A DNA stretch of 64,000 bases. Source: an uncultured virus (IMG/VR IMGVR_UViG_3300037245_004243) (lineage: Duplodnaviria; Heunggongvirae; Uroviricota; Caudoviricetes). Positions 1-64,000 of this stretch are shown here, piece after piece. Position 1 is the stretch's first letter; each line of letters begins with the position of its first letter. The position numbers and the translations under genes are program-made. Location of the stretch: IMG/VR virus record IMGVR_UViG_3300037245_004243, positions 65,501-129,500 of that record; one strand, given 5' to 3'. The notes beneath the pieces were generated by a model. That model had not been told where the DNA came from. It made no database searches and saw nothing but the letters and a program-made list of their open reading frames with translations.

Positions 1-333
1 AAGTTTCATTTTTGGATAATCGGCGCCGAAACGATGCATAAAATCAAGAGCATTATAAAAGCAACCATGCCTTACACAGGAAGCGCCGAGCTCTTTTAAT
101 CCTTTCGGGAGTCTCTTTGCGCCTTTTGATACATTTCCTTTTTTTGCGGCCTCTACCATAAAACCAATGGCATAATGATCTCGAGTAAGATTAATGCGCA
201 AATATTCGTTATTTATGCCTTCATCGGGATATTGTTTTGCCCACATCCGGCCAAGATCCTGGAGGTGTTTTACGATATTATCAGCGAGATCACTAACTCC
301 ACTTTCGGTCAGAATTTGATGAAAGGTTTTCAT
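1..333 (-). CDS. Putative capsid-targeted internal protein (partial, runs off window start)
   Basis: Not in the ORF track; ATG at 333 translates MKTFHQILTEVGVSDLADNIVKHLQ..., open to position 1; carries the shared leader. Confidence 0.6.
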   Translation of the reverse strand, partial: MKTFHQILTESGVSDLADNIVKHLQDLGRMWAKQYPDEGINNEYLRINLTRDHYAIGFMVEAAKKGNVSKGAKRLPKGLKELGASCVRHGCFYNALDFMHRFGADYPKMKL

Positions 334-354
334 GTATACCCCTAATTTTGTATA

Positions 355-431
355 TGGTGGACCGAGTAGGATTTGAACCTACGACCTGAGCCGTGCAAAA
401 GCCCTGCTCTCCCAGACTGAGCTACCAGCCC
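355..431 (-). tRNA. tRNA-Ala (anticodon UGC), CCA encoded
   Basis: Reverse complement GGGCTGGTAGCTCAGTCTGGGAGAGC...TTTGCAC...GTAGGTTCAAATCCTAC TCGGTCCACCA; cloverleaf, T-loop TTCAAAT, G3:U70 alanine identity pair. Confidence 0.9.
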
Positions 432-434
432 ACA

Positions 435-848
435 TTATGCTATCTCGATATTGGATATCTTTTTAATATTATAGACAAAAACTTGTTTACCGAGATCACT
501 GGCATCAATCCCATATCTTACAACATCTCGCGTATATTGCTGAGGAGATCCGGCAATGATACCAACAACACTGTCCAAAGTTTCAAATTTGTCGCCCTTC
601 CAAACATTACCTTTGAATTTAAATTTCAGAACGATAATTTCCCGACGCCCGAAAAACGCTTCAACAGCCTTTTTTGATTTGGCAGCGCTTACCGCATAAT
701 CGTTCGCCCATCTCGGCTTAATATAAATTAATTTGAAGCCGCCAGCGAGGATTTTTTTGACGTTATCTGGATTTCTCACGCCGTGATATAGGGTCATCGA
801 CCGGACTTTTTCCTCGCCCTCATTTAACCACGTTTTAAAATTTTGCAT
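435..848 (-). CDS. Leader-bearing protein with PARP/ART-like (H-Y clade) fold
   Basis: Leader MQNFKTWLNE; TLYHGV...KKILAGGFK...VFVYN pattern typical of the ART fold. Confidence 0.5.
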   Translation of the reverse strand: MQNFKTWLNEGEEKVRSMTLYHGVRNPDNVKKILAGGFKLIYIKPRWANDYAVSAAKSKKAVEAFFGRREIIVLKFKFKGNVWKGDKFETLDSVVGIIAGSPQQYTRDVVRYGIDASDLGKQVFVYNIKKISNIEIA

Positions 849-849
849 T

Positions 850-1200
850 TTAGCCCTTATTTAAATGTATTCTCATATCCTTCATGAGATCTCTTTTCCC
901 GGCCAATTTCGGCTTTTTCTTCCCGGCTAATTCATCATCAGAAAGTTGATCGGCAAAGTGTCGCCCGGCAATGGAATCCAGAAAGACGCGCATGGAATTT
1001 TCTGTCGCTTTGAAATACTTTGAAAGGATTGTGGCATATCTGGCAAATGCCCTGGCGGTGCCCGTCATATCCATATTCAGACGATTATAGGCCACGCCAT
1101 GAAACCCTCTGTGCTCATTATCACTCATCTGCTGCTTTTTTGACGCAAAGTCTGGCCAACTTGCAGTATTTATTTCCAGTATTTTTCGGTAAGTTTTCAT
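850..1200 (-). CDS. Putative capsid-targeted internal protein
   Basis: Likely start ATG 1200, leader MKTYRKILE. Confidence 0.6.
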   Translation of the reverse strand: MKTYRKILEINTASWPDFASKKQQMSDNEHRGFHGVAYNRLNMDMTGTARAFARYATILSKYFKATENSMRVFLDSIAGRHFADQLSDDELAGKKKPKLAGKRDLMKDMRIHLNKG

Positions 1201-1204
1201 TTCA

Positions 1205-1516
1205 TCAGTCTCCCACAAATTTTCGTTTATTTCGGAATGACATCCCGGTCAACGTTTTTCGGATATCATCATCCTTCAAATGCCCCAGGGAAAGCCCTAA
1301 TCTTCGGCATTGCTTGAGCATATCATCCCGCCCCATCGTTTTAGCGCATTGATCAAATTGCAATGTTAGCGCCCCACGTGTGCTAAATTTGCCACGCTTA
1401 AAAGCCATTGGCGGACTATACGCGCCAACGCCTGTCCCGGCCACGGTCATCTCATCGAGGTCTTCATCGGGTCCGGCCACAACCCCATCTAATATATCCC
1501 GGTATGAATGGGTCAT
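1205..1516 (-). CDS. Putative internal/head-associated protein
   Basis: Leader variant MTHSYRDILD..DLDE; RBS GGAGG upstream. Confidence 0.55.
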   Translation of the reverse strand: MTHSYRDILDGVVAGPDEDLDEMTVAGTGVGAYSPPMAFKRGKFSTRGALTLQFDQCAKTMGRDDMLKQCRRLGLSLGHLKDDDIRKTLTGMSFRNKRKFVGD

Positions 1517-1538
1517 CGTATTTCCCCTCCTCCATCCA

Positions 1539-1952
1539 TTATAACCAGCTCCCCATAGATAATTTATCGAAGGCTTTGAATGCGGTCTTGGCGTTTGCCA
1601 GATCTTTTCCGAACTTCCCGGCAGTTCCTTCGTTTAACTTGTTTATCTCGTCAAGCAAGTCACGCATATTATCAGCCACACCATAATAAGCCTCGTGAAG
1701 GTCATTGATATTTTTCTGATTTCCTTTTGACTCTTTACGATAGGCGTCAATAACGGCCTTTTCCTGTGACGACTCGGAGATATTCTTACCTTTGATTCTA
1801 TTCAGCATAATACCATATACATCCCCGCTGCCGAAATCGACCTGGGCCATATCACCATCGATCTTGATAACTTTGCCCTTTCGGCCACCTTTGTTTAATT
1901 CGTCGCCAACCTTTACTTTGCTCTCAATTATAATATTCCGAAATGATTTCAT
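1539..1952 (-). CDS. Putative capsid-targeted protein, SH3/KOW-like N-terminal part
   Basis: Leader MKSFRNIIIE; VKVGDEL...GKVIKIDGDMAQVDFG beta-barrel-like segment; internal NISE. Confidence 0.55.
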   Translation of the reverse strand: MKSFRNIIIESKVKVGDELNKGGRKGKVIKIDGDMAQVDFGSGDVYGIMLNRIKGKNISESSQEKAVIDAYRKESKGNQKNINDLHEAYYGVADNMRDLLDEINKLNEGTAGKFGKDLANAKTAFKAFDKLSMGSWL

Positions 1953-1998
1953 GGATTTTTCCTTTTTATTTTAAGCTTACCCTTAAAGGGCCTTAATG

Positions 1999-2397
1999 TC
2001 AAGCTTTTTGAGTCGTCCAGACAATTTTATCGCCCTTTTCAAGATCTTGAGCATCCGGCAATCTTTGAACTTCAAAATCGCCATTTTTCATTTTTACAAC
2101 GGCCTGATGTGATCCTTTGCGACGATATTCCTTTTCTGCTTCCTTTTTCGCCGTTTTTAAATCTGAATACTCTTCCTGTAAAATTTCCCTATATGATTTC
2201 ATAGTTGTAATCTTTTCTGTTATTAAAATTTTGTTACCCTGCATCTTCCAGGAGATGCCCGGTATAGAATTTAAAAACTTTTTAGCGCCTGGCCAAAACT
2301 CAACCACCAATTTGCCGCTCACTTTTAAACGTCGGTAAAAGCGCCGCTGCTGGAAATCCATCTCCTCGCGAATGAGATCTTTAGGCTCCACGAACAC
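1999..2397 (-). CDS. Putative internal protein; internal second leader at 2202
   Basis: In-frame ATG 2202 gives MKSYREILQE; upstream part begins (V)EPKDLIRE. Confidence 0.55.
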   Translation of the reverse strand: MFVEPKDLIREEMDFQQRRFYRRLKVSGKLVVEFWPGAKKFLNSIPGISWKMQGNKILITEKITTMKSYREILQEEYSDLKTAKKEAEKEYRRKGSHQAVVKMKNGDFEVQRLPDAQDLEKGDKIVWTTQKA

Positions 2398-2650
2398 CCA
2401 GTTCCTTTAGACGTTTGAAGGCTACTTCGGCCTCGTCGTGTAGATTTTGATTCTCGAGTGCGTCAACCCAAATTTCAATCTTTTCGACTTTATTCATCTT
2501 TTTGGATCGCAAATTGAGTGCCTTGGTGAATTTTGCTCTGTCACCCTTTGCTCTGACTTCAAAATCATGGATTCTTTTTTCGGCCTTGTCGATCTCGGCC
2601 TGGCGACGATTCTCGGTCATTTCTTTTAAAATTTGTCTATACGATTTCAT
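2381..2650 (-). CDS. Putative capsid-targeted internal protein
   Basis: Leader MKSYRQILKE; helical basic body. Confidence 0.6.
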   Translation of the reverse strand: MKSYRQILKEMTENRRQAEIDKAEKRIHDFEVRAKGDRAKFTKALNLRSKKMNKVEKIEIWVDALENQNLHDEAEVAFKRLKELGVRGA

Positions 2651-2665
2651 TGGTGAATTCCCCCT

Positions 2666-2866
2666 TTATCCGAAAAAATGATCATAAAAATCATTATTTC
2701 CTATATTTGCCATGCTATGAATCAATCCAGAACCTGTATTTGACACCTCATCCTTTTTTAATTCTGCTATTACTTTAGGCAGACTTTTTTGGATTTTTTC
2801 AAGATAGGATATCATATCTTTCATTGGATCTGATTTTTCATTACAAATATTCTTAAAAGTTTTCAT
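2666..2866 (-). CDS. Putative capsid-targeted internal protein
   Basis: Leader MKTFKNICNE. Confidence 0.55.
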   Translation of the reverse strand: MKTFKNICNEKSDPMKDMISYLEKIQKSLPKVIAELKKDEVSNTGSGLIHSMANIGNNDFYDHFFG

Positions 2867-3204
2867 TTAATTTTTCCCGTTACTTCTGGTTTATTTTTCA
2901 TTCTTTCGCCACCACCGGATGTTTGCCAAACTTCAAAATTTCCTTTACCGGCAGACGCTATTTCATAACCTTTTCGTTTCGCTGAAGGGTGTTTGTATGC
3001 CCAAGCAGTGTAATCGGTTGCTCGCCGGAAAACCAGCCATTTAAATTTTCCTATTTTAACAACAGTATCTCTCTGAACGCTATCGGGTAATTTATTCAAA
3101 TCTATTTTCGGCAAACCTAAAGGTTCCACATTATCAAATCCATCAAACCCGGGAGGAAGCGATGAAAGTGTTGATTCTTTTAAAATTTGTCTGTAATTTT
3201 TCAT
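2863..3204 (-). CDS. Putative capsid-targeted internal protein
   Basis: Likely start 3204 (TAATG coupling to upstream stop), leader MKNYRQILKE. Confidence 0.6.
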   Translation of the reverse strand: MKNYRQILKESTLSSLPPGFDGFDNVEPLGLPKIDLNKLPDSVQRDTVVKIGKFKWLVFRRATDYTAWAYKHPSAKRKGYEIASAGKGNFEVWQTSGGGERMKNKPEVTGKIK

Positions 3205-3461
3205 TAACTTCGCCAAGAAGCGCCTGAAAGTTTACCCAAATTCTTTTTGACATCTCTGCGAGGGTTATTAACCCATATCCCCTGACCGTCTTTCTTTTTG
3301 CCGGTCCAGATAACGTCTCCTTTTGGTATAATAACGCCGTTCTGAAGATGTAATTTGCCGCCTTCGATTTTTACAATTTTGATGAGCTCTGCGCCAACGC
3401 CACCGTCTCTGTAAAAATTGCCAGCCTGTAATCCTTCTAAAATTTGTCGAAAGGTTTTCAT
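3204..3461 (-). CDS. Putative capsid-targeted internal protein
   Basis: Leader MKTFRQILE. Confidence 0.6.
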   Translation of the reverse strand: MKTFRQILEGLQAGNFYRDGGVGAELIKIVKIEGGKLHLQNGVIIPKGDVIWTGKKKDGQGIWVNNPRRDVKKNLGKLSGASWRS

Positions 3462-3469
3462 ATTTTTCC

Positions 3470-4222
3470 TTATGCGTACACCGGATCTGGTGGTTCAGAG
3501 TATTTTTCTTCCAGCTCTATTAAAAGTTTTTCTTTATCAGCCTCACCCTTTTCAAGTATACCGGAGGCATTCACCGTAACACCGCCCGGAAGTTGCGCTC
3601 CATCATATTTACCGAGATTGACGCCCCATTGAATCCGCGCCAGGGCCACACTATATTTTTTAAGCCATAAGGAGTCGCTTACGGTATCGGTGTCTTCGGT
3701 ATCAACCGCGCTTTGGATGACATGAAGTATTCGGGTGCCGGTACGAGTTGGTGTCGAAGGAAATGTCAGCTTTTTAGTGACTTCATTAAATTCGAAAAGG
3801 ATATGGGTTTTATAAGTGTCTTCCCACAGCGCCATTCTTTGCCGCATAACTTCCACGGAGGTAACATCGAAATATCCATCAACATCGCCATATCCGCCGC
3901 CGCCCTGGCCATTGAATCCCGGCCTCAGAATAAGCAATGGCTCATCATCAATCCAAAGGGAAGACGAACCTGTACCTTCGATATTAAGGCATTCCATAAC
4001 ACTTTGAATGGAATCCGGCAAAGTGTATTCATTGGACCCGGCTGATACCTCAAGCCCAAGAAACCCAATATTGCATGCATCGTAATGGGATTCAGTGAAA
4101 GTTTTCAGCGCCTCATCAACGCAATCATCCAATTGGGAGTCATCGACTTCAACTCTTATGACCGGGTGACCGAGCTTACGGAAAATATATTGCTTTAATT
4201 CGGATATTTTTAAAGTGCCCAT
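3470..4222 (-). CDS. gp13: Neck protein, T4 gp13-like
   Basis: LKQYIFRKLGHPVIRVEVDDSQLDDCVDEAL at N-terminus and WLKKYSVALARIQWGVNLGKYDGAQLPGGVTVN near C-terminus, characteristic of gp13. Confidence 0.9.
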   Translation of the reverse strand: MGTLKISELKQYIFRKLGHPVIRVEVDDSQLDDCVDEALKTFTESHYDACNIGFLGLEVSAGSNEYTLPDSIQSVMECLNIEGTGSSSLWIDDEPLLILRPGFNGQGGGGYGDVDGYFDVTSVEVMRQRMALWEDTYKTHILFEFNEVTKKLTFPSTPTRTGTRILHVIQSAVDTEDTDTVSDSLWLKKYSVALARIQWGVNLGKYDGAQLPGGVTVNASGILEKGEADKEKLLIELEEKYSEPPDPVYA

Positions 4223-4518
4223 TAAACAACTCCACGTATGCCGGATTTGATAAATTTATCTATTGAAAAATCAAATGCGCCATTTTCGGACTTTTGGCTT
4301 AAGAGAACATATTTGTTGATTTTTTTAAGGTCTTCTTTTTTAACAAAAACTTTAATCCCGGAATCGCCTGTTCCAACACCACCGGTTTTCAGATTTTTGC
4401 TGCCTATTTCCATGCCAAGCAAAAATGCAGCATTGACATTTTTGGGCGACAAAAGTAAACCTTGATAGGTACCAGAGGCTTCATCAATGCCCGGCACATC
4501 TTTCCAATAGTCTACCAT
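4222..4518 (-). CDS. Hypothetical protein, leader class MVDYWKDVPGI
   Basis: First 11 aa identical to those of 4530..4853. Confidence 0.6.
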   Translation of the reverse strand: MVDYWKDVPGIDEASGTYQGLLLSPKNVNAAFLLGMEIGSKNLKTGGVGTGDSGIKVFVKKEDLKKINKYVLLSQKSENGAFDFSIDKFIKSGIRGVV

Positions 4519-4856
4519 TTTATTCCTCCTTAGAAATCCATTACCATGCTGACCAAATCGGAAGATGACATTCCGGATTTACTGAGCATTTTCCGACCGG
4601 AAGGTTCCTTTAAAAAGTCCATGATATCGGCCTTTGAAACATCGCCGTCAGGAATAGACTGGTTTACTCGGTCCCGCACCCATTTTAAAACAGGGACAAT
4701 CTTTTTCTCTTCTGCTGGACCGCTTTTGAAATCATCGATGAGCATACCCAGGGAATTCTGCAAATAATCAGAATCGAGCCCTGCTTCATGCATCGTATGT
4801 CCTTTTTTAACGCCGTCAGCAATGCCCGGCACATCTTTCCAATAATCTACCATTTT
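4485..4856. repeat. 37-bp direct repeat (4485-4521, 4820-4856) encoding MVDYWKDVPGI
   Basis: caatgcccggcacatctttccaata(g/a)tctaccatttt, one mismatch. Confidence 0.9.
4530..4853 (-). CDS. Hypothetical protein, leader class MVDYWKDVPGI
   Basis: Shared leader then TMHE; body unrelated to 4222..4518. Confidence 0.6.
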   Translation of the reverse strand: MVDYWKDVPGIADGVKKGHTMHEAGLDSDYLQNSLGMLIDDFKSGPAEEKKIVPVLKWVRDRVNQSIPDGDVSKADIMDFLKEPSGRKMLSKSGMSSSDLVSMVMDF

Positions 4857-5104
4857 TATAACCCCTTATTCAGATTTGCAATTTGCTCCAGCAAATCTAA
4901 TATTTTATTGTTGAGAGCAGCATGTTTTTGGGATGATTTCATTCCTGCCGTTATGGTGATATCTGCCATATTGGCCGCTTGTCCCAACTTCCCCCACGCC
5001 TCCATCAAAAGTTTTTTAATCTGTTTGATATTGACGTTTCCTGAAGATGATCGCGCCTCGGTGATGTATCTATCCATTTCCATTTTGGTTCGTATATTTT
5101 TCAT
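4856..5104 (-). CDS. Hypothetical protein, leader class T[KR][MW][ED]M[DE][RK]
   Basis: MKNIRTKMEMDRYITE, similar to 7055..7243 and 34515..34736. Confidence 0.6.
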   Translation of the reverse strand: MKNIRTKMEMDRYITEARSSSGNVNIKQIKKLLMEAWGKLGQAANMADITITAGMKSSQKHAALNNKILDLLEQIANLNKGL

Positions 5105-5113
5105 TTTATCCCT

Positions 5114-5626
5114 TTATAACATCAAAAGTATGAGACCCGCCGTCATCAAAATCTGAACGATTTTACTTTCGGCATTATCCCATTTATGTTCGTATCGTTC
5201 TTGCCTGTAGGCGTTCTCGGACATAGCATACAATTCGATGTATTGCTTAATTATCTGCTCCCGCAGCGCGACCAATTCTTTTAGCGCATTTATTTCGCTT
5301 ATGTAAACATTTACCAAATCCTCATGGCTCTCGAGCAATTCCCGCTGATCGTTATAGGCTGCGCTCAGTGCCATAATTTTCTTAAATTCGCTTTTGGAAA
5401 ACGCCAGGTATTTCGCCTCCCCTGGATTCTCGGATGTAATGGGTCGCATACCGGCATCGAGCGCCACATAAATGGGCTTGCCCGGCTTCTTGAGCGCCGA
5501 AAGGTCAAGCACATATGGCTGCGTCGCCTCGAATTTTACCTCTGGCGCCACAAACGGTTTATATTGTGCTGGAGCGCATGAAACAATCATAACAAATGCC
5601 GCTATCAAAAGCAATAGTTTTTTCAT
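5114..5626 (-). CDS. Lipoprotein, spanin-like (N-terminal lipobox plus C-terminal hydrophobic segment)
   Basis: MKKLLLLIAAFVMIVS-C lipoprotein signal; coiled-coil body; C-terminal IVQILMTAGLILLML. Confidence 0.55.
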   Translation of the reverse strand: MKKLLLLIAAFVMIVSCAPAQYKPFVAPEVKFEATQPYVLDLSALKKPGKPIYVALDAGMRPITSENPGEAKYLAFSKSEFKKIMALSAAYNDQRELLESHEDLVNVYISEINALKELVALREQIIKQYIELYAMSENAYRQERYEHKWDNAESKIVQILMTAGLILLML

Positions 5627-5634
5627 AATATCCC

Positions 5635-5895
5635 TTATACTGGTGTAATTATTGGGTCGGTGATAACAGTATTGATATTTGCTGAACTTCCGAAACTGTT
5701 CATGGGTCGCAAATAGGTAACTGCAAAACCCGTGCCAGGATGAAAAATTATTTTTTCAAATTCAGTCTCGGCTGTTCGCATTGCATTCAATTTGATTTTT
5801 AATGCCGCTTCATCGGCACAAATTGCCACTTCCCAATCCGGTTTTGCCGGATATGGCGGCATCCTATGTGTTAATGGAGGAGAATATAATACCAT
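5635..5895 (-). CDS. Small hypothetical, paralog of 5905..6090
   Basis: DWEVAICADEAALKIKLNAMRTA. Confidence 0.55.
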   Translation of the reverse strand: MVLYSPPLTHRMPPYPAKPDWEVAICADEAALKIKLNAMRTAETEFEKIIFHPGTGFAVTYLRPMNSFGSSANINTVITDPIITPV

Positions 5896-5904
5896 TTTAA
5901 TCCT

Positions 5905-6090
5905 TTATGACGCCGGTTTTAAGTAAACAAGAACGAATTTGCTCAGGGTCGAATTCCACATAATTGTTAAATCCCCGGTCGTCCCCGCCGTCCGCAAAGC
6001 ACTGAGCCTTGATTTTAATGCCGCTTCGTCATCGACATTTTCGACTTCCCAATCGAGTAATATACCTGCCATTTTACCATTCCTTATCAA
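5905..6090 (-). CDS. Small hypothetical, paralog of 5635..5895 (probable start 6072)
   Basis: DWEVENVDDEAALKSRLSALRTA. Confidence 0.55.
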   Translation of the reverse strand: MIRNGKMAGILLDWEVENVDDEAALKSRLSALRTAGTTGDLTIMWNSTLSKFVLVYLKPAS

Positions 6091-6412
6091 ATTCTGTGGC
6101 CAAATCAGTTAACGCCTTGTCGGATTCGATTATTGCATCAACCCGCGCCTGGGACGCTACCACCTCGGCCTTGATTTTCTTTTTGGTATCTTCTGCCGCA
6201 GCCTCAATATTTTTTATTTTGACGACGACTTCGGATGATTTCGAACTTAGCGCCTTGACCTTAATTTCTTTTTCGGCCAGCGCCGCATTATGCTTTTTGA
6301 CTTTGCCAAACCCCTTGAACATATTTTTGAGTGGACCGATCAAAAAATACCCGGCACCAATACCTATTACCGGAATCAATCCCAAAAAAATTGTCATTGA
6401 TGACATTTCCAT
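6074..6412 (-). CDS. Inner-membrane anchored coiled-coil protein, i-spanin (Rz)-like
   Basis: N-terminal TM IFLGLIPVIGIGAGYFLI followed by coiled coil. Confidence 0.5.
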   Translation of the reverse strand: MEMSSMTIFLGLIPVIGIGAGYFLIGPLKNMFKGFGKVKKHNAALAEKEIKVKALSSKSSEVVVKIKNIEAAAEDTKKKIKAEVVASQARVDAIIESDKALTDLATEFDKEW

Positions 6413-6415
6413 AAT

Positions 6416-6772
6416 TTACACTCCTATTTTGTCCACTGACACGGTGTTATTTTTTGAATCAGTCAGTGCATTGAGCTTTTTGACTTTGAAAACTTCCCTC
6501 ACCGCAATTATTACGGTCGCCAGGGATACATTAAATGTGCACCACGCAATAAAAACATCGCCAGCAATTCGTAATTGCGATATAATAACGGACATTTCTG
6601 CCGGTTTAATCCCGGCAACAGCCAATGTCGTCTTGACCATATCGATGGAATGGAACAGAAAAAATCCCATAAACGCGCTCGAGACGATGAATGGCATCAA
6701 AAATATCCACATTTTGGCCGAGGACATATTTTCAAGACATTTGACGAAAAAACCTTTTATGTATTTATTCAT
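6416..6772 (-). CDS. Membrane protein, holin-like
   Basis: Two hydrophobic helices and a basic C-terminus; adjacent to spanin-like genes. Confidence 0.5.
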   Translation of the reverse strand: MNKYIKGFFVKCLENMSSAKMWIFLMPFIVSSAFMGFFLFHSIDMVKTTLAVAGIKPAEMSVIISQLRIAGDVFIAWCTFNVSLATVIIAVREVFKVKKLNALTDSKNNTVSVDKIGV

Positions 6773-6782
6773 TTATTTTACC

Positions 6783-7055
6783 TTATGCCGTTGTTTTTAC
6801 AAATTTAAATGCTGTAATGGCCTGGCTCAATGTTTCCTTTGATTGATAGCATCGATGGGTATTGCACACATATCGAATTTTACCCTTTTTGTCATCAGAT
6901 TTCCATATCCCGCATGTTCTTTCGCCATTCGGTCCATGATGCCAAGTCGCGCCAGCGTTCATTGCCTTGGATCGCTCGTCTGATGTCAAAGCTACCTTAT
7001 GTTTCTGGAGATTTTTAAAATCGCCTTCTTTTAATACCCAATAAAATGTTTTCAT
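6783..7055 (-). CDS. Putative capsid-targeted internal protein
   Basis: Leader MKTFYWVLKE; His/Cys-rich body (WHHG, CNTHRC). Confidence 0.55.
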   Translation of the reverse strand: MKTFYWVLKEGDFKNLQKHKVALTSDERSKAMNAGATWHHGPNGERTCGIWKSDDKKGKIRYVCNTHRCYQSKETLSQAITAFKFVKTTA

Positions 7056-7243
7056 TAGCCCTTTTTAATCAATGCACTTATGGATTTCTTGATATCCATG
7101 AGTTCATTAAAAATTGTGGAATCATTTTCTATTGCGCCCAGTGCGGTCAATTCTTTGACCATTTTTTGCAATAACACCTTTCGGCTCGTGTTTCCGCTTT
7201 CAATCAGCTTTTCCATGTCCCATCTTGTTCGAATATCTTTCAT
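7055..7243 (-). CDS. Hypothetical protein, leader class TRWDMEK
   Basis: MKDIRTRWDMEKLIE. Confidence 0.55.
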   Translation of the reverse strand: MKDIRTRWDMEKLIESGNTSRKVLLQKMVKELTALGAIENDSTIFNELMDIKKSISALIKKG

Positions 7244-7252
7244 TTTTTCCTC

Positions 7253-7606
7253 TTATAGAATATCAATATTTAACCAGAGAGTTGTCCAATGCCGCCCGTT
7301 TGCTGAATATGCACTATAGATATAAAAGGCGGCTTTGTGGATACCATTGACGAGATTGTCGCCATATGGTTGATTTGATAGAGTGTAGCCTATCTGAAAT
7401 TCGAATACACCAATTCTGTCCGGATTGTGCTTCCATTTTAATGGATATTCGGTAGCAATAGAATCCGATAGAGTGATGTCTAATGAAGGAATAACTAAAT
7501 CGACCTTAAGAATTGGAGTGAGAGGCGTTAAATTGCCTCCCACTCGAAATTCCAAAGTGTTTATATTATCCCGCCCAACATAAATTGCTTCAGTGACTCT
7601 GGACAT
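7253..7606 (-). CDS. Putative virion structural protein (beta-rich)
   Basis: Position in the tail module, RBS GAGGAAGG, beta-strand pattern. Confidence 0.45.
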   Translation of the reverse strand: MSRVTEAIYVGRDNINTLEFRVGGNLTPLTPILKVDLVIPSLDITLSDSIATEYPLKWKHNPDRIGVFEFQIGYTLSNQPYGDNLVNGIHKAAFYIYSAYSANGRHWTTLWLNIDIL

Positions 7607-7633
7607 AAACCTTCCTCATAATAAAGTTAGGTA

Positions 7634-8419
7634 TTAATCCATTGTTACGATATAGTCACCAGTCGGGATTTTGACCGGGTCACCAGTTTTCGGTGCCTGA
7701 TTCGGGGTCGCTGCAGCGTAAATCAGCAAGTTGCCGGTTGATGCAGCGTCAAGCAATGCCGAATAGGTCACGGTCGCCCAATCCTCATCCGGGGTCGAAA
7801 AGGTGATATCTGATCCATTTGCGGCCTGGCCAGATGAAGCAGCTCCCCAATCTGCGAAATCAACTCGATCATAATTCCCGCCCGGCTCGGTGATGGATGA
7901 TCCCGTGCTGGCATCGGTAATTGTTGCGGTACAGAGCGCAACGAAAATACCGGGCTGAGTGAATGTCTGATTTCTGAAGGCAAAATCCAGCATGATGTTG
8001 GCCAGATAATCGGATGCGCCGCCCGTATTGATGCTGACGACTGTTTCCAGATCCGGTACAAAAGGCACATTGCCGACTTCGGTTATGATCGAGCTATCAA
8101 ACGTGCCGTAACCGATCATGTTTCCCGCGCCGGATGAGGCGGTATGAATACCAAAATGCGTCACGGTACCCCATGGAGACGATGTCACCTGTGGGAATGT
8201 TACCTGACCACTTTGAATAACCTGCCGGGTACCCGCCGCCGAAAAGGCGATTGCGGTTCTGGCATAACCATTACCGCCGACTTCATTGCCGAGATCGCCG
8301 GTCTCGCCAGGATTGGATGTATGCAGAGACATATACAATGTCGCGCCGGGAGTGTAAGCGGTATTTTCCAGGATGTGATCCAAAAGTGCGTCTTCGAGTA
8401 AATTTGTAATACTACCCAT
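7634..8419 (-). CDS. Virion/tail fibre-associated protein with two tandem homologous domains
   Basis: LEDALLDHIL...GYARTAIAF...WGTVTHFGI repeated as LANIMLDFAF...NYDRVDF...WATVTYSAL. Confidence 0.7.
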   Translation of the reverse strand: MGSITNLLEDALLDHILENTAYTPGATLYMSLHTSNPGETGDLGNEVGGNGYARTAIAFSAAGTRQVIQSGQVTFPQVTSSPWGTVTHFGIHTASSGAGNMIGYGTFDSSIITEVGNVPFVPDLETVVSINTGGASDYLANIMLDFAFRNQTFTQPGIFVALCTATITDASTGSSITEPGGNYDRVDFADWGAASSGQAANGSDITFSTPDEDWATVTYSALLDAASTGNLLIYAAATPNQAPKTGDPVKIPTGDYIVTMD

Positions 8420-8442
8420 AATTTTTTCTCCTTAAAGATTTT

Positions 8443-11004
8443 TTAGACGATTAAAACCGTCTGTTTTGGAGTAATGGATCTCATTTTGTTAGGAAAAAGA
8501 TCATCAATACTCATGTTCAAGATATTCAAACTTTCCACGTTTATAATTATATTTACGGTTGAGACAAAGTTTCTGGTGACATAAATGTGAAATAAATCAG
8601 ATATATCATATTCAATCTGTGGCAGAGCCGTAAACCGCCGCTCATTGAAAGTATTTGCAGTTAAATCAAAGCCTATTTCCGGTAAACAACCGAAATTATT
8701 TATTGTGAATGTATCGGAAACTGTGACAAATTCAATCGCCGGGCTCGATGTTAATACTGCCCCGGTACCCATTTTTGATATGGCATCCCAATTGATGCCA
8801 GATGCCAATGCAAATTCCCGCCGCGCATCAGCATCAGAAGATATACCCGACACAACATTTGCCTGAGATACAAAATTCATCGGCTGGTTTATGGCCGATG
8901 AAGTCCATACCATAACAAAAGGCGAAGATGGAAAACTCATCCTTTGATATAAGCCGCCCGGCCATGTCGCCATTCTTACTTCTATCATTACAAAGGGAAC
9001 AGAACGAAATCGTTTTTCGACCTGATGGCCGATATTATTTATTGATGATACAATGGATGGCGCAACAGCAAAATTTCTGATTTGAATGATATCAGAAGAA
9101 AGACCAACCGCAATCCCAAGTTCTGACATCATCCACATGGATTGATTACTATCGGATGAAATGGATAAGCCAATGTCCGCGCTGAAAAGAAATTCCCGCT
9201 TCCGCGATAAACCCGATGAAAAATCATGAACAATATCGGCCTGAACAGTAATTATATTCGATTTTTCGATGTCAGAATCAGTATCAAAGGCCATCCCCGC
9301 TGTAGATGAAAATTCCTTATTGTCACCGGCTCGGGAAACGATATCAAAAATGATTTCGGGATTGAAAACATAACCCCATTGGGTACCGTAATCTGGATCA
9401 CTTATATCCGAGACAATATCGGCCTGAGAGATAAAATTACGAACAGCAGAAATATCAGGGTCCGTTATATCATGGACAATATCGGCCTGGGATAAAAAAT
9501 ACATCCTTGTCAAATGGCTCGACATGTCATAGGTGATATCGGCCTGAGAAATAAATAAGTTTTCGGCATAAATTACCGGGTCAGTTATATCCGAACCAAT
9601 ATCGGCCTGGGATGCAAAGAGATTACCGAGATGTATATCCGCGTCAGTTATATTCGAGGCAATATCGGCCTGAGACACAAAATCCCGTTCAATATTTATC
9701 GAAGATGAAATATCAGATAAAATATTGACATTGCCGGAAAACCCCATATAAATATCAGATACCAACCTATTGTGAATCCCCGGCTTACTTACAAATTTAA
9801 AATCCCGCTCAAAATATTGGACATAACCCGACAGGCTGTCAGAAGATGCCAATCCTTCAGAAGACAAGGCATATAAATATTGTTTCGGGTCGGTTTCACA
9901 TGTAACGCTTATTGTATCAAGTAAAACGGTATGAGCATAATCTGAATAAAACCTTACCAGAGCAATGTCCCCGACTCTTTGAAAATGACAATGCAATACG
10001 GGAGTGTCAGATCCGCCAAATACAAATTGATCGACATTTTCGCTGCTTCTATCATAAAGATCAAATCTTAAACTGCCGGAATAGGCATAAAGATTAAGTT
10101 CTATTGAGTCTTGGGCCGTATTTCTATCATCTATTGTGCCGATTGTATTTGATATTGCAAATACAGTCACATACCCGGTATTACCAACATGTCCATCAAT
10201 TTTTACTTCAAAATCCATTGAAAAATTAGTGAAATGATCAACGCCCATATCTTTATACAGATATGAAACCGCATCCACCTGCATTGTATCAAATGCCGCC
10301 CTCGGATGAGTGACCGTTATGTCACCACCTGAATCAACTTCAGTAAATGTGGTTAAATCAAAATAATTCGGTCCCACAATTTTGCTGGTGGTATCGGACT
10401 GGATATTTGCATTGGAACCAAAAAATGTGTCATTAACAAAATTTTGCGAAAACCCGCCCATTTCACTGTCTGGACTGCCCGTATCATCAGCAGAGGCAAA
10501 TGCATATAAATATTGTTTCGGGTTGGTTTCACATGTAATGCTTACGGTATCAATTAATGCGGTTCGACCGGAATCAGCATAAATTTTGACGGACGCTATT
10601 GTACCGAGTCTCGTAAAAGTACAATAAATTAAATTTGACCTATAACCACCATAATAATAATTGTCTTGATTGTTTTCAGCATAATCGCCAAGAAAAAAGG
10701 TCAAGGTTCCATAATTAGCAAGTGCACCGAAAACAATCCCGTCGTCGGCAACTTCCATGTCATAGCGAGATCCGATGGTATTTGATATCCCCGCAAATAA
10801 TACAAGTCCGTTGTTTCCGGAGACGTTATCAATTTTACACTCGAAATCAAAACTAAAATCGGTGAAATACCCGGTCCCGAAATCAGAATAAACATATGCG
10901 TCTGTGTCATTTCGTATTTGACCGGAAAAATGCACCTTCGGAGCGGTGACGGTAATGTCGCCACCTGGATCGACTTCAACGAATGTGGTAAGGTCTAATG
11001 CCAT
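8443..11004 (-). CDS. Large tail fibre / baseplate-associated protein with duplicated N-terminal lectin-like domain and FxSQADI repeats
   Basis: DLTTF(V/T)EVD(P/S)GGDITVT occurs twice; then ~20-aa repeats; D/S/T-rich composition. Confidence 0.7.
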   Translation of the reverse strand: MALDLTTFVEVDPGGDITVTAPKVHFSGQIRNDTDAYVYSDFGTGYFTDFSFDFECKIDNVSGNNGLVLFAGISNTIGSRYDMEVADDGIVFGALANYGTLTFFLGDYAENNQDNYYYGGYRSNLIYCTFTRLGTIASVKIYADSGRTALIDTVSITCETNPKQYLYAFASADDTGSPDSEMGGFSQNFVNDTFFGSNANIQSDTTSKIVGPNYFDLTTFTEVDSGGDITVTHPRAAFDTMQVDAVSYLYKDMGVDHFTNFSMDFEVKIDGHVGNTGYVTVFAISNTIGTIDDRNTAQDSIELNLYAYSGSLRFDLYDRSSENVDQFVFGGSDTPVLHCHFQRVGDIALVRFYSDYAHTVLLDTISVTCETDPKQYLYALSSEGLASSDSLSGYVQYFERDFKFVSKPGIHNRLVSDIYMGFSGNVNILSDISSSINIERDFVSQADIASNITDADIHLGNLFASQADIGSDITDPVIYAENLFISQADITYDMSSHLTRMYFLSQADIVHDITDPDISAVRNFISQADIVSDISDPDYGTQWGYVFNPEIIFDIVSRAGDNKEFSSTAGMAFDTDSDIEKSNIITVQADIVHDFSSGLSRKREFLFSADIGLSISSDSNQSMWMMSELGIAVGLSSDIIQIRNFAVAPSIVSSINNIGHQVEKRFRSVPFVMIEVRMATWPGGLYQRMSFPSSPFVMVWTSSAINQPMNFVSQANVVSGISSDADARREFALASGINWDAISKMGTGAVLTSSPAIEFVTVSDTFTINNFGCLPEIGFDLTANTFNERRFTALPQIEYDISDLFHIYVTRNFVSTVNIIINVESLNILNMSIDDLFPNKMRSITPKQTVLIV

Positions 11005-11012
11005 TTAATGCC

Positions 11013-11576
11013 TTAGAATAAGGTGTTTGTGGTGATAAATATATCGGCTTCGATAAGAAGGTTGTGCCTTTTATCGATGAAATCATCCCACTCGGGACAT
11101 GTGTTATTTTCTTTAAGGGAAAGCAAAAATAACGTTTTGGCTTTTTCCTCACCCAAATCCGCAATCGCTTGTTTGACAATTCTCTTGACTTTTTCCTTGG
11201 AATCTGCTAACTTACCAAGAAAGATCGGTGCACTTTCTTGCCATTCCATGCCGCCCCACACTGGTTTCATCATATTTGATGGAGGTGCATTGGTCGTATG
11301 CCCGGCAGGAATTCTTTTCCCTATCTTTGTGATTTCGCTTTGTTTTCCGTTCATATCATAATATTTAGTTCCCCGGAAATCGCTCTTTGTTGACCATTTC
11401 CCATCTTTGAAGACCTGAATTTTATTTTTCGAATCTTTAGGCGGTTCAATAAAAGTGGCATTTGCCGGAAGCAAAAAGATGTCTTTTTCCTGTAATTTGG
11501 TTTCAGCCGGGTCTAATGCCGCATCGTTCGAACCAAAATACTCCCCGGTCCCTCTATCAAAATTATAAACCTTCAT
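11013..11576 (-). CDS. Tail fibre assembly chaperone (Tfa-like)
   Basis: Start 11576 MKVYNFDRGTGEYFG...LLPANATFIEPP...W...DFRG, directly downstream of the collar-domain fibre. Confidence 0.75.
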   Translation of the reverse strand: MKVYNFDRGTGEYFGSNDAALDPAETKLQEKDIFLLPANATFIEPPKDSKNKIQVFKDGKWSTKSDFRGTKYYDMNGKQSEITKIGKRIPAGHTTNAPPSNMMKPVWGGMEWQESAPIFLGKLADSKEKVKRIVKQAIADLGEEKAKTLFLLSLKENNTCPEWDDFIDKRHNLLIEADIFITTNTLF

Positions 11577-11589
11577 GTTTGTTTTCCCC

Positions 11590-12672
11590 TTATTGATATC
11601 TAATAACATACATTGCACTGAAATTGTGCATTCTGGTTTCATTCCCGCCTGTTGTGCCGGTATTTATCGCAATACCACCACTTGACCACCCATCTTTTAC
11701 TTCGCCTCGGCTTTGATAGTTGGAATTATAAACCAAAAAACCCCCTGAACCAGCCGGGTCACTATGTTCATGCGAATCAAATTCATCATTCTGCATCGAG
11801 CCCGGCTCATCCCCGGTAATCCCGCCATTATCAGCATAACGTGATGCCCGATCAGGATCCCTTGAATTACCATTGGCAAACCCTCGCGCTACCCGGCCTC
11901 TGAAATCCGGCAAATAAAAGTCCCCGCCGTTATCCCCGAATCTGGTCCCAATCGAAAAAGGCTGACCAGTATACAGTGCCGCATAAGTGGTTTTATTTAT
12001 TGACGCACCATTACATTCCAGATAATTTGTTGGTGGTGTATTCCCGGCCACATATAAGGAAATGTGCCCGATTAAATCCCCAAGTCCGGTATGGATTGAT
12101 GGTTCATCATTATTTATTTCAGAATGAAGGATGTTCGCCATCAGATTAGCGCCGATATCGACAGAAACAACACCCGCCGAGCCACCAGTTTTCCACAATA
12201 GCCTACCGACTGGACTTCCATTCGGTGTCACGGTAAGTTCACCTGAAATTGTGGATGCATAAACTATGTCACCATCCAATGATGCCGGAATATTCTGATG
12301 ATGTACCAACCCGCCGCTAATAACTCGCCCATTTGTTACATCGGCAATACCCGCAGCAGGATATAATGGATCGCCTATATATGCGGATAATTTTTCATAT
12401 AGTCCAGTTCCGTTGACATAATAAACGACATCACCATTTGCTGCCGTGCCGAAACTGGCAGTGACATCATTATTTTGCCCGGCAAACTGATGTTCAGCGC
12501 CAGCCACATACATTCCGTTTCCGTCAAGGACAGTTTTTATCCGCGCCGTCCGGTTTGTCAATTCAAGAGAAGATCGATTATCAACACCACCAACACCACC
12601 AATACAAGGGTCAATCGTTTCAAGTTGATAAATCCCACTTTCCCATTGTGAAACTTCAATATGATCAGCCAT
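11590..12672 (-). CDS. Tail fibre protein with phage tail-collar domain
   Basis: WESGIYQLETIDPCIGG N-terminus; PPTNYLECNGASI..YAALY..IG..FG..FYLPDFRG..RG and SHEH...ETR..N..YVIRY collar/tip motifs. Confidence 0.85.
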   Translation of the reverse strand: MADHIEVSQWESGIYQLETIDPCIGGVGGVDNRSSLELTNRTARIKTVLDGNGMYVAGAEHQFAGQNNDVTASFGTAANGDVVYYVNGTGLYEKLSAYIGDPLYPAAGIADVTNGRVISGGLVHHQNIPASLDGDIVYASTISGELTVTPNGSPVGRLLWKTGGSAGVVSVDIGANLMANILHSEINNDEPSIHTGLGDLIGHISLYVAGNTPPTNYLECNGASINKTTYAALYTGQPFSIGTRFGDNGGDFYLPDFRGRVARGFANGNSRDPDRASRYADNGGITGDEPGSMQNDEFDSHEHSDPAGSGGFLVYNSNYQSRGEVKDGWSSGGIAINTGTTGGNETRMHNFSAMYVIRYQ

Positions 12673-12710
12673 AAATTTTACCTTTTTAAAATATAGTTTT
12701 ACTTAATAAC

Positions 12711-12718
12711 TATTTACC
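12711..12718 (-). promoter_or_regulatory. Putative late promoter GGTAAATA
   Basis: TATTTACC on + strand 39 nt upstream of the tail fibre start; same motif recurs before other late genes. Confidence 0.55.
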
Positions 12719-14321
12719 CATTTGTGCGAGTCCAAATTTCGGCTCGAGGTCCTGTTCCACCGAATAATTTCCCATTGCCATAGGCCATAGAGATAAATGA
12801 GTCTTCATCATTAAAATCGTCTTTGTCAATCGCCCAAGTTGAACCACCATCCTCTGATACCATTACCGCGCCAACGCTACCCCCGCCTAAATAGGTAAAT
12901 GTATCGCCTGGATTGTAAACCAAACAGGGAATTGATGAGATATACGGCTCCACAATTTCCAACCGAATCTTTTCAATCCAATTTGCACCGGCATCTATTG
13001 ATGTCCAGATACGACCATCGTTTCCGGTCGCCGCGATTAGTATATCTCTGGATGTATCAATGGCAAGACGGGTGTTAATTGTATTTGCCTGAAGACTGAG
13101 GAAGTCGATAACTTTCGTCCAATTTGCACCGGCATCATCAGACTGCCAGACCTGCGCTCTGCCGCTTGTTCCGAGATACATTCTATCTCTGACCGAATCA
13201 TAAACGAAAGTTTCGATGCCATCAACAAACGGTTCTGCTATATGGAAATCTCTATTTAATGTCCAATTGGCGCCCTGATCAATGGATTGATAAAGGTTCG
13301 CGCCCCAATTTCCTATGCTATCACTTAGGCCACAATAAAGGATATCGGCAACTGGATCATACCCAATTCGTCCACTAACAAACTGAAATATGCCTATGCC
13401 CTGGTCCATACTAAGAGTCCACGTTACGCCCTGATCGGTACTTTTATAAACTAAACCATATGGATATGCACAACAATACATGGCATCGTTTACTGAATCA
13501 TGGGTTAAGCTATGAATTGCAGTCGATGCTGTTGCTTCATTTGAAAGATCCCACATAAGCGCCCAAGTTGAACCACCATCACTACTTTTCCAAATTTGGG
13601 CATCCATCATTGTGGCAACATATTGTTCATCATTTGTAGAATCATATCCCGCCGCTGTGATGGAGCTCTGTGATGGATCTTCAACATAAAGTTGTCTTTC
13701 CATATTCCATGGTTCTAATGAGGGTGTATTTATTACAGGTGTATTCATAATAAACTCTATATTTGGGTTAACATTAGGCTCATACCGGGTAAGTGGATCA
13801 GCATCAATTTCAGAAGTTATGATGTGCCTGATTTGTGGAGCAAAAACAAAATTATTTTCTTTACATTGAAATATTGATACAACCCAATTGCCTTCGATGA
13901 TTATATCAGAATCCTTTGGTATTACCGGAATCTGTATTTTTCTCGAAAAGAGCTGCTCGTCACCGGAAAATAAACCGAATTCAGAAATATTTAATCCGTT
14001 TCCGTCTCCGGTATCCATCGAAATTTTATAATTGATGACATTTGGCGCATCAAATGTATAATAGTCGATATCCTTAATATAGGCATTTGTTAGCCCGGTA
14101 TCAGCTTTGTGGGTCATGGCCGTGCCATCACCAACGCCAACTTTTACAATTTTGTTGTTGCCCGGCTCGCCAGTCAATAAAAGGGTGATTAATTCTAATC
14201 CAGAAAGGGTGATTAAATTACTGTCAAGATATTCGCCTATTGGGATTTTTACCCCATAAACGATTCTGTAAACCCGAATATATAATCTTCCCTCCAGTGA
14301 AGCCCGGTCAAATATTTTCAT
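12714..14321 (-). CDS. Receptor-binding/baseplate protein: baseplate-attachment N-domain plus BNR/Asp-box beta-propeller
   Basis: VGVGDG...ISEFGLFS...LFSRK N-domain; repeated SxDxGxxW Asp-boxes. Confidence 0.75.
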   Translation of the reverse strand: MKIFDRASLEGRLYIRVYRIVYGVKIPIGEYLDSNLITLSGLELITLLLTGEPGNNKIVKVGVGDGTAMTHKADTGLTNAYIKDIDYYTFDAPNVINYKISMDTGDGNGLNISEFGLFSGDEQLFSRKIQIPVIPKDSDIIIEGNWVVSIFQCKENNFVFAPQIRHIITSEIDADPLTRYEPNVNPNIEFIMNTPVINTPSLEPWNMERQLYVEDPSQSSITAAGYDSTNDEQYVATMMDAQIWKSSDGGSTWALMWDLSNEATASTAIHSLTHDSVNDAMYCCAYPYGLVYKSTDQGVTWTLSMDQGIGIFQFVSGRIGYDPVADILYCGLSDSIGNWGANLYQSIDQGANWTLNRDFHIAEPFVDGIETFVYDSVRDRMYLGTSGRAQVWQSDDAGANWTKVIDFLSLQANTINTRLAIDTSRDILIAATGNDGRIWTSIDAGANWIEKIRLEIVEPYISSIPCLVYNPGDTFTYLGGGSVGAVMVSEDGGSTWAIDKDDFNDEDSFISMAYGNGKLFGGTGPRAEIWTRTNG

Positions 14322-14331
14322 TTATTTCCCT

Positions 14332-15606
14332 TTATGGTAATAATATATCGCTTATACCATCATATCTTCTGCATAAATTATTGAATTGACCACTCGTTTC
14401 TGTACCCATCATCCACATATTTCCCTGTGGATCAAGCTGAATACCGTATTTGCCTATTGTATAAGAATTGAAATCAATTTCATCCAATTGGGCCGTGGAA
14501 CCTTGTCCTGGAGTTTCCAAGTAATCATATTTGCGTAAATCTGTATCATCGACAAATGGATCGACAACCCAAATATGATTATTTGGTATGTCTAAAATGC
14601 TATAACTCATCGCATTCGAATGATCGATTAATTTACCATGATATCCACCATTATATAATGAACCATCTGGATAATTGTATACAACCAAATAATTATAATA
14701 TCCAGAAACCCAACCAACACCAACCCCAACGAGCAGATTTCGTTGTGTATCTACCTGCATCGAATTTACCTGAGTTAAACCAGATGGTTGAACAAGATGA
14801 ATATCTAAAACTATATTTTCCGTGAATCCATCGAGTTCTATCCAGTGAATGTTGCTGTCCGATTCCCTCATCAATAAACATAGACGATTTGTACCACTAT
14901 TCCATGTTATACTGGCAAGATTCCAGGATGTATACCCGGCAGGATATCCAATCGAATCAAGTATGACATTTGACATACCATCCAGTTTCCATATTGTATT
15001 GGAAGTGGAATTATGAGTGTACAAATTAAATTGATCATCTATCGCCATCCCACGTTGACTGCCACTCATACCAAAAGGAGGATCTTGTAATAAAACTGGA
15101 GAATCATATTCCTTCGGGTAAAAATTTGGATCATTTATTGCAAAATCCAAATATGCTGAAGATGAAAATGTTGTTTTCTTGCATTCCTGTACCCAAACAG
15201 TCCAATACCCAAACAAGGTAATAGAATCATCTTTTGGAATAGCCACTGATCGAATTTTCCGGGAAAAAAGCTGCTCACCTTCAGAAAATAAACCAAATTC
15301 AGAAATATTCATTCCGTTTGCTTCATCGACATCGATTGAAAAATGCCATTGAACAACGGATTGCTCAAGCAAAGTGTGCCCGGTAACCGGTTTGATATAA
15401 AGATTTGATAGACCTGTATCAGAAAGCACCGGAAGCGAATTATTATCGCCGACGCCGATTTTTGTGATAATGTTATTGCCGGGTTCACCGGTCAACAAAA
15501 AGGCGATTAATTGTTTGCCTGACATCGTAATTAAATTATGGTCATCAAACCCACCAATTATCTTGCCGTCCTGAACAATATCTAATTTTAGTCTACCTTT
15601 TATCAT
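14332..15606 (-). CDS. Receptor-binding/baseplate protein, paralogous N-domain plus a different propeller-like C-domain
   Basis: LLTGEPGNN..IGVGD..ISEFGLFS..QLFSRKI shared with 12714..14321. Confidence 0.7.
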   Translation of the reverse strand: MIKGRLKLDIVQDGKIIGGFDDHNLITMSGKQLIAFLLTGEPGNNIITKIGVGDNNSLPVLSDTGLSNLYIKPVTGHTLLEQSVVQWHFSIDVDEANGMNISEFGLFSEGEQLFSRKIRSVAIPKDDSITLFGYWTVWVQECKKTTFSSSAYLDFAINDPNFYPKEYDSPVLLQDPPFGMSGSQRGMAIDDQFNLYTHNSTSNTIWKLDGMSNVILDSIGYPAGYTSWNLASITWNSGTNRLCLLMRESDSNIHWIELDGFTENIVLDIHLVQPSGLTQVNSMQVDTQRNLLVGVGVGWVSGYYNYLVVYNYPDGSLYNGGYHGKLIDHSNAMSYSILDIPNNHIWVVDPFVDDTDLRKYDYLETPGQGSTAQLDEIDFNSYTIGKYGIQLDPQGNMWMMGTETSGQFNNLCRRYDGISDILLP

Positions 15607-15614
15607 TTTTACCT

Positions 15615-17981
15615 TTAATGAAAACTTATTTCGTCGGCTGATCGCACTATAAAATTATACAAACGCGCATCAACAAATGATGTCACGAGATCGGATTTAA
15701 ATCGAATTACCGGGGTGACAGCAGGAGTATAACAACTCATATCCCCTCTGGCCGTTTGTTGCCATCCACCCGCACCCAAATTAGAACCTTCATCCCAAAA
15801 ATAAGACTTTGCTACACTTCCAACCCTTGTATATCTCATTTTTCCGATAGTACCTTCAGCATAATTATAACTATTTCCACCATTATTCAAATTGGTTCTG
15901 GTATGATACGCATATTTTGAATCGTCTGGTGTTAGCCAATCATAATTGTTAAGGCTAATGTTCATAGATAATCCAGTTGGTGAATGGTATGCGGAGACAC
16001 CAATTTTTATATATGAATCCGCCGCCTGGCTATCTAAAGAATACCATTCATAATTCCATTGTAAATCGAAGTCACCGATAAGGTCAAAATTTGCATAATA
16101 TCCTGCGTATTCGTCACCCATTGAAGTAAAACGTATACTATTCTCAAATATCGACGCTGAATCGCCATCATTTTCCCAATTGGTCCAATTTACAGGTTGT
16201 GTGCCATCTTCACCGGGGAAAGTATCCTGGTGAATTGGACTAACAAATTCAGCATCAGGTATGCTATAAACGATATCGGATTGTGAAGCAAATTCCCCTA
16301 AATAAGGCACGTCCGCGCACGATCCTTCCACTACTAAATTATCAAAATAAACGTCTTGCTGCGGATTATATGGTGACGCATTATAGCACCTTAATCGAAG
16401 AAAAACCGGGTCATTTGTCACGATTTTATCCCCGGTATATGACGTTGTCATTACCCAACCGGCAGCACTATTCCACGCCCAAGTTTCAACAGTCTGTCCA
16501 TATCTTATAAGTCTAAATTTTCCTACATTATGCCCGCCCCATGGTGTATGAACAATACGAAGATTTGCGCCATCACTATGAACAACAGAATAAAGTTCAT
16601 GTGGATTTTCGCCGCCGGTTAATTGCTGATAAAAATAATGTGCCCCACCGCCAGCACTTGAATGACGCCACGCTTCTAATAATATATGCCAGGAATTCCA
16701 TGGTTCTGTCGGGGTAACTAATGAATAATCTACCGTCGCCGTAAAATCACCGGCTAATCCATATATTGTCCATGCTCTCGAAACGGAGATTGCCCCGGTT
16801 AAATTCAAAAAAAGTTGATTGGATTGGATGGAAGCATCCCCGAATATTTCCCATCTTGACTCATCTGGCGGATCATCGTTATTCCCGTCAAAATCGTCAT
16901 TGAATGCGATTGGGCAAACCGTGACCACTAAATAACCATAGTCTGATTCAATTGGAGGTCCGCCATTTGAAATCACACAATAATAGATATCGGTATCATC
17001 CTCGGTTGCGCCGGTAATCGTTAATGTATCGGTGATCTCACCTGGAATTGCACCAGAGCCGTTATACCACTGCCAAGAAGTCGGTGACGGTCCAGCATCT
17101 ACCGTAAAAACCCAAGTATCATCACCAGGTACGGAAGTAAGATGACCCCCCAATGGATCTTGATAAACTTCAAGCGCACCTGGAGTAAATGCCGATATTA
17201 TACCGGATGTTATCGCTGCATTTGAGGTAAAATATTTAGGTTCTGCTGCACAATTGATAGGATCAGATTTGGTATACCCGCCATTATGATAAAATGTGAC
17301 TTCCCCTCCCTCAACGGTCATAACGCCATCATGGTTCCATTTCCCATTATGGTATGCGCCCCAATGAACATCCAATTCAAAACAGTCAAACCCGGTCATA
17401 TAATCTTGAAAAAGGACTTCCATCAAAAATAGCTGAATCCACCCGGCTGGATGAACTTCTTTAATAAGTTCTTTCAGGTTCGATAGATTTGTGTTATCGA
17501 TTTTAAAAATATATGTGAATGGCCGGGTCGGGTCATTATTTGTTAACCACCAGTCTGGCTTTTCGACCAAGTCAATGGTCATATCATCAATATTGATATC
17601 TCCGGAATCAGTCGGGATGGAAAAGTCGGTGAAAGAATTAAAAAAGAATCCGTAAGACGTCTTGGTAGCTTTCAAATTTCCTATCAGTTTTGAGAGCGAT
17701 ATAAATAGCCGTTTATTGTCATCGTTTAAACCAAATTTATTTATATCGATGACATCTTTGAAATAAAGGTTGAGAAATTCATCCAGCAGTTCAGAATACA
17801 TCGTATTGGCGTCAACATTATCAGTAATATTCAAAGATTTATTTAATGGATGTTCATCCAAAAATTCCAGGTATACCCGAATCAATTCCCTCCATTTTGG
17901 ATGCTGACTTTTGATAAATGGCAGCACCAGGGAATCTATCATATACTGGATTTTTTTATATTCGTTGAGTAAAACGGCCAT
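15615..17981 (-). CDS. Baseplate wedge gp7-like protein fused to Ig-like and lectin-like domains
   Basis: Follows gp6; PFIKSQHPKWRELIRVYLEFL, LKATKTSYGFFF, PFTYIFK..KEVHPAGW; Ig motif WQWY..G.T..TLTI..A...D...YYC. Confidence 0.7.
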   Translation of the reverse strand: MAVLLNEYKKIQYMIDSLVLPFIKSQHPKWRELIRVYLEFLDEHPLNKSLNITDNVDANTMYSELLDEFLNLYFKDVIDINKFGLNDDNKRLFISLSKLIGNLKATKTSYGFFFNSFTDFSIPTDSGDINIDDMTIDLVEKPDWWLTNNDPTRPFTYIFKIDNTNLSNLKELIKEVHPAGWIQLFLMEVLFQDYMTGFDCFELDVHWGAYHNGKWNHDGVMTVEGGEVTFYHNGGYTKSDPINCAAEPKYFTSNAAITSGIISAFTPGALEVYQDPLGGHLTSVPGDDTWVFTVDAGPSPTSWQWYNGSGAIPGEITDTLTITGATEDDTDIYYCVISNGGPPIESDYGYLVVTVCPIAFNDDFDGNNDDPPDESRWEIFGDASIQSNQLFLNLTGAISVSRAWTIYGLAGDFTATVDYSLVTPTEPWNSWHILLEAWRHSSAGGGAHYFYQQLTGGENPHELYSVVHSDGANLRIVHTPWGGHNVGKFRLIRYGQTVETWAWNSAAGWVMTTSYTGDKIVTNDPVFLRLRCYNASPYNPQQDVYFDNLVVEGSCADVPYLGEFASQSDIVYSIPDAEFVSPIHQDTFPGEDGTQPVNWTNWENDGDSASIFENSIRFTSMGDEYAGYYANFDLIGDFDLQWNYEWYSLDSQAADSYIKIGVSAYHSPTGLSMNISLNNYDWLTPDDSKYAYHTRTNLNNGGNSYNYAEGTIGKMRYTRVGSVAKSYFWDEGSNLGAGGWQQTARGDMSCYTPAVTPVIRFKSDLVTSFVDARLYNFIVRSADEISFH

Positions 17982-20179
17982 TAATTAGTCTCCGTATAAG
18001 TCTCAGCATTCAAAATAATCGAATCAAATTTCATAAAGGTTTCACGGTTCAATTCCACTGTCCGGTCGGATGTATAAGTGAAATCCAAATCATATGTGCT
18101 ATCTGCCGCCAAACCAAAAGAGACATTATCATCCTGATTTATAATCATATGCCCGGTTGTGTAAGTTATAGATCCGATTTCGTCCCCGTCCCAAAATAAA
18201 AGACCTGAGCCGTTATCAGTCAGCATGTTTCCATTTACTAATCCGGTCACAGAGAGTGGGTCGACAGCCGCGCCCAATCTGATGGCCACATACCCGCTAT
18301 CCTTTACGGTAACCCGCGAGGCAAAAGTGATTGTAGTATCGACGACTTCATCTATTGAATCGACAAATTTAATCAGATTGGAAAGATGAAATGTTTTATT
18401 GAAACCTTCCAAATTATCATCCAGATAAGTATCGATCTGCTCGGCAATATCTTCAGTGTTAAGATTTAACACCGACTCATGGGTAATATTTACAGTCGGG
18501 GAAAAATGCACAATTTGTGGCTGCAGAAATCTGTAAAATATTGCGATAATCTTGGTAATATTCAAAAAGGCGATTATGTCCGCTATCTCGGTATCGTCAA
18601 GATATGAAAAATCGTCTTTGAGTGCCGTGCAATAAACGTGCCCAACATCGACATAAGGAAATTCTTTTGTTGGCCAGCTTTCTACCAACCTTTTAAAATA
18701 AAGACCGCCGCCCAGGTCAACCTCTTCGACATATTCCAGTTCCCCGCCCCATAAAAAGGCATCAAAAAATGTATCATATTTTGAATAGCGTTTTATTAAA
18801 ATATTGTGATCGTCTTGGGTGACTGCCCGGTTTTGTGTCGTGTAAAATAATGGTGCATTTTGCCGGATAGAATCAATGCTCTCTTGCTCTGTTCCATTTT
18901 CCAAGGCGCCCAAAATTGTCAGTGTAAGCTCATCATAATTGGTGACTGAGGAATCAATTGATACCGCCGCCGCATTTCCATTCACGATATCACCGGCAGT
19001 TTTAACATAAATAATCCGGATCTGATCATTTACAGTAGGAATTTGAAATCGTTGTGAATCCCCAAATTTTATAATCAGGTCATCAAAATGATTTATATAA
19101 TAACCGGGATCGTTCAATTCGAATGTTTCTCTGTTGACATTTATCCAGGGAGTTGTGGATGTAATAAATCCCCCTACGCCATCCGGAGAATCCACAAAAA
19201 CATTTAATTCATCGTTCTCGACCTCATCCCGATAATCCAGAGTATATTCCTGAAAATTGCCGCCAGTGGCTATCCAATTTTGCTCTGTTACAACGCCCTC
19301 ATAAAGTCGAACTTCATGAATTTCATTATCGTTTATGATAACGTCTTCAAAATTGGTCAGGTTCAATGAGCCCATCACAAATGGAGAATATTTATTTATT
19401 GTAATCGATAGGTTACGCGTTAATCGGCATTCATCAAAATAGACGCTTTCGTCTACAACGCTATTTCCTGCGCCCAGTGTGAAGTACGTGACAGCGTTTG
19501 TTGCAGTAAAATTGACAGTCTTCAGGTACCAATTCCCGGCAATAGCGGAGAAGAATGTGGAGTCATGCAATTCCCCGGCCATATCGTTTGCATTACTGAT
19601 TAAGAGCCGCGCTATTTGTAATGCACCAGTTCGATATCGAAGAGTGAAGGTGTAATTTTTCCCTATGGAAGTTGCAAATGCCTGGGAGATTAATTTTGCT
19701 GACCCGACATCCTGGAAGATTTTTAAAACTGCATCTGCAGCATCGTGAGCTGAGGAGTTTCCACTATCATCCTCGATTGTGTATATGCCGTCGCTGACAC
19801 TGGTTGCCAAATCCCAATCTGTGGGAGGAGTAACCCCTGTCGCGCCGGTCCAGACTTCACCATTTAGGATATCATTGATTCGCTGAATGCCAGTCCAGAT
19901 GTATGCCGCCGACTTACGTTTCGGAATATAATTCAGAGTATTGGCAATTTTAAAAACATTGGTATCTATCTGAGCTGAATCAGGAAACAATTCATTGACC
20001 GACATATTCAGGTACATTTGCTGATACTGGATACCAAAAGTCATAACATCGAGTAATTGCGACAGCGCCGAACCTTCGAAATTGTAATCTTGGAAATCAG
20101 TATCAGAGCCGATGAATGCTTTAAATTGTTCCTTTAATTCGGCGAAATCGACATTATAAAAATTCTTTATATCGGCCAT
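17981..20179 (-). CDS. gp6: Baseplate wedge subunit gp6
   Basis: DFAELKEQFKAFI..F.DYNFEGSALSQLLD, ESIDSIRQNAPLFYTTQNRAVTQDD. Confidence 0.9.
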   Translation of the reverse strand: MADIKNFYNVDFAELKEQFKAFIGSDTDFQDYNFEGSALSQLLDVMTFGIQYQQMYLNMSVNELFPDSAQIDTNVFKIANTLNYIPKRKSAAYIWTGIQRINDILNGEVWTGATGVTPPTDWDLATSVSDGIYTIEDDSGNSSAHDAADAVLKIFQDVGSAKLISQAFATSIGKNYTFTLRYRTGALQIARLLISNANDMAGELHDSTFFSAIAGNWYLKTVNFTATNAVTYFTLGAGNSVVDESVYFDECRLTRNLSITINKYSPFVMGSLNLTNFEDVIINDNEIHEVRLYEGVVTEQNWIATGGNFQEYTLDYRDEVENDELNVFVDSPDGVGGFITSTTPWINVNRETFELNDPGYYINHFDDLIIKFGDSQRFQIPTVNDQIRIIYVKTAGDIVNGNAAAVSIDSSVTNYDELTLTILGALENGTEQESIDSIRQNAPLFYTTQNRAVTQDDHNILIKRYSKYDTFFDAFLWGGELEYVEEVDLGGGLYFKRLVESWPTKEFPYVDVGHVYCTALKDDFSYLDDTEIADIIAFLNITKIIAIFYRFLQPQIVHFSPTVNITHESVLNLNTEDIAEQIDTYLDDNLEGFNKTFHLSNLIKFVDSIDEVVDTTITFASRVTVKDSGYVAIRLGAAVDPLSVTGLVNGNMLTDNGSGLLFWDGDEIGSITYTTGHMIINQDDNVSFGLAADSTYDLDFTYTSDRTVELNRETFMKFDSIILNAETYTETN

Positions 20180-20180
20180 C

Positions 20181-20399
20181 TTAATCCTCTATTTCGATTT
20201 TATAATCTGGAAAATTCTTTTTTGCAAATTTCGAGGCTTCCTCTGACGAATTAAATGATTTTTTTACAACCGGGTCGGGCTCATCTTTTTCATAAATAAA
20301 CCATTTGGAAGTCGTTTTGCTTATAACCAATGGATAATTCTTATCAGGTGTATAATTTAATTTTAACTGTGCCTCGAATAACTTTCTGAATGATTTCAT
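20181..20399 (-). CDS. Putative capsid-targeted internal protein
   Basis: Leader MKSFRKLFE; inserted between gp25 and gp6. Confidence 0.6.
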   Translation of the reverse strand: MKSFRKLFEAQLKLNYTPDKNYPLVISKTTSKWFIYEKDEPDPVVKKSFNSSEEASKFAKKNFPDYKIEIED

Positions 20400-20405
20400 A
20401 ATTTC

Positions 20406-20789
20406 CTATGATAGTACTGACAAATTGATTGTTAATTCTTCGGTAATATTTAAACTGATAATCGAGTATGTAATCGAAACTTTTATTTTATGATTGTTGG
20501 GATCACTATTAATGACGATTGAATCGATTGAAACCCTCGGCTCCCAGTTTGTGATCGCAAACTCAATCTCCTCTTCTAAACTGGAAATTGTGAATGGGTT
20601 TATTTTTTCAAAAAGTAGGTCGGCAGTTGCCGCACCGAAAATGGGATTCTGAAATTTTGTTTTTGTGCCAATTTTAGTCAAAATAATGGTCTGCAGGGAT
20701 TGCTTAATAGAATCCACATCCTCTTTTAATACGAGATCTCCGAACTCATCAATATCTAAATCATATGGGATATCTGAATAAATCGACAT
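20406..20789 (-). CDS. gp25: Baseplate wedge gp25-like
   Basis: YSDI..DVDSIKQSLQTIILTKIG..P.FG..LLFE..ITNWEPRV. Confidence 0.9.
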   Translation of the reverse strand: MSIYSDIPYDLDIDEFGDLVLKEDVDSIKQSLQTIILTKIGTKTKFQNPIFGAATADLLFEKINPFTISSLEEEIEFAITNWEPRVSIDSIVINSDPNNHKIKVSITYSIISLNITEELTINLSVLS

Positions 20790-20809
20790 TTCTTACCTTT
20801 CAACTCTAT

Positions 20810-21568
20810 TTACGGAGACGCATATGGTTCATAATATGTGACGATGTCATCATATTTGGCTTTATTTAATGCCTGAACATCGCGCCCGGTCGTTATACTT
20901 GATATTCTGGTAAGCAACCCATATGTACCATTAAAGTCGATAGGATCATTTATATGGGAATATCCTGTTGTAAAGGCATTCTGGTCTTGGATTATCCCGG
21001 CATCTGAATCCCATCCAGTCCCATCATAGGCATAAACTACCTCACAGCGCTCGACGGTATTTAATGGATTTGGGAGTGCCGTTTCGCCTGGATCTAAATT
21101 CACAGTCACGCTACCCGCCACAGCAGGGGGATCAGGTCCAGGAATAGGCGCAACAATTACTTGACCGATGATAGTTCTTTCGATATCACCGGGCTGGCAT
21201 TTCACCTTTGTGCCAACTGTAAAAGAAGGGAATGACATCCCTGAAAATTGAAAACTGTTATCGCTGAGTCTGTCGAAAATACCGGGACCATTAATTGGAT
21301 TTCCATCATACGCCCAAATATTCCAAGACGAAATTGAGGTACTGGTATAATAAGTTTTAATTGATTGCCAATTATTTAGAGCCCGTTTTGCTTCTAATCT
21401 GCTATCAAGAGAGGTCTGTGCCGCGCCCATTACACCATCAGTTATGGTCGTGATTTCATCATTTAATGAAACAAGTTCAGCATCTAATCTGTCGACCATT
21501 ATCGCCAAATTTGATGCTATCACGGTATATTCATCAACTAAAATTCTGAGGTCTTCGGCTGTTGTCAT
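20810..21568 (-). CDS. Hypothetical virion-associated protein
   Basis: Probable start 21568 (MTTAEDLR); baseplate gene context. Confidence 0.5.
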   Translation of the reverse strand: MTTAEDLRILVDEYTVIASNLAIMVDRLDAELVSLNDEITTITDGVMGAAQTSLDSRLEAKRALNNWQSIKTYYTSTSISSWNIWAYDGNPINGPGIFDRLSDNSFQFSGMSFPSFTVGTKVKCQPGDIERTIIGQVIVAPIPGPDPPAVAGSVTVNLDPGETALPNPLNTVERCEVVYAYDGTGWDSDAGIIQDQNAFTTGYSHINDPIDFNGTYGLLTRISSITTGRDVQALNKAKYDDIVTYYEPYASP

Positions 21569-22023
21569 ATCTCTTTTCCTTTTAGATACCAAGCACGACC
21601 ATTCGGAATATCAGTGATGACCCATTTTAAATTATTGGTCAAAATTTCTTGCTCCTCTGGATAAATTGACATCTGGCTTATATCTAAATAAGTTTTTGCT
21701 TTAATTTCGATGTAAACTGGTATCTCGCCGCCACCTGCAAAGGTACCTCTCCGGTTTTTATCTTTACTGAAAGCATTTAAACCCGTTTCAATTAGTTTAG
21801 AACCAACCTCCCACTCCCCATTTTCAACTATTTTTTGAACTTCGGATTCCTTTAAATGATATCCCCGGTATATCGTAATCGGTTTATTTCTCTTGATATT
21901 TTTTATGAGGAGTTTTTGATCAGACATCGAATATGGATATAAGGATGCATCTCCACCACCTTTCGCCGACCAAGCTTTTGCACTATCTATCAAACCCTCA
22001 AAAAGTTTTTTAAAAGTAATCAT
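21565..22023 (-). CDS. Leader-bearing ADP-ribosyltransferase-like protein (R-S-E clade)
   Basis: Leader MITFKKLFE; IYRG ... AFSKD ... SIYPEEQEIL. Confidence 0.65.
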   Translation of the reverse strand: MITFKKLFEGLIDSAKAWSAKGGGDASLYPYSMSDQKLLIKNIKRNKPITIYRGYHLKESEVQKIVENGEWEVGSKLIETGLNAFSKDKNRRGTFAGGGEIPVYIEIKAKTYLDISQMSIYPEEQEILTNNLKWVITDIPNGRAWYLKGKEI

Positions 22024-22326
22024 TTATCCCACCATTACATTTGCTGAACCATCGATAATAATCCCGGTAAAACATCCAATAAAAGTCTCGGACATTCTGG
22101 CAACCGGGAGCCCTTCTGCAACAACTGTGCCAGACCCACCAATTATTATTCCAAAATGGCCGTCGTCGCGCATAACAATATCGCTCATCCTGGCCACAGG
22201 CAAACCGTTCACCATTACGGTACCCGCGCCCTGGATAATTGTTCCGGACACATTGTGCTTTGTATCGTCGTGACAGGAATCGTCTCCCATTCCTATATCA
22301 GACATTCTGGCAGCAGGTAAACTCAT
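22024..22326 (-). CDS. PAAR-repeat spike tip protein (gp5.4-like)
   Basis: LPAARMSD, LPVARMSD, LPVARMSE repeats. Confidence 0.92.
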   Translation of the reverse strand: MSLPAARMSDIGMGDDSCHDDTKHNVSGTIIQGAGTVMVNGLPVARMSDIVMRDDGHFGIIIGGSGTVVAEGLPVARMSETFIGCFTGIIIDGSANVMVG

Positions 22327-22327
22327 A

Positions 22328-23200
22328 TTAATTTAGTGATATCATCGATGCGGTCACCATTAACATTCCATCAATACTGATGGTTCCGGTTGCCGCATTA
22401 ATTGTTAAGGCGCCATCTGCATCCACGATAATTGATGTCGCTGATTTTAAATGCATTTTGGTAGATTCCACATTAAATCCGGTCACGCCTTGGACAGTAA
22501 TATTGCTGCCGCCCTTTATCAAAATGTTTCGGTCTCCCTCAACAATTATAAATTCCTCTCCTTTAATCTTGGTGACTTGGATGCCGTCTGGATGAATCTC
22601 CTTAAAGGACCCTGATTTATGTTGGAGATTTATGCGCTCTTTACCAGATGATCGGTCAAGCTCTAAAACATTATCACCAGATTGTATCACTAAATTATCT
22701 GGATATTCCGGATCAAATGTTGTTTCTGGCTCATCCCAGGTTTCATCGATGCATTCTACGCCGGTCTCAACTTCTGATTTTTTAGCGATCACGGCATCAG
22801 GGACCGGAGACCCGGTCGCATAATTCGATATGGGGGATGTGCCCAGGGAATCCTCAGTTGGATTTACACCATTTGGATCACTAAACCCCTTGGTAAAATC
22901 AGGCAACGTTTCTGGTATTTTAGCAACCGATCCCAATATAATCGGGAATTGCTCCTCATCATCAATGTACGATAAAACGACAACAGTGCCATTTTTTGGT
23001 ACAGAAAATTGGCTTGATTCATTTGACATGATCGTGCCGGATTGCAAAGTCTGCGCCCAAGGTAAGTCCGCCACAGGCATATAATCGGTCTGAGTTGAAT
23101 CGGTCCGATTTTCTGTATGCTTACCGATTATTCGAACCTGCACCCGCCCAAGCTTTTCAGAATCAATATTATTTTCGACTATGCCGTAATAAAGTCTCAT
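22328..23200 (-). CDS. gp5: Baseplate central spike gp5-like (OB-fold plus beta-helix, no lysozyme domain evident)
   Basis: YYGIVENNID.EKLGRVQVRIIG.H..LPWA; YPDN..SG..LELD..ERI..HKSGSF.EI.PDG. Confidence 0.85.
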   Translation of the reverse strand: MRLYYGIVENNIDSEKLGRVQVRIIGKHTENRTDSTQTDYMPVADLPWAQTLQSGTIMSNESSQFSVPKNGTVVVLSYIDDEEQFPIILGSVAKIPETLPDFTKGFSDPNGVNPTEDSLGTSPISNYATGSPVPDAVIAKKSEVETGVECIDETWDEPETTFDPEYPDNLVIQSGDNVLELDRSSGKERINLQHKSGSFKEIHPDGIQVTKIKGEEFIIVEGDRNILIKGGSNITVQGVTGFNVESTKMHLKSATSIIVDADGALTINAATGTISIDGMLMVTASMISLN

Positions 23201-23517
23201 AATTGATTGTAATAATCCTCGACAGACATACCCTTGCCCATCTTTGTAAGTGCATCCAATCGGTTAACAAAAACCACCGGGACTTTTTTGCCAAGTTGCT
23301 TGTATGCCGCCGCGCGATGGTTGCCATCAATAATTTTAAAAAGTCCAATTGGATCGAGCCATTTTTTATTAATAAATGAAGGTGTGAGTTTTTCGCCACC
23401 CTTTATGCGCTTGACATATTTTTGCACAATAGAGTCTTTGTAGACCTCTATTTTTAACTTGCTTGCCGGGAGCATTAATGCTTTCGCCTCATTTAAAATT
23501 TGTCTGAAAGTTTTCAT
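23197..23517 (-). CDS. Leader-bearing ParB/sulfiredoxin-like domain protein
   Basis: Leader MKTFRQILNE; IIDGNHRAAAYKQLG..VPV. Confidence 0.65.
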   Translation of the reverse strand: MKTFRQILNEAKALMLPASKLKIEVYKDSIVQKYVKRIKGGEKLTPSFINKKWLDPIGLFKIIDGNHRAAAYKQLGKKVPVVFVNRLDALTKMGKGMSVEDYYNQL

Positions 23518-23963
23518 ATCACTATTTTTATAATTTTTGGATTGCGGACAACATAAATCATTTTGCCCATTTCATCAGTCTGGAGCATATCAATTTTGTT
23601 ATCGTTTAAATATTTTTCTATTGCCACGGCTCGCTGTTTGGAATTGCTCATAGAAAAATCTTTCATCAGCGATTTGCCTATGGCTTCGATTTTATCACCG
23701 AGTTCATTTCCCTCATATGAAATATCCCCGCTCGGATCTAAGAGCGGATTTTTAGGTCTCAATTCAACCTTGATTGAAACTGGTCCCCATCGGGTGTTTG
23801 GTTTATCCGTGAAATAAACCCCATTTCCATACAACCGCGCCCGTGTAATTTTCTTTTGCAATTTAAATCCAGTTGCCCGTATACCATCTGCGACCTTTTT
23901 CTCGACATTATGATATGTAACAAAATTTGTTTTTTCAGTTAAAATTTGATGAAAACTTTTCAT
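23514..23963 (-). CDS. Leader-bearing PARP/ART-like (H-Y clade) protein
   Basis: Leader MKSFHQILTE; TYHNV..GIRATGFK..LYGNGVYFT..YVVRNPKII. Confidence 0.6.
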   Translation of the reverse strand: MKSFHQILTEKTNFVTYHNVEKKVADGIRATGFKLQKKITRARLYGNGVYFTDKPNTRWGPVSIKVELRPKNPLLDPSGDISYEGNELGDKIEAIGKSLMKDFSMSNSKQRAVAIEKYLNDNKIDMLQTDEMGKMIYVVRNPKIIKIVI

Positions 23964-25183
23964 ATTACAATATCCCCCGCCGCGCCCGGTAGATTATCAT
24001 CTAAATTTCTTGCATTTTTCGCCAGCATAATGTTCTGTGAATATTCGAATGCATTTGATATTGTATGCTTTATCGATAAAATAATCCAGCTCCCATCCAG
24101 AGAGGTATTCGGCTCAGTTAAATTATCCTGATTGGGATATTCAACCTTTAAAATGTCGCCTACTTTTCTATCCAGGGTGCCCAGGGTCCGCACCATCAAA
24201 CGATTATTATGCAGCAAGGTTACCATTTGAGCTGATCGGATTTGCGCCACATCGTGATTATGGTATTCCGGACCCACTTTGTTATTAGCAGAAAACAATT
24301 CAGATGAAAACAATAGGTTCCGGCCATTTGTTAAAAAGTTGGCCGCATTATCTGAATATGTTGCTTCGGTTTTAACGAATCCATATCGGTCGTTGTCAGC
24401 CAGTTTATAAAGGGTCTTGCCGAACAACCCCCGGCTTGCATCGATGTTGATATCAAAATATGCGTCTTGCTGGAAAAACTGCATATCATCAACTCGAAAA
24501 GACATCTCCCGTTTTGTTAAATATCGCAGCTCCTCGACAGGTTCCTGGGCGAGCAAATACGAAAGAGGCACAAAATGAAACCCTGCCATCGATTCAAAAA
24601 ATAAATAATCCATCTCGCCCTGGGCTGACACGGCATTTTTTGTCATAAAATCGATAACCGCCGAGCCCTGGCGATAATCACAAAAATAATCGACGACTTC
24701 GGAAGTATATTCTGCTGCAATAGTTTTTTCATGCGATTCATAAATATCCCGCACAATCGACTCAACGACATTTTCCGGATAATCAGAATATTTCCGGCTA
24801 ATCTGATTTAGGATATCAACTTGCTTTTCCGGAGAGTAAAAGTAACACTCTAAAATTTTGGATTTTGCTGATGTTTTTGTTATATCGAAATCCCTATTAA
24901 TTTTATATAACCGAAAGGAATAAACCCTCTGAATATTTGTTGCCCGTTCCTGAAAAGAAATCCTGATTTCTTCATTGCCGGAAAGAGACTCATTTTTAAA
25001 CATATCATAAGTGTCGGATATAAATACCTTGCCGGACATAAAATTTTCAAAGATAGATTCAAATAATTGTAAGCCCAAAAATATCTCGATTAAATCTATC
25101 CGTTTTCCTGCAATGGTAATCAAATCCAAAGAGAGGACTTTTATTGTTTCGAAGACTGGATTTTCAGTTCTAATGGATGCCAT
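23960..25183 (-). CDS. Baseplate hub gp27-like
   Basis: LQLFESIFENFMSG.V.ISD, YLFFES..GFHF.PL, GDIL.V.YP..LDG.WII..IKH; between gp53 and gp5. Confidence 0.75.
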   Translation of the reverse strand: MASIRTENPVFETIKVLSLDLITIAGKRIDLIEIFLGLQLFESIFENFMSGKVFISDTYDMFKNESLSGNEEIRISFQERATNIQRVYSFRLYKINRDFDITKTSAKSKILECYFYSPEKQVDILNQISRKYSDYPENVVESIVRDIYESHEKTIAAEYTSEVVDYFCDYRQGSAVIDFMTKNAVSAQGEMDYLFFESMAGFHFVPLSYLLAQEPVEELRYLTKREMSFRVDDMQFFQQDAYFDINIDASRGLFGKTLYKLADNDRYGFVKTEATYSDNAANFLTNGRNLLFSSELFSANNKVGPEYHNHDVAQIRSAQMVTLLHNNRLMVRTLGTLDRKVGDILKVEYPNQDNLTEPNTSLDGSWIILSIKHTISNAFEYSQNIMLAKNARNLDDNLPGAAGDIVI

Positions 25184-25184
25184 T

Positions 25185-25610
25185 TTATTCCGGTTTGTTT
25201 TTCAAAACATCAGACAAAAATTCATTAACAAATTCAGATTTTAAAACTTTGATTTTCCGTTTAACATCGTTCTCTGCCTGGAGGAGATCATAATTAACTC
25301 CAAATATGGTCAAATCCAAGGACCCTTCACTTGCAATGGTCATCTCCCGCGCGATGATCTGGAGCACAGCATCCGGCAAAGGTAAATCAAAAATCATATC
25401 TCGGATGTCATTAATAATTACCAATACCCAATAAAGCTCAGTATCCGCATATTCATCGAAGGCCACACTTTCTAAAGTCTCGTGTTCCATCAACGTTTTT
25501 GTATACAGATATCTGTCTTCCAGGGCAGCAGTCAAAACATATTTATTAAAAATATTCCTGACTGTAAAATCCCCGGTTTGCATCAATGGCATTAAATCAA
25601 AATATTTCAT
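25185..25610 (-). CDS. gp53: Baseplate wedge gp53 (LysM-like)
   Basis: MKYF..MP, ETLESVAFDEY.DTELYWVLVIINDIRD..FDLPL, KRKIKVLK. Confidence 0.85.
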   Translation of the reverse strand: MKYFDLMPLMQTGDFTVRNIFNKYVLTAALEDRYLYTKTLMEHETLESVAFDEYADTELYWVLVIINDIRDMIFDLPLPDAVLQIIAREMTIASEGSLDLTIFGVNYDLLQAENDVKRKIKVLKSEFVNEFLSDVLKNKPE

Positions 25611-26389
25611 TATATACCTAAGTTATATTCGTTTCTGCTGACGCGCTCGAGTTCTTTTAAAGTTATATCTAATGCGACAGAAGTGGGTGCACCATCCCGG
25701 TAGAAAGACTGTATATCATCAGGGAGGTAATTTACTGAAAGATTCGTGATAACTGATGCTTTAAAAATTAATAATTTATCGAATAAATTGCCACTTTCGC
25801 CGGATGGAAAATGTACTTTTACCATAAAAAACGATGGATAATCGATTACGTTTCCATAAAAATCTGCAATGCTTTGTTTTTTGAAAAACTCAATAACTTC
25901 CGCGAGACGTTGACTGTCCTTTTGACCTTTCGGTAGCAGTTTAAAAGAAAACTGCCATTCCCTAAAATCGGTTAAGCCAAATGCTAAAGACTGAAGGTCA
26001 TTGGTAGTTGAACCTTTTCTGGTTTCCGCAAATTTTGCTATACTGGTTGAGAATCCACGTATGAAATCGATCCCACTTTTTATACCCAATTGAAGCAAAT
26101 TCTTTGCACCGAGGCCTTCCTGCGTTTCCCAGTTAACACTTTGCTGGTCATTTATACTTTCGGCCAATGGTAAAGATACAGAGCCGCGCGATGTGTTCCT
26201 GATAAAAATAGAAGAGTTCTTTTTTGCGTTTCCATCTATATGCCATTTATATGCAGTAAACTGAATATAAGGAACATTTGGGATGTTATTGGGATCACTA
26301 CTCGCAGTGGTATACCCAACTCTGTTTAAATTAGTTGGAAACACTAATCGAGGTGTCGTGTTTTTATTATTATAAGTTTTATTTTCCAT
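25610..26389 (-). CDS. gp48: Baseplate tail-tube cap gp48-like
   Basis: V.LPL..SIND..SVNW, FREWQFSFKLLPK, YP..F, VITNLSVNY.P..F.DGAPTSV.L.I.LKE. Confidence 0.8.
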   Translation of the reverse strand: MENKTYNNKNTTPRLVFPTNLNRVGYTTASSDPNNIPNVPYIQFTAYKWHIDGNAKKNSSIFIRNTSRGSVSLPLAESINDQQSVNWETQEGLGAKNLLQLGIKSGIDFIRGFSTSIAKFAETRKGSTTNDLQSLAFGLTDFREWQFSFKLLPKGQKDSQRLAEVIEFFKKQSIADFYGNVIDYPSFFMVKVHFPSGESGNLFDKLLIFKASVITNLSVNYLPDDIQSFYRDGAPTSVALDITLKELERVSRNEYNLGI

Positions 26390-26435
26390 TAATTATCTCT
26401 TATCGCGGGACCGCGTGATTGAAGGACCTATAAAT

Positions 26436-26469
26436 AAAAAGGGCTCAGGGATTCTTCCTGAGCCCTTTT
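26436..26469. terminator. Intrinsic terminator downstream of major capsid gene (bidirectional shape)
   Basis: AAAAGGGCTCAGG-gattctt-CCTGAGCCCTTTT. Confidence 0.85.
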
Positions 26470-26500
26470 GGACTTCTTTAATTCAGACACTTACCGCCGA

Positions 26501-27865
26501 TTATTCAGGCAGGTTCTGAACGTCGATTGCATGGTAATAATCACCCGCGCCGAACAAGTTGTCAGCCACTCCATACCGAGTATGGAAGAATGTTCTTGGC
26601 TGGCCGTCTTCCTCGCCATAACCCTTTTTGATCTGAAGGGGAATATAAGGTGCGTAATAAATACCGGCATCGATCTCATTCGGACCCTTGTAACCAAGGT
26701 GCATTTTGTCGTCTGTGGCATAGATGTCAACGTAACAATCCATGTTCAGGGCCTTGCCAGCATAGCTGGTTTTAACCGGATCGACATTTTCTGTGGTCAG
26801 TTTGCCAGCCGCCTCGATTACGCTGAGGACGCCAGGGGAAACAATACAGAAGTTAGCCATACCGCGCCTATTGGTCACAGCAAGTTTTCTTTTCTGACGG
26901 GCAATGTGCGCCATCAGGGTCTGGTATTTTTCCATTTCCCATCTACCGGTCTCGCCAGCAGTGGTAGCATCGAAATCCCAGGATGTGGATGTTCCGGCTT
27001 TGGCCGCGATCAGGGCGATAAACTCGCGATTCATTTCCACGACGATCTCATCGGAGGCGATGGAGGTCAGAAGACGCTCGGCATTCATATTATGGATGGC
27101 CATAAGATCTTGCTCGAGTTCCTCAGTCCACTTGGCTTTCAGCTTTCTGGTCTTGGCCGTTACGGTCGCGGTCTCGATGTTGAAACCAACTTCCTTCATG
27201 GTCGTTGACAGATCTTCACCGGTTGCGGTGCTCATGGTTCCGGTATAGTTGCTGAAGATGATTTTCTGCAGGGCCTCATTGTCGTAAGATACAACAACCG
27301 AAGCCTCCTTTGCGTTAAAAGCGGCTGCATTGTCGATCTCGCCGGTATAAGCAATGTTCTTCGTGCCGGAGGTGATCTCGCAAAGCATGTTAGCGCCTTC
27401 GATGTGGCGAACTTTACCAGTCATCTCGTCGGCTGTAACGGAAAAATCGCCGCCAACGGTAAAGTCAGCAGTGGCTGCTTCATCCAAGGTGAAGATGATA
27501 CCAACTGCTCTGGTAATCGGGTTGACAGTGTCATTGTGAAAAGCCGCGCGAAGGGCGAAAATCAGGCCGGTCGGGCCGCTCATGGGCTGCGTTCCAAAAA
27601 TTGACATTCCGATCAGGGCTGGCATAACACGCCTCAGCATCGGGATCAGGATGGGCGAAAAGTCGCCAGTACCGGCAGCAGCGTTGGTCCGCTCTTTCAG
27701 CTCTTCAGTATTTTCAAGCAGTTGGGCGACAGTAGCATAATCCATATTGTCCAGTTTCGGACAAGTGGAGACAAAAGACTCCCATTTGCCGGTACCTTCC
27801 AGCAAGGGCATCCATTTGTCAAGCACTTCCTGCTCAACCGTAAAAGTTTCATACATTTTTTCCAT
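26501..27865 (-). CDS. gp23: Major capsid protein gp23
   Basis: PILIPMLRRVMP.LI...GTQPMSGPTGLIFALR; TAKTRKLKAKWT.EL.QDL.A.H; DAGIYYAPYIPL; QP...F.TRYG. Confidence 0.97.
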   Translation of the reverse strand: MEKMYETFTVEQEVLDKWMPLLEGTGKWESFVSTCPKLDNMDYATVAQLLENTEELKERTNAAAGTGDFSPILIPMLRRVMPALIGMSIFGTQPMSGPTGLIFALRAAFHNDTVNPITRAVGIIFTLDEAATADFTVGGDFSVTADEMTGKVRHIEGANMLCEITSGTKNIAYTGEIDNAAAFNAKEASVVVSYDNEALQKIIFSNYTGTMSTATGEDLSTTMKEVGFNIETATVTAKTRKLKAKWTEELEQDLMAIHNMNAERLLTSIASDEIVVEMNREFIALIAAKAGTSTSWDFDATTAGETGRWEMEKYQTLMAHIARQKRKLAVTNRRGMANFCIVSPGVLSVIEAAGKLTTENVDPVKTSYAGKALNMDCYVDIYATDDKMHLGYKGPNEIDAGIYYAPYIPLQIKKGYGEEDGQPRTFFHTRYGVADNLFGAGDYYHAIDVQNLPE

Positions 27866-27915
27866 TTTGGTTCTCCTTTAAGTTTTTCAAAAATATAAAT
27901 TAACTTGTCAAATGT

Positions 27916-27923
27916 TATTTACC
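27916..27923 (-). promoter_or_regulatory. Putative late promoter GGTAAATA for gp23
   Basis: TATTTACC on + strand about 50 nt upstream of gp23 ATG, no TATAAATA on the coding strand. Confidence 0.65.
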
Positions 27924-27938
27924 GTTTGAGCCTACCCT

Positions 27939-28664
27939 TTACGGTAAATAAATGTCGATTTGGGAATCACCATCGTTCTCATCGTTCTCGTCATGGTTGA
28001 CGCCCTCATTCAATGAATCGCCTTTGTTCTTGTTGGGGTCATCATTCTCGTCATTGGCGTCTTCGACTACCTTGGCGATCAAGATTTTGGTTTTCTCTTC
28101 GAAAGCCTCGACGTCCTCGGCATCAACACCTTCCAGCAGGTCCAGGACCTTTTCGGCATCGGTATCGGTAACATCAGATTCGGAAATCAGGCGTTTGAAC
28201 ATCAAAGCCTTTTCATATTCCAGAATCTGCTTTTGACTTTCAATGCCGCTGTTGATGGAATCATTCAGCTTTTCGTTGACCTTGGTAACTTTGCCTTCCA
28301 GATCGGCAACAACATCGGTCTCGCTTTCGGGAACAACGATGTATTGCTCTTTGAGCAGGGCCATCAGGCCTTTCATAACGGCCTCAGAAACGTTGACCTT
28401 GATATCAGATTCGATTGCCGGGATGTTCTCCTCGATGAATTCATCGACGGCCACTTTCGAGTATTCGGAAAGTTTGTCGACCAATTCAACCTTGAATTTG
28501 GCCATTTCGGTTTTATTGGATTCCTCAAGCTCGGTCTCTTTCTCAACGAGCGCCACTTTGACTTTCTCGTTAAGGGCCGAATCAAACAGGGTGCCGATTT
28601 CCGTGATGGCTTCATCAGATACCTGATCCTTGAAGTATTTTTCCAAGAGTTTCTTTAAATCCAT
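27939..28664 (-). CDS. gp22: Prohead core scaffold gp22
   Basis: Acidic coiled coil; LFDSALNEKV, LVDKLSEY...V.E...EN..AIES; between gp21 and gp23. Confidence 0.85.
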   Translation of the reverse strand: MDLKKLLEKYFKDQVSDEAITEIGTLFDSALNEKVKVALVEKETELEESNKTEMAKFKVELVDKLSEYSKVAVDEFIEENIPAIESDIKVNVSEAVMKGLMALLKEQYIVVPESETDVVADLEGKVTKVNEKLNDSINSGIESQKQILEYEKALMFKRLISESDVTDTDAEKVLDLLEGVDAEDVEAFEEKTKILIAKVVEDANDENDDPNKNKGDSLNEGVNHDENDENDGDSQIDIYLP

Positions 28665-28722
28665 TTGTTTCTCCTTTGAAAATTTAACGTTATATAAAAA
28701 TATGTTTTTCTTGCTATAAAGT

Positions 28723-28730
28723 TATTTACC
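28723..28730 (-). promoter_or_regulatory. Putative late promoter GGTAAATA for gp22
   Basis: GTTATTTACCGTTT identical to the context upstream of gp23. Confidence 0.65.
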
Positions 28731-28754
28731 GTTTTGAAAGAAATAAAACAATAT

Positions 28755-29264
28755 TTATTTCATTTCAATTTCGACCCTAAAACCTTTACCATCTTTTTCG
28801 GTACCGATATGTTTGATTTTGTCCATATCACCCTTCAGCGCTTCTTTATACCGTTTGGTTAATTCCTCGGAAGTCGTCCCTTCACCCACTTTATAGGTCA
28901 TGGTCACGAGTTTACCTTTGCGTTTCATCACGGGTTTAATTGGATCATCGGTACCATCGATCATAGAATCGAGAACGTGCTTGATGTTTTCAGACACCAT
29001 TGAACCAATGCTCAGGACTTTGCCGCCCTTCTGCATTATACGACCGGCAATTTTGTCCCATCCATTAAGAATGGTAACCGTGCTGTCATTATCCCATTTG
29101 AAATCTCGGTCAACCTTCATTTTACCGGCAGCAAACAAACTGTTAAGACGGCCTTTATCGTTACCGGAAACGGTAAGTTTCCGAGCTTTTTTCTCAGCGA
29201 GATTTTTTTGATGCTCCATGAGGTCTTCATATAGTTCATCAAATTTAATTGCTTTGTACGACAT
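28755..29264 (-). CDS. Hypothetical head-associated protein (leader-like MSYKAIKFDELYE)
   Basis: Between gp21 and gp22; several [ILV]xE sites. Confidence 0.5.
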   Translation of the reverse strand: MSYKAIKFDELYEDLMEHQKNLAEKKARKLTVSGNDKGRLNSLFAAGKMKVDRDFKWDNDSTVTILNGWDKIAGRIMQKGGKVLSIGSMVSENIKHVLDSMIDGTDDPIKPVMKRKGKLVTMTYKVGEGTTSEELTKRYKEALKGDMDKIKHIGTEKDGKGFRVEIEMK

Positions 29265-30145
29265 TACTCCTCCTCGGTATCAAGGATTTCAATTTTACCG
29301 CGCTTGAAAGCATCTTCTGCCGCCGCAAAATCATCCTCATTTTTGAATTTGTAATAATTGGTCCCATCCGTTTTGAATTTGACTTTCTCGTCCTTTAATA
29401 GGTCGAGGGCCTTTCTGGCATCACGAACAGCGACTTCAATTGCCCATTTTTCGTGGAGTTTAGCATTGCCGCTAATAGTGGCAATATATTGTTTAAATAA
29501 TCCGATGCAAACTTCATCTCGCTCCTTCTGAGATGATTTTTCCAGTGCATCCTTATATATGTCGATTTCTTCCGACAGATCTTTTCCAACCAATACCCCG
29601 TTCTGCCATACCCATTCCGCGCTCTCAAACACCGCATTTACAAATGCATGAGGTGCCGATGGATTAGTCACGATATCGCCCAGGGAAACGAGATGCAGAC
29701 TTTGCACAATTTTGGCACCACCGGACTCTTTAACATCCCCAAACCCACGCGAGGATATACCTAATTGAACTCCACCCTCTATCAGATTTTTTACCTGTTT
29801 TCCGTGAGTTGTATTTAAAACCAGTGCCTTTGTTCTGAAATTGTTAGCGTCTTCATTGACCTCGGTGAATCGATGGGATATCCGATCTGGATTGATTTCG
29901 GATGATTTTTCTATGGGGTGATTCAGCTCCCCAACTGCCCGGCCATACTTCATCATTTCATTGACGTGCTTGGTGATGGCCTCTCCTAATACATTCTTAG
30001 GATAAACACGTCCATTTTTATTTTTGATTTCACTTTGAAGGGTTACACCCTCGATGTACATGTCCCGCCGCTTTTTACCCTCATCAAGTTCAACAATATC
30101 CTCGGAGATGACGATATCTGCGGTTATTTCGCAAAGTTCCCTCAT
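29264..30145 (-). CDS. gp21: Prohead protease gp21 with C-terminal extension
   Basis: YIEG..LQSEIKNKNGRVYPK, A.GELNHP, ISH, LGISSRG.G, DIV.NPSAP.AFV. Confidence 0.95.
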   Translation of the reverse strand: MRELCEITADIVISEDIVELDEGKKRRDMYIEGVTLQSEIKNKNGRVYPKNVLGEAITKHVNEMMKYGRAVGELNHPIEKSSEINPDRISHRFTEVNEDANNFRTKALVLNTTHGKQVKNLIEGGVQLGISSRGFGDVKESGGAKIVQSLHLVSLGDIVTNPSAPHAFVNAVFESAEWVWQNGVLVGKDLSEEIDIYKDALEKSSQKERDEVCIGLFKQYIATISGNAKLHEKWAIEVAVRDARKALDLLKDEKVKFKTDGTNYYKFKNEDDFAAAEDAFKRGKIEILDTEEE

Positions 30146-30157
30146 AACGTCTCTCCC

Positions 30158-30481
30158 TTATCCCGGAAATTCGACCTTGGATTTGACCATTTTCAAATTG
30201 GCCTCTGCCTTCGATAGAGTTATTCCGGCTTGTTTCGGGTCCAGATTTGGTTTCTTTTTGGCAATCTCATAATTGGACTGAGCCTTGGCCACAGCTTTTT
30301 CAGCAGCCTCAAGATCGCTCTTGTCGAGTCTTTCCTGGACTTCGACCCCGGCCATATCCGCTGCAACCTTCTGAGTGATCTCGGCATGGGAATCGGAATA
30401 TATGGCGCTCATTTTACCCTTAAGACGACTGATAAAACCAACTGCATCGTCGGCTAAAGCTTGTTTTAATAGTTTATCCAT
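30158..30481 (-). CDS. Prohead core protein (gp67/gp68 position)
   Basis: Small helical protein between portal and protease. Confidence 0.5.
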   Translation of the reverse strand: MDKLLKQALADDAVGFISRLKGKMSAIYSDSHAEITQKVAADMAGVEVQERLDKSDLEAAEKAVAKAQSNYEIAKKKPNLDPKQAGITLSKAEANLKMVKSKVEFPG

Positions 30482-30513
30482 TGATTTTTCTCCTTGCTAA
30501 TTAAAATTGATGA

Positions 30514-30771
30514 TTAAGTTTGGTTGTCGGCTCCCGCGCTACCAAAACCGATGATGTTTTTCCCGGTCACTTTGACCTGGGTTTTGTCAAGGTGCAGTGC
30601 CAGAACGTAACTGTCGCCTGATACTGATACGACAACGCCGGAATCATCATTGACCTGTTTGCCTTTATTGGCCCTGGCCACGTCGTCCAGATTGAATTGG
30701 ACATTATCACCAACTTTATACTTTTCATCCAATTCCAGGGTCGACTCAAAAATGTCTTTTAGTTTCTTCAT
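30514..30771 (-). CDS. Putative capsid-targeted protein, SH3-like
   Basis: Leader MKKLKDIFE..LDE; YKVGDNVQF..GVVVSV. Confidence 0.55.
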   Translation of the reverse strand: MKKLKDIFESTLELDEKYKVGDNVQFNLDDVARANKGKQVNDDSGVVVSVSGDSYVLALHLDKTQVKVTGKNIIGFGSAGADNQT

Positions 30772-30808
30772 GAAATATTTTCTCCCTTAAATTTCGGTTT
30801 GTTAATTG

Positions 30809-30816
30809 TATTTACC
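30809..30816 (-). promoter_or_regulatory. Putative late promoter GGTAAATA
   Basis: TATTTACC at the end of the portal gene, upstream of the core/protease genes. Confidence 0.55.
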
Positions 30817-32546
30817 TATTTCTTAGGTTGCTCTTCCTTTTTTTCTTTAGGAGGTTCCTCTTTTTTGGGAGGTACTTCCTTTTTAGCAGCAGGTGGTGCA
30901 GCAGCCGGTGCTTCCGGTGCTTCTTCTTCCTCTTCAGGTGGTATGGTTGCATCTATTTCGGCCTGACGCTGTGCTTTTATATCATCCCCGACAAATTCCT
31001 CACCCTTATCTTCTTCCTTTTTAATCTGGTCTTGTTCATATTTGATTTCGTCATCGGTCATTTTGAATATGTTTTTCTGCACATATTCATTCGAGAAATA
31101 TTTACCGACATATTCGGCCAGTGCCTCGGCGGTCTCACTTTGATCCCGCAGCAGCTCGGTATCTTTCAATTCAGAATAATAACTGTCTTGATTCCACAAA
31201 AAATTGATATCATTGCGAAACTCATTCCAGTCTTTTTTCGTCATCACATTTTTATAAACAAGCTGTTTCTCAAGCAAATCCATAAAAAGCACCGTGAATT
31301 TGTATTGAAGGGAAGAGATAAATTTTGTGAATTTCAATTCTTTTCTGGACATCTCCCCGGATTGCCCGATGTTGATTGTCGTTTGCTCTTCCTCATCAAT
31401 ACGCTCGATAGGCACCTTCAGGGATTTATACAATTTCTTTTTGAAATATACGATGTCCCCGATCTCGCCCAACTGACTGCCGCCTTCCAGGGTCTCAATT
31501 TTCGTGCCCTTTTGATCGGCGTTAGTTGGAAGGTAATAATCTTGAATCATCGATAAAATGTTTTTCTTAGTCGATAACTGCCCGGTATTTGCATCATAAT
31601 ATATTTTTGATTTGAAGCCTCGAATGAGTTTTTTCACATAGGCGTCCGCTTTCTTTTTCGGCAATTTCCCAACATCAATGAAAAACACCCGCCGTTCAGG
31701 CGCCCGTGTGATCCGGTAAATTACCGCCGAATCTTCTAAAAGCCGCAACTGATTTAACGGTTTCAGGGATTTGTGCAGAGGAGAAATGTATATCCGGCCA
31801 GAATGATCTGTAATACCGGATGGCACAAAAGTAATCATCGATTCGGATATCAGGTAACCACTTTTCTCTTCGCTATCATCATATTTAAATTTTTCCAGAT
31901 TTCGAACATCTGCTACACCATCCAGGCGCCGCTCATTCTCTTTCCAGATGTAAGCATAATCACCTTTTAATTCCTGCTTATGCCTTTTAGCAAAATCCTG
32001 GGCTTTTTTATCAACTTTCAACCGGATGATATCAAAAGGTGATAGCAAGTTCAGCTTATGAATACCTTTTCTCTCATTTTTGTCGATTACGATTTGATAA
32101 TATAACCGACCATCGATATACCATTTTCGGAAAATGTCTGGCCCGGTATTATTGAAATTTAACAGATTGATGATTTCATCAAAGGCCGTTTTGATTTTCG
32201 TCTTTATCGTATTTGACTGTTCGAGAGAATCCAGATCGATATCAACGATGCCGTTGGCCTCTTTTACAATTGCTTCATTGACGATTTCATCGATGGCGTC
32301 ATCAATCTCAAAATTAACGGTTGAGCGCCGGTACATCGAAATGAGGTCATATGTAGTCTTGGCCCTGATTTCAAAATCAATCCCCCAGGACAATTGACCT
32401 ATACTAAAGGCGTCCGCTTCAGGTTCATCGGTATTTTTCAGTTCAACGACGTCATCTGGTAATTCTTCATTTTTGAATTTATCATCTGATTTTGGAATCA
32501 GGTTTGTCAGCCGCCCAAGTACTTGTTCTCTAAAGAAATTCGCCAT
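30816..32546 (-). CDS. gp20: Portal protein gp20
   Basis: EIDDAIDEIVNEAI, FRKWYIDGRLYY, NQLRLLEDSAVIYRITRAPERRVFFIDVGKLPK.KA, GT.IETL.GG. Confidence 0.97.
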   Translation of the reverse strand: MANFFREQVLGRLTNLIPKSDDKFKNEELPDDVVELKNTDEPEADAFSIGQLSWGIDFEIRAKTTYDLISMYRRSTVNFEIDDAIDEIVNEAIVKEANGIVDIDLDSLEQSNTIKTKIKTAFDEIINLLNFNNTGPDIFRKWYIDGRLYYQIVIDKNERKGIHKLNLLSPFDIIRLKVDKKAQDFAKRHKQELKGDYAYIWKENERRLDGVADVRNLEKFKYDDSEEKSGYLISESMITFVPSGITDHSGRIYISPLHKSLKPLNQLRLLEDSAVIYRITRAPERRVFFIDVGKLPKKKADAYVKKLIRGFKSKIYYDANTGQLSTKKNILSMIQDYYLPTNADQKGTKIETLEGGSQLGEIGDIVYFKKKLYKSLKVPIERIDEEEQTTINIGQSGEMSRKELKFTKFISSLQYKFTVLFMDLLEKQLVYKNVMTKKDWNEFRNDINFLWNQDSYYSELKDTELLRDQSETAEALAEYVGKYFSNEYVQKNIFKMTDDEIKYEQDQIKKEEDKGEEFVGDDIKAQRQAEIDATIPPEEEEEAPEAPAAAPPAAKKEVPPKKEEPPKEKKEEQPKK

Positions 32547-32549
32547 TAT

Positions 32550-33299
32550 TTATTTCCCTCGCCTTTTCACAGATCTAACTGCTGCTTTTGACGTTTTACG
32601 TCTGGTTGATTTAGTATGTTTAACTTTTGCTTTCGGGCTCTTCTTTTTCTTATCTTTGACGTGATCTTTCCACTTTAGCATCATCGCCGCAAAAACTGCC
32701 TTCTCCGATTTTTTGCGCCACTTACCAGGAATATTTACCGCTGCCGCTTTATAGTTTTCCCAATTAAAGACTGCGATATCGCTCTGAACATGGGATGTTA
32801 AATACCTGCGAATAATTAAATATGCATATCCTTTTGGTAATTGCAGTGAATTCCATGCCCGTTTTATTTGTGGATATGTTATGCGCTTTCTGTTTTTAGT
32901 TGCTCGTATAAGCCGGTCTGCCAATTGCAAACGTTTTGCCCAGGGTAGATAATGGATATTCAATCCCAAAAAACCATCCGGATATTTTGCCAAAAGTATC
33001 GGCATCGGTAGCACATCATAATAAGGTAGGGTGCTCGCATGTTTCGGGGAATATTTAAACATCATCGGAAATCCAAAATAAGCGCGTTTTATTTTGGATG
33101 GCTTTATTTTCGGGATTTTCTCACCATTATATAAGGTGTCAAATTGAGCCTGGAGTTCTCTCGGAAACTTCCGCTTACCACGGGAATAAAGTTCTTGTGG
33201 GAATTCAGACTTGGCTTTTGCGTTTTCCTTTGCCGCCCTGTCCTCAAATAAATTCTGGCCGCGAGGCCATCCCGCTGCATGTGCTGGATATTTAGGCAA
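32550..33299 (-). CDS. gp2: DNA end protector gp2-like
   Basis: F.YSPKH..TLPYYD.LP...GFLGLNIHYLP..R..L, IRRYL.SHV.S. Confidence 0.85.
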   Translation of the reverse strand: MPKYPAHAAGWPRGQNLFEDRAAKENAKAKSEFPQELYSRGKRKFPRELQAQFDTLYNGEKIPKIKPSKIKRAYFGFPMMFKYSPKHASTLPYYDVLPMPILLAKYPDGFLGLNIHYLPWAKRLQLADRLIRATKNRKRITYPQIKRAWNSLQLPKGYAYLIIRRYLTSHVQSDIAVFNWENYKAAAVNIPGKWRKKSEKAVFAAMMLKWKDHVKDKKKKSPKAKVKHTKSTRRKTSKAAVRSVKRRGK

Positions 33300-33483
33300 G
33301 AGACACCTTTAAAACTCGTTTAATCAGCTTTTTAAATCCCACCCAATCCTCCACTCGGATGATTTTCTCCATCGCTTTGATTTCCTGGGGAGTGGCCTTT
33401 TGATAAAATTCGGCCATCTCAGCAAATCCTATATTGCCGCCATATACCATTTCATTTAATATCCGAGTAAATGATTTTATCAT
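33292..33483 (-). CDS. Putative capsid-targeted internal protein
   Basis: Leader MIKSFTRILNE. Confidence 0.6.
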   Translation of the reverse strand: MIKSFTRILNEMVYGGNIGFAEMAEFYQKATPQEIKAMEKIIRVEDWVGFKKLIKRVLKVSLA

Positions 33484-33908
33484 CTAATAGATTCCCAGAA
33501 TTTTCCAAATTTTTGAATTGCTGACTCGGAAACCCTTAACGATTTTAAATATGGATCGATATAATATCCTTGAAATTTCAATAAGGAATGTCCGTTTACC
33601 GACATATCCGATATATCTTCGATCAAATTTTTGATTGGTTTCTGACTAAAGTTTTTGATAGCACCCGCAGCGATAAGCTTTTCTGATATCTTTTTCCATT
33701 TTCGCTCATCCCATTCAATAAATACGAGATCCTTATGCCACCAGAGCTCACCGGTCAGATTTTGTTTTGCCCATCTCACTGACATATGACATTGGAATGA
33801 GCCGTCAGGATCTTTACACCCTATGGCATAACTAAAAATGGAATCATAGACGGACTTGGCGATATCCTTTCCAAAGCCCTCATGCAATATATGTGCAAAG
33901 CCTTTCAT
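33480..33908 (-). CDS. Putative capsid-targeted internal protein
   Basis: Leader MKGFAHILHE. Confidence 0.55.
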   Translation of the reverse strand: MKGFAHILHEGFGKDIAKSVYDSIFSYAIGCKDPDGSFQCHMSVRWAKQNLTGELWWHKDLVFIEWDERKWKKISEKLIAAGAIKNFSQKPIKNLIEDISDMSVNGHSLLKFQGYYIDPYLKSLRVSESAIQKFGKFWESIR

Positions 33909-33909
33909 T

Positions 33910-34518
33910 TTAGTCCCGATCTTTTATATAATCGATGATTTTAACTTTGCCTTCATTTTTAGAAAACCATCTGTCAAAGGATTTTCGGGTTTTAAATGAT
34001 TTCATCCCAGTCCGGCCTTGGATATCGGTATAACTGACAATAACTTCAGCATCCGATTCGGACGGATTCATAGCACGGGCCTCGGTCATTCTTTTGAATT
34101 CTCTCTTGGCTTCGTTTTCCCTCTTGAAAGGTCCGCCGATAATGTTTTGATTTGTGTCATAAATATACCATGCGCCGCGCCGGTGATCTATAAAATCACC
34201 TTTCTCCTCATTCATATTCATTCCGGATCGTTTGAAAGCTATCATCGCGAGTTTCCTGGTCCTAAAGACTTTCAAATTTCCTTGCTGACCGAGGACGTGA
34301 TCTTTGGCTATAACAGACTGTTTGAATTTATCCCCGGCAATAACGACATGCTTGACTTTAAGCACACTGCCAATATTTAATTCTGTTCCACCGACTATTC
34401 TATATCGGGATAATGAACGTCCGTTTGAGCTCACCACATAAAAATTAAAACCAGCGATGAGATCCTCTTCCGAAATCGGCTGTTTGTTTTCCGTTAAAAT
34501 GTCGCGATATGATTTCAT
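33910..34518 (-). CDS. Putative capsid-targeted multi-module protein
   Basis: Leader MKSYRDILTE; internal MNE and MTE sites between small modules. Confidence 0.6.
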   Translation of the reverse strand: MKSYRDILTENKQPISEEDLIAGFNFYVVSSNGRSLSRYRIVGGTELNIGSVLKVKHVVIAGDKFKQSVIAKDHVLGQQGNLKVFRTRKLAMIAFKRSGMNMNEEKGDFIDHRRGAWYIYDTNQNIIGGPFKRENEAKREFKRMTEARAMNPSESDAEVIVSYTDIQGRTGMKSFKTRKSFDRWFSKNEGKVKIIDYIKDRD

Positions 34519-34736
34519 TTTTTTACCCCATCGTTGTATCCCTTGGCATAAGCAATATCCAACAGATCTTTTGATTTTGGTTTTATTTTGCCAGATTTGC
34601 CGCGAGCATCGGTTTGCCCATCTTCATAGGCATCATCCAGGTCTTCTTTAGACGGGCCGTCCGCCGCCTTAGTGCGCATCACGTTGACCTCACTGATATA
34701 TTTTTCCATTTCCCATCGGGTTTTTCCAGTTTTCAT
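34515..34736 (-). CDS. Hypothetical protein, leader class TRWEMEK
   Basis: MKTGKTRWEMEKYISE; AYEDG/AYAKGY repeats. Confidence 0.55.
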   Translation of the reverse strand: MKTGKTRWEMEKYISEVNVMRTKAADGPSKEDLDDAYEDGQTDARGKSGKIKPKSKDLLDIAYAKGYNDGVKK

Positions 34737-35351
34737 TTATTTTTTACCTTTCCAACCGACCAATTTTCCCTGATTAATCAGCGCGTCTGCGACATCGGCG
34801 CCCTTTTGGGTCAGGAGATAATTTACATCATACAGATCATCGGAATATTTTTCTTTTCCTTTTTTAGATCTCAATAAGCCCTTTTTGACGAGCTTGTCTA
34901 AACTTTTGTCGCCGCCACGCGCATTGAGACCGGTACCGACAGAGTATTTCCCGTCCGCGCCGCCAGTGATACTTTTGACGAATGAGCTAAAATCCATTAT
35001 ATGGTATCCGCTCAAATTGATTGTGGTCTCTGCCAATTCCAAACTTACGGATTCTGGAATTGAGATTTTTAACTGTTTCATTTTCTTTTGCACTTTTGCC
35101 AGCAATTTCTGTGGGACATCGTCTTGATCCGTTACCTCGAAAGGTGGCATTGCATTTGTAATCGATCTTTTCCCGGCAATCATCCGGTCGTCATCGATTG
35201 TAATACCCATCCATCCCTTTTTGGTTTGTTGGGTTAAAAGGGCATATTCGTTTTCGTCGCTCCTTCGCTGAACTACCCACATCCCAACCCGCCAGTTATT
35301 ACCCTCGGAAAGGTCAAGAACTGATTCAAATATTTGTTTTATTGTTTTCAT
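34737..35351 (-). CDS. Putative capsid-targeted two-module protein
   Basis: Leader MKTIKQIFE..LSE; internal IPESVSLELAE; C-part with winged-helix-like LVKKGLL..YLLTQKG. Confidence 0.6.
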   Translation of the reverse strand: MKTIKQIFESVLDLSEGNNWRVGMWVVQRRSDENEYALLTQQTKKGWMGITIDDDRMIAGKRSITNAMPPFEVTDQDDVPQKLLAKVQKKMKQLKISIPESVSLELAETTINLSGYHIMDFSSFVKSITGGADGKYSVGTGLNARGGDKSLDKLVKKGLLRSKKGKEKYSDDLYDVNYLLTQKGADVADALINQGKLVGWKGKK

Positions 35352-35791
35352 GGTAAATCCTTTTCAGTGAGAATTATAAATTTCTGGCCTTTCTTTGTAG
35401 CATATGCGGCTGCAGCCTTCCATTTATTTAAATTTTTGATATATTCAAATACCTTTTGCTGATATGCCTGGGTCTTCCTGTTTTGCTGTGCGGGTTCTCT
35501 GGTAAAGGGAAATGGCTTTATTTCGACGAGATATTCTTTAACGCCATTTTTACCTTTAACTTTTAGCCATGCATCCACGAAATATCTATGCAGATGACCA
35601 TCCAAATCAGAAACATATGGGACGACGACTTCTTCTGAATTCCACCTCAATATCACTTTATTAAGGTCAAAAAATCTGAAAAACTTTAATTCCAGGCCAC
35701 TCCGGAATACAATTTTATCAACATTCCCTTTATATTTTTCGGGATACCTCGGCTTATACCAACCTTGATATAACGTCTTTTGGTTATACAC
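35348..35791 (-). CDS. gp4: Head completion nuclease gp4
   Basis: YQG.YKP.YPEKYKG....IVFRS.LE, W.SEE.V.PY, HRYF.D, LVEIKP, N..KW.AA, F.ILTE. Confidence 0.92.
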   Translation of the reverse strand: MYNQKTLYQGWYKPRYPEKYKGNVDKIVFRSGLELKFFRFFDLNKVILRWNSEEVVVPYVSDLDGHLHRYFVDAWLKVKGKNGVKEYLVEIKPFPFTREPAQQNRKTQAYQQKVFEYIKNLNKWKAAAAYATKKGQKFIILTEKDLP

Positions 35792-36053
35792 TTGCTTTAT
35801 TCCATTCTACCGTATATAATAAATAGGCCATTTCTTGTTGGCTATATTTGCGATTTGCAATTTCTTTTTGTTCATCTATAATCCGGTTAACTTTACCGTT
35901 TTGTCGCCATAACGCCTTGCCCAATTCGTTAATCAGATCCGATTTTTTCATTCGATCAATTTTTCTGAAATTAGGGGAATTCTGAATCATATTCCAGTAT
36001 TCCGCATCAATCTCTATTTTACCTTCAGAAATTATTTCTCGATAAGTTTTCAT
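35784..36053 (-). CDS. Putative capsid-targeted internal protein
   Basis: Leader MKTYREIISE; TGTAAATA just upstream. Confidence 0.6.
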   Translation of the reverse strand: MKTYREIISEGKIEIDAEYWNMIQNSPNFRKIDRMKKSDLINELGKALWRQNGKVNRIIDEQKEIANRKYSQQEMAYLLYTVEWNKASV

Positions 36054-36064
36054 ATAATAACTAT

Positions 36065-36259
36065 TTACAGTTTTAGAGTTTTACTTAATGAAACTTCCCG
36101 GCCAGCCTCATCCATCGTTTTACCCTTGCGCCCAATACAATCACATTTTGATGGATGCGTATTCCACCAACAACAAGTGATGCATTTACCATTAGAATTT
36201 AATTTTTTATGCACGCAATGGTTGAATCTATATTTTTTGGTTTTTGATGATATAATCAA
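36065..36259 (-). CDS. Small Cys-rich hypothetical
   Basis: HCVH..CITCC..HP.KCDC; start uncertain, overlaps uvsW end. Confidence 0.35.
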   Translation of the reverse strand: MIISSKTKKYRFNHCVHKKLNSNGKCITCCWWNTHPSKCDCIGRKGKTMDEAGREVSLSKTLKL

Positions 36260-37700
36260 ATTCTTCCGTGTCGTAATATTTTGTTCTTTTCAGAAAATGT
36301 GTTAATACATAGTTTCTTTTTGATTTCCAGCTCAAATCGTCAGTTATATCATACAATTTCGCATTTTTATTGAAATATTTTCTCAAAAGCCGCCCAATGC
36401 TCTGGATGACTTTTACACTCGAGAGCACCGATTCAGCAAAAATTAGATTATGTAAATTTTTAATATTTATCCCGGTCGAGAATGTTCCGTAAGACGCGAC
36501 AATTATTATACCATCGTGTTTTTCGGTAACCTTCCGGACTTTCTCCCGAAAAACAACTGGAGTGGTTCCATCAATATAATATATGTGTTTTTTGGGATAA
36601 TTCCGCTTTAATAGCCTATGCAGATCCCGGCCATAATCCCTTATTTTAAAAAGGATCATCGTGTTACCTTTGCGGGACGCCGCCAACTGACAAATAAACT
36701 TTTTTCTTTCGGGTATTGCTCGGATTATATCGGTCTCGACTTGCCATTCCACTTTCTTACGACCTTTGAATAGTTGTAAAATGTTATCATTATATTTTAA
36801 AACAATTCCTTTGATATTTATTCCGGCTAATATCCCCTTTTCTATCAATTCCGCGGATTTTGAAAATGTCTTGACTCTTCCCAATAATGCTGTAAGCTGT
36901 ATTTTGGCAATTTTACAATCTTTTAAGTGCCCGGTCATCCCAACCCGGTATGCCGCATTAATGCAGTGATTTGCGATTCGAGGGAGTTCTTTTGCGGTTG
37001 CTTCATGTACCTCATCAACAATCACCGCATGGAAAGGTTCGAAATATTCCGGAGGCATATTTTTCAGACTCTGCCACGTCGAAATAGTGATTTTTTTATG
37101 GGTGTATTTTTCCCGGCCAGAGTGAATCCGATGCACGTATTGCTGAAAATCACAATATTTTTTAGCATAATCTTGGAAGTCTCCAGCCATTTGCTCGACC
37201 AAGGACGTTCTCGGCACAATCAAGAGCCCTTTAAATTCCGGATAGATATACATCAAAAGATTGAAAAATATGTAATATATAAAACTTTTGCCGGACGCAG
37301 TCGCCGAAACGCCGATCATTTTACGATGATACATAAAATATTTCACAGCAGATATTTGATAATCTCGGGGTATTAGATCACATTTTAGGACATCTTTACA
37401 AAATTCTAAAATCTCAGTTTCGGAGACCTCCTCCCCGGTACCCGTTAAGCGTTTATCTATTATGTAATCCCATTCATTTAATTTGCAATACCCAAGGAAT
37501 TTTGAAAGCAAACCACATGGCAGAAGGCAATTATTGACGTTAAATAATTTTATTTTTCCATCCCATATGCCGGACTGGTATTTCGGACTCCAATTATAAT
37601 TCGGAGAGTAAAACGCAAAAAGGTCCGCGATATCCTGGGCTTCATCGAATTCGCAGACTATTTGTATATACGCCTCATTGAAATATTTCAGTTCAATCAA
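36228..37700 (-). CDS. uvsW: UvsW SF2 helicase (TTG start)
   Basis: WDGKIKLF, PRDYQ, ATASGKS, IVDEVH, GMTG, ASYGTFSTGINIKNLHN, IQSIGRLLR. Confidence 0.95.
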   Translation of the reverse strand: MIELKYFNEAYIQIVCEFDEAQDIADLFAFYSPNYNWSPKYQSGIWDGKIKLFNVNNCLLPCGLLSKFLGYCKLNEWDYIIDKRLTGTGEEVSETEILEFCKDVLKCDLIPRDYQISAVKYFMYHRKMIGVSATASGKSFIYYIFFNLLMYIYPEFKGLLIVPRTSLVEQMAGDFQDYAKKYCDFQQYVHRIHSGREKYTHKKITISTWQSLKNMPPEYFEPFHAVIVDEVHEATAKELPRIANHCINAAYRVGMTGHLKDCKIAKIQLTALLGRVKTFSKSAELIEKGILAGINIKGIVLKYNDNILQLFKGRKKVEWQVETDIIRAIPERKKFICQLAASRKGNTMILFKIRDYGRDLHRLLKRNYPKKHIYYIDGTTPVVFREKVRKVTEKHDGIIIVASYGTFSTGINIKNLHNLIFAESVLSSVKVIQSIGRLLRKYFNKNAKLYDITDDLSWKSKRNYVLTHFLKRTKYYDTEEFDYIIKNQKI

Positions 37701-37706
37701 AATATT

Positions 37707-37877
37707 TTATCCGAATAGACTGGACAGGTACTCTTCCTGTCTCGCTACAATTGAAAGTTTAATTTCGGGATCAACATTATTATGTGCATCAATATGATTG
37801 ATTAGAGCCTCGATGTTTTTGAAATACTCCCGGCCACATAACGGGCAATCAATAGGTTCAATTTTTTCACTACCCAT
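37707..37877 (-). CDS. 56-aa C2H2 zinc-finger micro-protein
   Basis: Below ORF-track cutoff; MGSEKIEPIDCPLCGREYFKNIEALINHIDAHNN... Confidence 0.65.
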   Translation of the reverse strand: MGSEKIEPIDCPLCGREYFKNIEALINHIDAHNNVDPEIKLSIVARQEEYLSSLFG

Positions 37878-38031
37878 TCAAAATTTCCTTGCCGGATGTT
37901 TTTTCCAGTAATTCTTCATCCTGGCCAATCAAATTATTATGCTTTTCTTCTAAATGTCGATGCCTGTCATCTTCACTTAGGCAGATGCGCTTGCAAACTG
38001 GACAGTCATAAAATCCTATTTCATCTAACAT
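37870..38031 (-). CDS. 53-aa C2H2 zinc-finger micro-protein
   Basis: Below cutoff; MLDEIGFYDCPVCKRICLSEDDRHRHLEEKHNN...; TAATG coupling to uvsY stop. Confidence 0.65.
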   Translation of the reverse strand: MLDEIGFYDCPVCKRICLSEDDRHRHLEEKHNNLIGQDEELLEKTSGKEILNG

Positions 38032-38438
38032 TATTTACCTGCTTTCAATTCTTTCAGTTTCATTAGGTTATTCATATCAAAACTTAATTGAGTCGTTTTC
38101 TTTAAGATACTCTCCAGGCATTCCACGAGTTTCTTTTGGCAATTTACCTGGTAAAATAAAACCGAATATTGATCATCGGACTCAATATAATATTTTGCTT
38201 GACTTGGCTTGACTTCATATTCATAATTGAACAAATAATGATTTAATTTATCCCGCCACATCTTGGCCAGATCTTTTTCTTTCTGAATCAATTTATGACT
38301 TTGCCGGTAAAAGTACCTGAGCCATTTTGAGTGCATATTCGGAATTGAGCGGAGTTTGGCTTCCAGGTCCGCATCATTAAAATTGAAATCTACCTCTGCC
38401 TCTTTTAAATATTTTTCTAATATATCATCAAAATTCAT
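38031..38438 (-). CDS. uvsY: Recombination mediator UvsY
   Basis: LRSIPNMHSKWLRY, YIESD..Y, LESILK....SFDM.N; upstream of uvsW. Confidence 0.85.
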   Translation of the reverse strand: MNFDDILEKYLKEAEVDFNFNDADLEAKLRSIPNMHSKWLRYFYRQSHKLIQKEKDLAKMWRDKLNHYLFNYEYEVKPSQAKYYIESDDQYSVLFYQVNCQKKLVECLESILKKTTQLSFDMNNLMKLKELKAGK

Positions 38439-38444
38439 GCAATG

Positions 38445-38473
38445 ATTATACCATTTTATCGTGAATTTGTCAT
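38445..38473 (-). promoter_or_regulatory. Sigma70-type promoter for uvsY (ATGACA-N17-TATAAT, extended -10)
   Basis: Minus strand atgaca aattcacgataaaatgg tataat immediately before the uvsY ATG. Confidence 0.5.
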
Positions 38474-39003
38474 TTCTTCTTAATTTTTTTCCAACCGCTA
38501 CTTAAAGTGACATTTTCAAAATCGTTCTTTTCTTTATGAAAAACATAAAGTATCAAATAATTTCCTTGAAATTTTGTAAAGTGGTAATTTGCTAATTTTT
38601 TAATCTGTTTTGCAAATTTATCATATAATTTTACTCTCGAAGATTCTTCTGCTGAAAAATGGAACATTTTCGGGTTTTTAGATGATATAAACTCCTTCAT
38701 AATTTCCAGCACGGTAGCAAATATCCTGAATGCTGATCCTGTCCCAGTTATGCCAAAGCTATTACGCCGGAGAGAAGATGCTTCAAAACCAATATCCCAT
38801 GATTTCCCAACATCGAAATCTGCCATTTGAAAAAACTGAAGACTTCCTTCTGCTTTTTCGGCTTCAAATCTATATTGAACAGCCGGGGTTTTATCGGTAG
38901 CTGGCACCTCCCATTTTGCGATTACACTGTCGGATTGTATACTTATATTATAAGGAAGGGGCGATTTAAATATTTTCTCCAAAATTTCTCGGTAGGTTTC
39001 CAT
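38470..39003 (-). CDS. Putative capsid-targeted protein
   Basis: Start 39003, leader METYREILE; TGTGSAFRIFATV..F.FSA...SR.KLY. Confidence 0.6.
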   Translation of the reverse strand: METYREILEKIFKSPLPYNISIQSDSVIAKWEVPATDKTPAVQYRFEAEKAEGSLQFFQMADFDVGKSWDIGFEASSLRRNSFGITGTGSAFRIFATVLEIMKEFISSKNPKMFHFSAEESSRVKLYDKFAKQIKKLANYHFTKFQGNYLILYVFHKEKNDFENVTLSSGWKKIKKK

Positions 39004-39004
39004 T

Positions 39005-39496
39005 TTAAACGCTCCTATAAGTAAAACCATTTATTTTGAAAGAAACATCAAACCGGCTCGGCTCAACATCCTCGATTTGAGTTGTCAGCGGGACATCCGA
39101 CATAGTAAAGGGAAAAATATCGATCATTGTACATTCGACAACCGTCTTATGCTTGGAATCTAAAATATCCACTGCCAGATCGCATTGGTCGCGCTCCAGG
39201 GATACCTCATCGGGATCACGCAGCCGGTACATCCAATCCATAACCGCGATCCAATTTTCCATTCCCTCTTGCAGCATAAATTGTAGATTCGTGTCTTCAT
39301 ATTCCAGGGAGTCGCCGGGAATCCAAATTTTTCTGATATTTGTTGGCTGCTCGGTCTGTCCTAATATAATGGTTGGGATATTAACCGCCACGCAGGTATT
39401 CCCCAATTTTCGAATACCCGCGTTATTATGCAGGAAAGTTACCCTGAACCTGTTTTCAAAATTGAAATTATGTATATTATTTTTGAGGGTCGGCAT
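39005..39496 (-). CDS. gp3: Tail completion / sheath stabiliser gp3-like (tail-tube fold)
   Basis: Start 39496 after AAGGA; VNIP.I.LG..P..IPGD.LEYE...F.L.E.MENW..V.DWM, DIFP..S. Confidence 0.8.
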   Translation of the reverse strand: MPTLKNNIHNFNFENRFRVTFLHNNAGIRKLGNTCVAVNIPTIILGQTEQPTNIRKIWIPGDSLEYEDTNLQFMLQEGMENWIAVMDWMYRLRDPDEVSLERDQCDLAVDILDSKHKTVVECTMIDIFPFTMSDVPLTTQIEDVEPSRFDVSFKINGFTYRSV

Positions 39497-39534
39497 TGAC
39501 AAATCCTTTAAATTTATAGTAAACTCGTTATATG

Positions 39535-39542
39535 TATTTACC
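39535..39542 (-). promoter_or_regulatory. Putative late promoter GGTAAATA heading the late module
   Basis: TATTTACC about 40 nt upstream of gp3. Confidence 0.6.
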
Positions 39543-39566
39543 AAAGAGAAAAATATCGAAAAAGTT

Positions 39567-39596
39567 TTGACAATACCAGAATTTTCATGGTATACT
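39567..39596 (+). promoter_or_regulatory. Sigma70-type promoter TTGACA-N18-TGgTATACT facing a non-coding region
   Basis: TTGACA 39567-72, TATACT 39591-96. Confidence 0.6.
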
Positions 39597-39602
39597 TCAT
39601 CA

Positions 39603-39710
39603 TAAATTTAAAAGGGTTCACAACCATAATCAATCATATAAAGCTGGTTATACGAGCAAAAACAGGGATAACAAAGTATTGATTGATTGAACCCTTTTAA
39701 AAAAAAAAAT
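39603..39710 (+). ncRNA. Candidate small structured RNA
   Basis: Perfect 14-bp IR 39607-20/39688-701 plus inner AATCAATCA/TGATTGATT just downstream of the promoter; no ORF. Confidence 0.35.
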
Positions 39711-40187
39711 GACATATTGAAATAATGTGGACTGCGAATTATCAGGGCAGGGAATAAAACCTGCTTCTTCAAATAAACAGACGTGCCTGTAATAGGGTGA
39801 CCGCCAGGGTAGCGCTTTTACGTTACCGGAGATTATGAGCTTGGAAATATCCTTTATATGTCAAGGATTCCAATTGGTTTTTAGGCTGGCCTGTACCATA
39901 CCTTTTTAAAAGGTGGCTCATATCGGAAATGTTCAACTCATTTGAGACAAGTTTCCGGATCGATCCTAAGATTTCTTTCTTTCTTTTGAGGGGAGAAATC
40001 TTTTGCAAACTGGAACACTTATTATGGTGTATTAGGCCGTTAGGCCGCGCCGCTTGCGGCGTTATTATGTTATTGTATTTCATATGTGACATTGGTGGTT
40101 TTTCGGCGCAAGCGCCGGGCCGCTATCGCGCCCATTTTTAACCGGGGATTTATTTATCAAATTTATAAAGAAATAGCTAAAATTTCC

Positions 40188-40215
40188 TTGACTTCCTCTG
40201 CCGTTGTTATATAAT
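40188..40215 (+). promoter_or_regulatory. Sigma70-type early promoter TTGACT-N16-TATAAT
   Basis: Preceded by aaatagctaaaatttcc, a degenerate copy of the early promoter cassette. Confidence 0.6.
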
Positions 40216-40245
40216 GGAACTATAACAATCAAACGGGAGATAAAA

Positions 40246-40428
40246 ATGATAAAGGCATCGACATCTTACGCGCTCACGGGACCGGACAATATCGTTATAA
40301 CAAAAGGTTCCAAAAAGGAAATGTACACCCTTCGGAAATTGCGATCAAAAAATGATATTGACAATTGGACAGGAAAATATACGGTATGGAATGCACCTTC
40401 ATCTAAAATAGGAGATACCTTACGATGA
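40246..40428 (+). CDS. Small early hypothetical
   Basis: RBS GGGAG, ATG 40246. Confidence 0.55.
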   Translation: MIKASTSYALTGPDNIVITKGSKKEMYTLRKLRSKNDIDNWTGKYTVWNAPSSKIGDTLR

Positions 40429-40712
40429 CTGAACAAGAATATATTAAAATCCGAATACTCGAATTGACTGCCAGGAAAGAAGCAGCCGAAGATTATAGTA
40501 TGAACAATGCCATGCAGATCGAGGCCATCTTATTAAAGGCTCAAATCGAGGCTCTTGTAAAACGACATTTTGAAATCAAAGAGCAGCCCAGTTTATCCAG
40601 TTTATTTCCGGCCTTTCAAGCCAAAAATGAAATAATCGAAGAGGACCACGATTGTATGAACGATTGCCCCAGTTTCGGCACAACCGCATGTCAGAATTGT
40701 TACGACAAATAA
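40425..40712 (+). CDS. Early hypothetical with Cys-rich C-terminus
   Basis: HDCMNDCPSFGTTACQNC. Confidence 0.55.
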   Translation: MTEQEYIKIRILELTARKEAAEDYSMNNAMQIEAILLKAQIEALVKRHFEIKEQPSLSSLFPAFQAKNEIIEEDHDCMNDCPSFGTTACQNCYDK

Positions 40713-40716
40713 ATCG

Positions 40717-40779
40717 AAAATAAAGCTCAAGTTATTTTCGAAAGTGCCGAAATCATTAATAACAGCGAGAGATAAACCA
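40717..40779 (+). promoter_or_regulatory. Early promoter cassette copy, sigma28-like (TCAA-N15-GCCGAAAT)
   Basis: 63 bp identical to 40967-41029. Confidence 0.7.
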
Positions 40780-40799
40780 CATAATAAAGGAAATAAAAA

Positions 40800-40967
40800 A
40801 TGTTAAACGCACCCGACAGAAAAAAAATCAACAACATAGTATGCGAGCTGATAGTAAAAAATATGGAAGCGGGATTCAATTATAAAAAGGCCAAGACCGC
40901 CGCTTTTAATCGGATGAATAAAGAATGCCCGGAAGTTCTTACCGCATGGCTGGCGAGAAATAAATAA
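40800..40967 (+). CDS. 55-aa early hypothetical between two promoter repeats
   Basis: RBS AAGGA; MLNAPDRKKINNIVCELIVKNMEAG...WLARNK. Confidence 0.6.
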   Translation: MLNAPDRKKINNIVCELIVKNMEAGFNYKKAKTAAFNRMNKECPEVLTAWLARNK

Positions 40968-41029
40968 AAATAAAGCTCAAGTTATTTTCGAAAGTGCCGA
41001 AATCATTAATAACAGCGAGAGATAAACCA
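40967..41029 (+). promoter_or_regulatory. Early promoter cassette copy, sigma28-like
   Basis: Identical to 40717-40779. Confidence 0.7.
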
Positions 41030-41053
41030 ATAATAATAAAGGAGACCGAAAAA

Positions 41054-41689
41054 ATGACGAAACAAGCAGCAGCAAAAAAAGCCGACGCAACCCCTAACTT
41101 CATGGATATGGTAGCAGGAGCCGCCAAGGTAGCGCCGACTAAAAAGGCCAAATCAGCCGATACCGACATCCTGACCCACGCACCGGAAGCCGTAAAAGCC
41201 GACATCAGCAAGATCATCAAGGCAAAAGCGACCATGAAAAAGGCAAAAAGCGAAGTAGCGGTCGCCGAGAAAAGCATCCTCGATTTCGGTACCCAATACA
41301 AAAACAGCGAAGCCTTTGACGGACGTTTCAAAAAATCTTACAAAATCGCCGGAAACGGAAAAGATAAGGTAACTTTCGTAACAGCTAACAAATTCAGCTT
41401 TAACACCGAAGACGTCGGAATCATCAAGGAAATCCTCGGGGACGCCGCCGACGAGATGCTGCCTTCCAAATACAATGTAAGCATCAAACCGGAAGTATTC
41501 ACCGACGACGAAAAACAAAAAGAGCTGATGGAATTACTCGGAGACCGCTGGAATGACTTTTTTGATACCACGGTCGCCTACAGCGTATCAGACGATTTCG
41601 ACAGCCGGATATACAAAGAGCTGGATGCACACGGACTCAACGACCTCAACGTATATTGCAAACAATCGAAGCCTTCAGTAAGAGGGTAA
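41054..41689 (+). CDS. Early hypothetical (K/A-rich N-terminus)
   Basis: RBS AAGGAG, ATG 41054 MTKQAAAKK; strong codon bias. Confidence 0.7.
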   Translation: MTKQAAAKKADATPNFMDMVAGAAKVAPTKKAKSADTDILTHAPEAVKADISKIIKAKATMKKAKSEVAVAEKSILDFGTQYKNSEAFDGRFKKSYKIAGNGKDKVTFVTANKFSFNTEDVGIIKEILGDAADEMLPSKYNVSIKPEVFTDDEKQKELMELLGDRWNDFFDTTVAYSVSDDFDSRIYKELDAHGLNDLNVYCKQSKPSVRG

Positions 41690-41939
41690 AAACAAACCTA
41701 CACGCACCCCAGGGTGCGGTTGAGGTCGGCGATAACCGAGCCGAAAGATTTAAAGCAAAAGGCATGCACCGGTCAACATTGTCAAAAGCTGGCTCGGTTT
41801 TATAGCCATCAATATTGTAGAGTAACTCAATAGGTAGAGCACCGTAACAACGGAAGATGATACTTCGAAACTATCCTCTACAATATATAAATAGTAAAAA
41901 TTCGAAATAATACAACAAATAAATAGTACGGAGACTGAA

Positions 41940-42554
41940 ATGAATATCACAAAATTTACATACTTTCACCCTGAAAAGCCGGTCTTGATGAATATCGAGC
42001 AGGAAAGTTTCGAGACCATGAGCGACGATCCATGTTGGGTAGCCGAGATGAAATATAACGGCCAGAGAACTTGCCTTTGGGTTATCGACGGCAAAGTAGA
42101 ATTTTGGGGCCGACACGGCAAAGTACTCAAATATGATGCCGATCCTGATGCCGATATGGTAGCCTTCCTGGCCAAAAAATTCCCTAAAGGCGTCTTCCTA
42201 TTCGATGGCGAATTGCGCCACAATAAAACCAAGGGCGTCCGCGACAAACTCGTAATATGGGATGTTCTTATCTTCCGCGACCGACTTCTCAATACCGAGC
42301 AATATTGGACACGCCGCGCAATACTTGAAGCCCGGTTGGGAATGGCCGGGGATGAAACCCAAAATACAATAAAAATTATCAAGCAATACCACGTCAATTT
42401 TGCTCAGGTATATTCTGGCGCCATACCTTCACCGGAAATCGAAGGCCTGGTATTAAAAAACCTGCACGGCATCTTAAATATTAGCCGGACTTCCGGACAG
42501 AATTCAAATTGGATGTTCAAGGTAAGAAAACCTTCAGGGCGATATGCTTTCTGA
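41940..42554 (+). CDS. ATP-dependent ligase-like nucleotidyltransferase, adenylation domain only
   Basis: Motif I AEMKYNGQR, III LFDGEL, IIIa WDVL, IV EGLVLK, V WMFKVRK; ends before any OB domain. Confidence 0.75.
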   Translation: MNITKFTYFHPEKPVLMNIEQESFETMSDDPCWVAEMKYNGQRTCLWVIDGKVEFWGRHGKVLKYDADPDADMVAFLAKKFPKGVFLFDGELRHNKTKGVRDKLVIWDVLIFRDRLLNTEQYWTRRAILEARLGMAGDETQNTIKIIKQYHVNFAQVYSGAIPSPEIEGLVLKNLHGILNISRTSGQNSNWMFKVRKPSGRYAF

Positions 42555-42711
42555 AAAGAAAAAACAAATACCGGCAATATACGAATGCTGCAAATGTGGA
42601 CATAAATATATCCTGGGACCGGGTCCACAATCGCCTTGCTATAAATGTGGAAGCCTTTATTTAAAATGGCTCAACTATGAAAAACTGAATAAAAAATATT
42701 TTCACAATTAG
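42544..42711 (+). CDS. 55-aa zinc-ribbon protein
   Basis: Below cutoff; YECCKCGHKY..PCYKCGSLYL. Confidence 0.6.
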   Translation: MLSEKKKQIPAIYECCKCGHKYILGPGPQSPCYKCGSLYLKWLNYEKLNKKYFHN

Positions 42712-42720
42712 GGAGGAATA

Positions 42721-43026
42721 ATGTTTATCGATGAAATGGATTATAAAACGTGTTGGGATTTATGGGGAAAGATAAACCGTAATCCGGTAAAGACTGCCAG
42801 GGCCATTTTCCCACATCAGCCGCCGAGGTATGTAGCTGTTACCAAATTGATCGGGGCCTATCTGGCCAACAAAGGCACCGTCTTGGGATTGCTTGAGCCA
42901 GATAAGAAAGAACGCCGGGACGTGTATATCAAAATCGCTGCAAAAATTTATTGCGATATACCACATTGGGGCCGCAGCTTTTCAATTTTTCGTGCTGATC
43001 TTGCCGTAAAAATCGAAGATAAATGA
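42721..43026 (+). CDS. Early hypothetical
   Basis: RBS GGAGG; ORF track. Confidence 0.6.
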   Translation: MFIDEMDYKTCWDLWGKINRNPVKTARAIFPHQPPRYVAVTKLIGAYLANKGTVLGLLEPDKKERRDVYIKIAAKIYCDIPHWGRSFSIFRADLAVKIEDK

Positions 43027-43089
43027 AAATAAAGCTCAAGTTAATGTTGACTCCTGCCGATAACAGTTATAGAATCAGACAATAAACCA
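43026..43089 (+). promoter_or_regulatory. Composite promoter: TCAA-N16-GCCGATAA nested with TTGACT-N17-TAGAAT
   Basis: TCAA 43036, TTGACT 43047, GCCGATAA 43056, TAGAAT 43070. Confidence 0.7.
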
Positions 43090-43102
43090 AAAGGGAGAAA
43101 AC

Positions 43103-43312
43103 ATGAAAAAGCTAATCGCGGGACTTATCATAATAGGAATTTTGGTAATCGGTGGGAATTCATTAATTAACGAATTAAAAGACGCGATGGAAACCAGAAA
43201 CGCAATAACCTCGGAAATGTTCGAACTGATCAATTCCATTAATAATATCGAAACCGCTTTTGAAAGCCGCACAAATGCACTGAACGCAGTATTTGATCAC
43301 CTGGAGAAATAA
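43103..43312 (+). CDS. Small membrane-anchored hypothetical
   Basis: N-terminal hydrophobic helix LIAGLIIIGILVIGG. Confidence 0.6.
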   Translation: MKKLIAGLIIIGILVIGGNSLINELKDAMETRNAITSEMFELINSINNIETAFESRTNALNAVFDHLEK

Positions 43313-43314
43313 AC

Positions 43315-44019
43315 ATGATATTCGACAACGGCCCAATAGTAAACTCGAGATTCACATGGCAACCAAAACCGGGGACGGGTAATAAAAGTTGTAAGGGTGT
43401 AACCGATAAAGAAAAACTTCGGCTAACCAACGTTCTCATCGACCGCGCAGGTGTCGACGAATTTTTGCAGGTATTATACGATTCCGGAGAGAGAAAAATT
43501 GATGTTGACCTTTCCGAGCGCAGAACCACACGCCGATGGGGAACAGCATACATCCTGGAACGCCGGGTTAAAATATTCCGACATACTGTATGGATACTTT
43601 TGCATGAACTCGCGCACATCCTCGATACAAAAATATCATTTGCAACCGGATCTATTATAACACCTGCCAAACCGCATGGACCCGATTTCGGTCGCCATCT
43701 CACTTGCTTATACCAAATATGGATGGAAAATTGCGACAAGGGCGTTGAAAATTTACCAACCAAACCAACCGCGCCAATTCTCGGACCCTCTGAGTGGCGA
43801 CGGCAGCATTCAGCCGATAGAGGCCGGGGACGCATAGTCGACAATGGCCTTCAGGTAGGGGATCAAGTATCCTTCCCAACAGCAAAAAAAGGAACCATAT
43901 ACGCCATCGTCAAAAAGGTAAATAAGAAAACGTGCCGGGTAACACCGGTCGACGGCGGTAACGATTGGAGAGTATCACCGAAACTTTTAAATAAACTATA
44001 TAAAGTTTACACAATATAA
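43315..44019 (+). CDS. Zincin/SprT-like metallopeptidase with C-terminal SH3-like domain
   Basis: RWGTA, ILLHELAH, PHGPDF; LQVGDQVSF..VKKVNKKT..WRVSPKLL. Confidence 0.65.
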   Translation: MIFDNGPIVNSRFTWQPKPGTGNKSCKGVTDKEKLRLTNVLIDRAGVDEFLQVLYDSGERKIDVDLSERRTTRRWGTAYILERRVKIFRHTVWILLHELAHILDTKISFATGSIITPAKPHGPDFGRHLTCLYQIWMENCDKGVENLPTKPTAPILGPSEWRRQHSADRGRGRIVDNGLQVGDQVSFPTAKKGTIYAIVKKVNKKTCRVTPVDGGNDWRVSPKLLNKLYKVYTI

Positions 44020-44028
44020 GGTAAAAAA

Positions 44029-44400
44029 ATGTCAAAAATCTGCCAATACCAATGTGGATCTTGTGGACGTAAATTTTGTAGGCTATGGACACAAGAACAA
44101 ATCGATACCGAGGTCTGCCCCGCCGAAGGCGAAGACCTATTCACCTGCCCTTGTGATTTATGTGGCGCCCAGGGAGTTGATTTAGATATGACGCCTTATA
44201 AAGTTTACATGGATGGCCACCTTGTTGGATACCTGATGCTGGAAACAATCAAGGAAATCCACGGGTCCAATATTTCTTTCATCGACCATATAAAGCGAGA
44301 GGTATTTGTGAGATATATAATCCCGCAGGATGTATGGGACGATATACCGCTCACCCCTTTACCGTATTATGGTATGCATCCAAAAAATGAAAATAAATGA
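44029..44400 (+). CDS. Zn-binding hypothetical
   Basis: CQYQCGSCG..CPCDLCG. Confidence 0.55.
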   Translation: MSKICQYQCGSCGRKFCRLWTQEQIDTEVCPAEGEDLFTCPCDLCGAQGVDLDMTPYKVYMDGHLVGYLMLETIKEIHGSNISFIDHIKREVFVRYIIPQDVWDDIPLTPLPYYGMHPKNENK

Positions 44401-44462
44401 AAATAAAGCTCAAGTTCTCTTGACATGTGCCGATAACAGTTATAGTATTAGAGAATAAACCA
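44400..44462 (+). promoter_or_regulatory. Composite promoter: TCAA-N15-GCCGATAA nested with TTGACA-N17-TAGTAT
   Basis: TCAA 44410, TTGACA 44420, GCCGATAA 44429, TAGTAT 44443. Confidence 0.75.
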
Positions 44463-44483
44463 AACGCAAAGGGAGAACTAAAT

Positions 44484-44918
44484 ATGAGAGCACTTACCGC
44501 AGCCATGCCAACCGTAAACGTAGACCACGCCGAAAACCTTATTTATCAAAATTATGCCAAAGGCAACGAAGCCCTGAAAGCCGAGGGACACGCCATTTTG
44601 AAAATAATAGTAAAAGCCGATGGTACAGTACGCGCCAGCAAGCCGAAAGTAAAGGATGCCTTGACCGGAAAAGCCGCCTACATTTGGAGAATGGTAGTAT
44701 TTTTGACTTCCCCGAAACCGGCACATTCCTGCATGCCTTGCACCTGCGATTGGGATCTTCCGGTAACCGACGAAAACGGCAAATGGCGATATTCCCTGGC
44801 CGCAGAAATGGCCAAGACTTTGAAACCCATCGAGGACGCCATTGTAGATAGCATCGACAAAAGCGAATGGCATGGCGTACAAACCTGGGGAAGGATTCTG
44901 GGAAACCCGACGGTATAA
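44484..44918 (+). CDS. Early hypothetical
   Basis: RBS GGGAG, ATG 44484 MRALTAAMP. Confidence 0.65.
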   Translation: MRALTAAMPTVNVDHAENLIYQNYAKGNEALKAEGHAILKIIVKADGTVRASKPKVKDALTGKAAYIWRMVVFLTSPKPAHSCMPCTCDWDLPVTDENGKWRYSLAAEMAKTLKPIEDAIVDSIDKSEWHGVQTWGRILGNPTV

Positions 44919-44945
44919 AAAAATCCACGTTAAGGAGAATTAATT

Positions 44946-45215
44946 ATGTACCGAAGCATTTTAAGTAAAAAGCCTAACCTTCAGGAATTCGAATTTGAAT
45001 GTAATGGATGTGGCCGGATATCATTCAGGCAGATCGATTGTCCCGTGACCGGAACCAAAGCCGGGGCCGGGTTCGAATACGTTTGCACAAAATGCCGGGG
45101 CACCCTAAAGCAAGTGTCTAAAACTTCTGGTGTATTAAATACCGGAAATTCTGGAGATGACAAGTCGGAATGCGACAGTGATTGTCCAAAATGTGAAAGA
45201 GACTGCATATTTTAA
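44946..45215 (+). CDS. Cys-rich zinc-ribbon hypothetical
   Basis: CNGCG..C..CTKC..CDSDCPKCERDC. Confidence 0.6.
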   Translation: MYRSILSKKPNLQEFEFECNGCGRISFRQIDCPVTGTKAGAGFEYVCTKCRGTLKQVSKTSGVLNTGNSGDDKSECDSDCPKCERDCIF

Positions 45216-45373
45216 ACGCAACTGATATGTTGCGCAACGTAAAAGTTGCGCAACACAGGAATGAAAATGAAAGAAGACCCAAGATATGACAAAGGAATTT
45301 CGACATGGACGTTGGTAGGCATATGGGTATTTATTGCCGCCGCCGCCGGATTTATTTTAACTTGGAGGTTCTG

Positions 45374-45697
45374 ATGAATTTTTTCATACCGAAAGACAAA
45401 ACAATACTCCCTTTGATGACGACGCCCAATATGTCTTTCAAAGGATCACCCTGCTGCCCGTTATGCGAGGCCGGACATAAGCCAACCATAATAAAAAGGA
45501 GAATGAAGAAAATGTATAGAATGACATTAATGAGCGGTAAATGGTATTCTGTGGAAATCAACAATATTGATGACGACATAGAAAACATAACCGACTTTAT
45601 TGAATCTGGCGATATTGTTGCTTTAACCGACGATATCGACTGGTTCGCTGAAGAAATTGGTGTTGAGCGAAATGAGATCATCGAGGTCGAAATATAG
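45374..45697 (+). CDS. Early hypothetical (possibly second start at 45512)
   Basis: RBS GGAGG; CCPLC; acidic C-half. Confidence 0.5.
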   Translation: MNFFIPKDKTILPLMTTPNMSFKGSPCCPLCEAGHKPTIIKRRMKKMYRMTLMSGKWYSVEINNIDDDIENITDFIESGDIVALTDDIDWFAEEIGVERNEIIEVEI

Positions 45698-45710
45698 TTT
45701 CAAATAATCG

Positions 45711-45773
45711 AAAATAAAGCTCAAGTTATTTTTCAAAGTGCCGAAATCATTAATAACAGCGAGAGATAAACCA
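45711..45773 (+). promoter_or_regulatory. Early promoter cassette copy, sigma28-like (TCAA-N15-GCCGAAAT)
   Basis: Two mismatches versus 40717-40779. Confidence 0.7.
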
Positions 45774-45799
45774 ACAACCAAAACCGAGAGGTAAATAAT

Positions 45800-46036
45800 A
45801 TGACTAACGCAAAAAACAATACCGAAAACACCGCAGACAGACGCTTTGCCGCCGATTCAGCCTTCACCGATAACTGGATGGCAAAAGCCTTTAAAGTAGA
45901 GCAAGAAGAAATGCGGGCCGAGGCCAATTTGAATAACGCCCTCATCCGCCACGACCGCCACCGGATGGAAGACCATCGCGCGAGCCGGGTAAACTTTTCC
46001 GACGCAGAAGAAGCCGCGATAACTTCACCGAGATAA
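45800..46036 (+). CDS. Early hypothetical
   Basis: RBS GAGGT; directly behind promoter cassette. Confidence 0.6.
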   Translation: MTNAKNNTENTADRRFAADSAFTDNWMAKAFKVEQEEMRAEANLNNALIRHDRHRMEDHRASRVNFSDAEEAAITSPR

Positions 46037-46243
46037 GCAGCAACGCCCTTAGATGAACCCATCGGACTATATTCCCGAGAAAGCATCTAAGGGCAAGTAT
46101 ACAAGAAATTGTATAAAATCAATCAAAAAATTGTACAGAAAGGGGACTGCGATATGGATTACAACGTAAAAGATACCTTGTAGGCACTTCAGCCACTACA
46201 AGAGGGCCGGGAGCTTCGAACAAACCGGCCATAGGAGACTACA

Positions 46244-46444
46244 ATGGACTTTTATATTGGAAACTTAATTCTCGCAACTAACTACAAACCAGTCTGGACT
46301 TGCTGGCACCGTAAAACCGTAAGCGCCGACGTTCAGGCGCATAAACGCCGCGCACGCCGGACCTACAAACATTACCTTAAAACTGGCTGTATTAGCGATT
46401 ACAACCGCAGCCAACGCAAACTAACTAATCGGGATTTTGATTAA
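46244..46444 (+). CDS. Small Arg-rich hypothetical
   Basis: RBS AGGAG; HKRRARRTYKHYL. Confidence 0.55.
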   Translation: MDFYIGNLILATNYKPVWTCWHRKTVSADVQAHKRRARRTYKHYLKTGCISDYNRSQRKLTNRDFD

Positions 46445-46460
46445 AAGGAGAATTAAAAAA

Positions 46461-46730
46461 ATGACACCAGTACAAATTGACGTTTTATTATACTACCACT
46501 GCCACTTTGACCATCACCCGAAAGTAATCGAACGGGCCGAATCATATGTCAGAGCCCTGAATGGATGGAAAGACCAGGGAGTTTTAAAAGAAACTTCGAC
46601 GAAGACAGGCGGGTCGATTTCTGACGCAAGGACGCAAGGATATACGACAACGGAAAAGGGCCGGGCATTGATTGAAATGCTATGCGCCACGCCGATGCCG
46701 GTTATGGTTTACGCTGATCCACGAGGATAA
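46461..46730 (+). CDS. Small hypothetical, winged-helix-like
   Basis: RBS AAGGAG; GVL...YTTTEKGRALIE. Confidence 0.55.
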   Translation: MTPVQIDVLLYYHCHFDHHPKVIERAESYVRALNGWKDQGVLKETSTKTGGSISDARTQGYTTTEKGRALIEMLCATPMPVMVYADPRG

Positions 46731-46732
46731 AA

Positions 46733-47338
46733 ATGAGCGAATTAAAATATAGTAAAACACATAGTCCATACATCGAGCTGGTCGACGCCGAAGGAAAAAC
46801 TTACGGGACGATAATTTTCTCCCGTATCACATCGACCAGCGCCGGGTATAAATATTTTTGCTTCACACATCAATATACCAATTCTGTGGTATCAAAAACA
46901 GGCAAAGGCGACAATGCTCGATCCAGAATTACCGAGGTCGACGTCAATGAAAGTTGCACTTTCAATATGAAAATGAAACGGGCCGGGAAATCGGGTGTGC
47001 CGCAGGGAATGATACCGCGCCGCCTGGTTGATTGGATTGTTGCGCTCTTCAGCGAGTATACGGTTGATGGGATAATGCCATATGACGCCATTCCCGCTAT
47101 TGGATTGATTGTTGCCGAGATGGATATAGATAAAATATTAGTGACCGACTGTGAACGCGTCCGAGCCGCCAAGAAAAAAATCAGAGTAGAAAAGGTTCAG
47201 GCCAAGCTCGCCGCCGAAGATAAAGCCGAAATTGAAGAGCAGATCATCAGGGACGATTACAAAAACATGCCGCGCCGTGACGCGCTCGAGGCTGAGTCGG
47301 TAAAAAAGAAAGTCGTAAAATTGTCGGAGGTATTTTGA
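46733..47338 (+). CDS. Early hypothetical
   Basis: ORF track, coupled to neighbours. Confidence 0.6.
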   Translation: MSELKYSKTHSPYIELVDAEGKTYGTIIFSRITSTSAGYKYFCFTHQYTNSVVSKTGKGDNARSRITEVDVNESCTFNMKMKRAGKSGVPQGMIPRRLVDWIVALFSEYTVDGIMPYDAIPAIGLIVAEMDIDKILVTDCERVRAAKKKIRVEKVQAKLAAEDKAEIEEQIIRDDYKNMPRRDALEAESVKKKVVKLSEVF

Positions 47339-47700
47339 TGAAAGATGATAAATGTGAATGGTGTTTATCCGGCCAGGATTTTTTATTTAAATATGATAAA
47401 TGGTGGATATGTTCAGAATGCCTTGATATGGCCGAAAAATATACGAAATGCGACACAGACATTACCACCAATTTGAACCGACAAGATCTTGGGGCGGTAT
47501 GCGCCGCAATTGAAGCCGATGAAGTCGATTGGGATGGAGGTCCTATGGAACCTCTGCCGGGGTCAGCATATGGGACCTTTTCCTGGGACGGCAAAAAATA
47601 CGAACTTATTAAAACTGATGAAGTCATCACCAATATTAAATTAATCGCAAAAAAACTTCCGCGATTCGTGAATCACGGATTTTGTTACTCCCGATATTAA
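47335..47700 (+). CDS. Hypothetical with CxxC..CxxC
   Basis: CEWC..ICSEC. Confidence 0.55.
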   Translation: MMKDDKCEWCLSGQDFLFKYDKWWICSECLDMAEKYTKCDTDITTNLNRQDLGAVCAAIEADEVDWDGGPMEPLPGSAYGTFSWDGKKYELIKTDEVITNIKLIAKKLPRFVNHGFCYSRY

Positions 47701-47702
47701 TC

Positions 47703-47852
47703 ATGAGCAAACGAAAGAAAAAAATAATTGTGAACAAGGAACTGGCCGAGAGTCAGAAATTACCTGTTCGCATCCCTTCCGCTAAACCTACCGAATTTCA
47801 TAAGGATAAATCCAAATACGACCGCCGCCAAGAAAAATCCATCCCTGAATAA
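47703..47852 (+). CDS. 49-aa basic micro-protein
   Basis: Below cutoff; MSKRKKK...PVRIPSAKPTEFHKDKSKYDRR. Confidence 0.5.
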   Translation: MSKRKKKIIVNKELAESQKLPVRIPSAKPTEFHKDKSKYDRRQEKSIPE

Positions 47853-47862
47853 ATCCCTTCTT

Positions 47863-47892
47863 TTGACAGTAAACCTCTCGAAATGGTATAAT
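47863..47892 (+). promoter_or_regulatory. Sigma70 promoter for gp55 (TTGACA-N18-TGgTATAAT)
   Basis: Consensus hexamers with extended -10. Confidence 0.75.
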
Positions 47893-47928
47893 GGTTGCAT
47901 ACATTCTAATTCGGAGAGGATCAGCTAA

Positions 47929-48339
47929 ATGTCGAAAAAGCAAGGGAAATATTACGTTAAGAACAAGGAGATGTTGGAAGCCATTATGCGAATGAAGGAG
48001 ACCGGTATCATCGGTGAAGATCTGCATCTAATGTTTTATAAAATGGCGCAGAGTATAGGCACAAAGCCGAGATTTTCGGGGTATACCTGGATCGAGGATA
48101 TGATATCGGATGCATATTTAAAATGCTGCATCAAAGCGGATAAATTTAAACCCGAGAAAACAAACAATCCATTCGGGTATTTTACCACGGTTATTATTCA
48201 TCACTTTTGGGATGCTCTGGCCGGAGAAAACAGACAGAAAAATATCAAGGAAAAACTGCGGGATGACCAAATAAGCCAGATATATCACCGCTATGGAATT
48301 CAATTTAAAGTCGGTAATTCTGGAACCCGGCAAGATTAA
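47929..48339 (+). CDS. gp55: Late-transcription sigma factor gp55
   Basis: YYVKNKEML, KPRFSGYTW.EDMISDA..C...KF.PEK.NNPFGYFT..I..F...E.RQ..IK. Confidence 0.92.
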   Translation: MSKKQGKYYVKNKEMLEAIMRMKETGIIGEDLHLMFYKMAQSIGTKPRFSGYTWIEDMISDAYLKCCIKADKFKPEKTNNPFGYFTTVIIHHFWDALAGENRQKNIKEKLRDDQISQIYHRYGIQFKVGNSGTRQD

Positions 48340-48350
48340 GGAGAATCATC

Positions 48351-48749
48351 ATGACAGGCACCGATACGTTAATTAAGGAAATTGAATTAGTGATGTTGGT
48401 TGTGGATATCAGGGAATTAACCGAGAAGACGATTGTTAGCGCAAAATCGTTACCGTCGCCGGGGCCGTATGGTCAACCGGATTTAGAATTTCAGGTAATG
48501 GCCATCACTGAAATGTTGAAAGCGGTCAAAATCGAAGTGGCCAACGCGCCCGTTATGATACCGGACGGTTACGAGCAACCAATTGTGATGCAGACACGCC
48601 GCCTGGGTGAAACCGAAATGGTGACAATTCCCAAAGGATGTGATACAATATACCTTTACAATTGGTTCACCCTGGCCGATCTGATGACCCAGGAAAAATC
48701 GCAAATGATACGCCTCGCATTTGTTGGGGAAGGGAAACAGATAACATGA
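48351..48749 (+). CDS. Hypothetical
   Basis: RBS AAGGAG; ORF track. Confidence 0.55.
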   Translation: MTGTDTLIKEIELVMLVVDIRELTEKTIVSAKSLPSPGPYGQPDLEFQVMAITEMLKAVKIEVANAPVMIPDGYEQPIVMQTRRLGETEMVTIPKGCDTIYLYNWFTLADLMTQEKSQMIRLAFVGEGKQIT

Positions 48750-49201
48750 AAGAAGCAAAACCCAGGATAATATTGATGAGTGGACTACCACAAAGTGGGA
48801 AATCCACCGAGGCCAGAATGATGAAAAGCCCTATTGTTAGCCGGGACGCCATTCGTAAAACCATCGGGGGTGCCATCCGATATTATAAAGAAGAAAAACG
48901 GGTGACCGAAATAGAACACCTTATGGTTGAAAGCCTAATCAATGCCGGGCATTCTGAAGTGATCATCGATGCTTGTCACCTGAAAGTAACATACCGGAAC
49001 GCATGGCAAAAATTCGTCGATCACCGGGATTACGATATGCACGTTTTCAATGTCATGACCAGCCTCGAAACCTGCGTCTCCAGGGCAAAACGGAATTTTC
49101 CTGATAATCCCGATTTTCCTGCCGTGATATTCCGGATGTGGAAAAAGTCAGCAATGACCATCGGAGCAATACCCGAAAAACAATCAGATAATTGGATGTA
49201 A
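48746..49201 (+). CDS. P-loop kinase (AAA_33 / polynucleotide-kinase-like domain)
   Basis: IILMSGLPQSGKST, IVSRDAIR, VIIDAC, SLETC..R. Confidence 0.8.
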   Translation: MKEAKPRIILMSGLPQSGKSTEARMMKSPIVSRDAIRKTIGGAIRYYKEEKRVTEIEHLMVESLINAGHSEVIIDACHLKVTYRNAWQKFVDHRDYDMHVFNVMTSLETCVSRAKRNFPDNPDFPAVIFRMWKKSAMTIGAIPEKQSDNWM

Positions 49202-49251
49202 TTTTTTGCCCCAAATACGACGCACTATTTGGGGCAAAAAGGAGAAAATTT

Positions 49252-50277
49252 ATGGGCAAAACAGTTGTTATTGGTGATTTACACTTTGGTATCAAGATGG
49301 CTGATGAACGCTTTCTCGGATATCAAATAGAGGAATGGAAAAAATTCATAAACGGGTATTGCCTGGTGAACGATGTCAACCAATTAATAATCTTGGGTGA
49401 CTTTTTCGACAATCGGAATTATCTGTCGGTAAAAATGCTCGATACCGTGAGAACGCAAATTTTCAAGTATGATATGGATATCGTTTTGCTTGTTGGTAAC
49501 CACGATACTCTTTATCGGAATACGAACGCCGTCAGCTCACCGCGCCTGATATTTGGAACACATGATAATATCCAGATAATCGATACCGTCAAAGAGATGT
49601 ATATTGATGACGTCAAATGCCTGATGCTGCCCTGGATAAATAAAGAAAATTACAACAAATCCATTGCCGCCGTGAAGAAAACTGAGGCCGAGTATTGTTT
49701 CGCGCATTTGGCATTGAATGAATTTGAGATGACCTCCGGAATCAAATGCACCACCGGGCTTAACGCCTCCCTCTTTAAAAAATTCAAAGGGGTGTTTACC
49801 GGGCATTTTCATCTGGTCCAGGATGTGGGCAATATCCATTATTTGGGCTCATTTTATCAGACGACCTGGACCGACTGCGGGGATCAAAAGCGAATTTATG
49901 TGGTGGAAGATGGGTTTGAATTGTCGCCGGTACCAATAACCAGGCAAATTTTCAAGAAAATCTATTTGACGAAAGAAGAGCCAATAACCCAGGAAATTAT
50001 CGATTCTGTAGCAGATTGTTACGTTAAAGTCTATTTAAGTTACAAAATGACGGCAAAAGAAGATAAACTTTTGTCAAAATTGTTGGATTGTGCTATAAAT
50101 GTGGATGTAATCGATTTGCGCCTATTACTTGAGGAAGATGGCCGGGATGTGACCGAAGAGGATTTTCTGGAAATATTCAACGGTTTTATGGAACTTCAGG
50201 AAGACCTTGATGAGGAACTGAAGACCGCAGTATCAAATTTGATTCAAAAAACTTATAATGAGGCATTGGAGAAATAA
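49252..50277 (+). CDS. gp47: Recombination endonuclease gp47 (Mre11/SbcD-like)
   Basis: IGDLHFG, LGDFFDNR, VGNHD, LPWI, AHL, GHFH, YLGS.YQ.TW.D. Confidence 0.95.
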   Translation: MGKTVVIGDLHFGIKMADERFLGYQIEEWKKFINGYCLVNDVNQLIILGDFFDNRNYLSVKMLDTVRTQIFKYDMDIVLLVGNHDTLYRNTNAVSSPRLIFGTHDNIQIIDTVKEMYIDDVKCLMLPWINKENYNKSIAAVKKTEAEYCFAHLALNEFEMTSGIKCTTGLNASLFKKFKGVFTGHFHLVQDVGNIHYLGSFYQTTWTDCGDQKRIYVVEDGFELSPVPITRQIFKKIYLTKEEPITQEIIDSVADCYVKVYLSYKMTAKEDKLLSKLLDCAINVDVIDLRLLLEEDGRDVTEEDFLEIFNGFMELQEDLDEELKTAVSNLIQKTYNEALEK

Positions 50278-50279
50278 TA

Positions 50280-50462
50280 ATGGATAGAAAAATTAAGCAT
50301 GAAGTGGATTGCACTCATATGGTTGCCCATTTGGAAGACCTGCTGCCAGATCGGCGTCAGATTCATTATCAATGGGAAATTACCGAAGATATACAAGAGC
50401 ACGCCCCAAATCTGGAATGGGGATGGTTTGGGTTTATTCCAATGGTAATCTATAGATCATAA
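50280..50462 (+). CDS. Small hypothetical
   Basis: ORF track, coupled to gp47. Confidence 0.45.
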   Translation: MDRKIKHEVDCTHMVAHLEDLLPDRRQIHYQWEITEDIQEHAPNLEWGWFGFIPMVIYRS

Positions 50463-50627
50463 AAAGAAACTATAGTTTATGCGATTTATAAAACATATTA
50501 TAAACGGATATCGATTATACAAAAGGGCCAAAGCCGGGAAGAGCGCTCTTCCCGTTGACGATGCTGGCTCAATAGTATATGATTTAATTTGGAAATTGAT
50601 AACGCCAAAAAGGTGGTATATTAAAAA

Positions 50628-52835
50628 ATGAGATTCAAAAGTATTCGATGGAGAAATTTGTTTTCATATGGCAAAAAGTGGACCGAGATAGACCTGGACA
50701 GCAATTTGGCCATAAACATCATCGGCAAAAACGGTGACGGAAAATCAGTATTAGTTGAGGCCTTTTATTTTGCCTTGACCGGGAAACCCCTGCGGAAGTG
50801 CAAAAAATCCACAATCGTCAACATATTCAATAAAAAGGATTGCCTGGTCGAACTGAAAGTCGAAGCGGGGAGTCATCGATTTTTGATTATTCGCGGGGTA
50901 AAACCGAATGTATTCCTTATTTTTAAAGATGGCGCCAATGAACCACTTGATGAAAGCGCGATGATGATAGACACGCAGACTTATCTTGAGACTGTGTTGG
51001 GGTATACGCCTAAGAATTTAAAACATACGCTCATCATGTCGACCACCGATTATCAGCCTTTCCTGCGCCTCCCTGCCGCCGATAAACGCCTATTTGTAGA
51101 GGATATCTTGTCCATTGAAATATTCTCCATAATGAATAAGCTGGTCAAAGCCAAACTTTCAATTTTGAAAGACGAGATCAGGGATAATGTCACCGATATC
51201 GAAAAGCTGCAATATAAACTGAATATGATTCTGGAATATAACAAGCAGCAGCAGGAAAACGATGACGACGAACTCGCTGAACATCGCCAGAACATCATCG
51301 ATGAAAAATTATCACTTTCAAAGGAAGTCGAAAGTATAGAATTGCGATTGAAAGCCAGCATTAAAACGGAGCAAAAATCCCTGACCGAAACCCTGAGCAA
51401 GGTAGAAGAAAATTCTGCTTATACCGTCAAAGCAGAGAAGGCCGCTTTGAAAACTGATATCGAGCATTTGAAATTAAAAGCCAAAGTGTTGAAAGAAACA
51501 CTGGCCGAATGCAAAGCAAATAGTCTTATATTAGCCGGACGGGTAGACGATCAAAAGACCGCCGCCGAGAAACTTACTGAAGAAAAAAGTGTGCATGCGA
51601 CCGCTCATACCATCCATTCCGGAAAATATGATGGTGATATTGCGAAATACGAGACCGGAAAGAAAAACGGATCGGACGCCCAATTAAAATTAAAAATTAA
51701 ATTGGAGTCAAAGCAGGAAGATCTCAATTATTATTATGAGACCGATGAATGCACCGAGTGCAAGCAACCAATCGATCCAAAATTTAAAACGGATCAATTG
51801 GCTGGATTAGAAGATGAAATCAAAGCCCTGCAATTGAAGTCTGCCAAGATAAAATCGGAACTGAATAAGGTCGAGAAATTCAAGCATCGAATCGAAAAAT
51901 TTAAGGTAGACAAAATTACGCCACTGAATGAAAAGGTCAGAGAACTGGAAGACAGATTGGTGGATCTAAAAGTATCCTGGGGCGATGATGAGACTGAAAT
52001 AAAAGTAACGGAGCAAAAAGAAATTGCGTGTCGAAAGCAAATGGCCACTTTTAAGGAATCCAGCAATAAGCTAAAGGTTGATGCCGCCGCGAGGATTACC
52101 GGATATGAAAACACCGATGTTATAATCGATGACATGAAGGCAAAGTCAAAATACCGCACCGACCGTATTCATACCGAAACGGCAGACAGAATCACAAATT
52201 GTAATGCCGATACAAAGCGCCGGATCACCGGGTATAAAAATAAAATCGAAACCCTGGAAAGTAAAGAACGGGGTAACATAAAGGATGAACTGGCGCCGGG
52301 CCGGGATGTCGAAGAGGCCGAGGCCAAGAAAAAAGCCTTAACATTCAAAAAGCTGGTCTATGATGTCACCATAAGAATCCTTTCGGATAAAGGAATAAAA
52401 ACCTATATCATCAAACGGTATATTCCGAAACTGAATAATTTAGTCAACGTTTACCTGGAGATTTTATCTGCACCATATAAGCTATCATTTAATGAAGAAC
52501 TCGAGGAGAAAATAGCACTCCAAGGGTATGACAATCTTTCATATGATAATTTTTCAATGGGCGAGCGCCAACGATGTGATATCGCCATGCTTTTTTCCTT
52601 TCTCGATATCGGCAAAATGAAAAATTCTGTTGCATCCAATCTACTTCTAATGGATGAGATATTCGACCGGAGTCTGGACGATGACGGGATTGTGGGCATA
52701 ATAAATATTATCGAAAGCATGAAAGCAAAGGGATATACGATTATTAATATCTCGCATAAACATCAATTGGCTGATAAATTTGACGAGACTTATCGGGCAA
52801 GCAAAGACAAATTTTCGAGACTGGATAAAATATGA
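50628..52835 (+). CDS. gp46: Recombination ATPase gp46 (Rad50/SbcC-like)
   Basis: W.N.FSYG, GKNGDGKS, CTECKQ zinc hook, FSMGERQR, LMDEIFD..LD, ISHK. Confidence 0.95.
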   Translation: MRFKSIRWRNLFSYGKKWTEIDLDSNLAINIIGKNGDGKSVLVEAFYFALTGKPLRKCKKSTIVNIFNKKDCLVELKVEAGSHRFLIIRGVKPNVFLIFKDGANEPLDESAMMIDTQTYLETVLGYTPKNLKHTLIMSTTDYQPFLRLPAADKRLFVEDILSIEIFSIMNKLVKAKLSILKDEIRDNVTDIEKLQYKLNMILEYNKQQQENDDDELAEHRQNIIDEKLSLSKEVESIELRLKASIKTEQKSLTETLSKVEENSAYTVKAEKAALKTDIEHLKLKAKVLKETLAECKANSLILAGRVDDQKTAAEKLTEEKSVHATAHTIHSGKYDGDIAKYETGKKNGSDAQLKLKIKLESKQEDLNYYYETDECTECKQPIDPKFKTDQLAGLEDEIKALQLKSAKIKSELNKVEKFKHRIEKFKVDKITPLNEKVRELEDRLVDLKVSWGDDETEIKVTEQKEIACRKQMATFKESSNKLKVDAAARITGYENTDVIIDDMKAKSKYRTDRIHTETADRITNCNADTKRRITGYKNKIETLESKERGNIKDELAPGRDVEEAEAKKKALTFKKLVYDVTIRILSDKGIKTYIIKRYIPKLNNLVNVYLEILSAPYKLSFNEELEEKIALQGYDNLSYDNFSMGERQRCDIAMLFSFLDIGKMKNSVASNLLLMDEIFDRSLDDDGIVGIINIIESMKAKGYTIINISHKHQLADKFDETYRASKDKFSRLDKI

Positions 52836-53059
52836 GACACTGGATGATCAAAATAGATAATGAATTTGTTCGATATATTCTCCCTGGAATTATTCTCCAG
52901 GGAGAAGAATTGGACCTGCAGAAATTGATGCGAGATCCCGCATATGTAAAGAAAATAGGCGTGCCGGATTCATGTATTTTCAGCAGGTATGGTTTGATTC
53001 CTTTGGAGATAGCCGAAAAATATTTTAAACAATTGGCACTTACCGGAGACCCGAAATGA
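52832..53059 (+). CDS. Small hypothetical
   Basis: ATGA overlap with gp46. Confidence 0.5.
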   Translation: MRHWMIKIDNEFVRYILPGIILQGEELDLQKLMRDPAYVKKIGVPDSCIFSRYGLIPLEIAEKYFKQLALTGDPK

Positions 53060-53123
53060 AATGCGTTATAATGGGTAATATAATGGACGTTAACCCACTT
53101 ATGGACCACTATGGGGAACTATA

Positions 53124-53489
53124 ATGGACATTGTGAATACAATAGTTAATAAAATTCGGCATCAAAGCCAATGGATTATTGGACAAGATGATATGTATCA
53201 ACCATTCTATCCCGATCAATACGAAATAATTGACGCTTTGAACAAAGCCGGGGTGTTTATGGATGTTATCATATCCACGGGGGTTTTGCTTGAAGGCAAC
53301 GACTCAATACTGGCCAAATCAAGTCTTTTCAAAGTGGGTGACATATTTCACAAATTAAAAGAAAATAAATCGATATTATTTTATTTTTGGGCGATACAGC
53401 CATGCGGAATGGTCAAACTTCGGTATGCCAAAAGTTCAAAAATTATACGACCATTACAACGATACAGGAAGGAACTAAATAGTGAATGA
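53124..53489 (+). CDS. Hypothetical
   Basis: ORF track. Confidence 0.5.
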   Translation: MDIVNTIVNKIRHQSQWIIGQDDMYQPFYPDQYEIIDALNKAGVFMDVIISTGVLLEGNDSILAKSSLFKVGDIFHKLKENKSILFYFWAIQPCGMVKLRYAKSSKIIRPLQRYRKELNSE

Positions 53490-53880
53490 TAGATGGGATG
53501 AAGAATGGGATATGGCAAATGGTGTGAAACTCGAGCCGTATTGCTTTGACGCATATCAGGAAGATTGCCGTCATACCGATGTTGGAACTTCCGCGCAGGA
53601 TTTAATGAAGCCGGGATGGTTATATTATGTTCTTGGAATCGGGGAAGAGGCCGGGGAAATCCTGGGAAAAATTAAGAAACTTTTCCGCGACCGGGGAGGC
53701 GTCATCGATAACGTTTTCAAGGCATTGCTTATAAAAGAATGCGGGGACGTGCTTTGGTACATGGCCAGGTTGCTTGACCATTTCGATATTCCATTCAGTG
53801 TGGTCGCCGCCACAAACAAGGAAAAACTTATTGACCGAATGGAACGGGGAGTGCTTCACGGGGACGGAGACGATAGATAA
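53482..53880 (+). CDS. mazG: MazG-like NTP pyrophosphohydrolase
   Basis: YQ..T..YYVLGIGEEAGEI..KIKK..RD..KECGDVLWY..N..KL..R..RG.L.GDGDDR. Confidence 0.9.
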   Translation: MNDRWDEEWDMANGVKLEPYCFDAYQEDCRHTDVGTSAQDLMKPGWLYYVLGIGEEAGEILGKIKKLFRDRGGVIDNVFKALLIKECGDVLWYMARLLDHFDIPFSVVAATNKEKLIDRMERGVLHGDGDDR

Positions 53881-53914
53881 ATAAATATAAAACAGAAAAT
53901 TATGGAGATGATCG

Positions 53915-54259
53915 ATGATTAGCTTGCAAGGAAAGAGAGACACTATTTGCCTGAACGAAAAATTATTCCTTATTCCTAAAAATAAATGGGAAACGCTGTG
54001 CAAATATATCAACCGCCGTCGAAACGGGGCCGTGATAACCAGAACGAAACTCATGGAACATTTGTATGTGACAATGGGTCGTCGGCATGGTTCTCATCAA
54101 TCCATTGACACGTATAGGAATTATTTAACAAAAGCCGGGTTTCTGCGTATAATAGGACCAGGAAAATATGAAAAGGTTAAAACGATTCCATACAAAATAT
54201 CGCGCCGGGACGTTCAGCGTCTTGGGTATGAAACTTCATGCTACTTAAAAGGTTGGTAA
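53915..54259 (+). CDS. Hypothetical, winged-helix-like
   Basis: SIDTYRNYLTKAGFL....GKY. Confidence 0.5.
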   Translation: MISLQGKRDTICLNEKLFLIPKNKWETLCKYINRRRNGAVITRTKLMEHLYVTMGRRHGSHQSIDTYRNYLTKAGFLRIIGPGKYEKVKTIPYKISRRDVQRLGYETSCYLKGW

Positions 54260-54260
54260 A

Positions 54261-54620
54261 ATGGAACACATATTTATTATAATTGGTAAAATGGAACACA
54301 TCTCGTTATTTACTATAATAGCATTCGTTATGTGGGCCATCGGTGTTTTTGTCGATTGTATGACAACGACCGCCGATAATTTTCGATATCATGAAGACAA
54401 TTCAATTTTCGGCGGATTCACAACGCATGATAATCGTGATTTGGTTACACGTGATGTCCGGCTGGCATTGATCTGGCCACTTCGATTATTATTCTATGTG
54501 GTTGTGACCGGAATATGGATATTCAATGATATTCTTGCCGGGTGTTTTCTTGTCTTTGCATTTAAATATAAACGAACCCGTTTATATAATTGGATTGACA
54601 CTAAAACAAACCTGCTGTAA
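54261..54620 (+). CDS. Membrane protein
   Basis: Two or three hydrophobic segments, LALIWPL. Confidence 0.55.
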   Translation: MEHIFIIIGKMEHISLFTIIAFVMWAIGVFVDCMTTTADNFRYHEDNSIFGGFTTHDNRDLVTRDVRLALIWPLRLLFYVVVTGIWIFNDILAGCFLVFAFKYKRTRLYNWIDTKTNLL

Positions 54621-54635
54621 ATACTCCTTGGGGAT

Positions 54636-54643
54636 GGTAAATA
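54636..54643 (+). promoter_or_regulatory. Putative late promoter GGTAAATA
   Basis: Upstream of a structural-looking gene; TGTAAATA also at 54616. Confidence 0.55.
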
Positions 54644-54681
54644 GTTTTAAATACCGAATTAATTTAAAAAGGAGAAAAAAT

Positions 54682-55734
54682 ATGTCAAAATTTAATGTTG
54701 CCGAAGACGCCGCTGCTTTAGATACTGTTGGCGAATTAGACGGCACTGAAATAATTGAAATATCTAAGGCTGGAAAAGGTGGTCGCATAGCTATGTCTCA
54801 AGTCCATGCTTTGGAATTAACTCCCGTTAATGGGGTTGCATCTGCTGGAAAATTGACATCATCTGGTGCGATGGTCGCCGGAACGCATGCGGTTTCCGTT
54901 TTAACCAGTGATACGACAAACCAAAGCGAAGGCGATACAGTCACAATCGGAACGACCGTGTATACATTCCGCGCCGATCCGACCTTACCGTATGACATTG
55001 ATATTGGAGTAAGCGCCGAGGCATCACTGGATAATCTCTTCCAGGCAATCAAGGCAGGAACTGGCGAGGGAACTTCTTATGGGACCGGCACATTAGCACA
55101 TCCAGACGTTATGAGCACTGACGCCAATGCAACAACTCTGACAATCCAGGCAAAGATTCCAGGCACGGTGCCTAATTCGATTGCAACAACCGAGGAAGGG
55201 GATCACACATCTTGGGCCGATACCACACTCGGAGGCGGAACTGGTGCTTCGGTTGCTGGCGTCACCACAGCAGGAGCCTTGCTTACGATTGGATCAAGAG
55301 TTTATACAATCGTTGATGAATTATCAGAAACCGCTGCTGATGCCATCGTTGACCAGATTTTATACGGTGCCAATGAAGCATCAATGATTGCTAATTTTAA
55401 ATTGGCCCTCAATGCCGGGGCATCTGCCGGAACGAATTATTCAACGGGAACTGTTGTGAATGCTCTTGTTGTTGGCGGGGCCAGTGACGCCACAACTATG
55501 GTAATCACCGCAAAGGTCAAAGGAACTGCCGGGGATGATATAGCAACTCTTGAAAGTCTGGCCAATACCGTATTTGATGACGTGACCCTCGGAACAGAGG
55601 TTGCCGGTGTTGATGGGACCGTCGGCAAAAAGGGCCAAACGGCATTTGATGCCACTAACATCTATATTTGCAAGGTTGATAGTGGGACAGGTGATACCGG
55701 AAACTGGCGAAAAGTCGCACACGGCGCTATTTAA
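54682..55734 (+). CDS. Virion structural/fibre or decoration protein with internal duplication
   Basis: RBS AAGGAG, ATG 54682; T/A/G-rich; TIG..VYT...L..A.....GT.Y.TGT...T....AK..GT....IAT.E twice; C-terminal GKKGQ.AFD..NIYIC...NW.KVA. Confidence 0.65.
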   Translation: MSKFNVAEDAAALDTVGELDGTEIIEISKAGKGGRIAMSQVHALELTPVNGVASAGKLTSSGAMVAGTHAVSVLTSDTTNQSEGDTVTIGTTVYTFRADPTLPYDIDIGVSAEASLDNLFQAIKAGTGEGTSYGTGTLAHPDVMSTDANATTLTIQAKIPGTVPNSIATTEEGDHTSWADTTLGGGTGASVAGVTTAGALLTIGSRVYTIVDELSETAADAIVDQILYGANEASMIANFKLALNAGASAGTNYSTGTVVNALVVGGASDATTMVITAKVKGTAGDDIATLESLANTVFDDVTLGTEVAGVDGTVGKKGQTAFDATNIYICKVDSGTGDTGNWRKVAHGAI

Positions 55735-55756
55735 GAAATCCATTCCCACAAATAAG

Positions 55757-55791
55757 AGGCGAGCAAACTCCATAATTGCTCGCCTTTTTTT
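55757..55791 (+). terminator. Intrinsic terminator
   Basis: AGGCGAGCAA-actccataa-TTGCTCGCCT followed by T-run. Confidence 0.85.
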
Positions 55792-55820
55792 GTGACAAAG
55801 GCCAGAGTTAATAGTATAAT
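55792..55820 (+). promoter_or_regulatory. Sigma70-type promoter GTGACA-N17-TATAAT for dam
   Basis: Directly after the terminator. Confidence 0.6.
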
Positions 55821-55858
55821 AGTTTAATATGAAATCTTAACCATAAGGAAGGTGCATA

Positions 55859-56647
55859 ATCCAATATTTCGGAGGTAAGCATTTCACTGCTAAAAAGACG
55901 ACCGATCTGCTCAAAATGATGATGTCTAAAAACCAGGAATACATCGAGCCATTTGTCGGCGCCGCCTGGATTGTTTCAAATATGAAAGCCGCCAAGCGAT
56001 CTGCCAGCGACACAAATCCATATTTGATCGAATTATATAAGGCACTGCAAGCAGGATGGAAGCCGCCAGCAGAAGTTGGCGAGGAGTTATATAAGGATTT
56101 GAGACGGTGTACCGGAAAGCAAAAGCAGGATGGTCCGCAGATACCGCTTGATGAAACTCCAGATTTTCTCGGAGACGGTAAACAACTCGCCCTGATAGGA
56201 TTTGCGGGGTGCGCCTGTAGCTTTGCCGGGATTTGGTATGGTTCATATGCCAGAGACCCTCGGCATCTTGGGATGAACTTTGCTGAAAAGGGACAGACGA
56301 CGCTCCTTCGATTGACCGCTTATATTCGAGATGTCGAATTCCGGTGCTGTTCCTACGATGAATGGAATCCTGAAGGGGCCATGATATATTGTGATCCGCC
56401 ATACAATTCGACCAATCAGCCATATTTTTCAAAGGTATTTGATACAGACAAATTTTGGGAGACTATGCGAAAATGGTCTGAAAACAATATCGTTGTTATT
56501 TCGGAATATTCCGCGCCGGATGACTTTCCGGTAATCGCCTCCCTGCCGACCAAGACGAAAATAGATTGTAAGACCGCCGCCGATGCACGCCGGGCAGAAA
56601 AAATATTTTCAAAAACCCCTTATGACCCTTTCGGAGGGATATTTTAA
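55859..56647 (+). CDS. dam: DNA adenine methyltransferase (Dam/D12 class), probable non-canonical start
   Basis: In-frame QYFGGK at 55862 upstream of the first ATG (55916); YIEPFVGAA, SD.N..LI, IYCDPPY, ISEY. Confidence 0.88.
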   Translation: MQYFGGKHFTAKKTTDLLKMMMSKNQEYIEPFVGAAWIVSNMKAAKRSASDTNPYLIELYKALQAGWKPPAEVGEELYKDLRRCTGKQKQDGPQIPLDETPDFLGDGKQLALIGFAGCACSFAGIWYGSYARDPRHLGMNFAEKGQTTLLRLTAYIRDVEFRCCSYDEWNPEGAMIYCDPPYNSTNQPYFSKVFDTDKFWETMRKWSENNIVVISEYSAPDDFPVIASLPTKTKIDCKTAADARRAEKIFSKTPYDPFGGIF

Positions 56648-56659
56648 GGAGACTGAAAT

Positions 56660-56845
56660 ATGATTTGTTTTACAAATGATGACAGAATTGATGGAGCTGG
56701 AGCTGAAGAAAAACTCAAAAAGCTGACCGATATGACCAGGCGCCTTTTCCTGGTCGTCTATAAGGAACGTGGATATCAGACGCCGTTTATCGAACTGGAA
56801 CTGGAATTCATGAATATTACCGGGGAGGATGTAGACGGAATATAA
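56660..56845 (+). CDS. Small hypothetical
   Basis: RBS AAGGAG. Confidence 0.5.
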   Translation: MICFTNDDRIDGAGAEEKLKKLTDMTRRLFLVVYKERGYQTPFIELELEFMNITGEDVDGI

Positions 56846-56915
56846 GTCCGATTAAAGCCCAATTATGGGGTTAACTGGACATATTTGTCATCACATATAA
56901 ATAAATGGGGCACTT

Positions 56916-57455
56916 ATGACAATATTAATTTCAATGGATATGGCAATGCGATCTTCCGGTATTATGGCTTTAACATCGGAAAATAACGTAATAGGATTTG
57001 AGGTAATAAAAACCAGGCTTGAAGATTTTCCTGATCACGAAGACATGATAATTCATGTTGTCAGGGAAACGATCAGGTTTATCACCGAATTTGAAGGCGA
57101 TTTTTTCGTGATTGAAGGGTTAGCGCATGGGGCCAAAAATGCTTCATTTGATGTGATTGCCGGGCTATTCTGGTCAATCAGATGCGCTATCTGGAAACAT
57201 TTTATTGAACTGCCAATCGGTATTGTGCCGGTAACTTCCTGGCGGAGCAAGGTTTTAAATAAGGAAGACCGCGCTTACGCCAAGGAAAATTACTCCCCGA
57301 AAGCGGACGTCATGAAAATTGCGACGGTTAAGAAATTACCACTCGAACTCTATGAGTGGTTTACCGCATATGTTGAATGTTCTGGATTTAATAAAAAGTC
57401 CATCTATGATTTAGCGGACGCATACTTTTTGGGTGTATACCGGAATTCATTATGA
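56916..57455 (+). CDS. RuvC-like (RNase H fold) Holliday junction resolvase
   Basis: ISMDMAMRSSG, FVIEGLA, VPVTSWRS, DLADAY. Confidence 0.8.
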   Translation: MTILISMDMAMRSSGIMALTSENNVIGFEVIKTRLEDFPDHEDMIIHVVRETIRFITEFEGDFFVIEGLAHGAKNASFDVIAGLFWSIRCAIWKHFIELPIGIVPVTSWRSKVLNKEDRAYAKENYSPKADVMKIATVKKLPLELYEWFTAYVECSGFNKKSIYDLADAYFLGVYRNSL

Positions 57456-57620
57456 GATATTTCGGGCCAACCAACCTGGATTCTGGTATGTACTATGCAC
57501 CATATCCGCCTTCATGGACAAGATATATTCCATCACTTAAACAAATTATATGTGATCAACTATTCTTTTGGTCAAATTATCTGCTTTTGAAATTAATGCT
57601 TCGTATTTTGCTTTTTATTT

Positions 57621-57680
57621 AAAATAAAGCTAAAGTTTCCTTGACATAGGCCGATATAGTGTTTAGTATTGGACAATAAC
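57621..57680 (+). promoter_or_regulatory. Composite promoter: TAAAGTTT-N11-GCCGATAT nested with TTGACA-N17-TAGTAT
   Basis: TAAA 57631, TTGACA 57641, GCCGATAT 57650, TAGTAT 57664. Confidence 0.78.
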
Positions 57681-57695
57681 AAAGGAGAAATAAAT

Positions 57696-57884
57696 ATGAA
57701 AGCTTACGGACTCCCAAGAAACGACGATGTAGAAAACCCCGATGTTGCGGACATCAAATTTTATGGCCTGAATACCTCGGCTGGAGGCCGCGACTATTTC
57801 AAAAACAAAAGCGCAAAGGCTGCGACCAGACGCGGATGGAAACGTCGCGCACGCCGGGCCAACAAAAATCTTTGTAAAAGGTAA
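57696..57884 (+). CDS. Small Arg-rich hypothetical
   Basis: RBS AAGGAG; MKAYGLPRN..PDVADIK.YGL..KAATRRGWKRRARR. Confidence 0.65.
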   Translation: MKAYGLPRNDDVENPDVADIKFYGLNTSAGGRDYFKNKSAKAATRRGWKRRARRANKNLCKR

Positions 57885-57943
57885 AATAAAGCTAAAGTTT
57901 CCTTGACATAGGCCGATAACAGTTATAGTATTGGACAATAAAC
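57883..57943 (+). promoter_or_regulatory. Composite promoter: TAAAGTTT-N11-GCCGATAA nested with TTGACA-N17-TAGTAT
   Basis: TAAAGTTT 57893, TTGACA 57903, GCCGATAA 57912, TAGTAT 57926; matches the full FliA consensus. Confidence 0.8.
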
Positions 57944-57957
57944 AAGGAGAAATAAAT

Positions 57958-58377
57958 ATGAACGATCATGCCTTAGAAAACCCGAAAGACTTTGTATTAG
58001 CCGGAAAGGCCATTTTTACCGTACAGAACGAGAAAACGGGCAACCGCTTCACTTATAAAGTAACCCAATCCGAAAACTTAATGATCTGGTTCGTGTCGGT
58101 ATTAAACGGACCCGATAATTTCGCCTACATCGGCACCGTCTTTGCGAATAATTTTCATGTACAAACGCTTAACTTCCGATGGACTAAAAAATCCACGGTA
58201 ACCGAAGCCGCCCAAAGTTTTCAGGTATTTTCCTGGATGATAAAAAACAATCTCACCTTACCAACTTTCGTAAAAATTCACCATGCAGGATTCTGCGGCA
58301 GATGTGGACGCCGCCTTACGGTACCTGCTTCAATCAAAACTGGACTTGGTCCAATATGTGCAAATAGGGAGAATTAA
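57958..58377 (+). CDS. DUF6011-like Zn-finger protein
   Basis: FVLAGKA.FTV....GNRFTYKV..FVSVL.GPDN; CGRCGRRLTVPASI..GLGPICA. Confidence 0.7.
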   Translation: MNDHALENPKDFVLAGKAIFTVQNEKTGNRFTYKVTQSENLMIWFVSVLNGPDNFAYIGTVFANNFHVQTLNFRWTKKSTVTEAAQSFQVFSWMIKNNLTLPTFVKIHHAGFCGRCGRRLTVPASIKTGLGPICANREN

Positions 58378-58379
58378 AT

Positions 58380-58601
58380 ATGAGTTTACAAGACGACGTA
58401 AAAACGGTATATAACGCATTAAAGGGATCGGCGCATCCTGATTGGCCAAAGCCGGCAAAAGATGATTTTAATGGCAAATATCTACCTTTCAAGGCTTTTG
58501 AGAGAATCTGTGATCAACTTCCAAACTTTTGTCCGCATCCGAAATATGATCCGACCTATGAAGAAGCACTGAAATCGGTAAAACGAGCATCAAACTCATA
58601 A
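58380..58601 (+). CDS. Small hypothetical
   Basis: RBS GGGAG. Confidence 0.55.
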   Translation: MSLQDDVKTVYNALKGSAHPDWPKPAKDDFNGKYLPFKAFERICDQLPNFCPHPKYDPTYEEALKSVKRASNS

Positions 58602-58607
58602 GGAGAA

Positions 58608-58991
58608 TTGAAAATGGAAGCCCTTGTTTTTGAAACGATGATTGAGGAAATGGCACGGGAATCGGGCAAGCATATCGATATTATTATAAATGAACTCGCC
58701 AGGCATTATGAGGTAAAAGAACGGCATATCACCGATCTCCTCAAAACAATCGATTCCAAATTCACCGACGAAACCAATCGGATTGTCGGGTATATAGATG
58801 GAGAGCCGATGAAACGGACCACTTACCATATGGCGTGCAAACGGATCTATGAAAAGCTCATCAAGGGATTCAAGAAATCTGAAATTTTTGATCCGACCGA
58901 CCAAGAGCACATAAACTTTCTTACCGAAACCACTTATTCATATCTGAAAAATAAAGCCAGATGTGACGGGCTTGCCCTTTCGGAGGTATAA
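58608..58991 (+). CDS. Hypothetical
   Basis: RBS AAGGAG. Confidence 0.55.
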   Translation: MKMEALVFETMIEEMARESGKHIDIIINELARHYEVKERHITDLLKTIDSKFTDETNRIVGYIDGEPMKRTTYHMACKRIYEKLIKGFKKSEIFDPTDQEHINFLTETTYSYLKNKARCDGLALSEV

Positions 58992-58999
58992 TACTTATT

Positions 59000-59239
59000 A
59001 TGAAAAAGAAAAATCAAACGACCGGGTATATGATGTCTATTCTAAAGGACCCTCATTTGAGCAATTTCCATTGTCACCATAACTCTCCCTGTGTAGTTTG
59101 CCACGGCCTTGAAGAAGAAATGATTCGAGTTGGGGCCGTCATTTTTTGCAAAGTATGTGTCGAATTTAGTTTTACAAGCGATGACCCGGTACGCAAAGAG
59201 CGTGAAACTTATTTAAAATGGTTACATAAAAGGAGTTAA
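59000..59239 (+). CDS. Small Zn-binding hypothetical
   Basis: CVVC..FCKVC. Confidence 0.55.
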   Translation: MKKKNQTTGYMMSILKDPHLSNFHCHHNSPCVVCHGLEEEMIRVGAVIFCKVCVEFSFTSDDPVRKERETYLKWLHKRS

Positions 59240-59244
59240 AGTAT

Positions 59245-60510
59245 ATGGCCAACACTTTATTTAGTGCTTTGAAAAAGGCGTCAGAGAATCAGTTTGCTTT
59301 TAGCATCGATGAAGAAAACCCCTATGAGGTAAAGGAATGGATTGATACCGGGTGCTTTGTTCTGAATGCTATATTATCGGACGGTGATATGAATAAAGGC
59401 ATTCCCGGTGGCAAGCGCATTATGATTGCCGGGGAATCCGGTGTCGCAAAATCCCTTTTTATCGCTATTATGACCAAGGCATATCTGGACCAGGTCGAGA
59501 ATTCATCGATTGTATTTTTTGAGTCTGAGGCATCCACGATAGTCGAAATGGCTAAATCGATAGGTATACCGGAAGACAAAATGATGGTTTGCCCTGTTGG
59601 AACCATTGAAGAATTCCGGACGCAGTCGGTCAGAATCCTTGATAAAGTCGTTGAAATGAATGTTGCCATCGATAAAAAGAATGCCGCCATCGAAACCGAA
59701 AATCTCAAGAAAAAGAATGCGGACAACCAAAAGCCGCTCCTCAAGCATCATAAACCTATATTCGTGCTCGACTCGTTGGGCAACCTTGGGACTTTTGCAG
59801 AGAATGAGATCATCCGGTTAGATAAGAGAGGGAAGGGCAAGAAATCGCAAACACGCGATATGACGCGAGCTCAGTTGATACGAGGTATGAGCCGGGCCAT
59901 TTCCCTTAAAATTGCAATGGCTCAAATCCCCCTCCTGTTCACCAATCATACTTACAAGGTTATGGCAGAATACACGCCGGATGAAACGTCGGGAGGTGGG
60001 GGAGTAAAATATATGTCCGATATCTGTCTGATTCTGACCAAGGCAAAAGAAAAGGATGAGAGCAAAAAGCAGACTGGTATTATCGTCACGATCACGACCA
60101 GAAAATCCCGGTATATGAAAGAAAACAAATCGGTCAAAGTATTGATATCATTTGAGCGAGGATTATATCGATTTTCTGATATGGTGAACAAAGCCGCCGA
60201 GTTGGGAGTGCTCAAAAAGGATGGTCAAAGTTATCTTTTCCCTCCAGACTTTTCCAAAGATGGTAAAATAAAAATGAAGGATGTGCGACAACACACATCC
60301 AAATATTTTAAAGCTGAACTTTTTGACGCCCTCCGCGATGCAATCAAAACTGACTTTGGATTTGGCATTGACGACGGCAAGTTTGGGTTTTTTGATGACA
60401 TGGAGGATATACCAGATGATGACGCAGATGAAGAAGAAATTGATGGCTTGCTTGAGGATTTTAGTGAGGCGGCGCCGGGAAGCCCGGCAGATTCCGACAA
60501 AGCTGAGTGA
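59245..60510 (+). CDS. uvsX: RecA-like recombinase UvsX
   Basis: WIDTG..LNA.LS, IAGESGVAKS, FFESE, LDSLGNL, RDMTRAQ, TNHTY, SGGGG..Y. Confidence 0.92.
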   Translation: MANTLFSALKKASENQFAFSIDEENPYEVKEWIDTGCFVLNAILSDGDMNKGIPGGKRIMIAGESGVAKSLFIAIMTKAYLDQVENSSIVFFESEASTIVEMAKSIGIPEDKMMVCPVGTIEEFRTQSVRILDKVVEMNVAIDKKNAAIETENLKKKNADNQKPLLKHHKPIFVLDSLGNLGTFAENEIIRLDKRGKGKKSQTRDMTRAQLIRGMSRAISLKIAMAQIPLLFTNHTYKVMAEYTPDETSGGGGVKYMSDICLILTKAKEKDESKKQTGIIVTITTRKSRYMKENKSVKVLISFERGLYRFSDMVNKAAELGVLKKDGQSYLFPPDFSKDGKIKMKDVRQHTSKYFKAELFDALRDAIKTDFGFGIDDGKFGFFDDMEDIPDDDADEEEIDGLLEDFSEAAPGSPADSDKAE

Positions 60511-60703
60511 TGACGACTATGCCGTCATCAAATTAAAAAAGTTTGATAATCTCGAGGTGGCCATCATGTTCGATGAAGAAAACGGAGGGATGGCCATTTC
60601 ATATGAGGACGCGCACCTGGACCCGGCAACTAAAGCCAAAGTCGAAAAAGAAATAGAAACCATAATCTCTTCGGAGATGGATAAAATTCAGGAAGAGGAG
60701 TAA
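60503..60703 (+). CDS. Small acidic hypothetical (start uncertain)
   Basis: C-terminal part of ORF 60281..60703, DDDYAVIKLKKFDN... Confidence 0.4.
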   Translation: MSDDDYAVIKLKKFDNLEVAIMFDEENGGMAISYEDAHLDPATKAKVEKEIETIISSEMDKIQEEE

Positions 60704-60706
60704 TAA

Positions 60707-61042
60707 ATGGCTCAATACGAATTCAAATGTAAATGTGGAAAAGTTTACACAGTTTTAGATTATAAAAATCAGGCGAATCACAAACATCCATGTCCAGATT
60801 GTGGCGCCATGAATGAAAAGGTCATATCTCCAGTCACCGTCGTTTTGAAGCGAGGCGGGGTCGGATGGGCAAAGGACGGGTATAGCGCCGAGCGCAGCAT
60901 GGCCGACGGTCCCGAACCACGAGGTGGTGACCGCCATAAAAGATCGGGCAAAACGGTCGTGCCGGTACGAGGTGGATTCTCTCTCGAGCCAGATAAAGAC
61001 ACATCCAAAAAGAAAAAACCTATGATCAAGGTCAAAAAATAA
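60707..61042 (+). CDS. FmdB-family zinc-ribbon protein
   Basis: QYEFKCKCG..CPDCG...KVIS..V.LK.GG.GW..DGY. Confidence 0.8.
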   Translation: MAQYEFKCKCGKVYTVLDYKNQANHKHPCPDCGAMNEKVISPVTVVLKRGGVGWAKDGYSAERSMADGPEPRGGDRHKRSGKTVVPVRGGFSLEPDKDTSKKKKPMIKVKK

Positions 61043-61136
61043 GAATGGTGGAATAGAAGCCGCCGAACATAAAAGAGTCTCCCAATATGGCTTTCATTTA
61101 GGCTTTTGGCCATAACCTCTATGCCACATTTTTATT

Positions 61137-61165
61137 TTGACAATTTACCCAAGACAGGATATTAT
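61137..61165 (+). promoter_or_regulatory. Sigma70-type promoter TTGACA-N17-TATTAT for gp41
   Basis: Immediately upstream of helicase ATG. Confidence 0.55.
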
Positions 61166-61170
61166 AGGTT

Positions 61171-62553
61171 ATGGAGCATATTTTACTGGAACAACTTCTG
61201 GAGAATCACGCTTTTTCCAAGAGAGTCATCCCATATATCCAGTCGGATTACTTTGATGAGTTTGAAGACCGGACTATTTTCCAATGCATCCGATCATATG
61301 TTGGGCAATATCACAAATGTCCAACATATAATGTGATTCGGGTCGCTCTATCCAAATCTGACAAATTTACTGAAGACCAATATGAAAATTTGATGGAACG
61401 GGTAGATGGAATCGAAAAACAAACCAAGGAAAATTATAATGATGATTGGCTTTTCGATGAAACAGAGAACTGGTGCCGCCAGCAAGCGATAGATAATGCG
61501 ATAGTCGCCGCCTCTGAAATTCTACAGGATACTGAACAGCCAAACGGACAGGTTTTTGATTTAGTTAAAAACGCCCTGGCCGTCAATTTCGATACACATA
61601 TGGGGATTGATTTCTTTAACGAGAAATCAATCGCCGAGCGATGGAAATTATATAATGCAGTAACAACCAAATTTGCCACGAAAATTCACAATTTTAATCT
61701 GGTTACCGGAGGCGGATTAGAGCCCAAAACTTTATCCTGTGTTATGGGTGATACAGGGGAAGGCAAAACAAATTGTATGGCATCGATATCTGCTGACCTG
61801 GTGTCGAACGGCCATAACGTTTTGTATATTACCGGGGAGATGTCGGAAGAGAAAATATCTCAAAAGCATGAAGCCAATTGGCTAAATGTAGAAATAAACG
61901 ACATTCCGGATATGGATTTTAATGCATTTTCATCCAAAATCGTCTCCCTCAAGCAGAAATCATATGGCCAATTAATAATAAAGGAATTTCCGACCGGGGC
62001 ATTTAGTGCAAATTCTATCCGCGCACATTTAGAAGAATTGAAAATTAAAAAGGATTTTGTGCCGCAGATATTGGTTGTCGATTATATCAATTTATTATTT
62101 TCAGATCGATTTAGAGATGCAAATTCATACACTATTGTCAAGGCAGTTGCCGAGGAGTTAAGAGGCCTCGCCGTCGAATACAAAATTGCTATTTTGACAG
62201 GCACGCAGGTAAACAGGGGAGGGGCCGGGGGACAGCCGGATATGACAGATGTTGCGGAATCATATGGTTTGCCAGCAACCTGCGACTTCTTATGGGCGAT
62301 CTGGTCGACCGAAGAGCTGAAAGAAGCAAACATCCAAATATGGAATCCACTTAAAAACAGGTTTACCGGGATATTGAATTTTAAATTCGGGGTGCATACC
62401 GAGTTTTCATATGGCCGGACATCTGATTTGACCAAGGGTCAACGGGCCGAAACGATTATTGAAAATAGCGCAAAAACGAAAAAAAGGATGCAAAAGTTTC
62501 ACGATAAATTAAAACTAAAACAGTTATCGGTAAATAGAAGTGTGGAAGAATAA
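61171..62553 (+). CDS. gp41: Replicative DnaB-like helicase gp41
   Basis: VIPYI..DYF, WLFDETE.WC, T.GG...KTL...G.TG.GK, NVLYIT.EMSEE, LIIKEFPT, VDYIN, AEELRGLA, TQVNR, AESYGLPAT.D, KNR. Confidence 0.95.
   Translation: MEHILLEQLLENHAFSKRVIPYIQSDYFDEFEDRTIFQCIRSYVGQYHKCPTYNVIRVALSKSDKFTEDQYENLMERVDGIEKQTKENYNDDWLFDETENWCRQQAIDNAIVAASEILQDTEQPNGQVFDLVKNALAVNFDTHMGIDFFNEKSIAERWKLYNAVTTKFATKIHNFNLVTGGGLEPKTLSCVMGDTGEGKTNCMASISADLVSNGHNVLYITGEMSEEKISQKHEANWLNVEINDIPDMDFNAFSSKIVSLKQKSYGQLIIKEFPTGAFSANSIRAHLEELKIKKDFVPQILVVDYINLLFSDRFRDANSYTIVKAVAEELRGLAVEYKIAILTGTQVNRGGAGGQPDMTDVAESYGLPATCDFLWAIWSTEELKEANIQIWNPLKNRFTGILNFKFGVHTEFSYGRTSDLTKGQRAETIIENSAKTKKRMQKFHDKLKLKQLSVNRSVEE
62529..62536 (+). promoter_or_regulatory. 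Putative late promoter GGTAAATA
   Basis: At the end of gp41, upstream of tRNA-Pro and three leader-bearing genes. Confidence 0.5.
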
Positions 62554-62716
62554 GACCACCAAAATAAAACTGGTCGCTCTTTGGTTGTTGCCGGGAGGGA
62601 CGCTTTTAGTTATCGCCTATTTAATTTATTTATGGAAGAAAAATAAAGGGGAATACTATGAATGATGAAAAGGGCTCTGGCCCAATTTGCTTCAAACACT
62701 TGAAGCCTGTTAACTT

Positions 62717-62794
62717 CTTGGTGTAGCTCAGCCTGGTCAGAGCACCTGCTTTGGGAGCAGGGGGCCGGTGGTTCAAATCCACTCACCGAGACCA
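62717..62794 (+). tRNA. tRNA-Pro (anticodon UGG), CCA encoded
   Basis: CTTGGTGTAGCTCAGCCTGGTCAGAGCA CCTGC TTTGGGA GCAGG ... GGTTCAAATCC ... CACCGAG A CCA. Confidence 0.92.
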
Positions 62795-62809
62795 CCTCAA
62801 AAGGAATCC

Positions 62810-63064
62810 ATGAAATCTTTTAAACAAATATTTGAAGCAGAGACCATCGAAATTATGATTAGAGGGCCGCAAAAGCCGGTCATGAAACTCATCAAAAAAT
62901 TCAAAGGAAAGGTCGACAACGTCACCGATAAAGGGCATGCCATCGTCATTTTGCCAGCCAAAAATCTCAAAGATTTAAAAGATGAGATGTCTGGCCTCGG
63001 ATCAAAAGGATATGACTTGATGGTACCGAATGGAGATGGCGGATTCGAAGACGCAATGATATGA
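62810..63064 (+). CDS. Putative capsid-targeted internal protein
   Basis: RBS AAGGA, ATG 62810, leader MKSFKQIFE. Confidence 0.6.
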   Translation: MKSFKQIFEAETIEIMIRGPQKPVMKLIKKFKGKVDNVTDKGHAIVILPAKNLKDLKDEMSGLGSKGYDLMVPNGDGGFEDAMI

Positions 63065-63651
63065 AATCGTTTAAAAAACTTTTCGAAGCAGGTAAAAAAT
63101 CAGCAACCAAATCAGAGGCCGATGCCTTATATAAAAAGGTTGTGAGAGCACTCAGGCCGGAAATGGAACATGAAGTCCAAAAGAATGGACCTGATTGGGG
63201 CTTTTCGATTCGGGATGATAGATATTTCACCGGTCGTCCTGGCGAAGAGGACGATGATTGGCCGGATTTTACCGGAGAAAAAGAATTCATGCGTAAAATG
63301 AAACCTATCATGCGAGGGTATGATTGGTCATATAGTCCAGAAGAAAAAGACTGGATTAGCATTTCGGTCAAAGCCGCCAAGGACCCTGCCAAAGCGGCGG
63401 GAAAGGATAAAGGCAAAAAGACCAAGGATTTAGCCGGGGCAGCCAAGGCCGAATATGATAATATCGGTGATGTCTCCATTAGTGGAGATGGACAAGACGC
63501 TGTTAAATATCGAATATTCACAAAGGCATTTGCAAAGAGACTCAAGTCACTGAAACAAGCGAAAATTTCACATGATGATTATCATGCCATCGCTGCTCGC
63601 CAGCCTTTTCCTGATTGGAATTGGGCCGAGGAGATATGGCAATCAATATGA
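63061..63651 (+). CDS. Putative capsid-targeted internal protein
   Basis: Leader MKSFKKLFE. Confidence 0.6.
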   Translation: MKSFKKLFEAGKKSATKSEADALYKKVVRALRPEMEHEVQKNGPDWGFSIRDDRYFTGRPGEEDDDWPDFTGEKEFMRKMKPIMRGYDWSYSPEEKDWISISVKAAKDPAKAAGKDKGKKTKDLAGAAKAEYDNIGDVSISGDGQDAVKYRIFTKAFAKRLKSLKQAKISHDDYHAIAARQPFPDWNWAEEIWQSI

Positions 63652-64000
63652 CATCTTTCAAAACACTATTCGAAGCCGGGGATGAATATCCAAAGCTGAT
63701 TAAAAATTATCCTCGCGCCGGGGGCAAAGTGGATGGTCGCCGGGTGCTTAAAAACGTCGATAATACCGCTTCAATCGGTGCGACTTTAAACGATTGGGAT
63801 AGCCTTCCTGGCATTCGCAAAGTAAAAATGAAAGAATTCGGGGGACCGTTTTCGACATTTTATGCCAAGGACGACTTCGACCGGGCCAAAGCATTATCTG
63901 AAAAGATAAGGGAATCCGGTGAAATCTCGCCGCTAATCATAGTTATTGATGATGAGGGGCCGTATATTTTGGAAGGGGCGCATCGGTATGTCGCCCTGTA
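63648..64000 (+). CDS. Leader-bearing ParB/Srx-like protein (partial, runs off window end)
   Basis: ATGA overlap; MTSFKTLFE...ISPLIIVIDDEGPYILEGAHRYVAL. Confidence 0.6.
   Translation, partial: MTSFKTLFEAGDEYPKLIKNYPRAGGKVDGRRVLKNVDNTASIGATLNDWDSLPGIRKVKMKEFGGPFSTFYAKDDFDRAKALSEKIRESGEISPLIIVIDDEGPYILEGAHRYVAL

What the first reader, a model, noticed from the sequence alone, without database searches (positions are those of the whole stretch)
43026..57943. Early genes driven by nested dual promoters: sigma28 (FliA) consensus interleaved with sigma70 consensus
Seen: four copies (43026, 44400, 57621, 57883) of AAAATAAAGCT[CA]AAGTT..TTGAC[AT]...GCCGATA[AT]......TAG[AT]AT. Each contains T[AC]AA-N15-GCCGATA[AT] (N16 in one copy) and TTGAC[AT]-N17-TAG[TA]AT, and each is followed by an RBS and a gene. 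The copy at 57893 reads TAAAGTTT-N11-GCCGATAA. Established: that is the sigma28/FliA consensus for late flagellar and chemotaxis genes. Inference: the phage ensures early transcription whether housekeeping or flagellar sigma dominates. This points to a motile host state, e.g. a flagellated dispersal or attack phase, or flagellum-dependent infection. I do not know of such an engineered overlap in T4-like phages.
Basis: partly seen in the sequence, partly recalled or inferred. Interest (0 to 1): 0.85.

Follow-up and report, generated by a model that had tools for sequence, protein, structure and literature searches.

The report
Phage promoters with two overlaid sigma signals
An uncultured T4-like phage from marine sediment starts many of its small early-type genes from repeated promoter cassettes in which a textbook housekeeping promoter and a textbook flagellar (sigma-28) promoter are woven through each other, so two different forms of RNA polymerase can probably start the same genes, though no transcript data exist.

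Summary
All four copies are at the stated places. The whole 129.5-kb record has 11 copies, all on the + strand, each followed by a ribosome-binding site and an ATG.

Each cassette has four conserved boxes: T[AC]AAGTT[TCA], TTGAC[AT], GCCGATA[AT] and TAG[AT]AT. The bases between the boxes vary. TTGACA-17-TAGWAT is a near-consensus sigma70 promoter. TAAAGTTT-11-GCCGATAA is the published E. coli sigma28 consensus (PMC2859248), matched 16 of 16 at 57893.

Sites scoring at least 14 of 16 number 10 on the + strand and 0 on the - strand. Shuffles gave a mean of 0.26.

- **Same layout in relatives.** Relatives at 50-70% protein identity keep the layout.
- **Sigma28 boxes stand alone.** Two family sites keep the sigma28 boxes but have lost the sigma70 boxes. 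Unrelated phages carry the same sigma28 boxes alone.
- **Not a general sigma70 need.** About eleven strong sigma70-only promoters in this genome lack GCCGATA.

I found no sigma28-type gene in the 74%-complete record. The host is unknown and there is no RNA data.

My reading is a real dual promoter, most likely read by host sigma70 and host FliA. This scan has already noted similar dual promoters in other uncultured phages. Three paper searches found no description of it.

The parts
43026..43105 (+). Dual promoter cassette 1. A-rich upstream block. Sigma28-type -35 box TCAAGTTA 43036-43043. Sigma70 -35 TTGACT 43047-43052. Sigma28-type -10 GCCGATAA 43056-43063. Sigma70 -10 TAGAAT 43070-43075. 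SD GGGAG, ATG 43103.
   Evidence: Sigma28 score 14 of 16 with a 12-nt spacer. Sigma70 score 10 of 12 with a 17-nt spacer. The stop codon of the upstream ORF (42721-43026) lies at the edge of the cassette.
44400..44486 (+). Dual promoter cassette 2. TCAAGTTC 44410-44417. TTGACA 44420-44425. GCCGATAA 44429-44436. TAGTAT 44443-44448. SD GGGAG, ATG 44484.
   Evidence: Sigma28 score 14 of 16 with an 11-nt spacer. Sigma70 score 10 of 12 with a 17-nt spacer.
57621..57698 (+). Dual promoter cassette 3. TAAAGTTT 57631-57638. TTGACA 57641-57646. GCCGATAT 57650-57657. TAGTAT 57664-57669. SD AGGAG, ATG 57696.
   Evidence: Sigma28 score 15 of 16 with an 11-nt spacer. Sigma70 score 10 of 12 with a 17-nt spacer.
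57883..57960 (+). Dual promoter cassette 4. TAAAGTTT 57893-57900. TTGACA 57903-57908. GCCGATAA 57912-57919. TAGTAT 57926-57931. SD AGGAG, ATG 57958. Predicted starts, by inference only: sigma28 near 57926-57927 and sigma70 near 57937-57938.
   Evidence: Sigma28 score 16 of 16, an exact match to the published consensus. Sigma70 score 10 of 12 with a 17-nt spacer.
43103..44400 (+). Genes behind cassette 1: ORFs 43103-43312 (69 aa), 43315-44019 (234 aa) and 44029-44400 (123 aa).
   Evidence: No Pfam family. One weak PHROG of unknown function.
44484..45215 (+). Genes behind cassette 2: ORFs 44484-44918 (144 aa) and 44946-45215 (89 aa).
   Evidence: No Pfam or PHROG family.
57696..57884 (+). Gene behind cassette 3 (62 aa).
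   Evidence: No family.
57958..58991 (+). Genes behind cassette 4: 57958-58377 (139 aa, DUF6011 / phrog_20259), 58380-58601 and 58608-58991.
47863..47892 (+). Context: a sigma70-only promoter, TTGACA-18-TATAAT with TG, no GCCGATA, in front of the gp55-like late sigma gene.
   Evidence: 12 of 12 matches.
47929..48339 (+). Context: the gp55-like late sigma factor gene. It is the only sigma-like gene found in the record.
   Evidence: phrog_234 'late sigma transcription factor', E 3.4e-23. Sigma70_r2 at 21-22 bits, below the cut-off.
40188..40216 (+). Context: a cassette-like sigma70-only promoter, TTGACT-16-TATAAT. The upstream box has decayed to TAAAATTT and there is no GCCGATA in the spacer.
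61137..61165 (+). Context: a sigma70-only promoter, TTGACA-17-TATTAT, in front of the helicase gene region.

Best explanation
These are repeated early-type promoter cassettes of a T4-like phage. They resemble the 'PeSL' promoter cassettes known from other T4-like phages, but carry two complete promoters laid over each other on the same 45 bp.

**Promoter A** is a near-consensus housekeeping promoter. It has an A-rich upstream block, TTGACA, a 17-nt spacer and TAG[AT]AT. It would be read by host RNA polymerase with sigma70.

**Promoter B** is a canonical sigma28-type promoter: T[AC]AAGTTT, an 11-nt spacer and GCCGATA[AT].
- Its -35 box lies 2 nt upstream of TTGACA.
- Its -10 box lies inside the sigma70 spacer, 3 nt after TTGACA and 6 nt before the sigma70 -10.
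- It would most likely be read by host polymerase carrying the flagellar sigma factor FliA.

Each holoenzyme would bind the same stretch in turn. The starts would lie about 11-12 nt apart and give the same message with the same ribosome-binding site. The phage's small early-type genes would then be transcribed from whichever pool of holoenzyme the cell has. Output would be highest in motile cells, where sigma28 is free.

**Shown:** the boxes, their spacing, their conservation against variable neighbouring bases, their position in front of genes, and the independent occurrence of each promoter type.

For: 1. **Match to the consensus.** The match to the published E. coli sigma28 consensus TAAAGTTT-n11-GCCGATAA (PMC2859248, passages seen) is exact at 57893 and 15 of 16 at 57631. 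Ten sites in the record score at least 14 of 16, all on the + strand. Shuffles gave a mean of 0.26 and a maximum of 3.
2. **Boxes are conserved and gaps are not.** I compared 34 distinct cassettes from this phage and relatives sharing 50-70% protein identity. The T, A, A and T of the sigma70 -10 and the upstream AAAG..AAAGTTT block carry high information. The 2-3 nt before TTGACA, the 3 nt after it, and most of the 6 nt after GCCGATAW vary. TTGAC and CCGATA were the anchors of that alignment, so their own conservation there is forced.
3. **An unforced test.** An IMG/VR scan asked only for the upstream block plus TTGAC-N18-TAGWAT. It returned 14 distinct sites, and all 14 have CGATA at the same place: 9 GCCGATA, 3 ACCGATA, 1 CCCGATA and 1 GACGATA (my count of the listing).
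4. **Sigma28 boxes survive without the sigma70 promoter.** Of 34 family sites scoring at least 14 of 16, 32 are dual and 2 have lost the sigma70 boxes.
   - Genome 58277 scores 15 of 16 for sigma28. Its TTGACA is replaced by TTTGGA and its -10 is TAGTAA.
   - Relative L016 position 8792 scores 15 of 16. It has no TTGACA and no -10 hexamer, and an SD and ATG lie about 20 nt downstream.
5. **The same boxes stand alone in unrelated phages.** The same extended box, AAAGCT[AC]AAGTT-N12-GCCGATA, occurs in unrelated viral contigs in front of SD and ATG.
   - Twenty of 35 distinct sites have no TTGAC in the spacer (my count).
   - Three complete phage records with no FliA-like match at E 0.01 or better hold 4, 4 and 2 sites of AAAGTT-N11-13-CCGATA. 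The reversed control gave 0.
   - Across five records, 33 of 34 such sites have the canonical spacing.
6. **GCCGATA is not a general need of the host's sigma70 enzyme.** The same genome has about eleven strong sigma70-type promoters in front of genes that lack it. One drives the late sigma gene.
7. **Phage-specific enrichment.** TTGAC-N4-GCCGATAW-N6-TAGWAT occurs in 51 IMG/VR loci. The version shifted by -1 occurs in 73 loci, the version shifted by +1 in 0, and a scrambled core in 9. With TATAAT as the -10 there are at least 119 loci.
8. **No phage sigma28 found.** A six-frame search of the record found no FliA/WhiG match, no sigma70 region 4 or 4_2, and no AsiA at E up to 10. The only sigma-like gene is the gp55-like late sigma.
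Against: - **No transcript data.** No RNA run holds this phage, so neither start site is shown.
- **Host unknown.** I cannot check that the host has FliA or flagella. The only genome bin holding relatives (L062, L103) has no FliA above cut-off, no flagellin and no FlhA. This is weak evidence, since the bin is incomplete and phage contigs are often mis-binned. The cassettes' strong SD sequences and TTGACA promoters also look unlike Bacteroidota, but that judgement comes from my own knowledge, not from a call.
- **Record incomplete.** It is only 74% complete by CheckV. A phage sigma28-like gene could lie in the missing part.
- **No register variation in this family.** The two promoters always share one register, so the family offers no natural test of independent spacing. 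Only 3 distinct sites differ, each with one extra base before TTGACA.
- **Awkward exceptions.**
  - L140 position 11637 keeps TTGACA, CCCGATAC and TAGTAT but lacks the upstream box.
  - Genome 24170 keeps the upstream box but has GCCGAAGT.
- **Alternative reading of the upstream box.** It lies where an UP element's proximal subsite would sit in a sigma70 promoter. That position is recalled, not taken from a call.
- **Other phage groups differ.** In the much larger uncultured groups with the same layout, the boxes are 12-13 nt apart, not 11.
- **Shared ancestry.** Cassettes of one family share ancestry and may be kept alike by recombination, so the site counts are not independent events.
Confidence: 0.5

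Rival explanations
1. The sigma28-type boxes are real and are read by a sigma28-like factor, but one brought by the phage rather than host FliA. Its gene would lie in the missing 26% of the genome, or be too diverged to detect, or the protein might travel in the virion. The same cassettes would then serve first as sigma70 early promoters and later as phage-controlled 'middle' promoters. That would replace the separate MotA/AsiA middle promoters of T4.
For: The record is 74% complete. Earlier notes of this scan report other uncultured phages with sigma28-type promoters that carry their own FliA-like sigma gene (e1-5808764, e1-5808749, e1-6092407; AI notes that I did not check). No AsiA was found, so the middle mode of this phage is unexplained. 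In the larger phage groups the box spacing is 12-13, which fits a non-classical reader.
Against: The 129.5 kb held contain no FliA/WhiG, region 4 or region 4_2 match at E up to 10. Five relatives' fragments, each 13-20% complete, also have none. Three complete unrelated phages with the same boxes have no such gene. The boxes and spacing here match the cellular consensus exactly, which a host factor explains most simply.
Confidence: 0.15
2. Only sigma70 polymerase uses these promoters. The upstream TAAAGTTT block would be part of an UP element bound by the alpha subunits. GCCGATAW in the spacer would be a binding site for a phage or host regulator, or a spacer element that tunes sigma70 promoter strength. 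Under this view the likeness to a sigma28 promoter does not reflect sigma28 use.
For: - The sigma70 boxes are near consensus in 32 of 34 family sites.
- The upstream block is A-rich and lies where UP elements lie (position recalled).
- GCCGATAW holds a fixed place relative to TTGACA and the -10. It sits 2 or 3 nt after TTGACA in over 240 IMG/VR loci and never 4 nt after in the one pattern tested.
- L140 position 11637 keeps CCGATAC in the spacer without the upstream box.
- In the larger phage groups the upstream box sits 4 nt before TTGACA in most sites: 78 of the 101 that have a recognisable box.
Against: - Both boxes match the sigma28 consensus, 16 of 16 at best, at the canonical spacing. 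A spacer element has no reason to do so.
- The two boxes occur together without any sigma70 boxes, in this family (2 sites) and in unrelated phages (20 of 35 sites; 33 of 34 at canonical spacing).
- About eleven strong sigma70 promoters in this genome do without GCCGATA.
- In the larger groups, when GCCGATA sits one base closer to TTGACA, the upstream box is often one base further away. With 3 nt after TTGACA, 67 sites have the box 4 nt before it and 0 have it 5 nt before. With 2 nt after, the counts are 11 and 14 (Fisher 3.5e-10). The sites are not independent. This pattern points to a two-box unit with its own spacing.
- The short palindrome ATAAC-A-GTTAT in many copies is not kept in relatives, so an operator there is unlikely.
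Confidence: 0.25
3. The sigma28-like boxes have no function now. They would be carried along because the whole 80-nt cassette is copied and homogenised by recombination between copies, as proposed for PeSL cassettes.
For: Conservation extends into the leader. The stretch AGAGAATAAACCAACGGCAACAAGGAGACTTGAA is nearly identical (32 of 33 positions) behind three copies. PeSL cassettes are reported to be kept similar and to mediate gene shuffling (PMC4122927, passages seen; PMC2839356, listing and abstract start only).
Against: Bases between the boxes differ freely among copies and among relatives at 50-70% protein identity, while the boxes stay. The same two boxes recur in unrelated phage groups with different flanks. 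A scrambled core is far rarer: 9 loci against 51.
Confidence: 0.1

Closest known systems
Class 3 flagellar promoters read by sigma28 (FliA of E. coli and Salmonella; SigD and WhiG in other phyla), consensus TAAAGTTT-n11-GCCGATAA
   Same: Both boxes and the 11-nt spacing match: 16 of 16 at 57893, and 14-16 of 16 at ten sites in the record. Each lies in front of a gene, in the right orientation.
   Different: They are in a phage, in front of small genes of unknown function rather than flagellar or chemotaxis genes. A full sigma70 promoter is threaded through them. Dependence on sigma28 is untested.
PeSL cassettes (promoter-early stem-loop) of T4-like phages (PMC2839356, PMC4122927)
   Same: Both are repeated composite cassettes in a T4-like genome. 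Both have an AT-rich upstream block, near-perfect sigma70 -35 and -10 boxes with a 17-nt spacer, an SD and a start codon. Both sit next to small genes of unknown function.
   Different: No terminator-like stem-loop lies just upstream of the four window copies. PeSLs are described as sigma70-like promoters, or Mot-box middle promoters in phage nt-1. The passages I read make no mention of sigma28-type boxes.
Flagellar operons with both a sigma70 (class 2) and a sigma28 (class 3) promoter, such as fliA, flgM, flgK and fliD in Salmonella (recalled; Wozniak and Hughes 2008 appears only in the reference list of PMC2859248)
   Same: One gene is served by both sigma70 and sigma28 holoenzymes.
   Different: As I recall, those promoters stand side by side and the class 2 promoter needs FlhDC. 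Here the two promoters share the same 45 bp, with the boxes alternating.
T4 early and middle promoters (sigma70 alone, then sigma70 with AsiA and MotA at a Mot box near -30)
   Same: Both are ways for one T4-like phage gene to be transcribed by two forms of the host polymerase.
   Different: There is no TGCTT Mot box in the cassettes (sequence) and no AsiA gene was found. I did not search for MotA. The second signal is a full two-box sigma28-type promoter.
Nested sigma70/sigma28-like promoters noted by this scan in large uncultured aquatic phages (AI notes e1-5733030, e1-5726816, e1-5632531 and others)
   Same: The layout is the same: an upstream TAAAG-type box, TTGACA, GCCGATAW in the spacer, and the -10. 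I saw these groups myself in IMG/VR.
   Different: Those phages are unrelated to this one at the protein level. Their boxes are 12-13 nt apart. Here the spacing is the canonical 11, and the phage is a T4-like one from marine sediment.

Membership tests
Sigma28 (FliA/SigD/WhiG) dependent promoter | -35 box close to TAAAGTTT | tested here: met
   8 of 8 at 57631 and 57893. 6 of 8 at 43036 and 44410.
Sigma28 (FliA/SigD/WhiG) dependent promoter | -10 box close to GCCGATAA, with the CGATA core | tested here: met
   GCCGATAA at 43056, 44429 and 57912. GCCGATAT at 57650. The consensus comes from PMC2859248.
Sigma28 (FliA/SigD/WhiG) dependent promoter | 11 nt between the two boxes (give or take 1) | tested here: met
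   11 nt in three window copies and 12 in the copy at 43036. Across the record, nine of the ten sites scoring at least 14 of 16 have an 11-nt spacer and one has 12.
Sigma28 (FliA/SigD/WhiG) dependent promoter | Transcription starts about 7-8 nt after the -10 box and needs the sigma28 holoenzyme | not testable with these tools
   No RNA run holds the phage.
Sigma28 (FliA/SigD/WhiG) dependent promoter | A sigma28-family factor is present in the infected cell (host or phage) | tested here: inconclusive
   None in the 74%-complete phage record. The host is unknown. The one bin holding relatives lacks FliA, flagellin and FlhA, but its link to the phage is weak.
Sigma70 (housekeeping) promoter | TTGACA and TATAAT-like hexamers 17 nt (give or take 1) apart, with A at position 2 and T at position 6 of the -10 | tested here: met
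   TTGAC[AT]-17-TAG[AT]AT, 10 of 12, in all four copies.
PeSL cassette of T4-like phages | Repeated composite of an AT-rich block, sigma70 -35 and -10, SD and start codon | tested here: met
   11 copies, aligned. The definition comes from PMC4122927.
PeSL cassette of T4-like phages | Stem-loop (terminator-like) just upstream of the promoter | tested here: not met
   In 41000-60000 the only + strand terminator-like hairpins are at 47663, 56626 and 59190. None lies directly before the four cassettes. The scan uses simple rules, so weak hairpins could be missed.
PeSL cassette of T4-like phages | Marks the borders of gene insertions, deletions and swaps between close relatives | not tested
   I made no synteny comparison with relatives.
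T4 middle (MotA/AsiA) promoter | Mot box TGCTT near -30 in place of the -35, plus AsiA and MotA genes | tested here: not met
   No TGCTT in the cassettes. No AsiA match at E up to 10. MotA was not searched.

The most novel reading that the evidence does not exclude
Unrelated lineages of uncultured phages write a complete flagellar-sigma promoter into their early promoters. This T4-like marine-sediment family does so with the exact cellular consensus and spacing. They would thereby recruit the host's motility sigma factor alongside the housekeeping one, and tie the speed of the early infection programme to whether the host cell is swimming. That would be a general phage strategy which I found in none of three paper searches.
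Probability: 0.4. Interest if true: 0.8.

Novelty: new variant of a known kind. Interest (0 to 1): 0.62.

Why it matters
Phage early promoters are usually described as strong housekeeping promoters. If a second, sigma28-type promoter is woven through them and is used, early phage transcription would draw on the sigma factor that marks motile cells. That would link infection success to host behaviour, for example dispersal or chemotaxis in sediment. It would also give a compact natural design for a promoter served by two sigma factors.

The claim can be tested now, even though the host is unknown. A cassette is 80 bp long, and its boxes match the E. coli consensus exactly.

The same layout is present in several hundred viral contigs of at least three unrelated phage groups. 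The result would therefore reach well beyond this one genome.

Tried and rejected
- **Operator idea.** Many copies carry the palindrome ATAAC-A-GTTAT between GCCGATA and the -10. It is absent from copies 57650 and 3497 and from most relatives. I dropped the idea of a repressor site there.
- **Coupling of GCCGATA with G at the third base of the -10.** In this genome the dual sites have TAG[AT]AT, and 9 of 11 sigma70-only sites have TATAAT or TATTAT. In IMG/VR, however, the dual layout with TATAAT is at least as common: 119 or more loci against 51. I dropped this as a general rule.
- **Bacterial examples of the same layout.** The GTDB scan gave 53 loci.
  - Two of them (L062, L103) are phage relatives.
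  - For the rest I read only the first residues of the downstream ORFs. Going by what the opening residues recall to me, they look like assorted housekeeping genes, not flagellar genes. No family search was run on them.
  - I estimate about 17 chance matches in 596 Gb. That is my arithmetic, not a call.
  - I take no support from these loci.
- **Planctomycete box spacing,** a claim of earlier scan notes.
  - TAAAG-N10-18-GCCGATA in 101 genomes gave counts like the reversed control.
  - TAAAGTT-N9-17-GCCGATAA in 201 genomes gave 11 matches against 10 control matches.
  - The test is inconclusive, and I neither confirm nor reject the claim.
- **Cultured relatives or hosts.**
  - There was no DNA match of the window in the phage collection.
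  - The helicase is at most 37-39% identical to cyanophage proteins.
  - The cassette alone found nothing meaningful.
  - Contigs of the other groups found only a tRNA or nothing.
- **More complete relatives.** The helicase search found only three fragments of 27-36 kb.
- **RNA evidence.** No RNA holder is listed. Two DNA runs from marine sediment hold the stretch, with shares of 0.96 and 0.06. I did not lay reads, because contigs of DNA runs cannot show transcript starts.
- **T4 late box TATAAATA.** It is not enriched: 15 occurrences against 11.1 in shuffles.
- **A covariation table.** tried to tabulate upstream box against CCGATA, but my anchor pattern missed most cassettes. I do not use it.
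- **Supplementary files** of the papers were not opened.

Full report
**What is there.**

Each reads, from 5' to 3':
- an A-rich block, AAAATAAAGCT;
- T[AC]AAGTT[TCA];
- 2-3 variable bases;
- TTGAC[AT];
- 3 variable bases;
- GCCGATA[AT];
- 6 bases;
- TAG[AT]AT;
- a 20-35 nt leader, a Shine-Dalgarno sequence and an ATG.

TTGAC[AT]-17-TAG[AT]AT scores 10 of 12 against the sigma70 consensus. T[AC]AAGTTT-11-GCCGATA[AT] is the sigma28 consensus. I checked that consensus in PMC2859248, where it is printed as TAAAGTTT-n11-GCCGATAA. The copy at 57893 matches 16 of 16, the copy at 57631 matches 15 of 16, and the copies at 44410 and 43036 match 14 of 16. The last of these has a 12-nt spacer.

**More than chance.**
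- In the window, GCCGATAW-N6-TAGWAT with up to 2 mismatches gave 9 matches against 1.96 expected.
- The sigma28 pattern with up to 3 mismatches gave 6 matches against 1.16 expected.
- The window is the second half of a 129,500-bp record with 41.9% G+C.
- Across the record there are 11 copies, all on the + strand, each with an SD and ATG.
- Sites scoring at least 14 of 16 number 10 on the + strand and 0 on the - strand. One hundred dinucleotide shuffles gave a mean of 0.26 and a maximum of 3.

**What the genome is.**

It is an IMG/VR virus record. It is linear and 74% complete by CheckV. Its best DNA holder is a marine sediment metagenome run.

It is a distant T4-like phage.
- It has SMC/Rad50-like, Mre11-like phosphoesterase, RecA-like and DnaB-like helicase genes, a Dam-type methylase and a ligase.
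- The helicase is 37-39% identical to the helicases of cyanomyoviruses.
- It has a gp55-like late sigma (phrog_234, E 3.4e-23).
- No DNA-level relative exists in the cultured phage collection.

Eight of the 9 cassette-operon genes scanned had no family match. The ninth is a DUF6011 protein. That these genes are expressed early is an inference from analogy with T4.

**Other promoters in the same genome.**

About eleven further strong sigma70-type promoters lie in front of genes on the + strand. They read TTGAC[ATC]-16 to 18-TA[ATG][AT]AT and have no GCCGATA in the spacer. One, at window 47863, drives the late sigma gene. GCCGATA is therefore not something the host's sigma70 enzyme needs in general. 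It marks a subclass of promoters.

Three cassette-like sites have lost the sigma28 -10 box.
- Genome 24170 has GCCGAAGT.
- Genome 30126 has a decayed upstream box, TAAATTTT.
- Window 40188 has a decayed upstream box, TAAAATTT.

These are anecdotes, not statistics.

**Relatives.**

An IMG/VR scan for TTGAC-N4-GCCGATAW-N6-TAGWAT found 51 loci. By tblastn, 22 fetched loci share 5-34 ORFs with this phage at 50-70% identity, and three more came from the helicase search.

In this family I found 34 sites scoring at least 14 of 16 for sigma28.
- Thirty-two are dual. They have 2 nt before TTGACA (3 nt in three sites), 3 nt after it, a 17-nt sigma70 spacer, and -10 hexamers TAGTAT, TAGAAT, TAAGAT or TATAAT.
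- Two are sigma28-only: genome 58277 and L016 position 8792.

In an alignment of 34 distinct cassettes, the bases between the boxes carry little information. The unforced boxes (the sigma70 -10 and the upstream block) carry much.

A scan that did not ask for GCCGATA returned 14 distinct sites. It required only the upstream block plus TTGAC-N18-TAGWAT. All 14 have CGATA in the same place.

**The sigma28 boxes as a unit of their own.**

A scan for AAAGCT[AC]AAGTT-N12-GCCGATA, with no sigma70 requirement, found 33 loci. By my count of the listing, these hold 35 distinct sites.
- Twenty have no TTGAC in the spacer. Most sit 20-40 nt before an SD and ATG, in AT-rich contigs unrelated to this phage.
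- Twelve are the dual form.
- Three have TTGAC at another register without a usable -10.

I also searched five larger records holding such sites. The three complete ones have no FliA-like match at E 0.01 or better, yet hold 4, 4 and 2 sites of AAAGTT-N11-13-CCGATA. The reversed control gave 0. Across all five records, 33 of 34 sites have the canonical spacing. So phages with no recognisable sigma28 gene carry canonical sigma28-type promoters on their own.

**How widespread the dual layout is.**

| Pattern | IMG/VR loci |
|---|---|
| GCCGATAW 3 nt after TTGACA, -10 TAGWAT | 51 |
| GCCGATAW 2 nt after TTGACA, -10 TAGWAT | 73 |
| GCCGATAW 4 nt after TTGACA, -10 TAGWAT | 0 |
| Scrambled 7-mer 3 nt after TTGACA | 9 |

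Most of these loci belong to phages unrelated to ours. In them the upstream box sits 4 nt before TTGACA, so the sigma28-like spacing is 12-13.

The upstream box also shifts with GCCGATAW. With 3 nt after TTGACA, 67 sites have the box 4 nt before it and 0 have it 5 nt before. With 2 nt after, the counts are 11 and 14 (Fisher 3.5e-10). The sites are related to each other, so the p-value is only indicative. This shift is what a two-box element with its own preferred spacing would show.

Earlier notes of this scan describe the same groups and reach the same reading. One note says the longer spacing matches planctomycete genomes. My two tests of that claim were inconclusive.

**Who reads the second promoter.**

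The record has no FliA/WhiG match, no sigma70 region 4 or 4_2 and no AsiA. Five fragments of relatives have no FliA/WhiG-family match. A quarter of the genome is missing, so a phage factor cannot be excluded.

The host is unknown. Two relatives' contigs sit in a bin labelled Bacteroidetes that lacks FliA, flagellin and FlhA. I regard this as a probable binning passenger, but it does count against the FliA reading. No RNA run holds the phage.

**Verdict.**

The sequence evidence favours a real, separately selected sigma28-type promoter laid over a sigma70 promoter. My odds are:
- 0.25 that the boxes serve sigma70 transcription in some other way;
- 0.1 that they are carried along without function.

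The closest known things are class 3 flagellar promoters and the PeSL cassettes of T4-like phages (PMC4122927). The cassettes here lack the PeSL stem-loop.

Three paper searches found no description of sigma28-type or dual sigma70/sigma28 promoters in phage early regions.
- One search returned 72 papers, of which 20 were listed.
- One search returned 7 papers.
- One search returned 14 papers.

I read titles and abstract starts only, and the library lacks most subscription journals.

The scan has seen the layout before on other DNA. What is particular here is the canonical 11-nt spacing, the exact consensus, and a T4-like family from marine sediment.

Noticed in passing
window 9240-9669, - strand: GCCGATAT recurs about every 63 nt in the context CAG GCC GAT AT. 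It looks like a tandem peptide repeat inside a structural-region gene, not a promoter.
   Followed up: no
window 55792-55820 and 58963-58992; genome 7401, 9697, 21910: A second sigma70-like promoter class, GTGACA/GTGACG-N17-18-TATAAT, often followed by AAA after the -35, recurs in front of genes.
   Followed up: no
whole record; gp55-like gene at window 47929-48339: The T4 late-promoter box TATAAATA is not enriched: 15 on both strands against 11.1 in shuffles. A gp55-like late sigma is nonetheless present. The late promoter of this phage may differ from T4's.
   Followed up: partly
genome 5085, 27128, 57672 (outside the window): Three cassettes share a nearly identical 33-nt leader, AGAGAATAAACCAACGGCAACAAGGAGACTTGAA (32 of 33 positions), up to the start codon. 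This reflects either recent copying or a conserved 5' untranslated region.
   Followed up: no
L002, L015, L019, L029, L030 (IMG/VR contigs of other phages): Some dual promoters in the large aquatic phages are followed by a conserved GC-rich stretch (acacggggcg..gccgg..) rather than by an SD and ATG. It may be a small RNA or a structured leader.
   Followed up: no
L062 and L103 (GTDB bin labelled Bacteroidetes): Two contigs of this bin are relatives of the phage, sharing 5-6 ORFs at 55-60% identity and the same dual cassette. The bin has no flagellar genes or FliA. The contigs are probably passengers of binning.
   Followed up: partly
window 57958-58377: The first gene behind cassette 4 carries a C-terminal DUF6011 domain (E 3e-12) and matches phrog_20259.
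   Followed up: no
L140 positions 2452 and 11637: In a relative, two promoters have the A-rich block joined directly to TTGACA, as if the 10-nt stretch with the sigma28 -35 box had been deleted. One of them still has CCCGATAC in the spacer.
   Followed up: no
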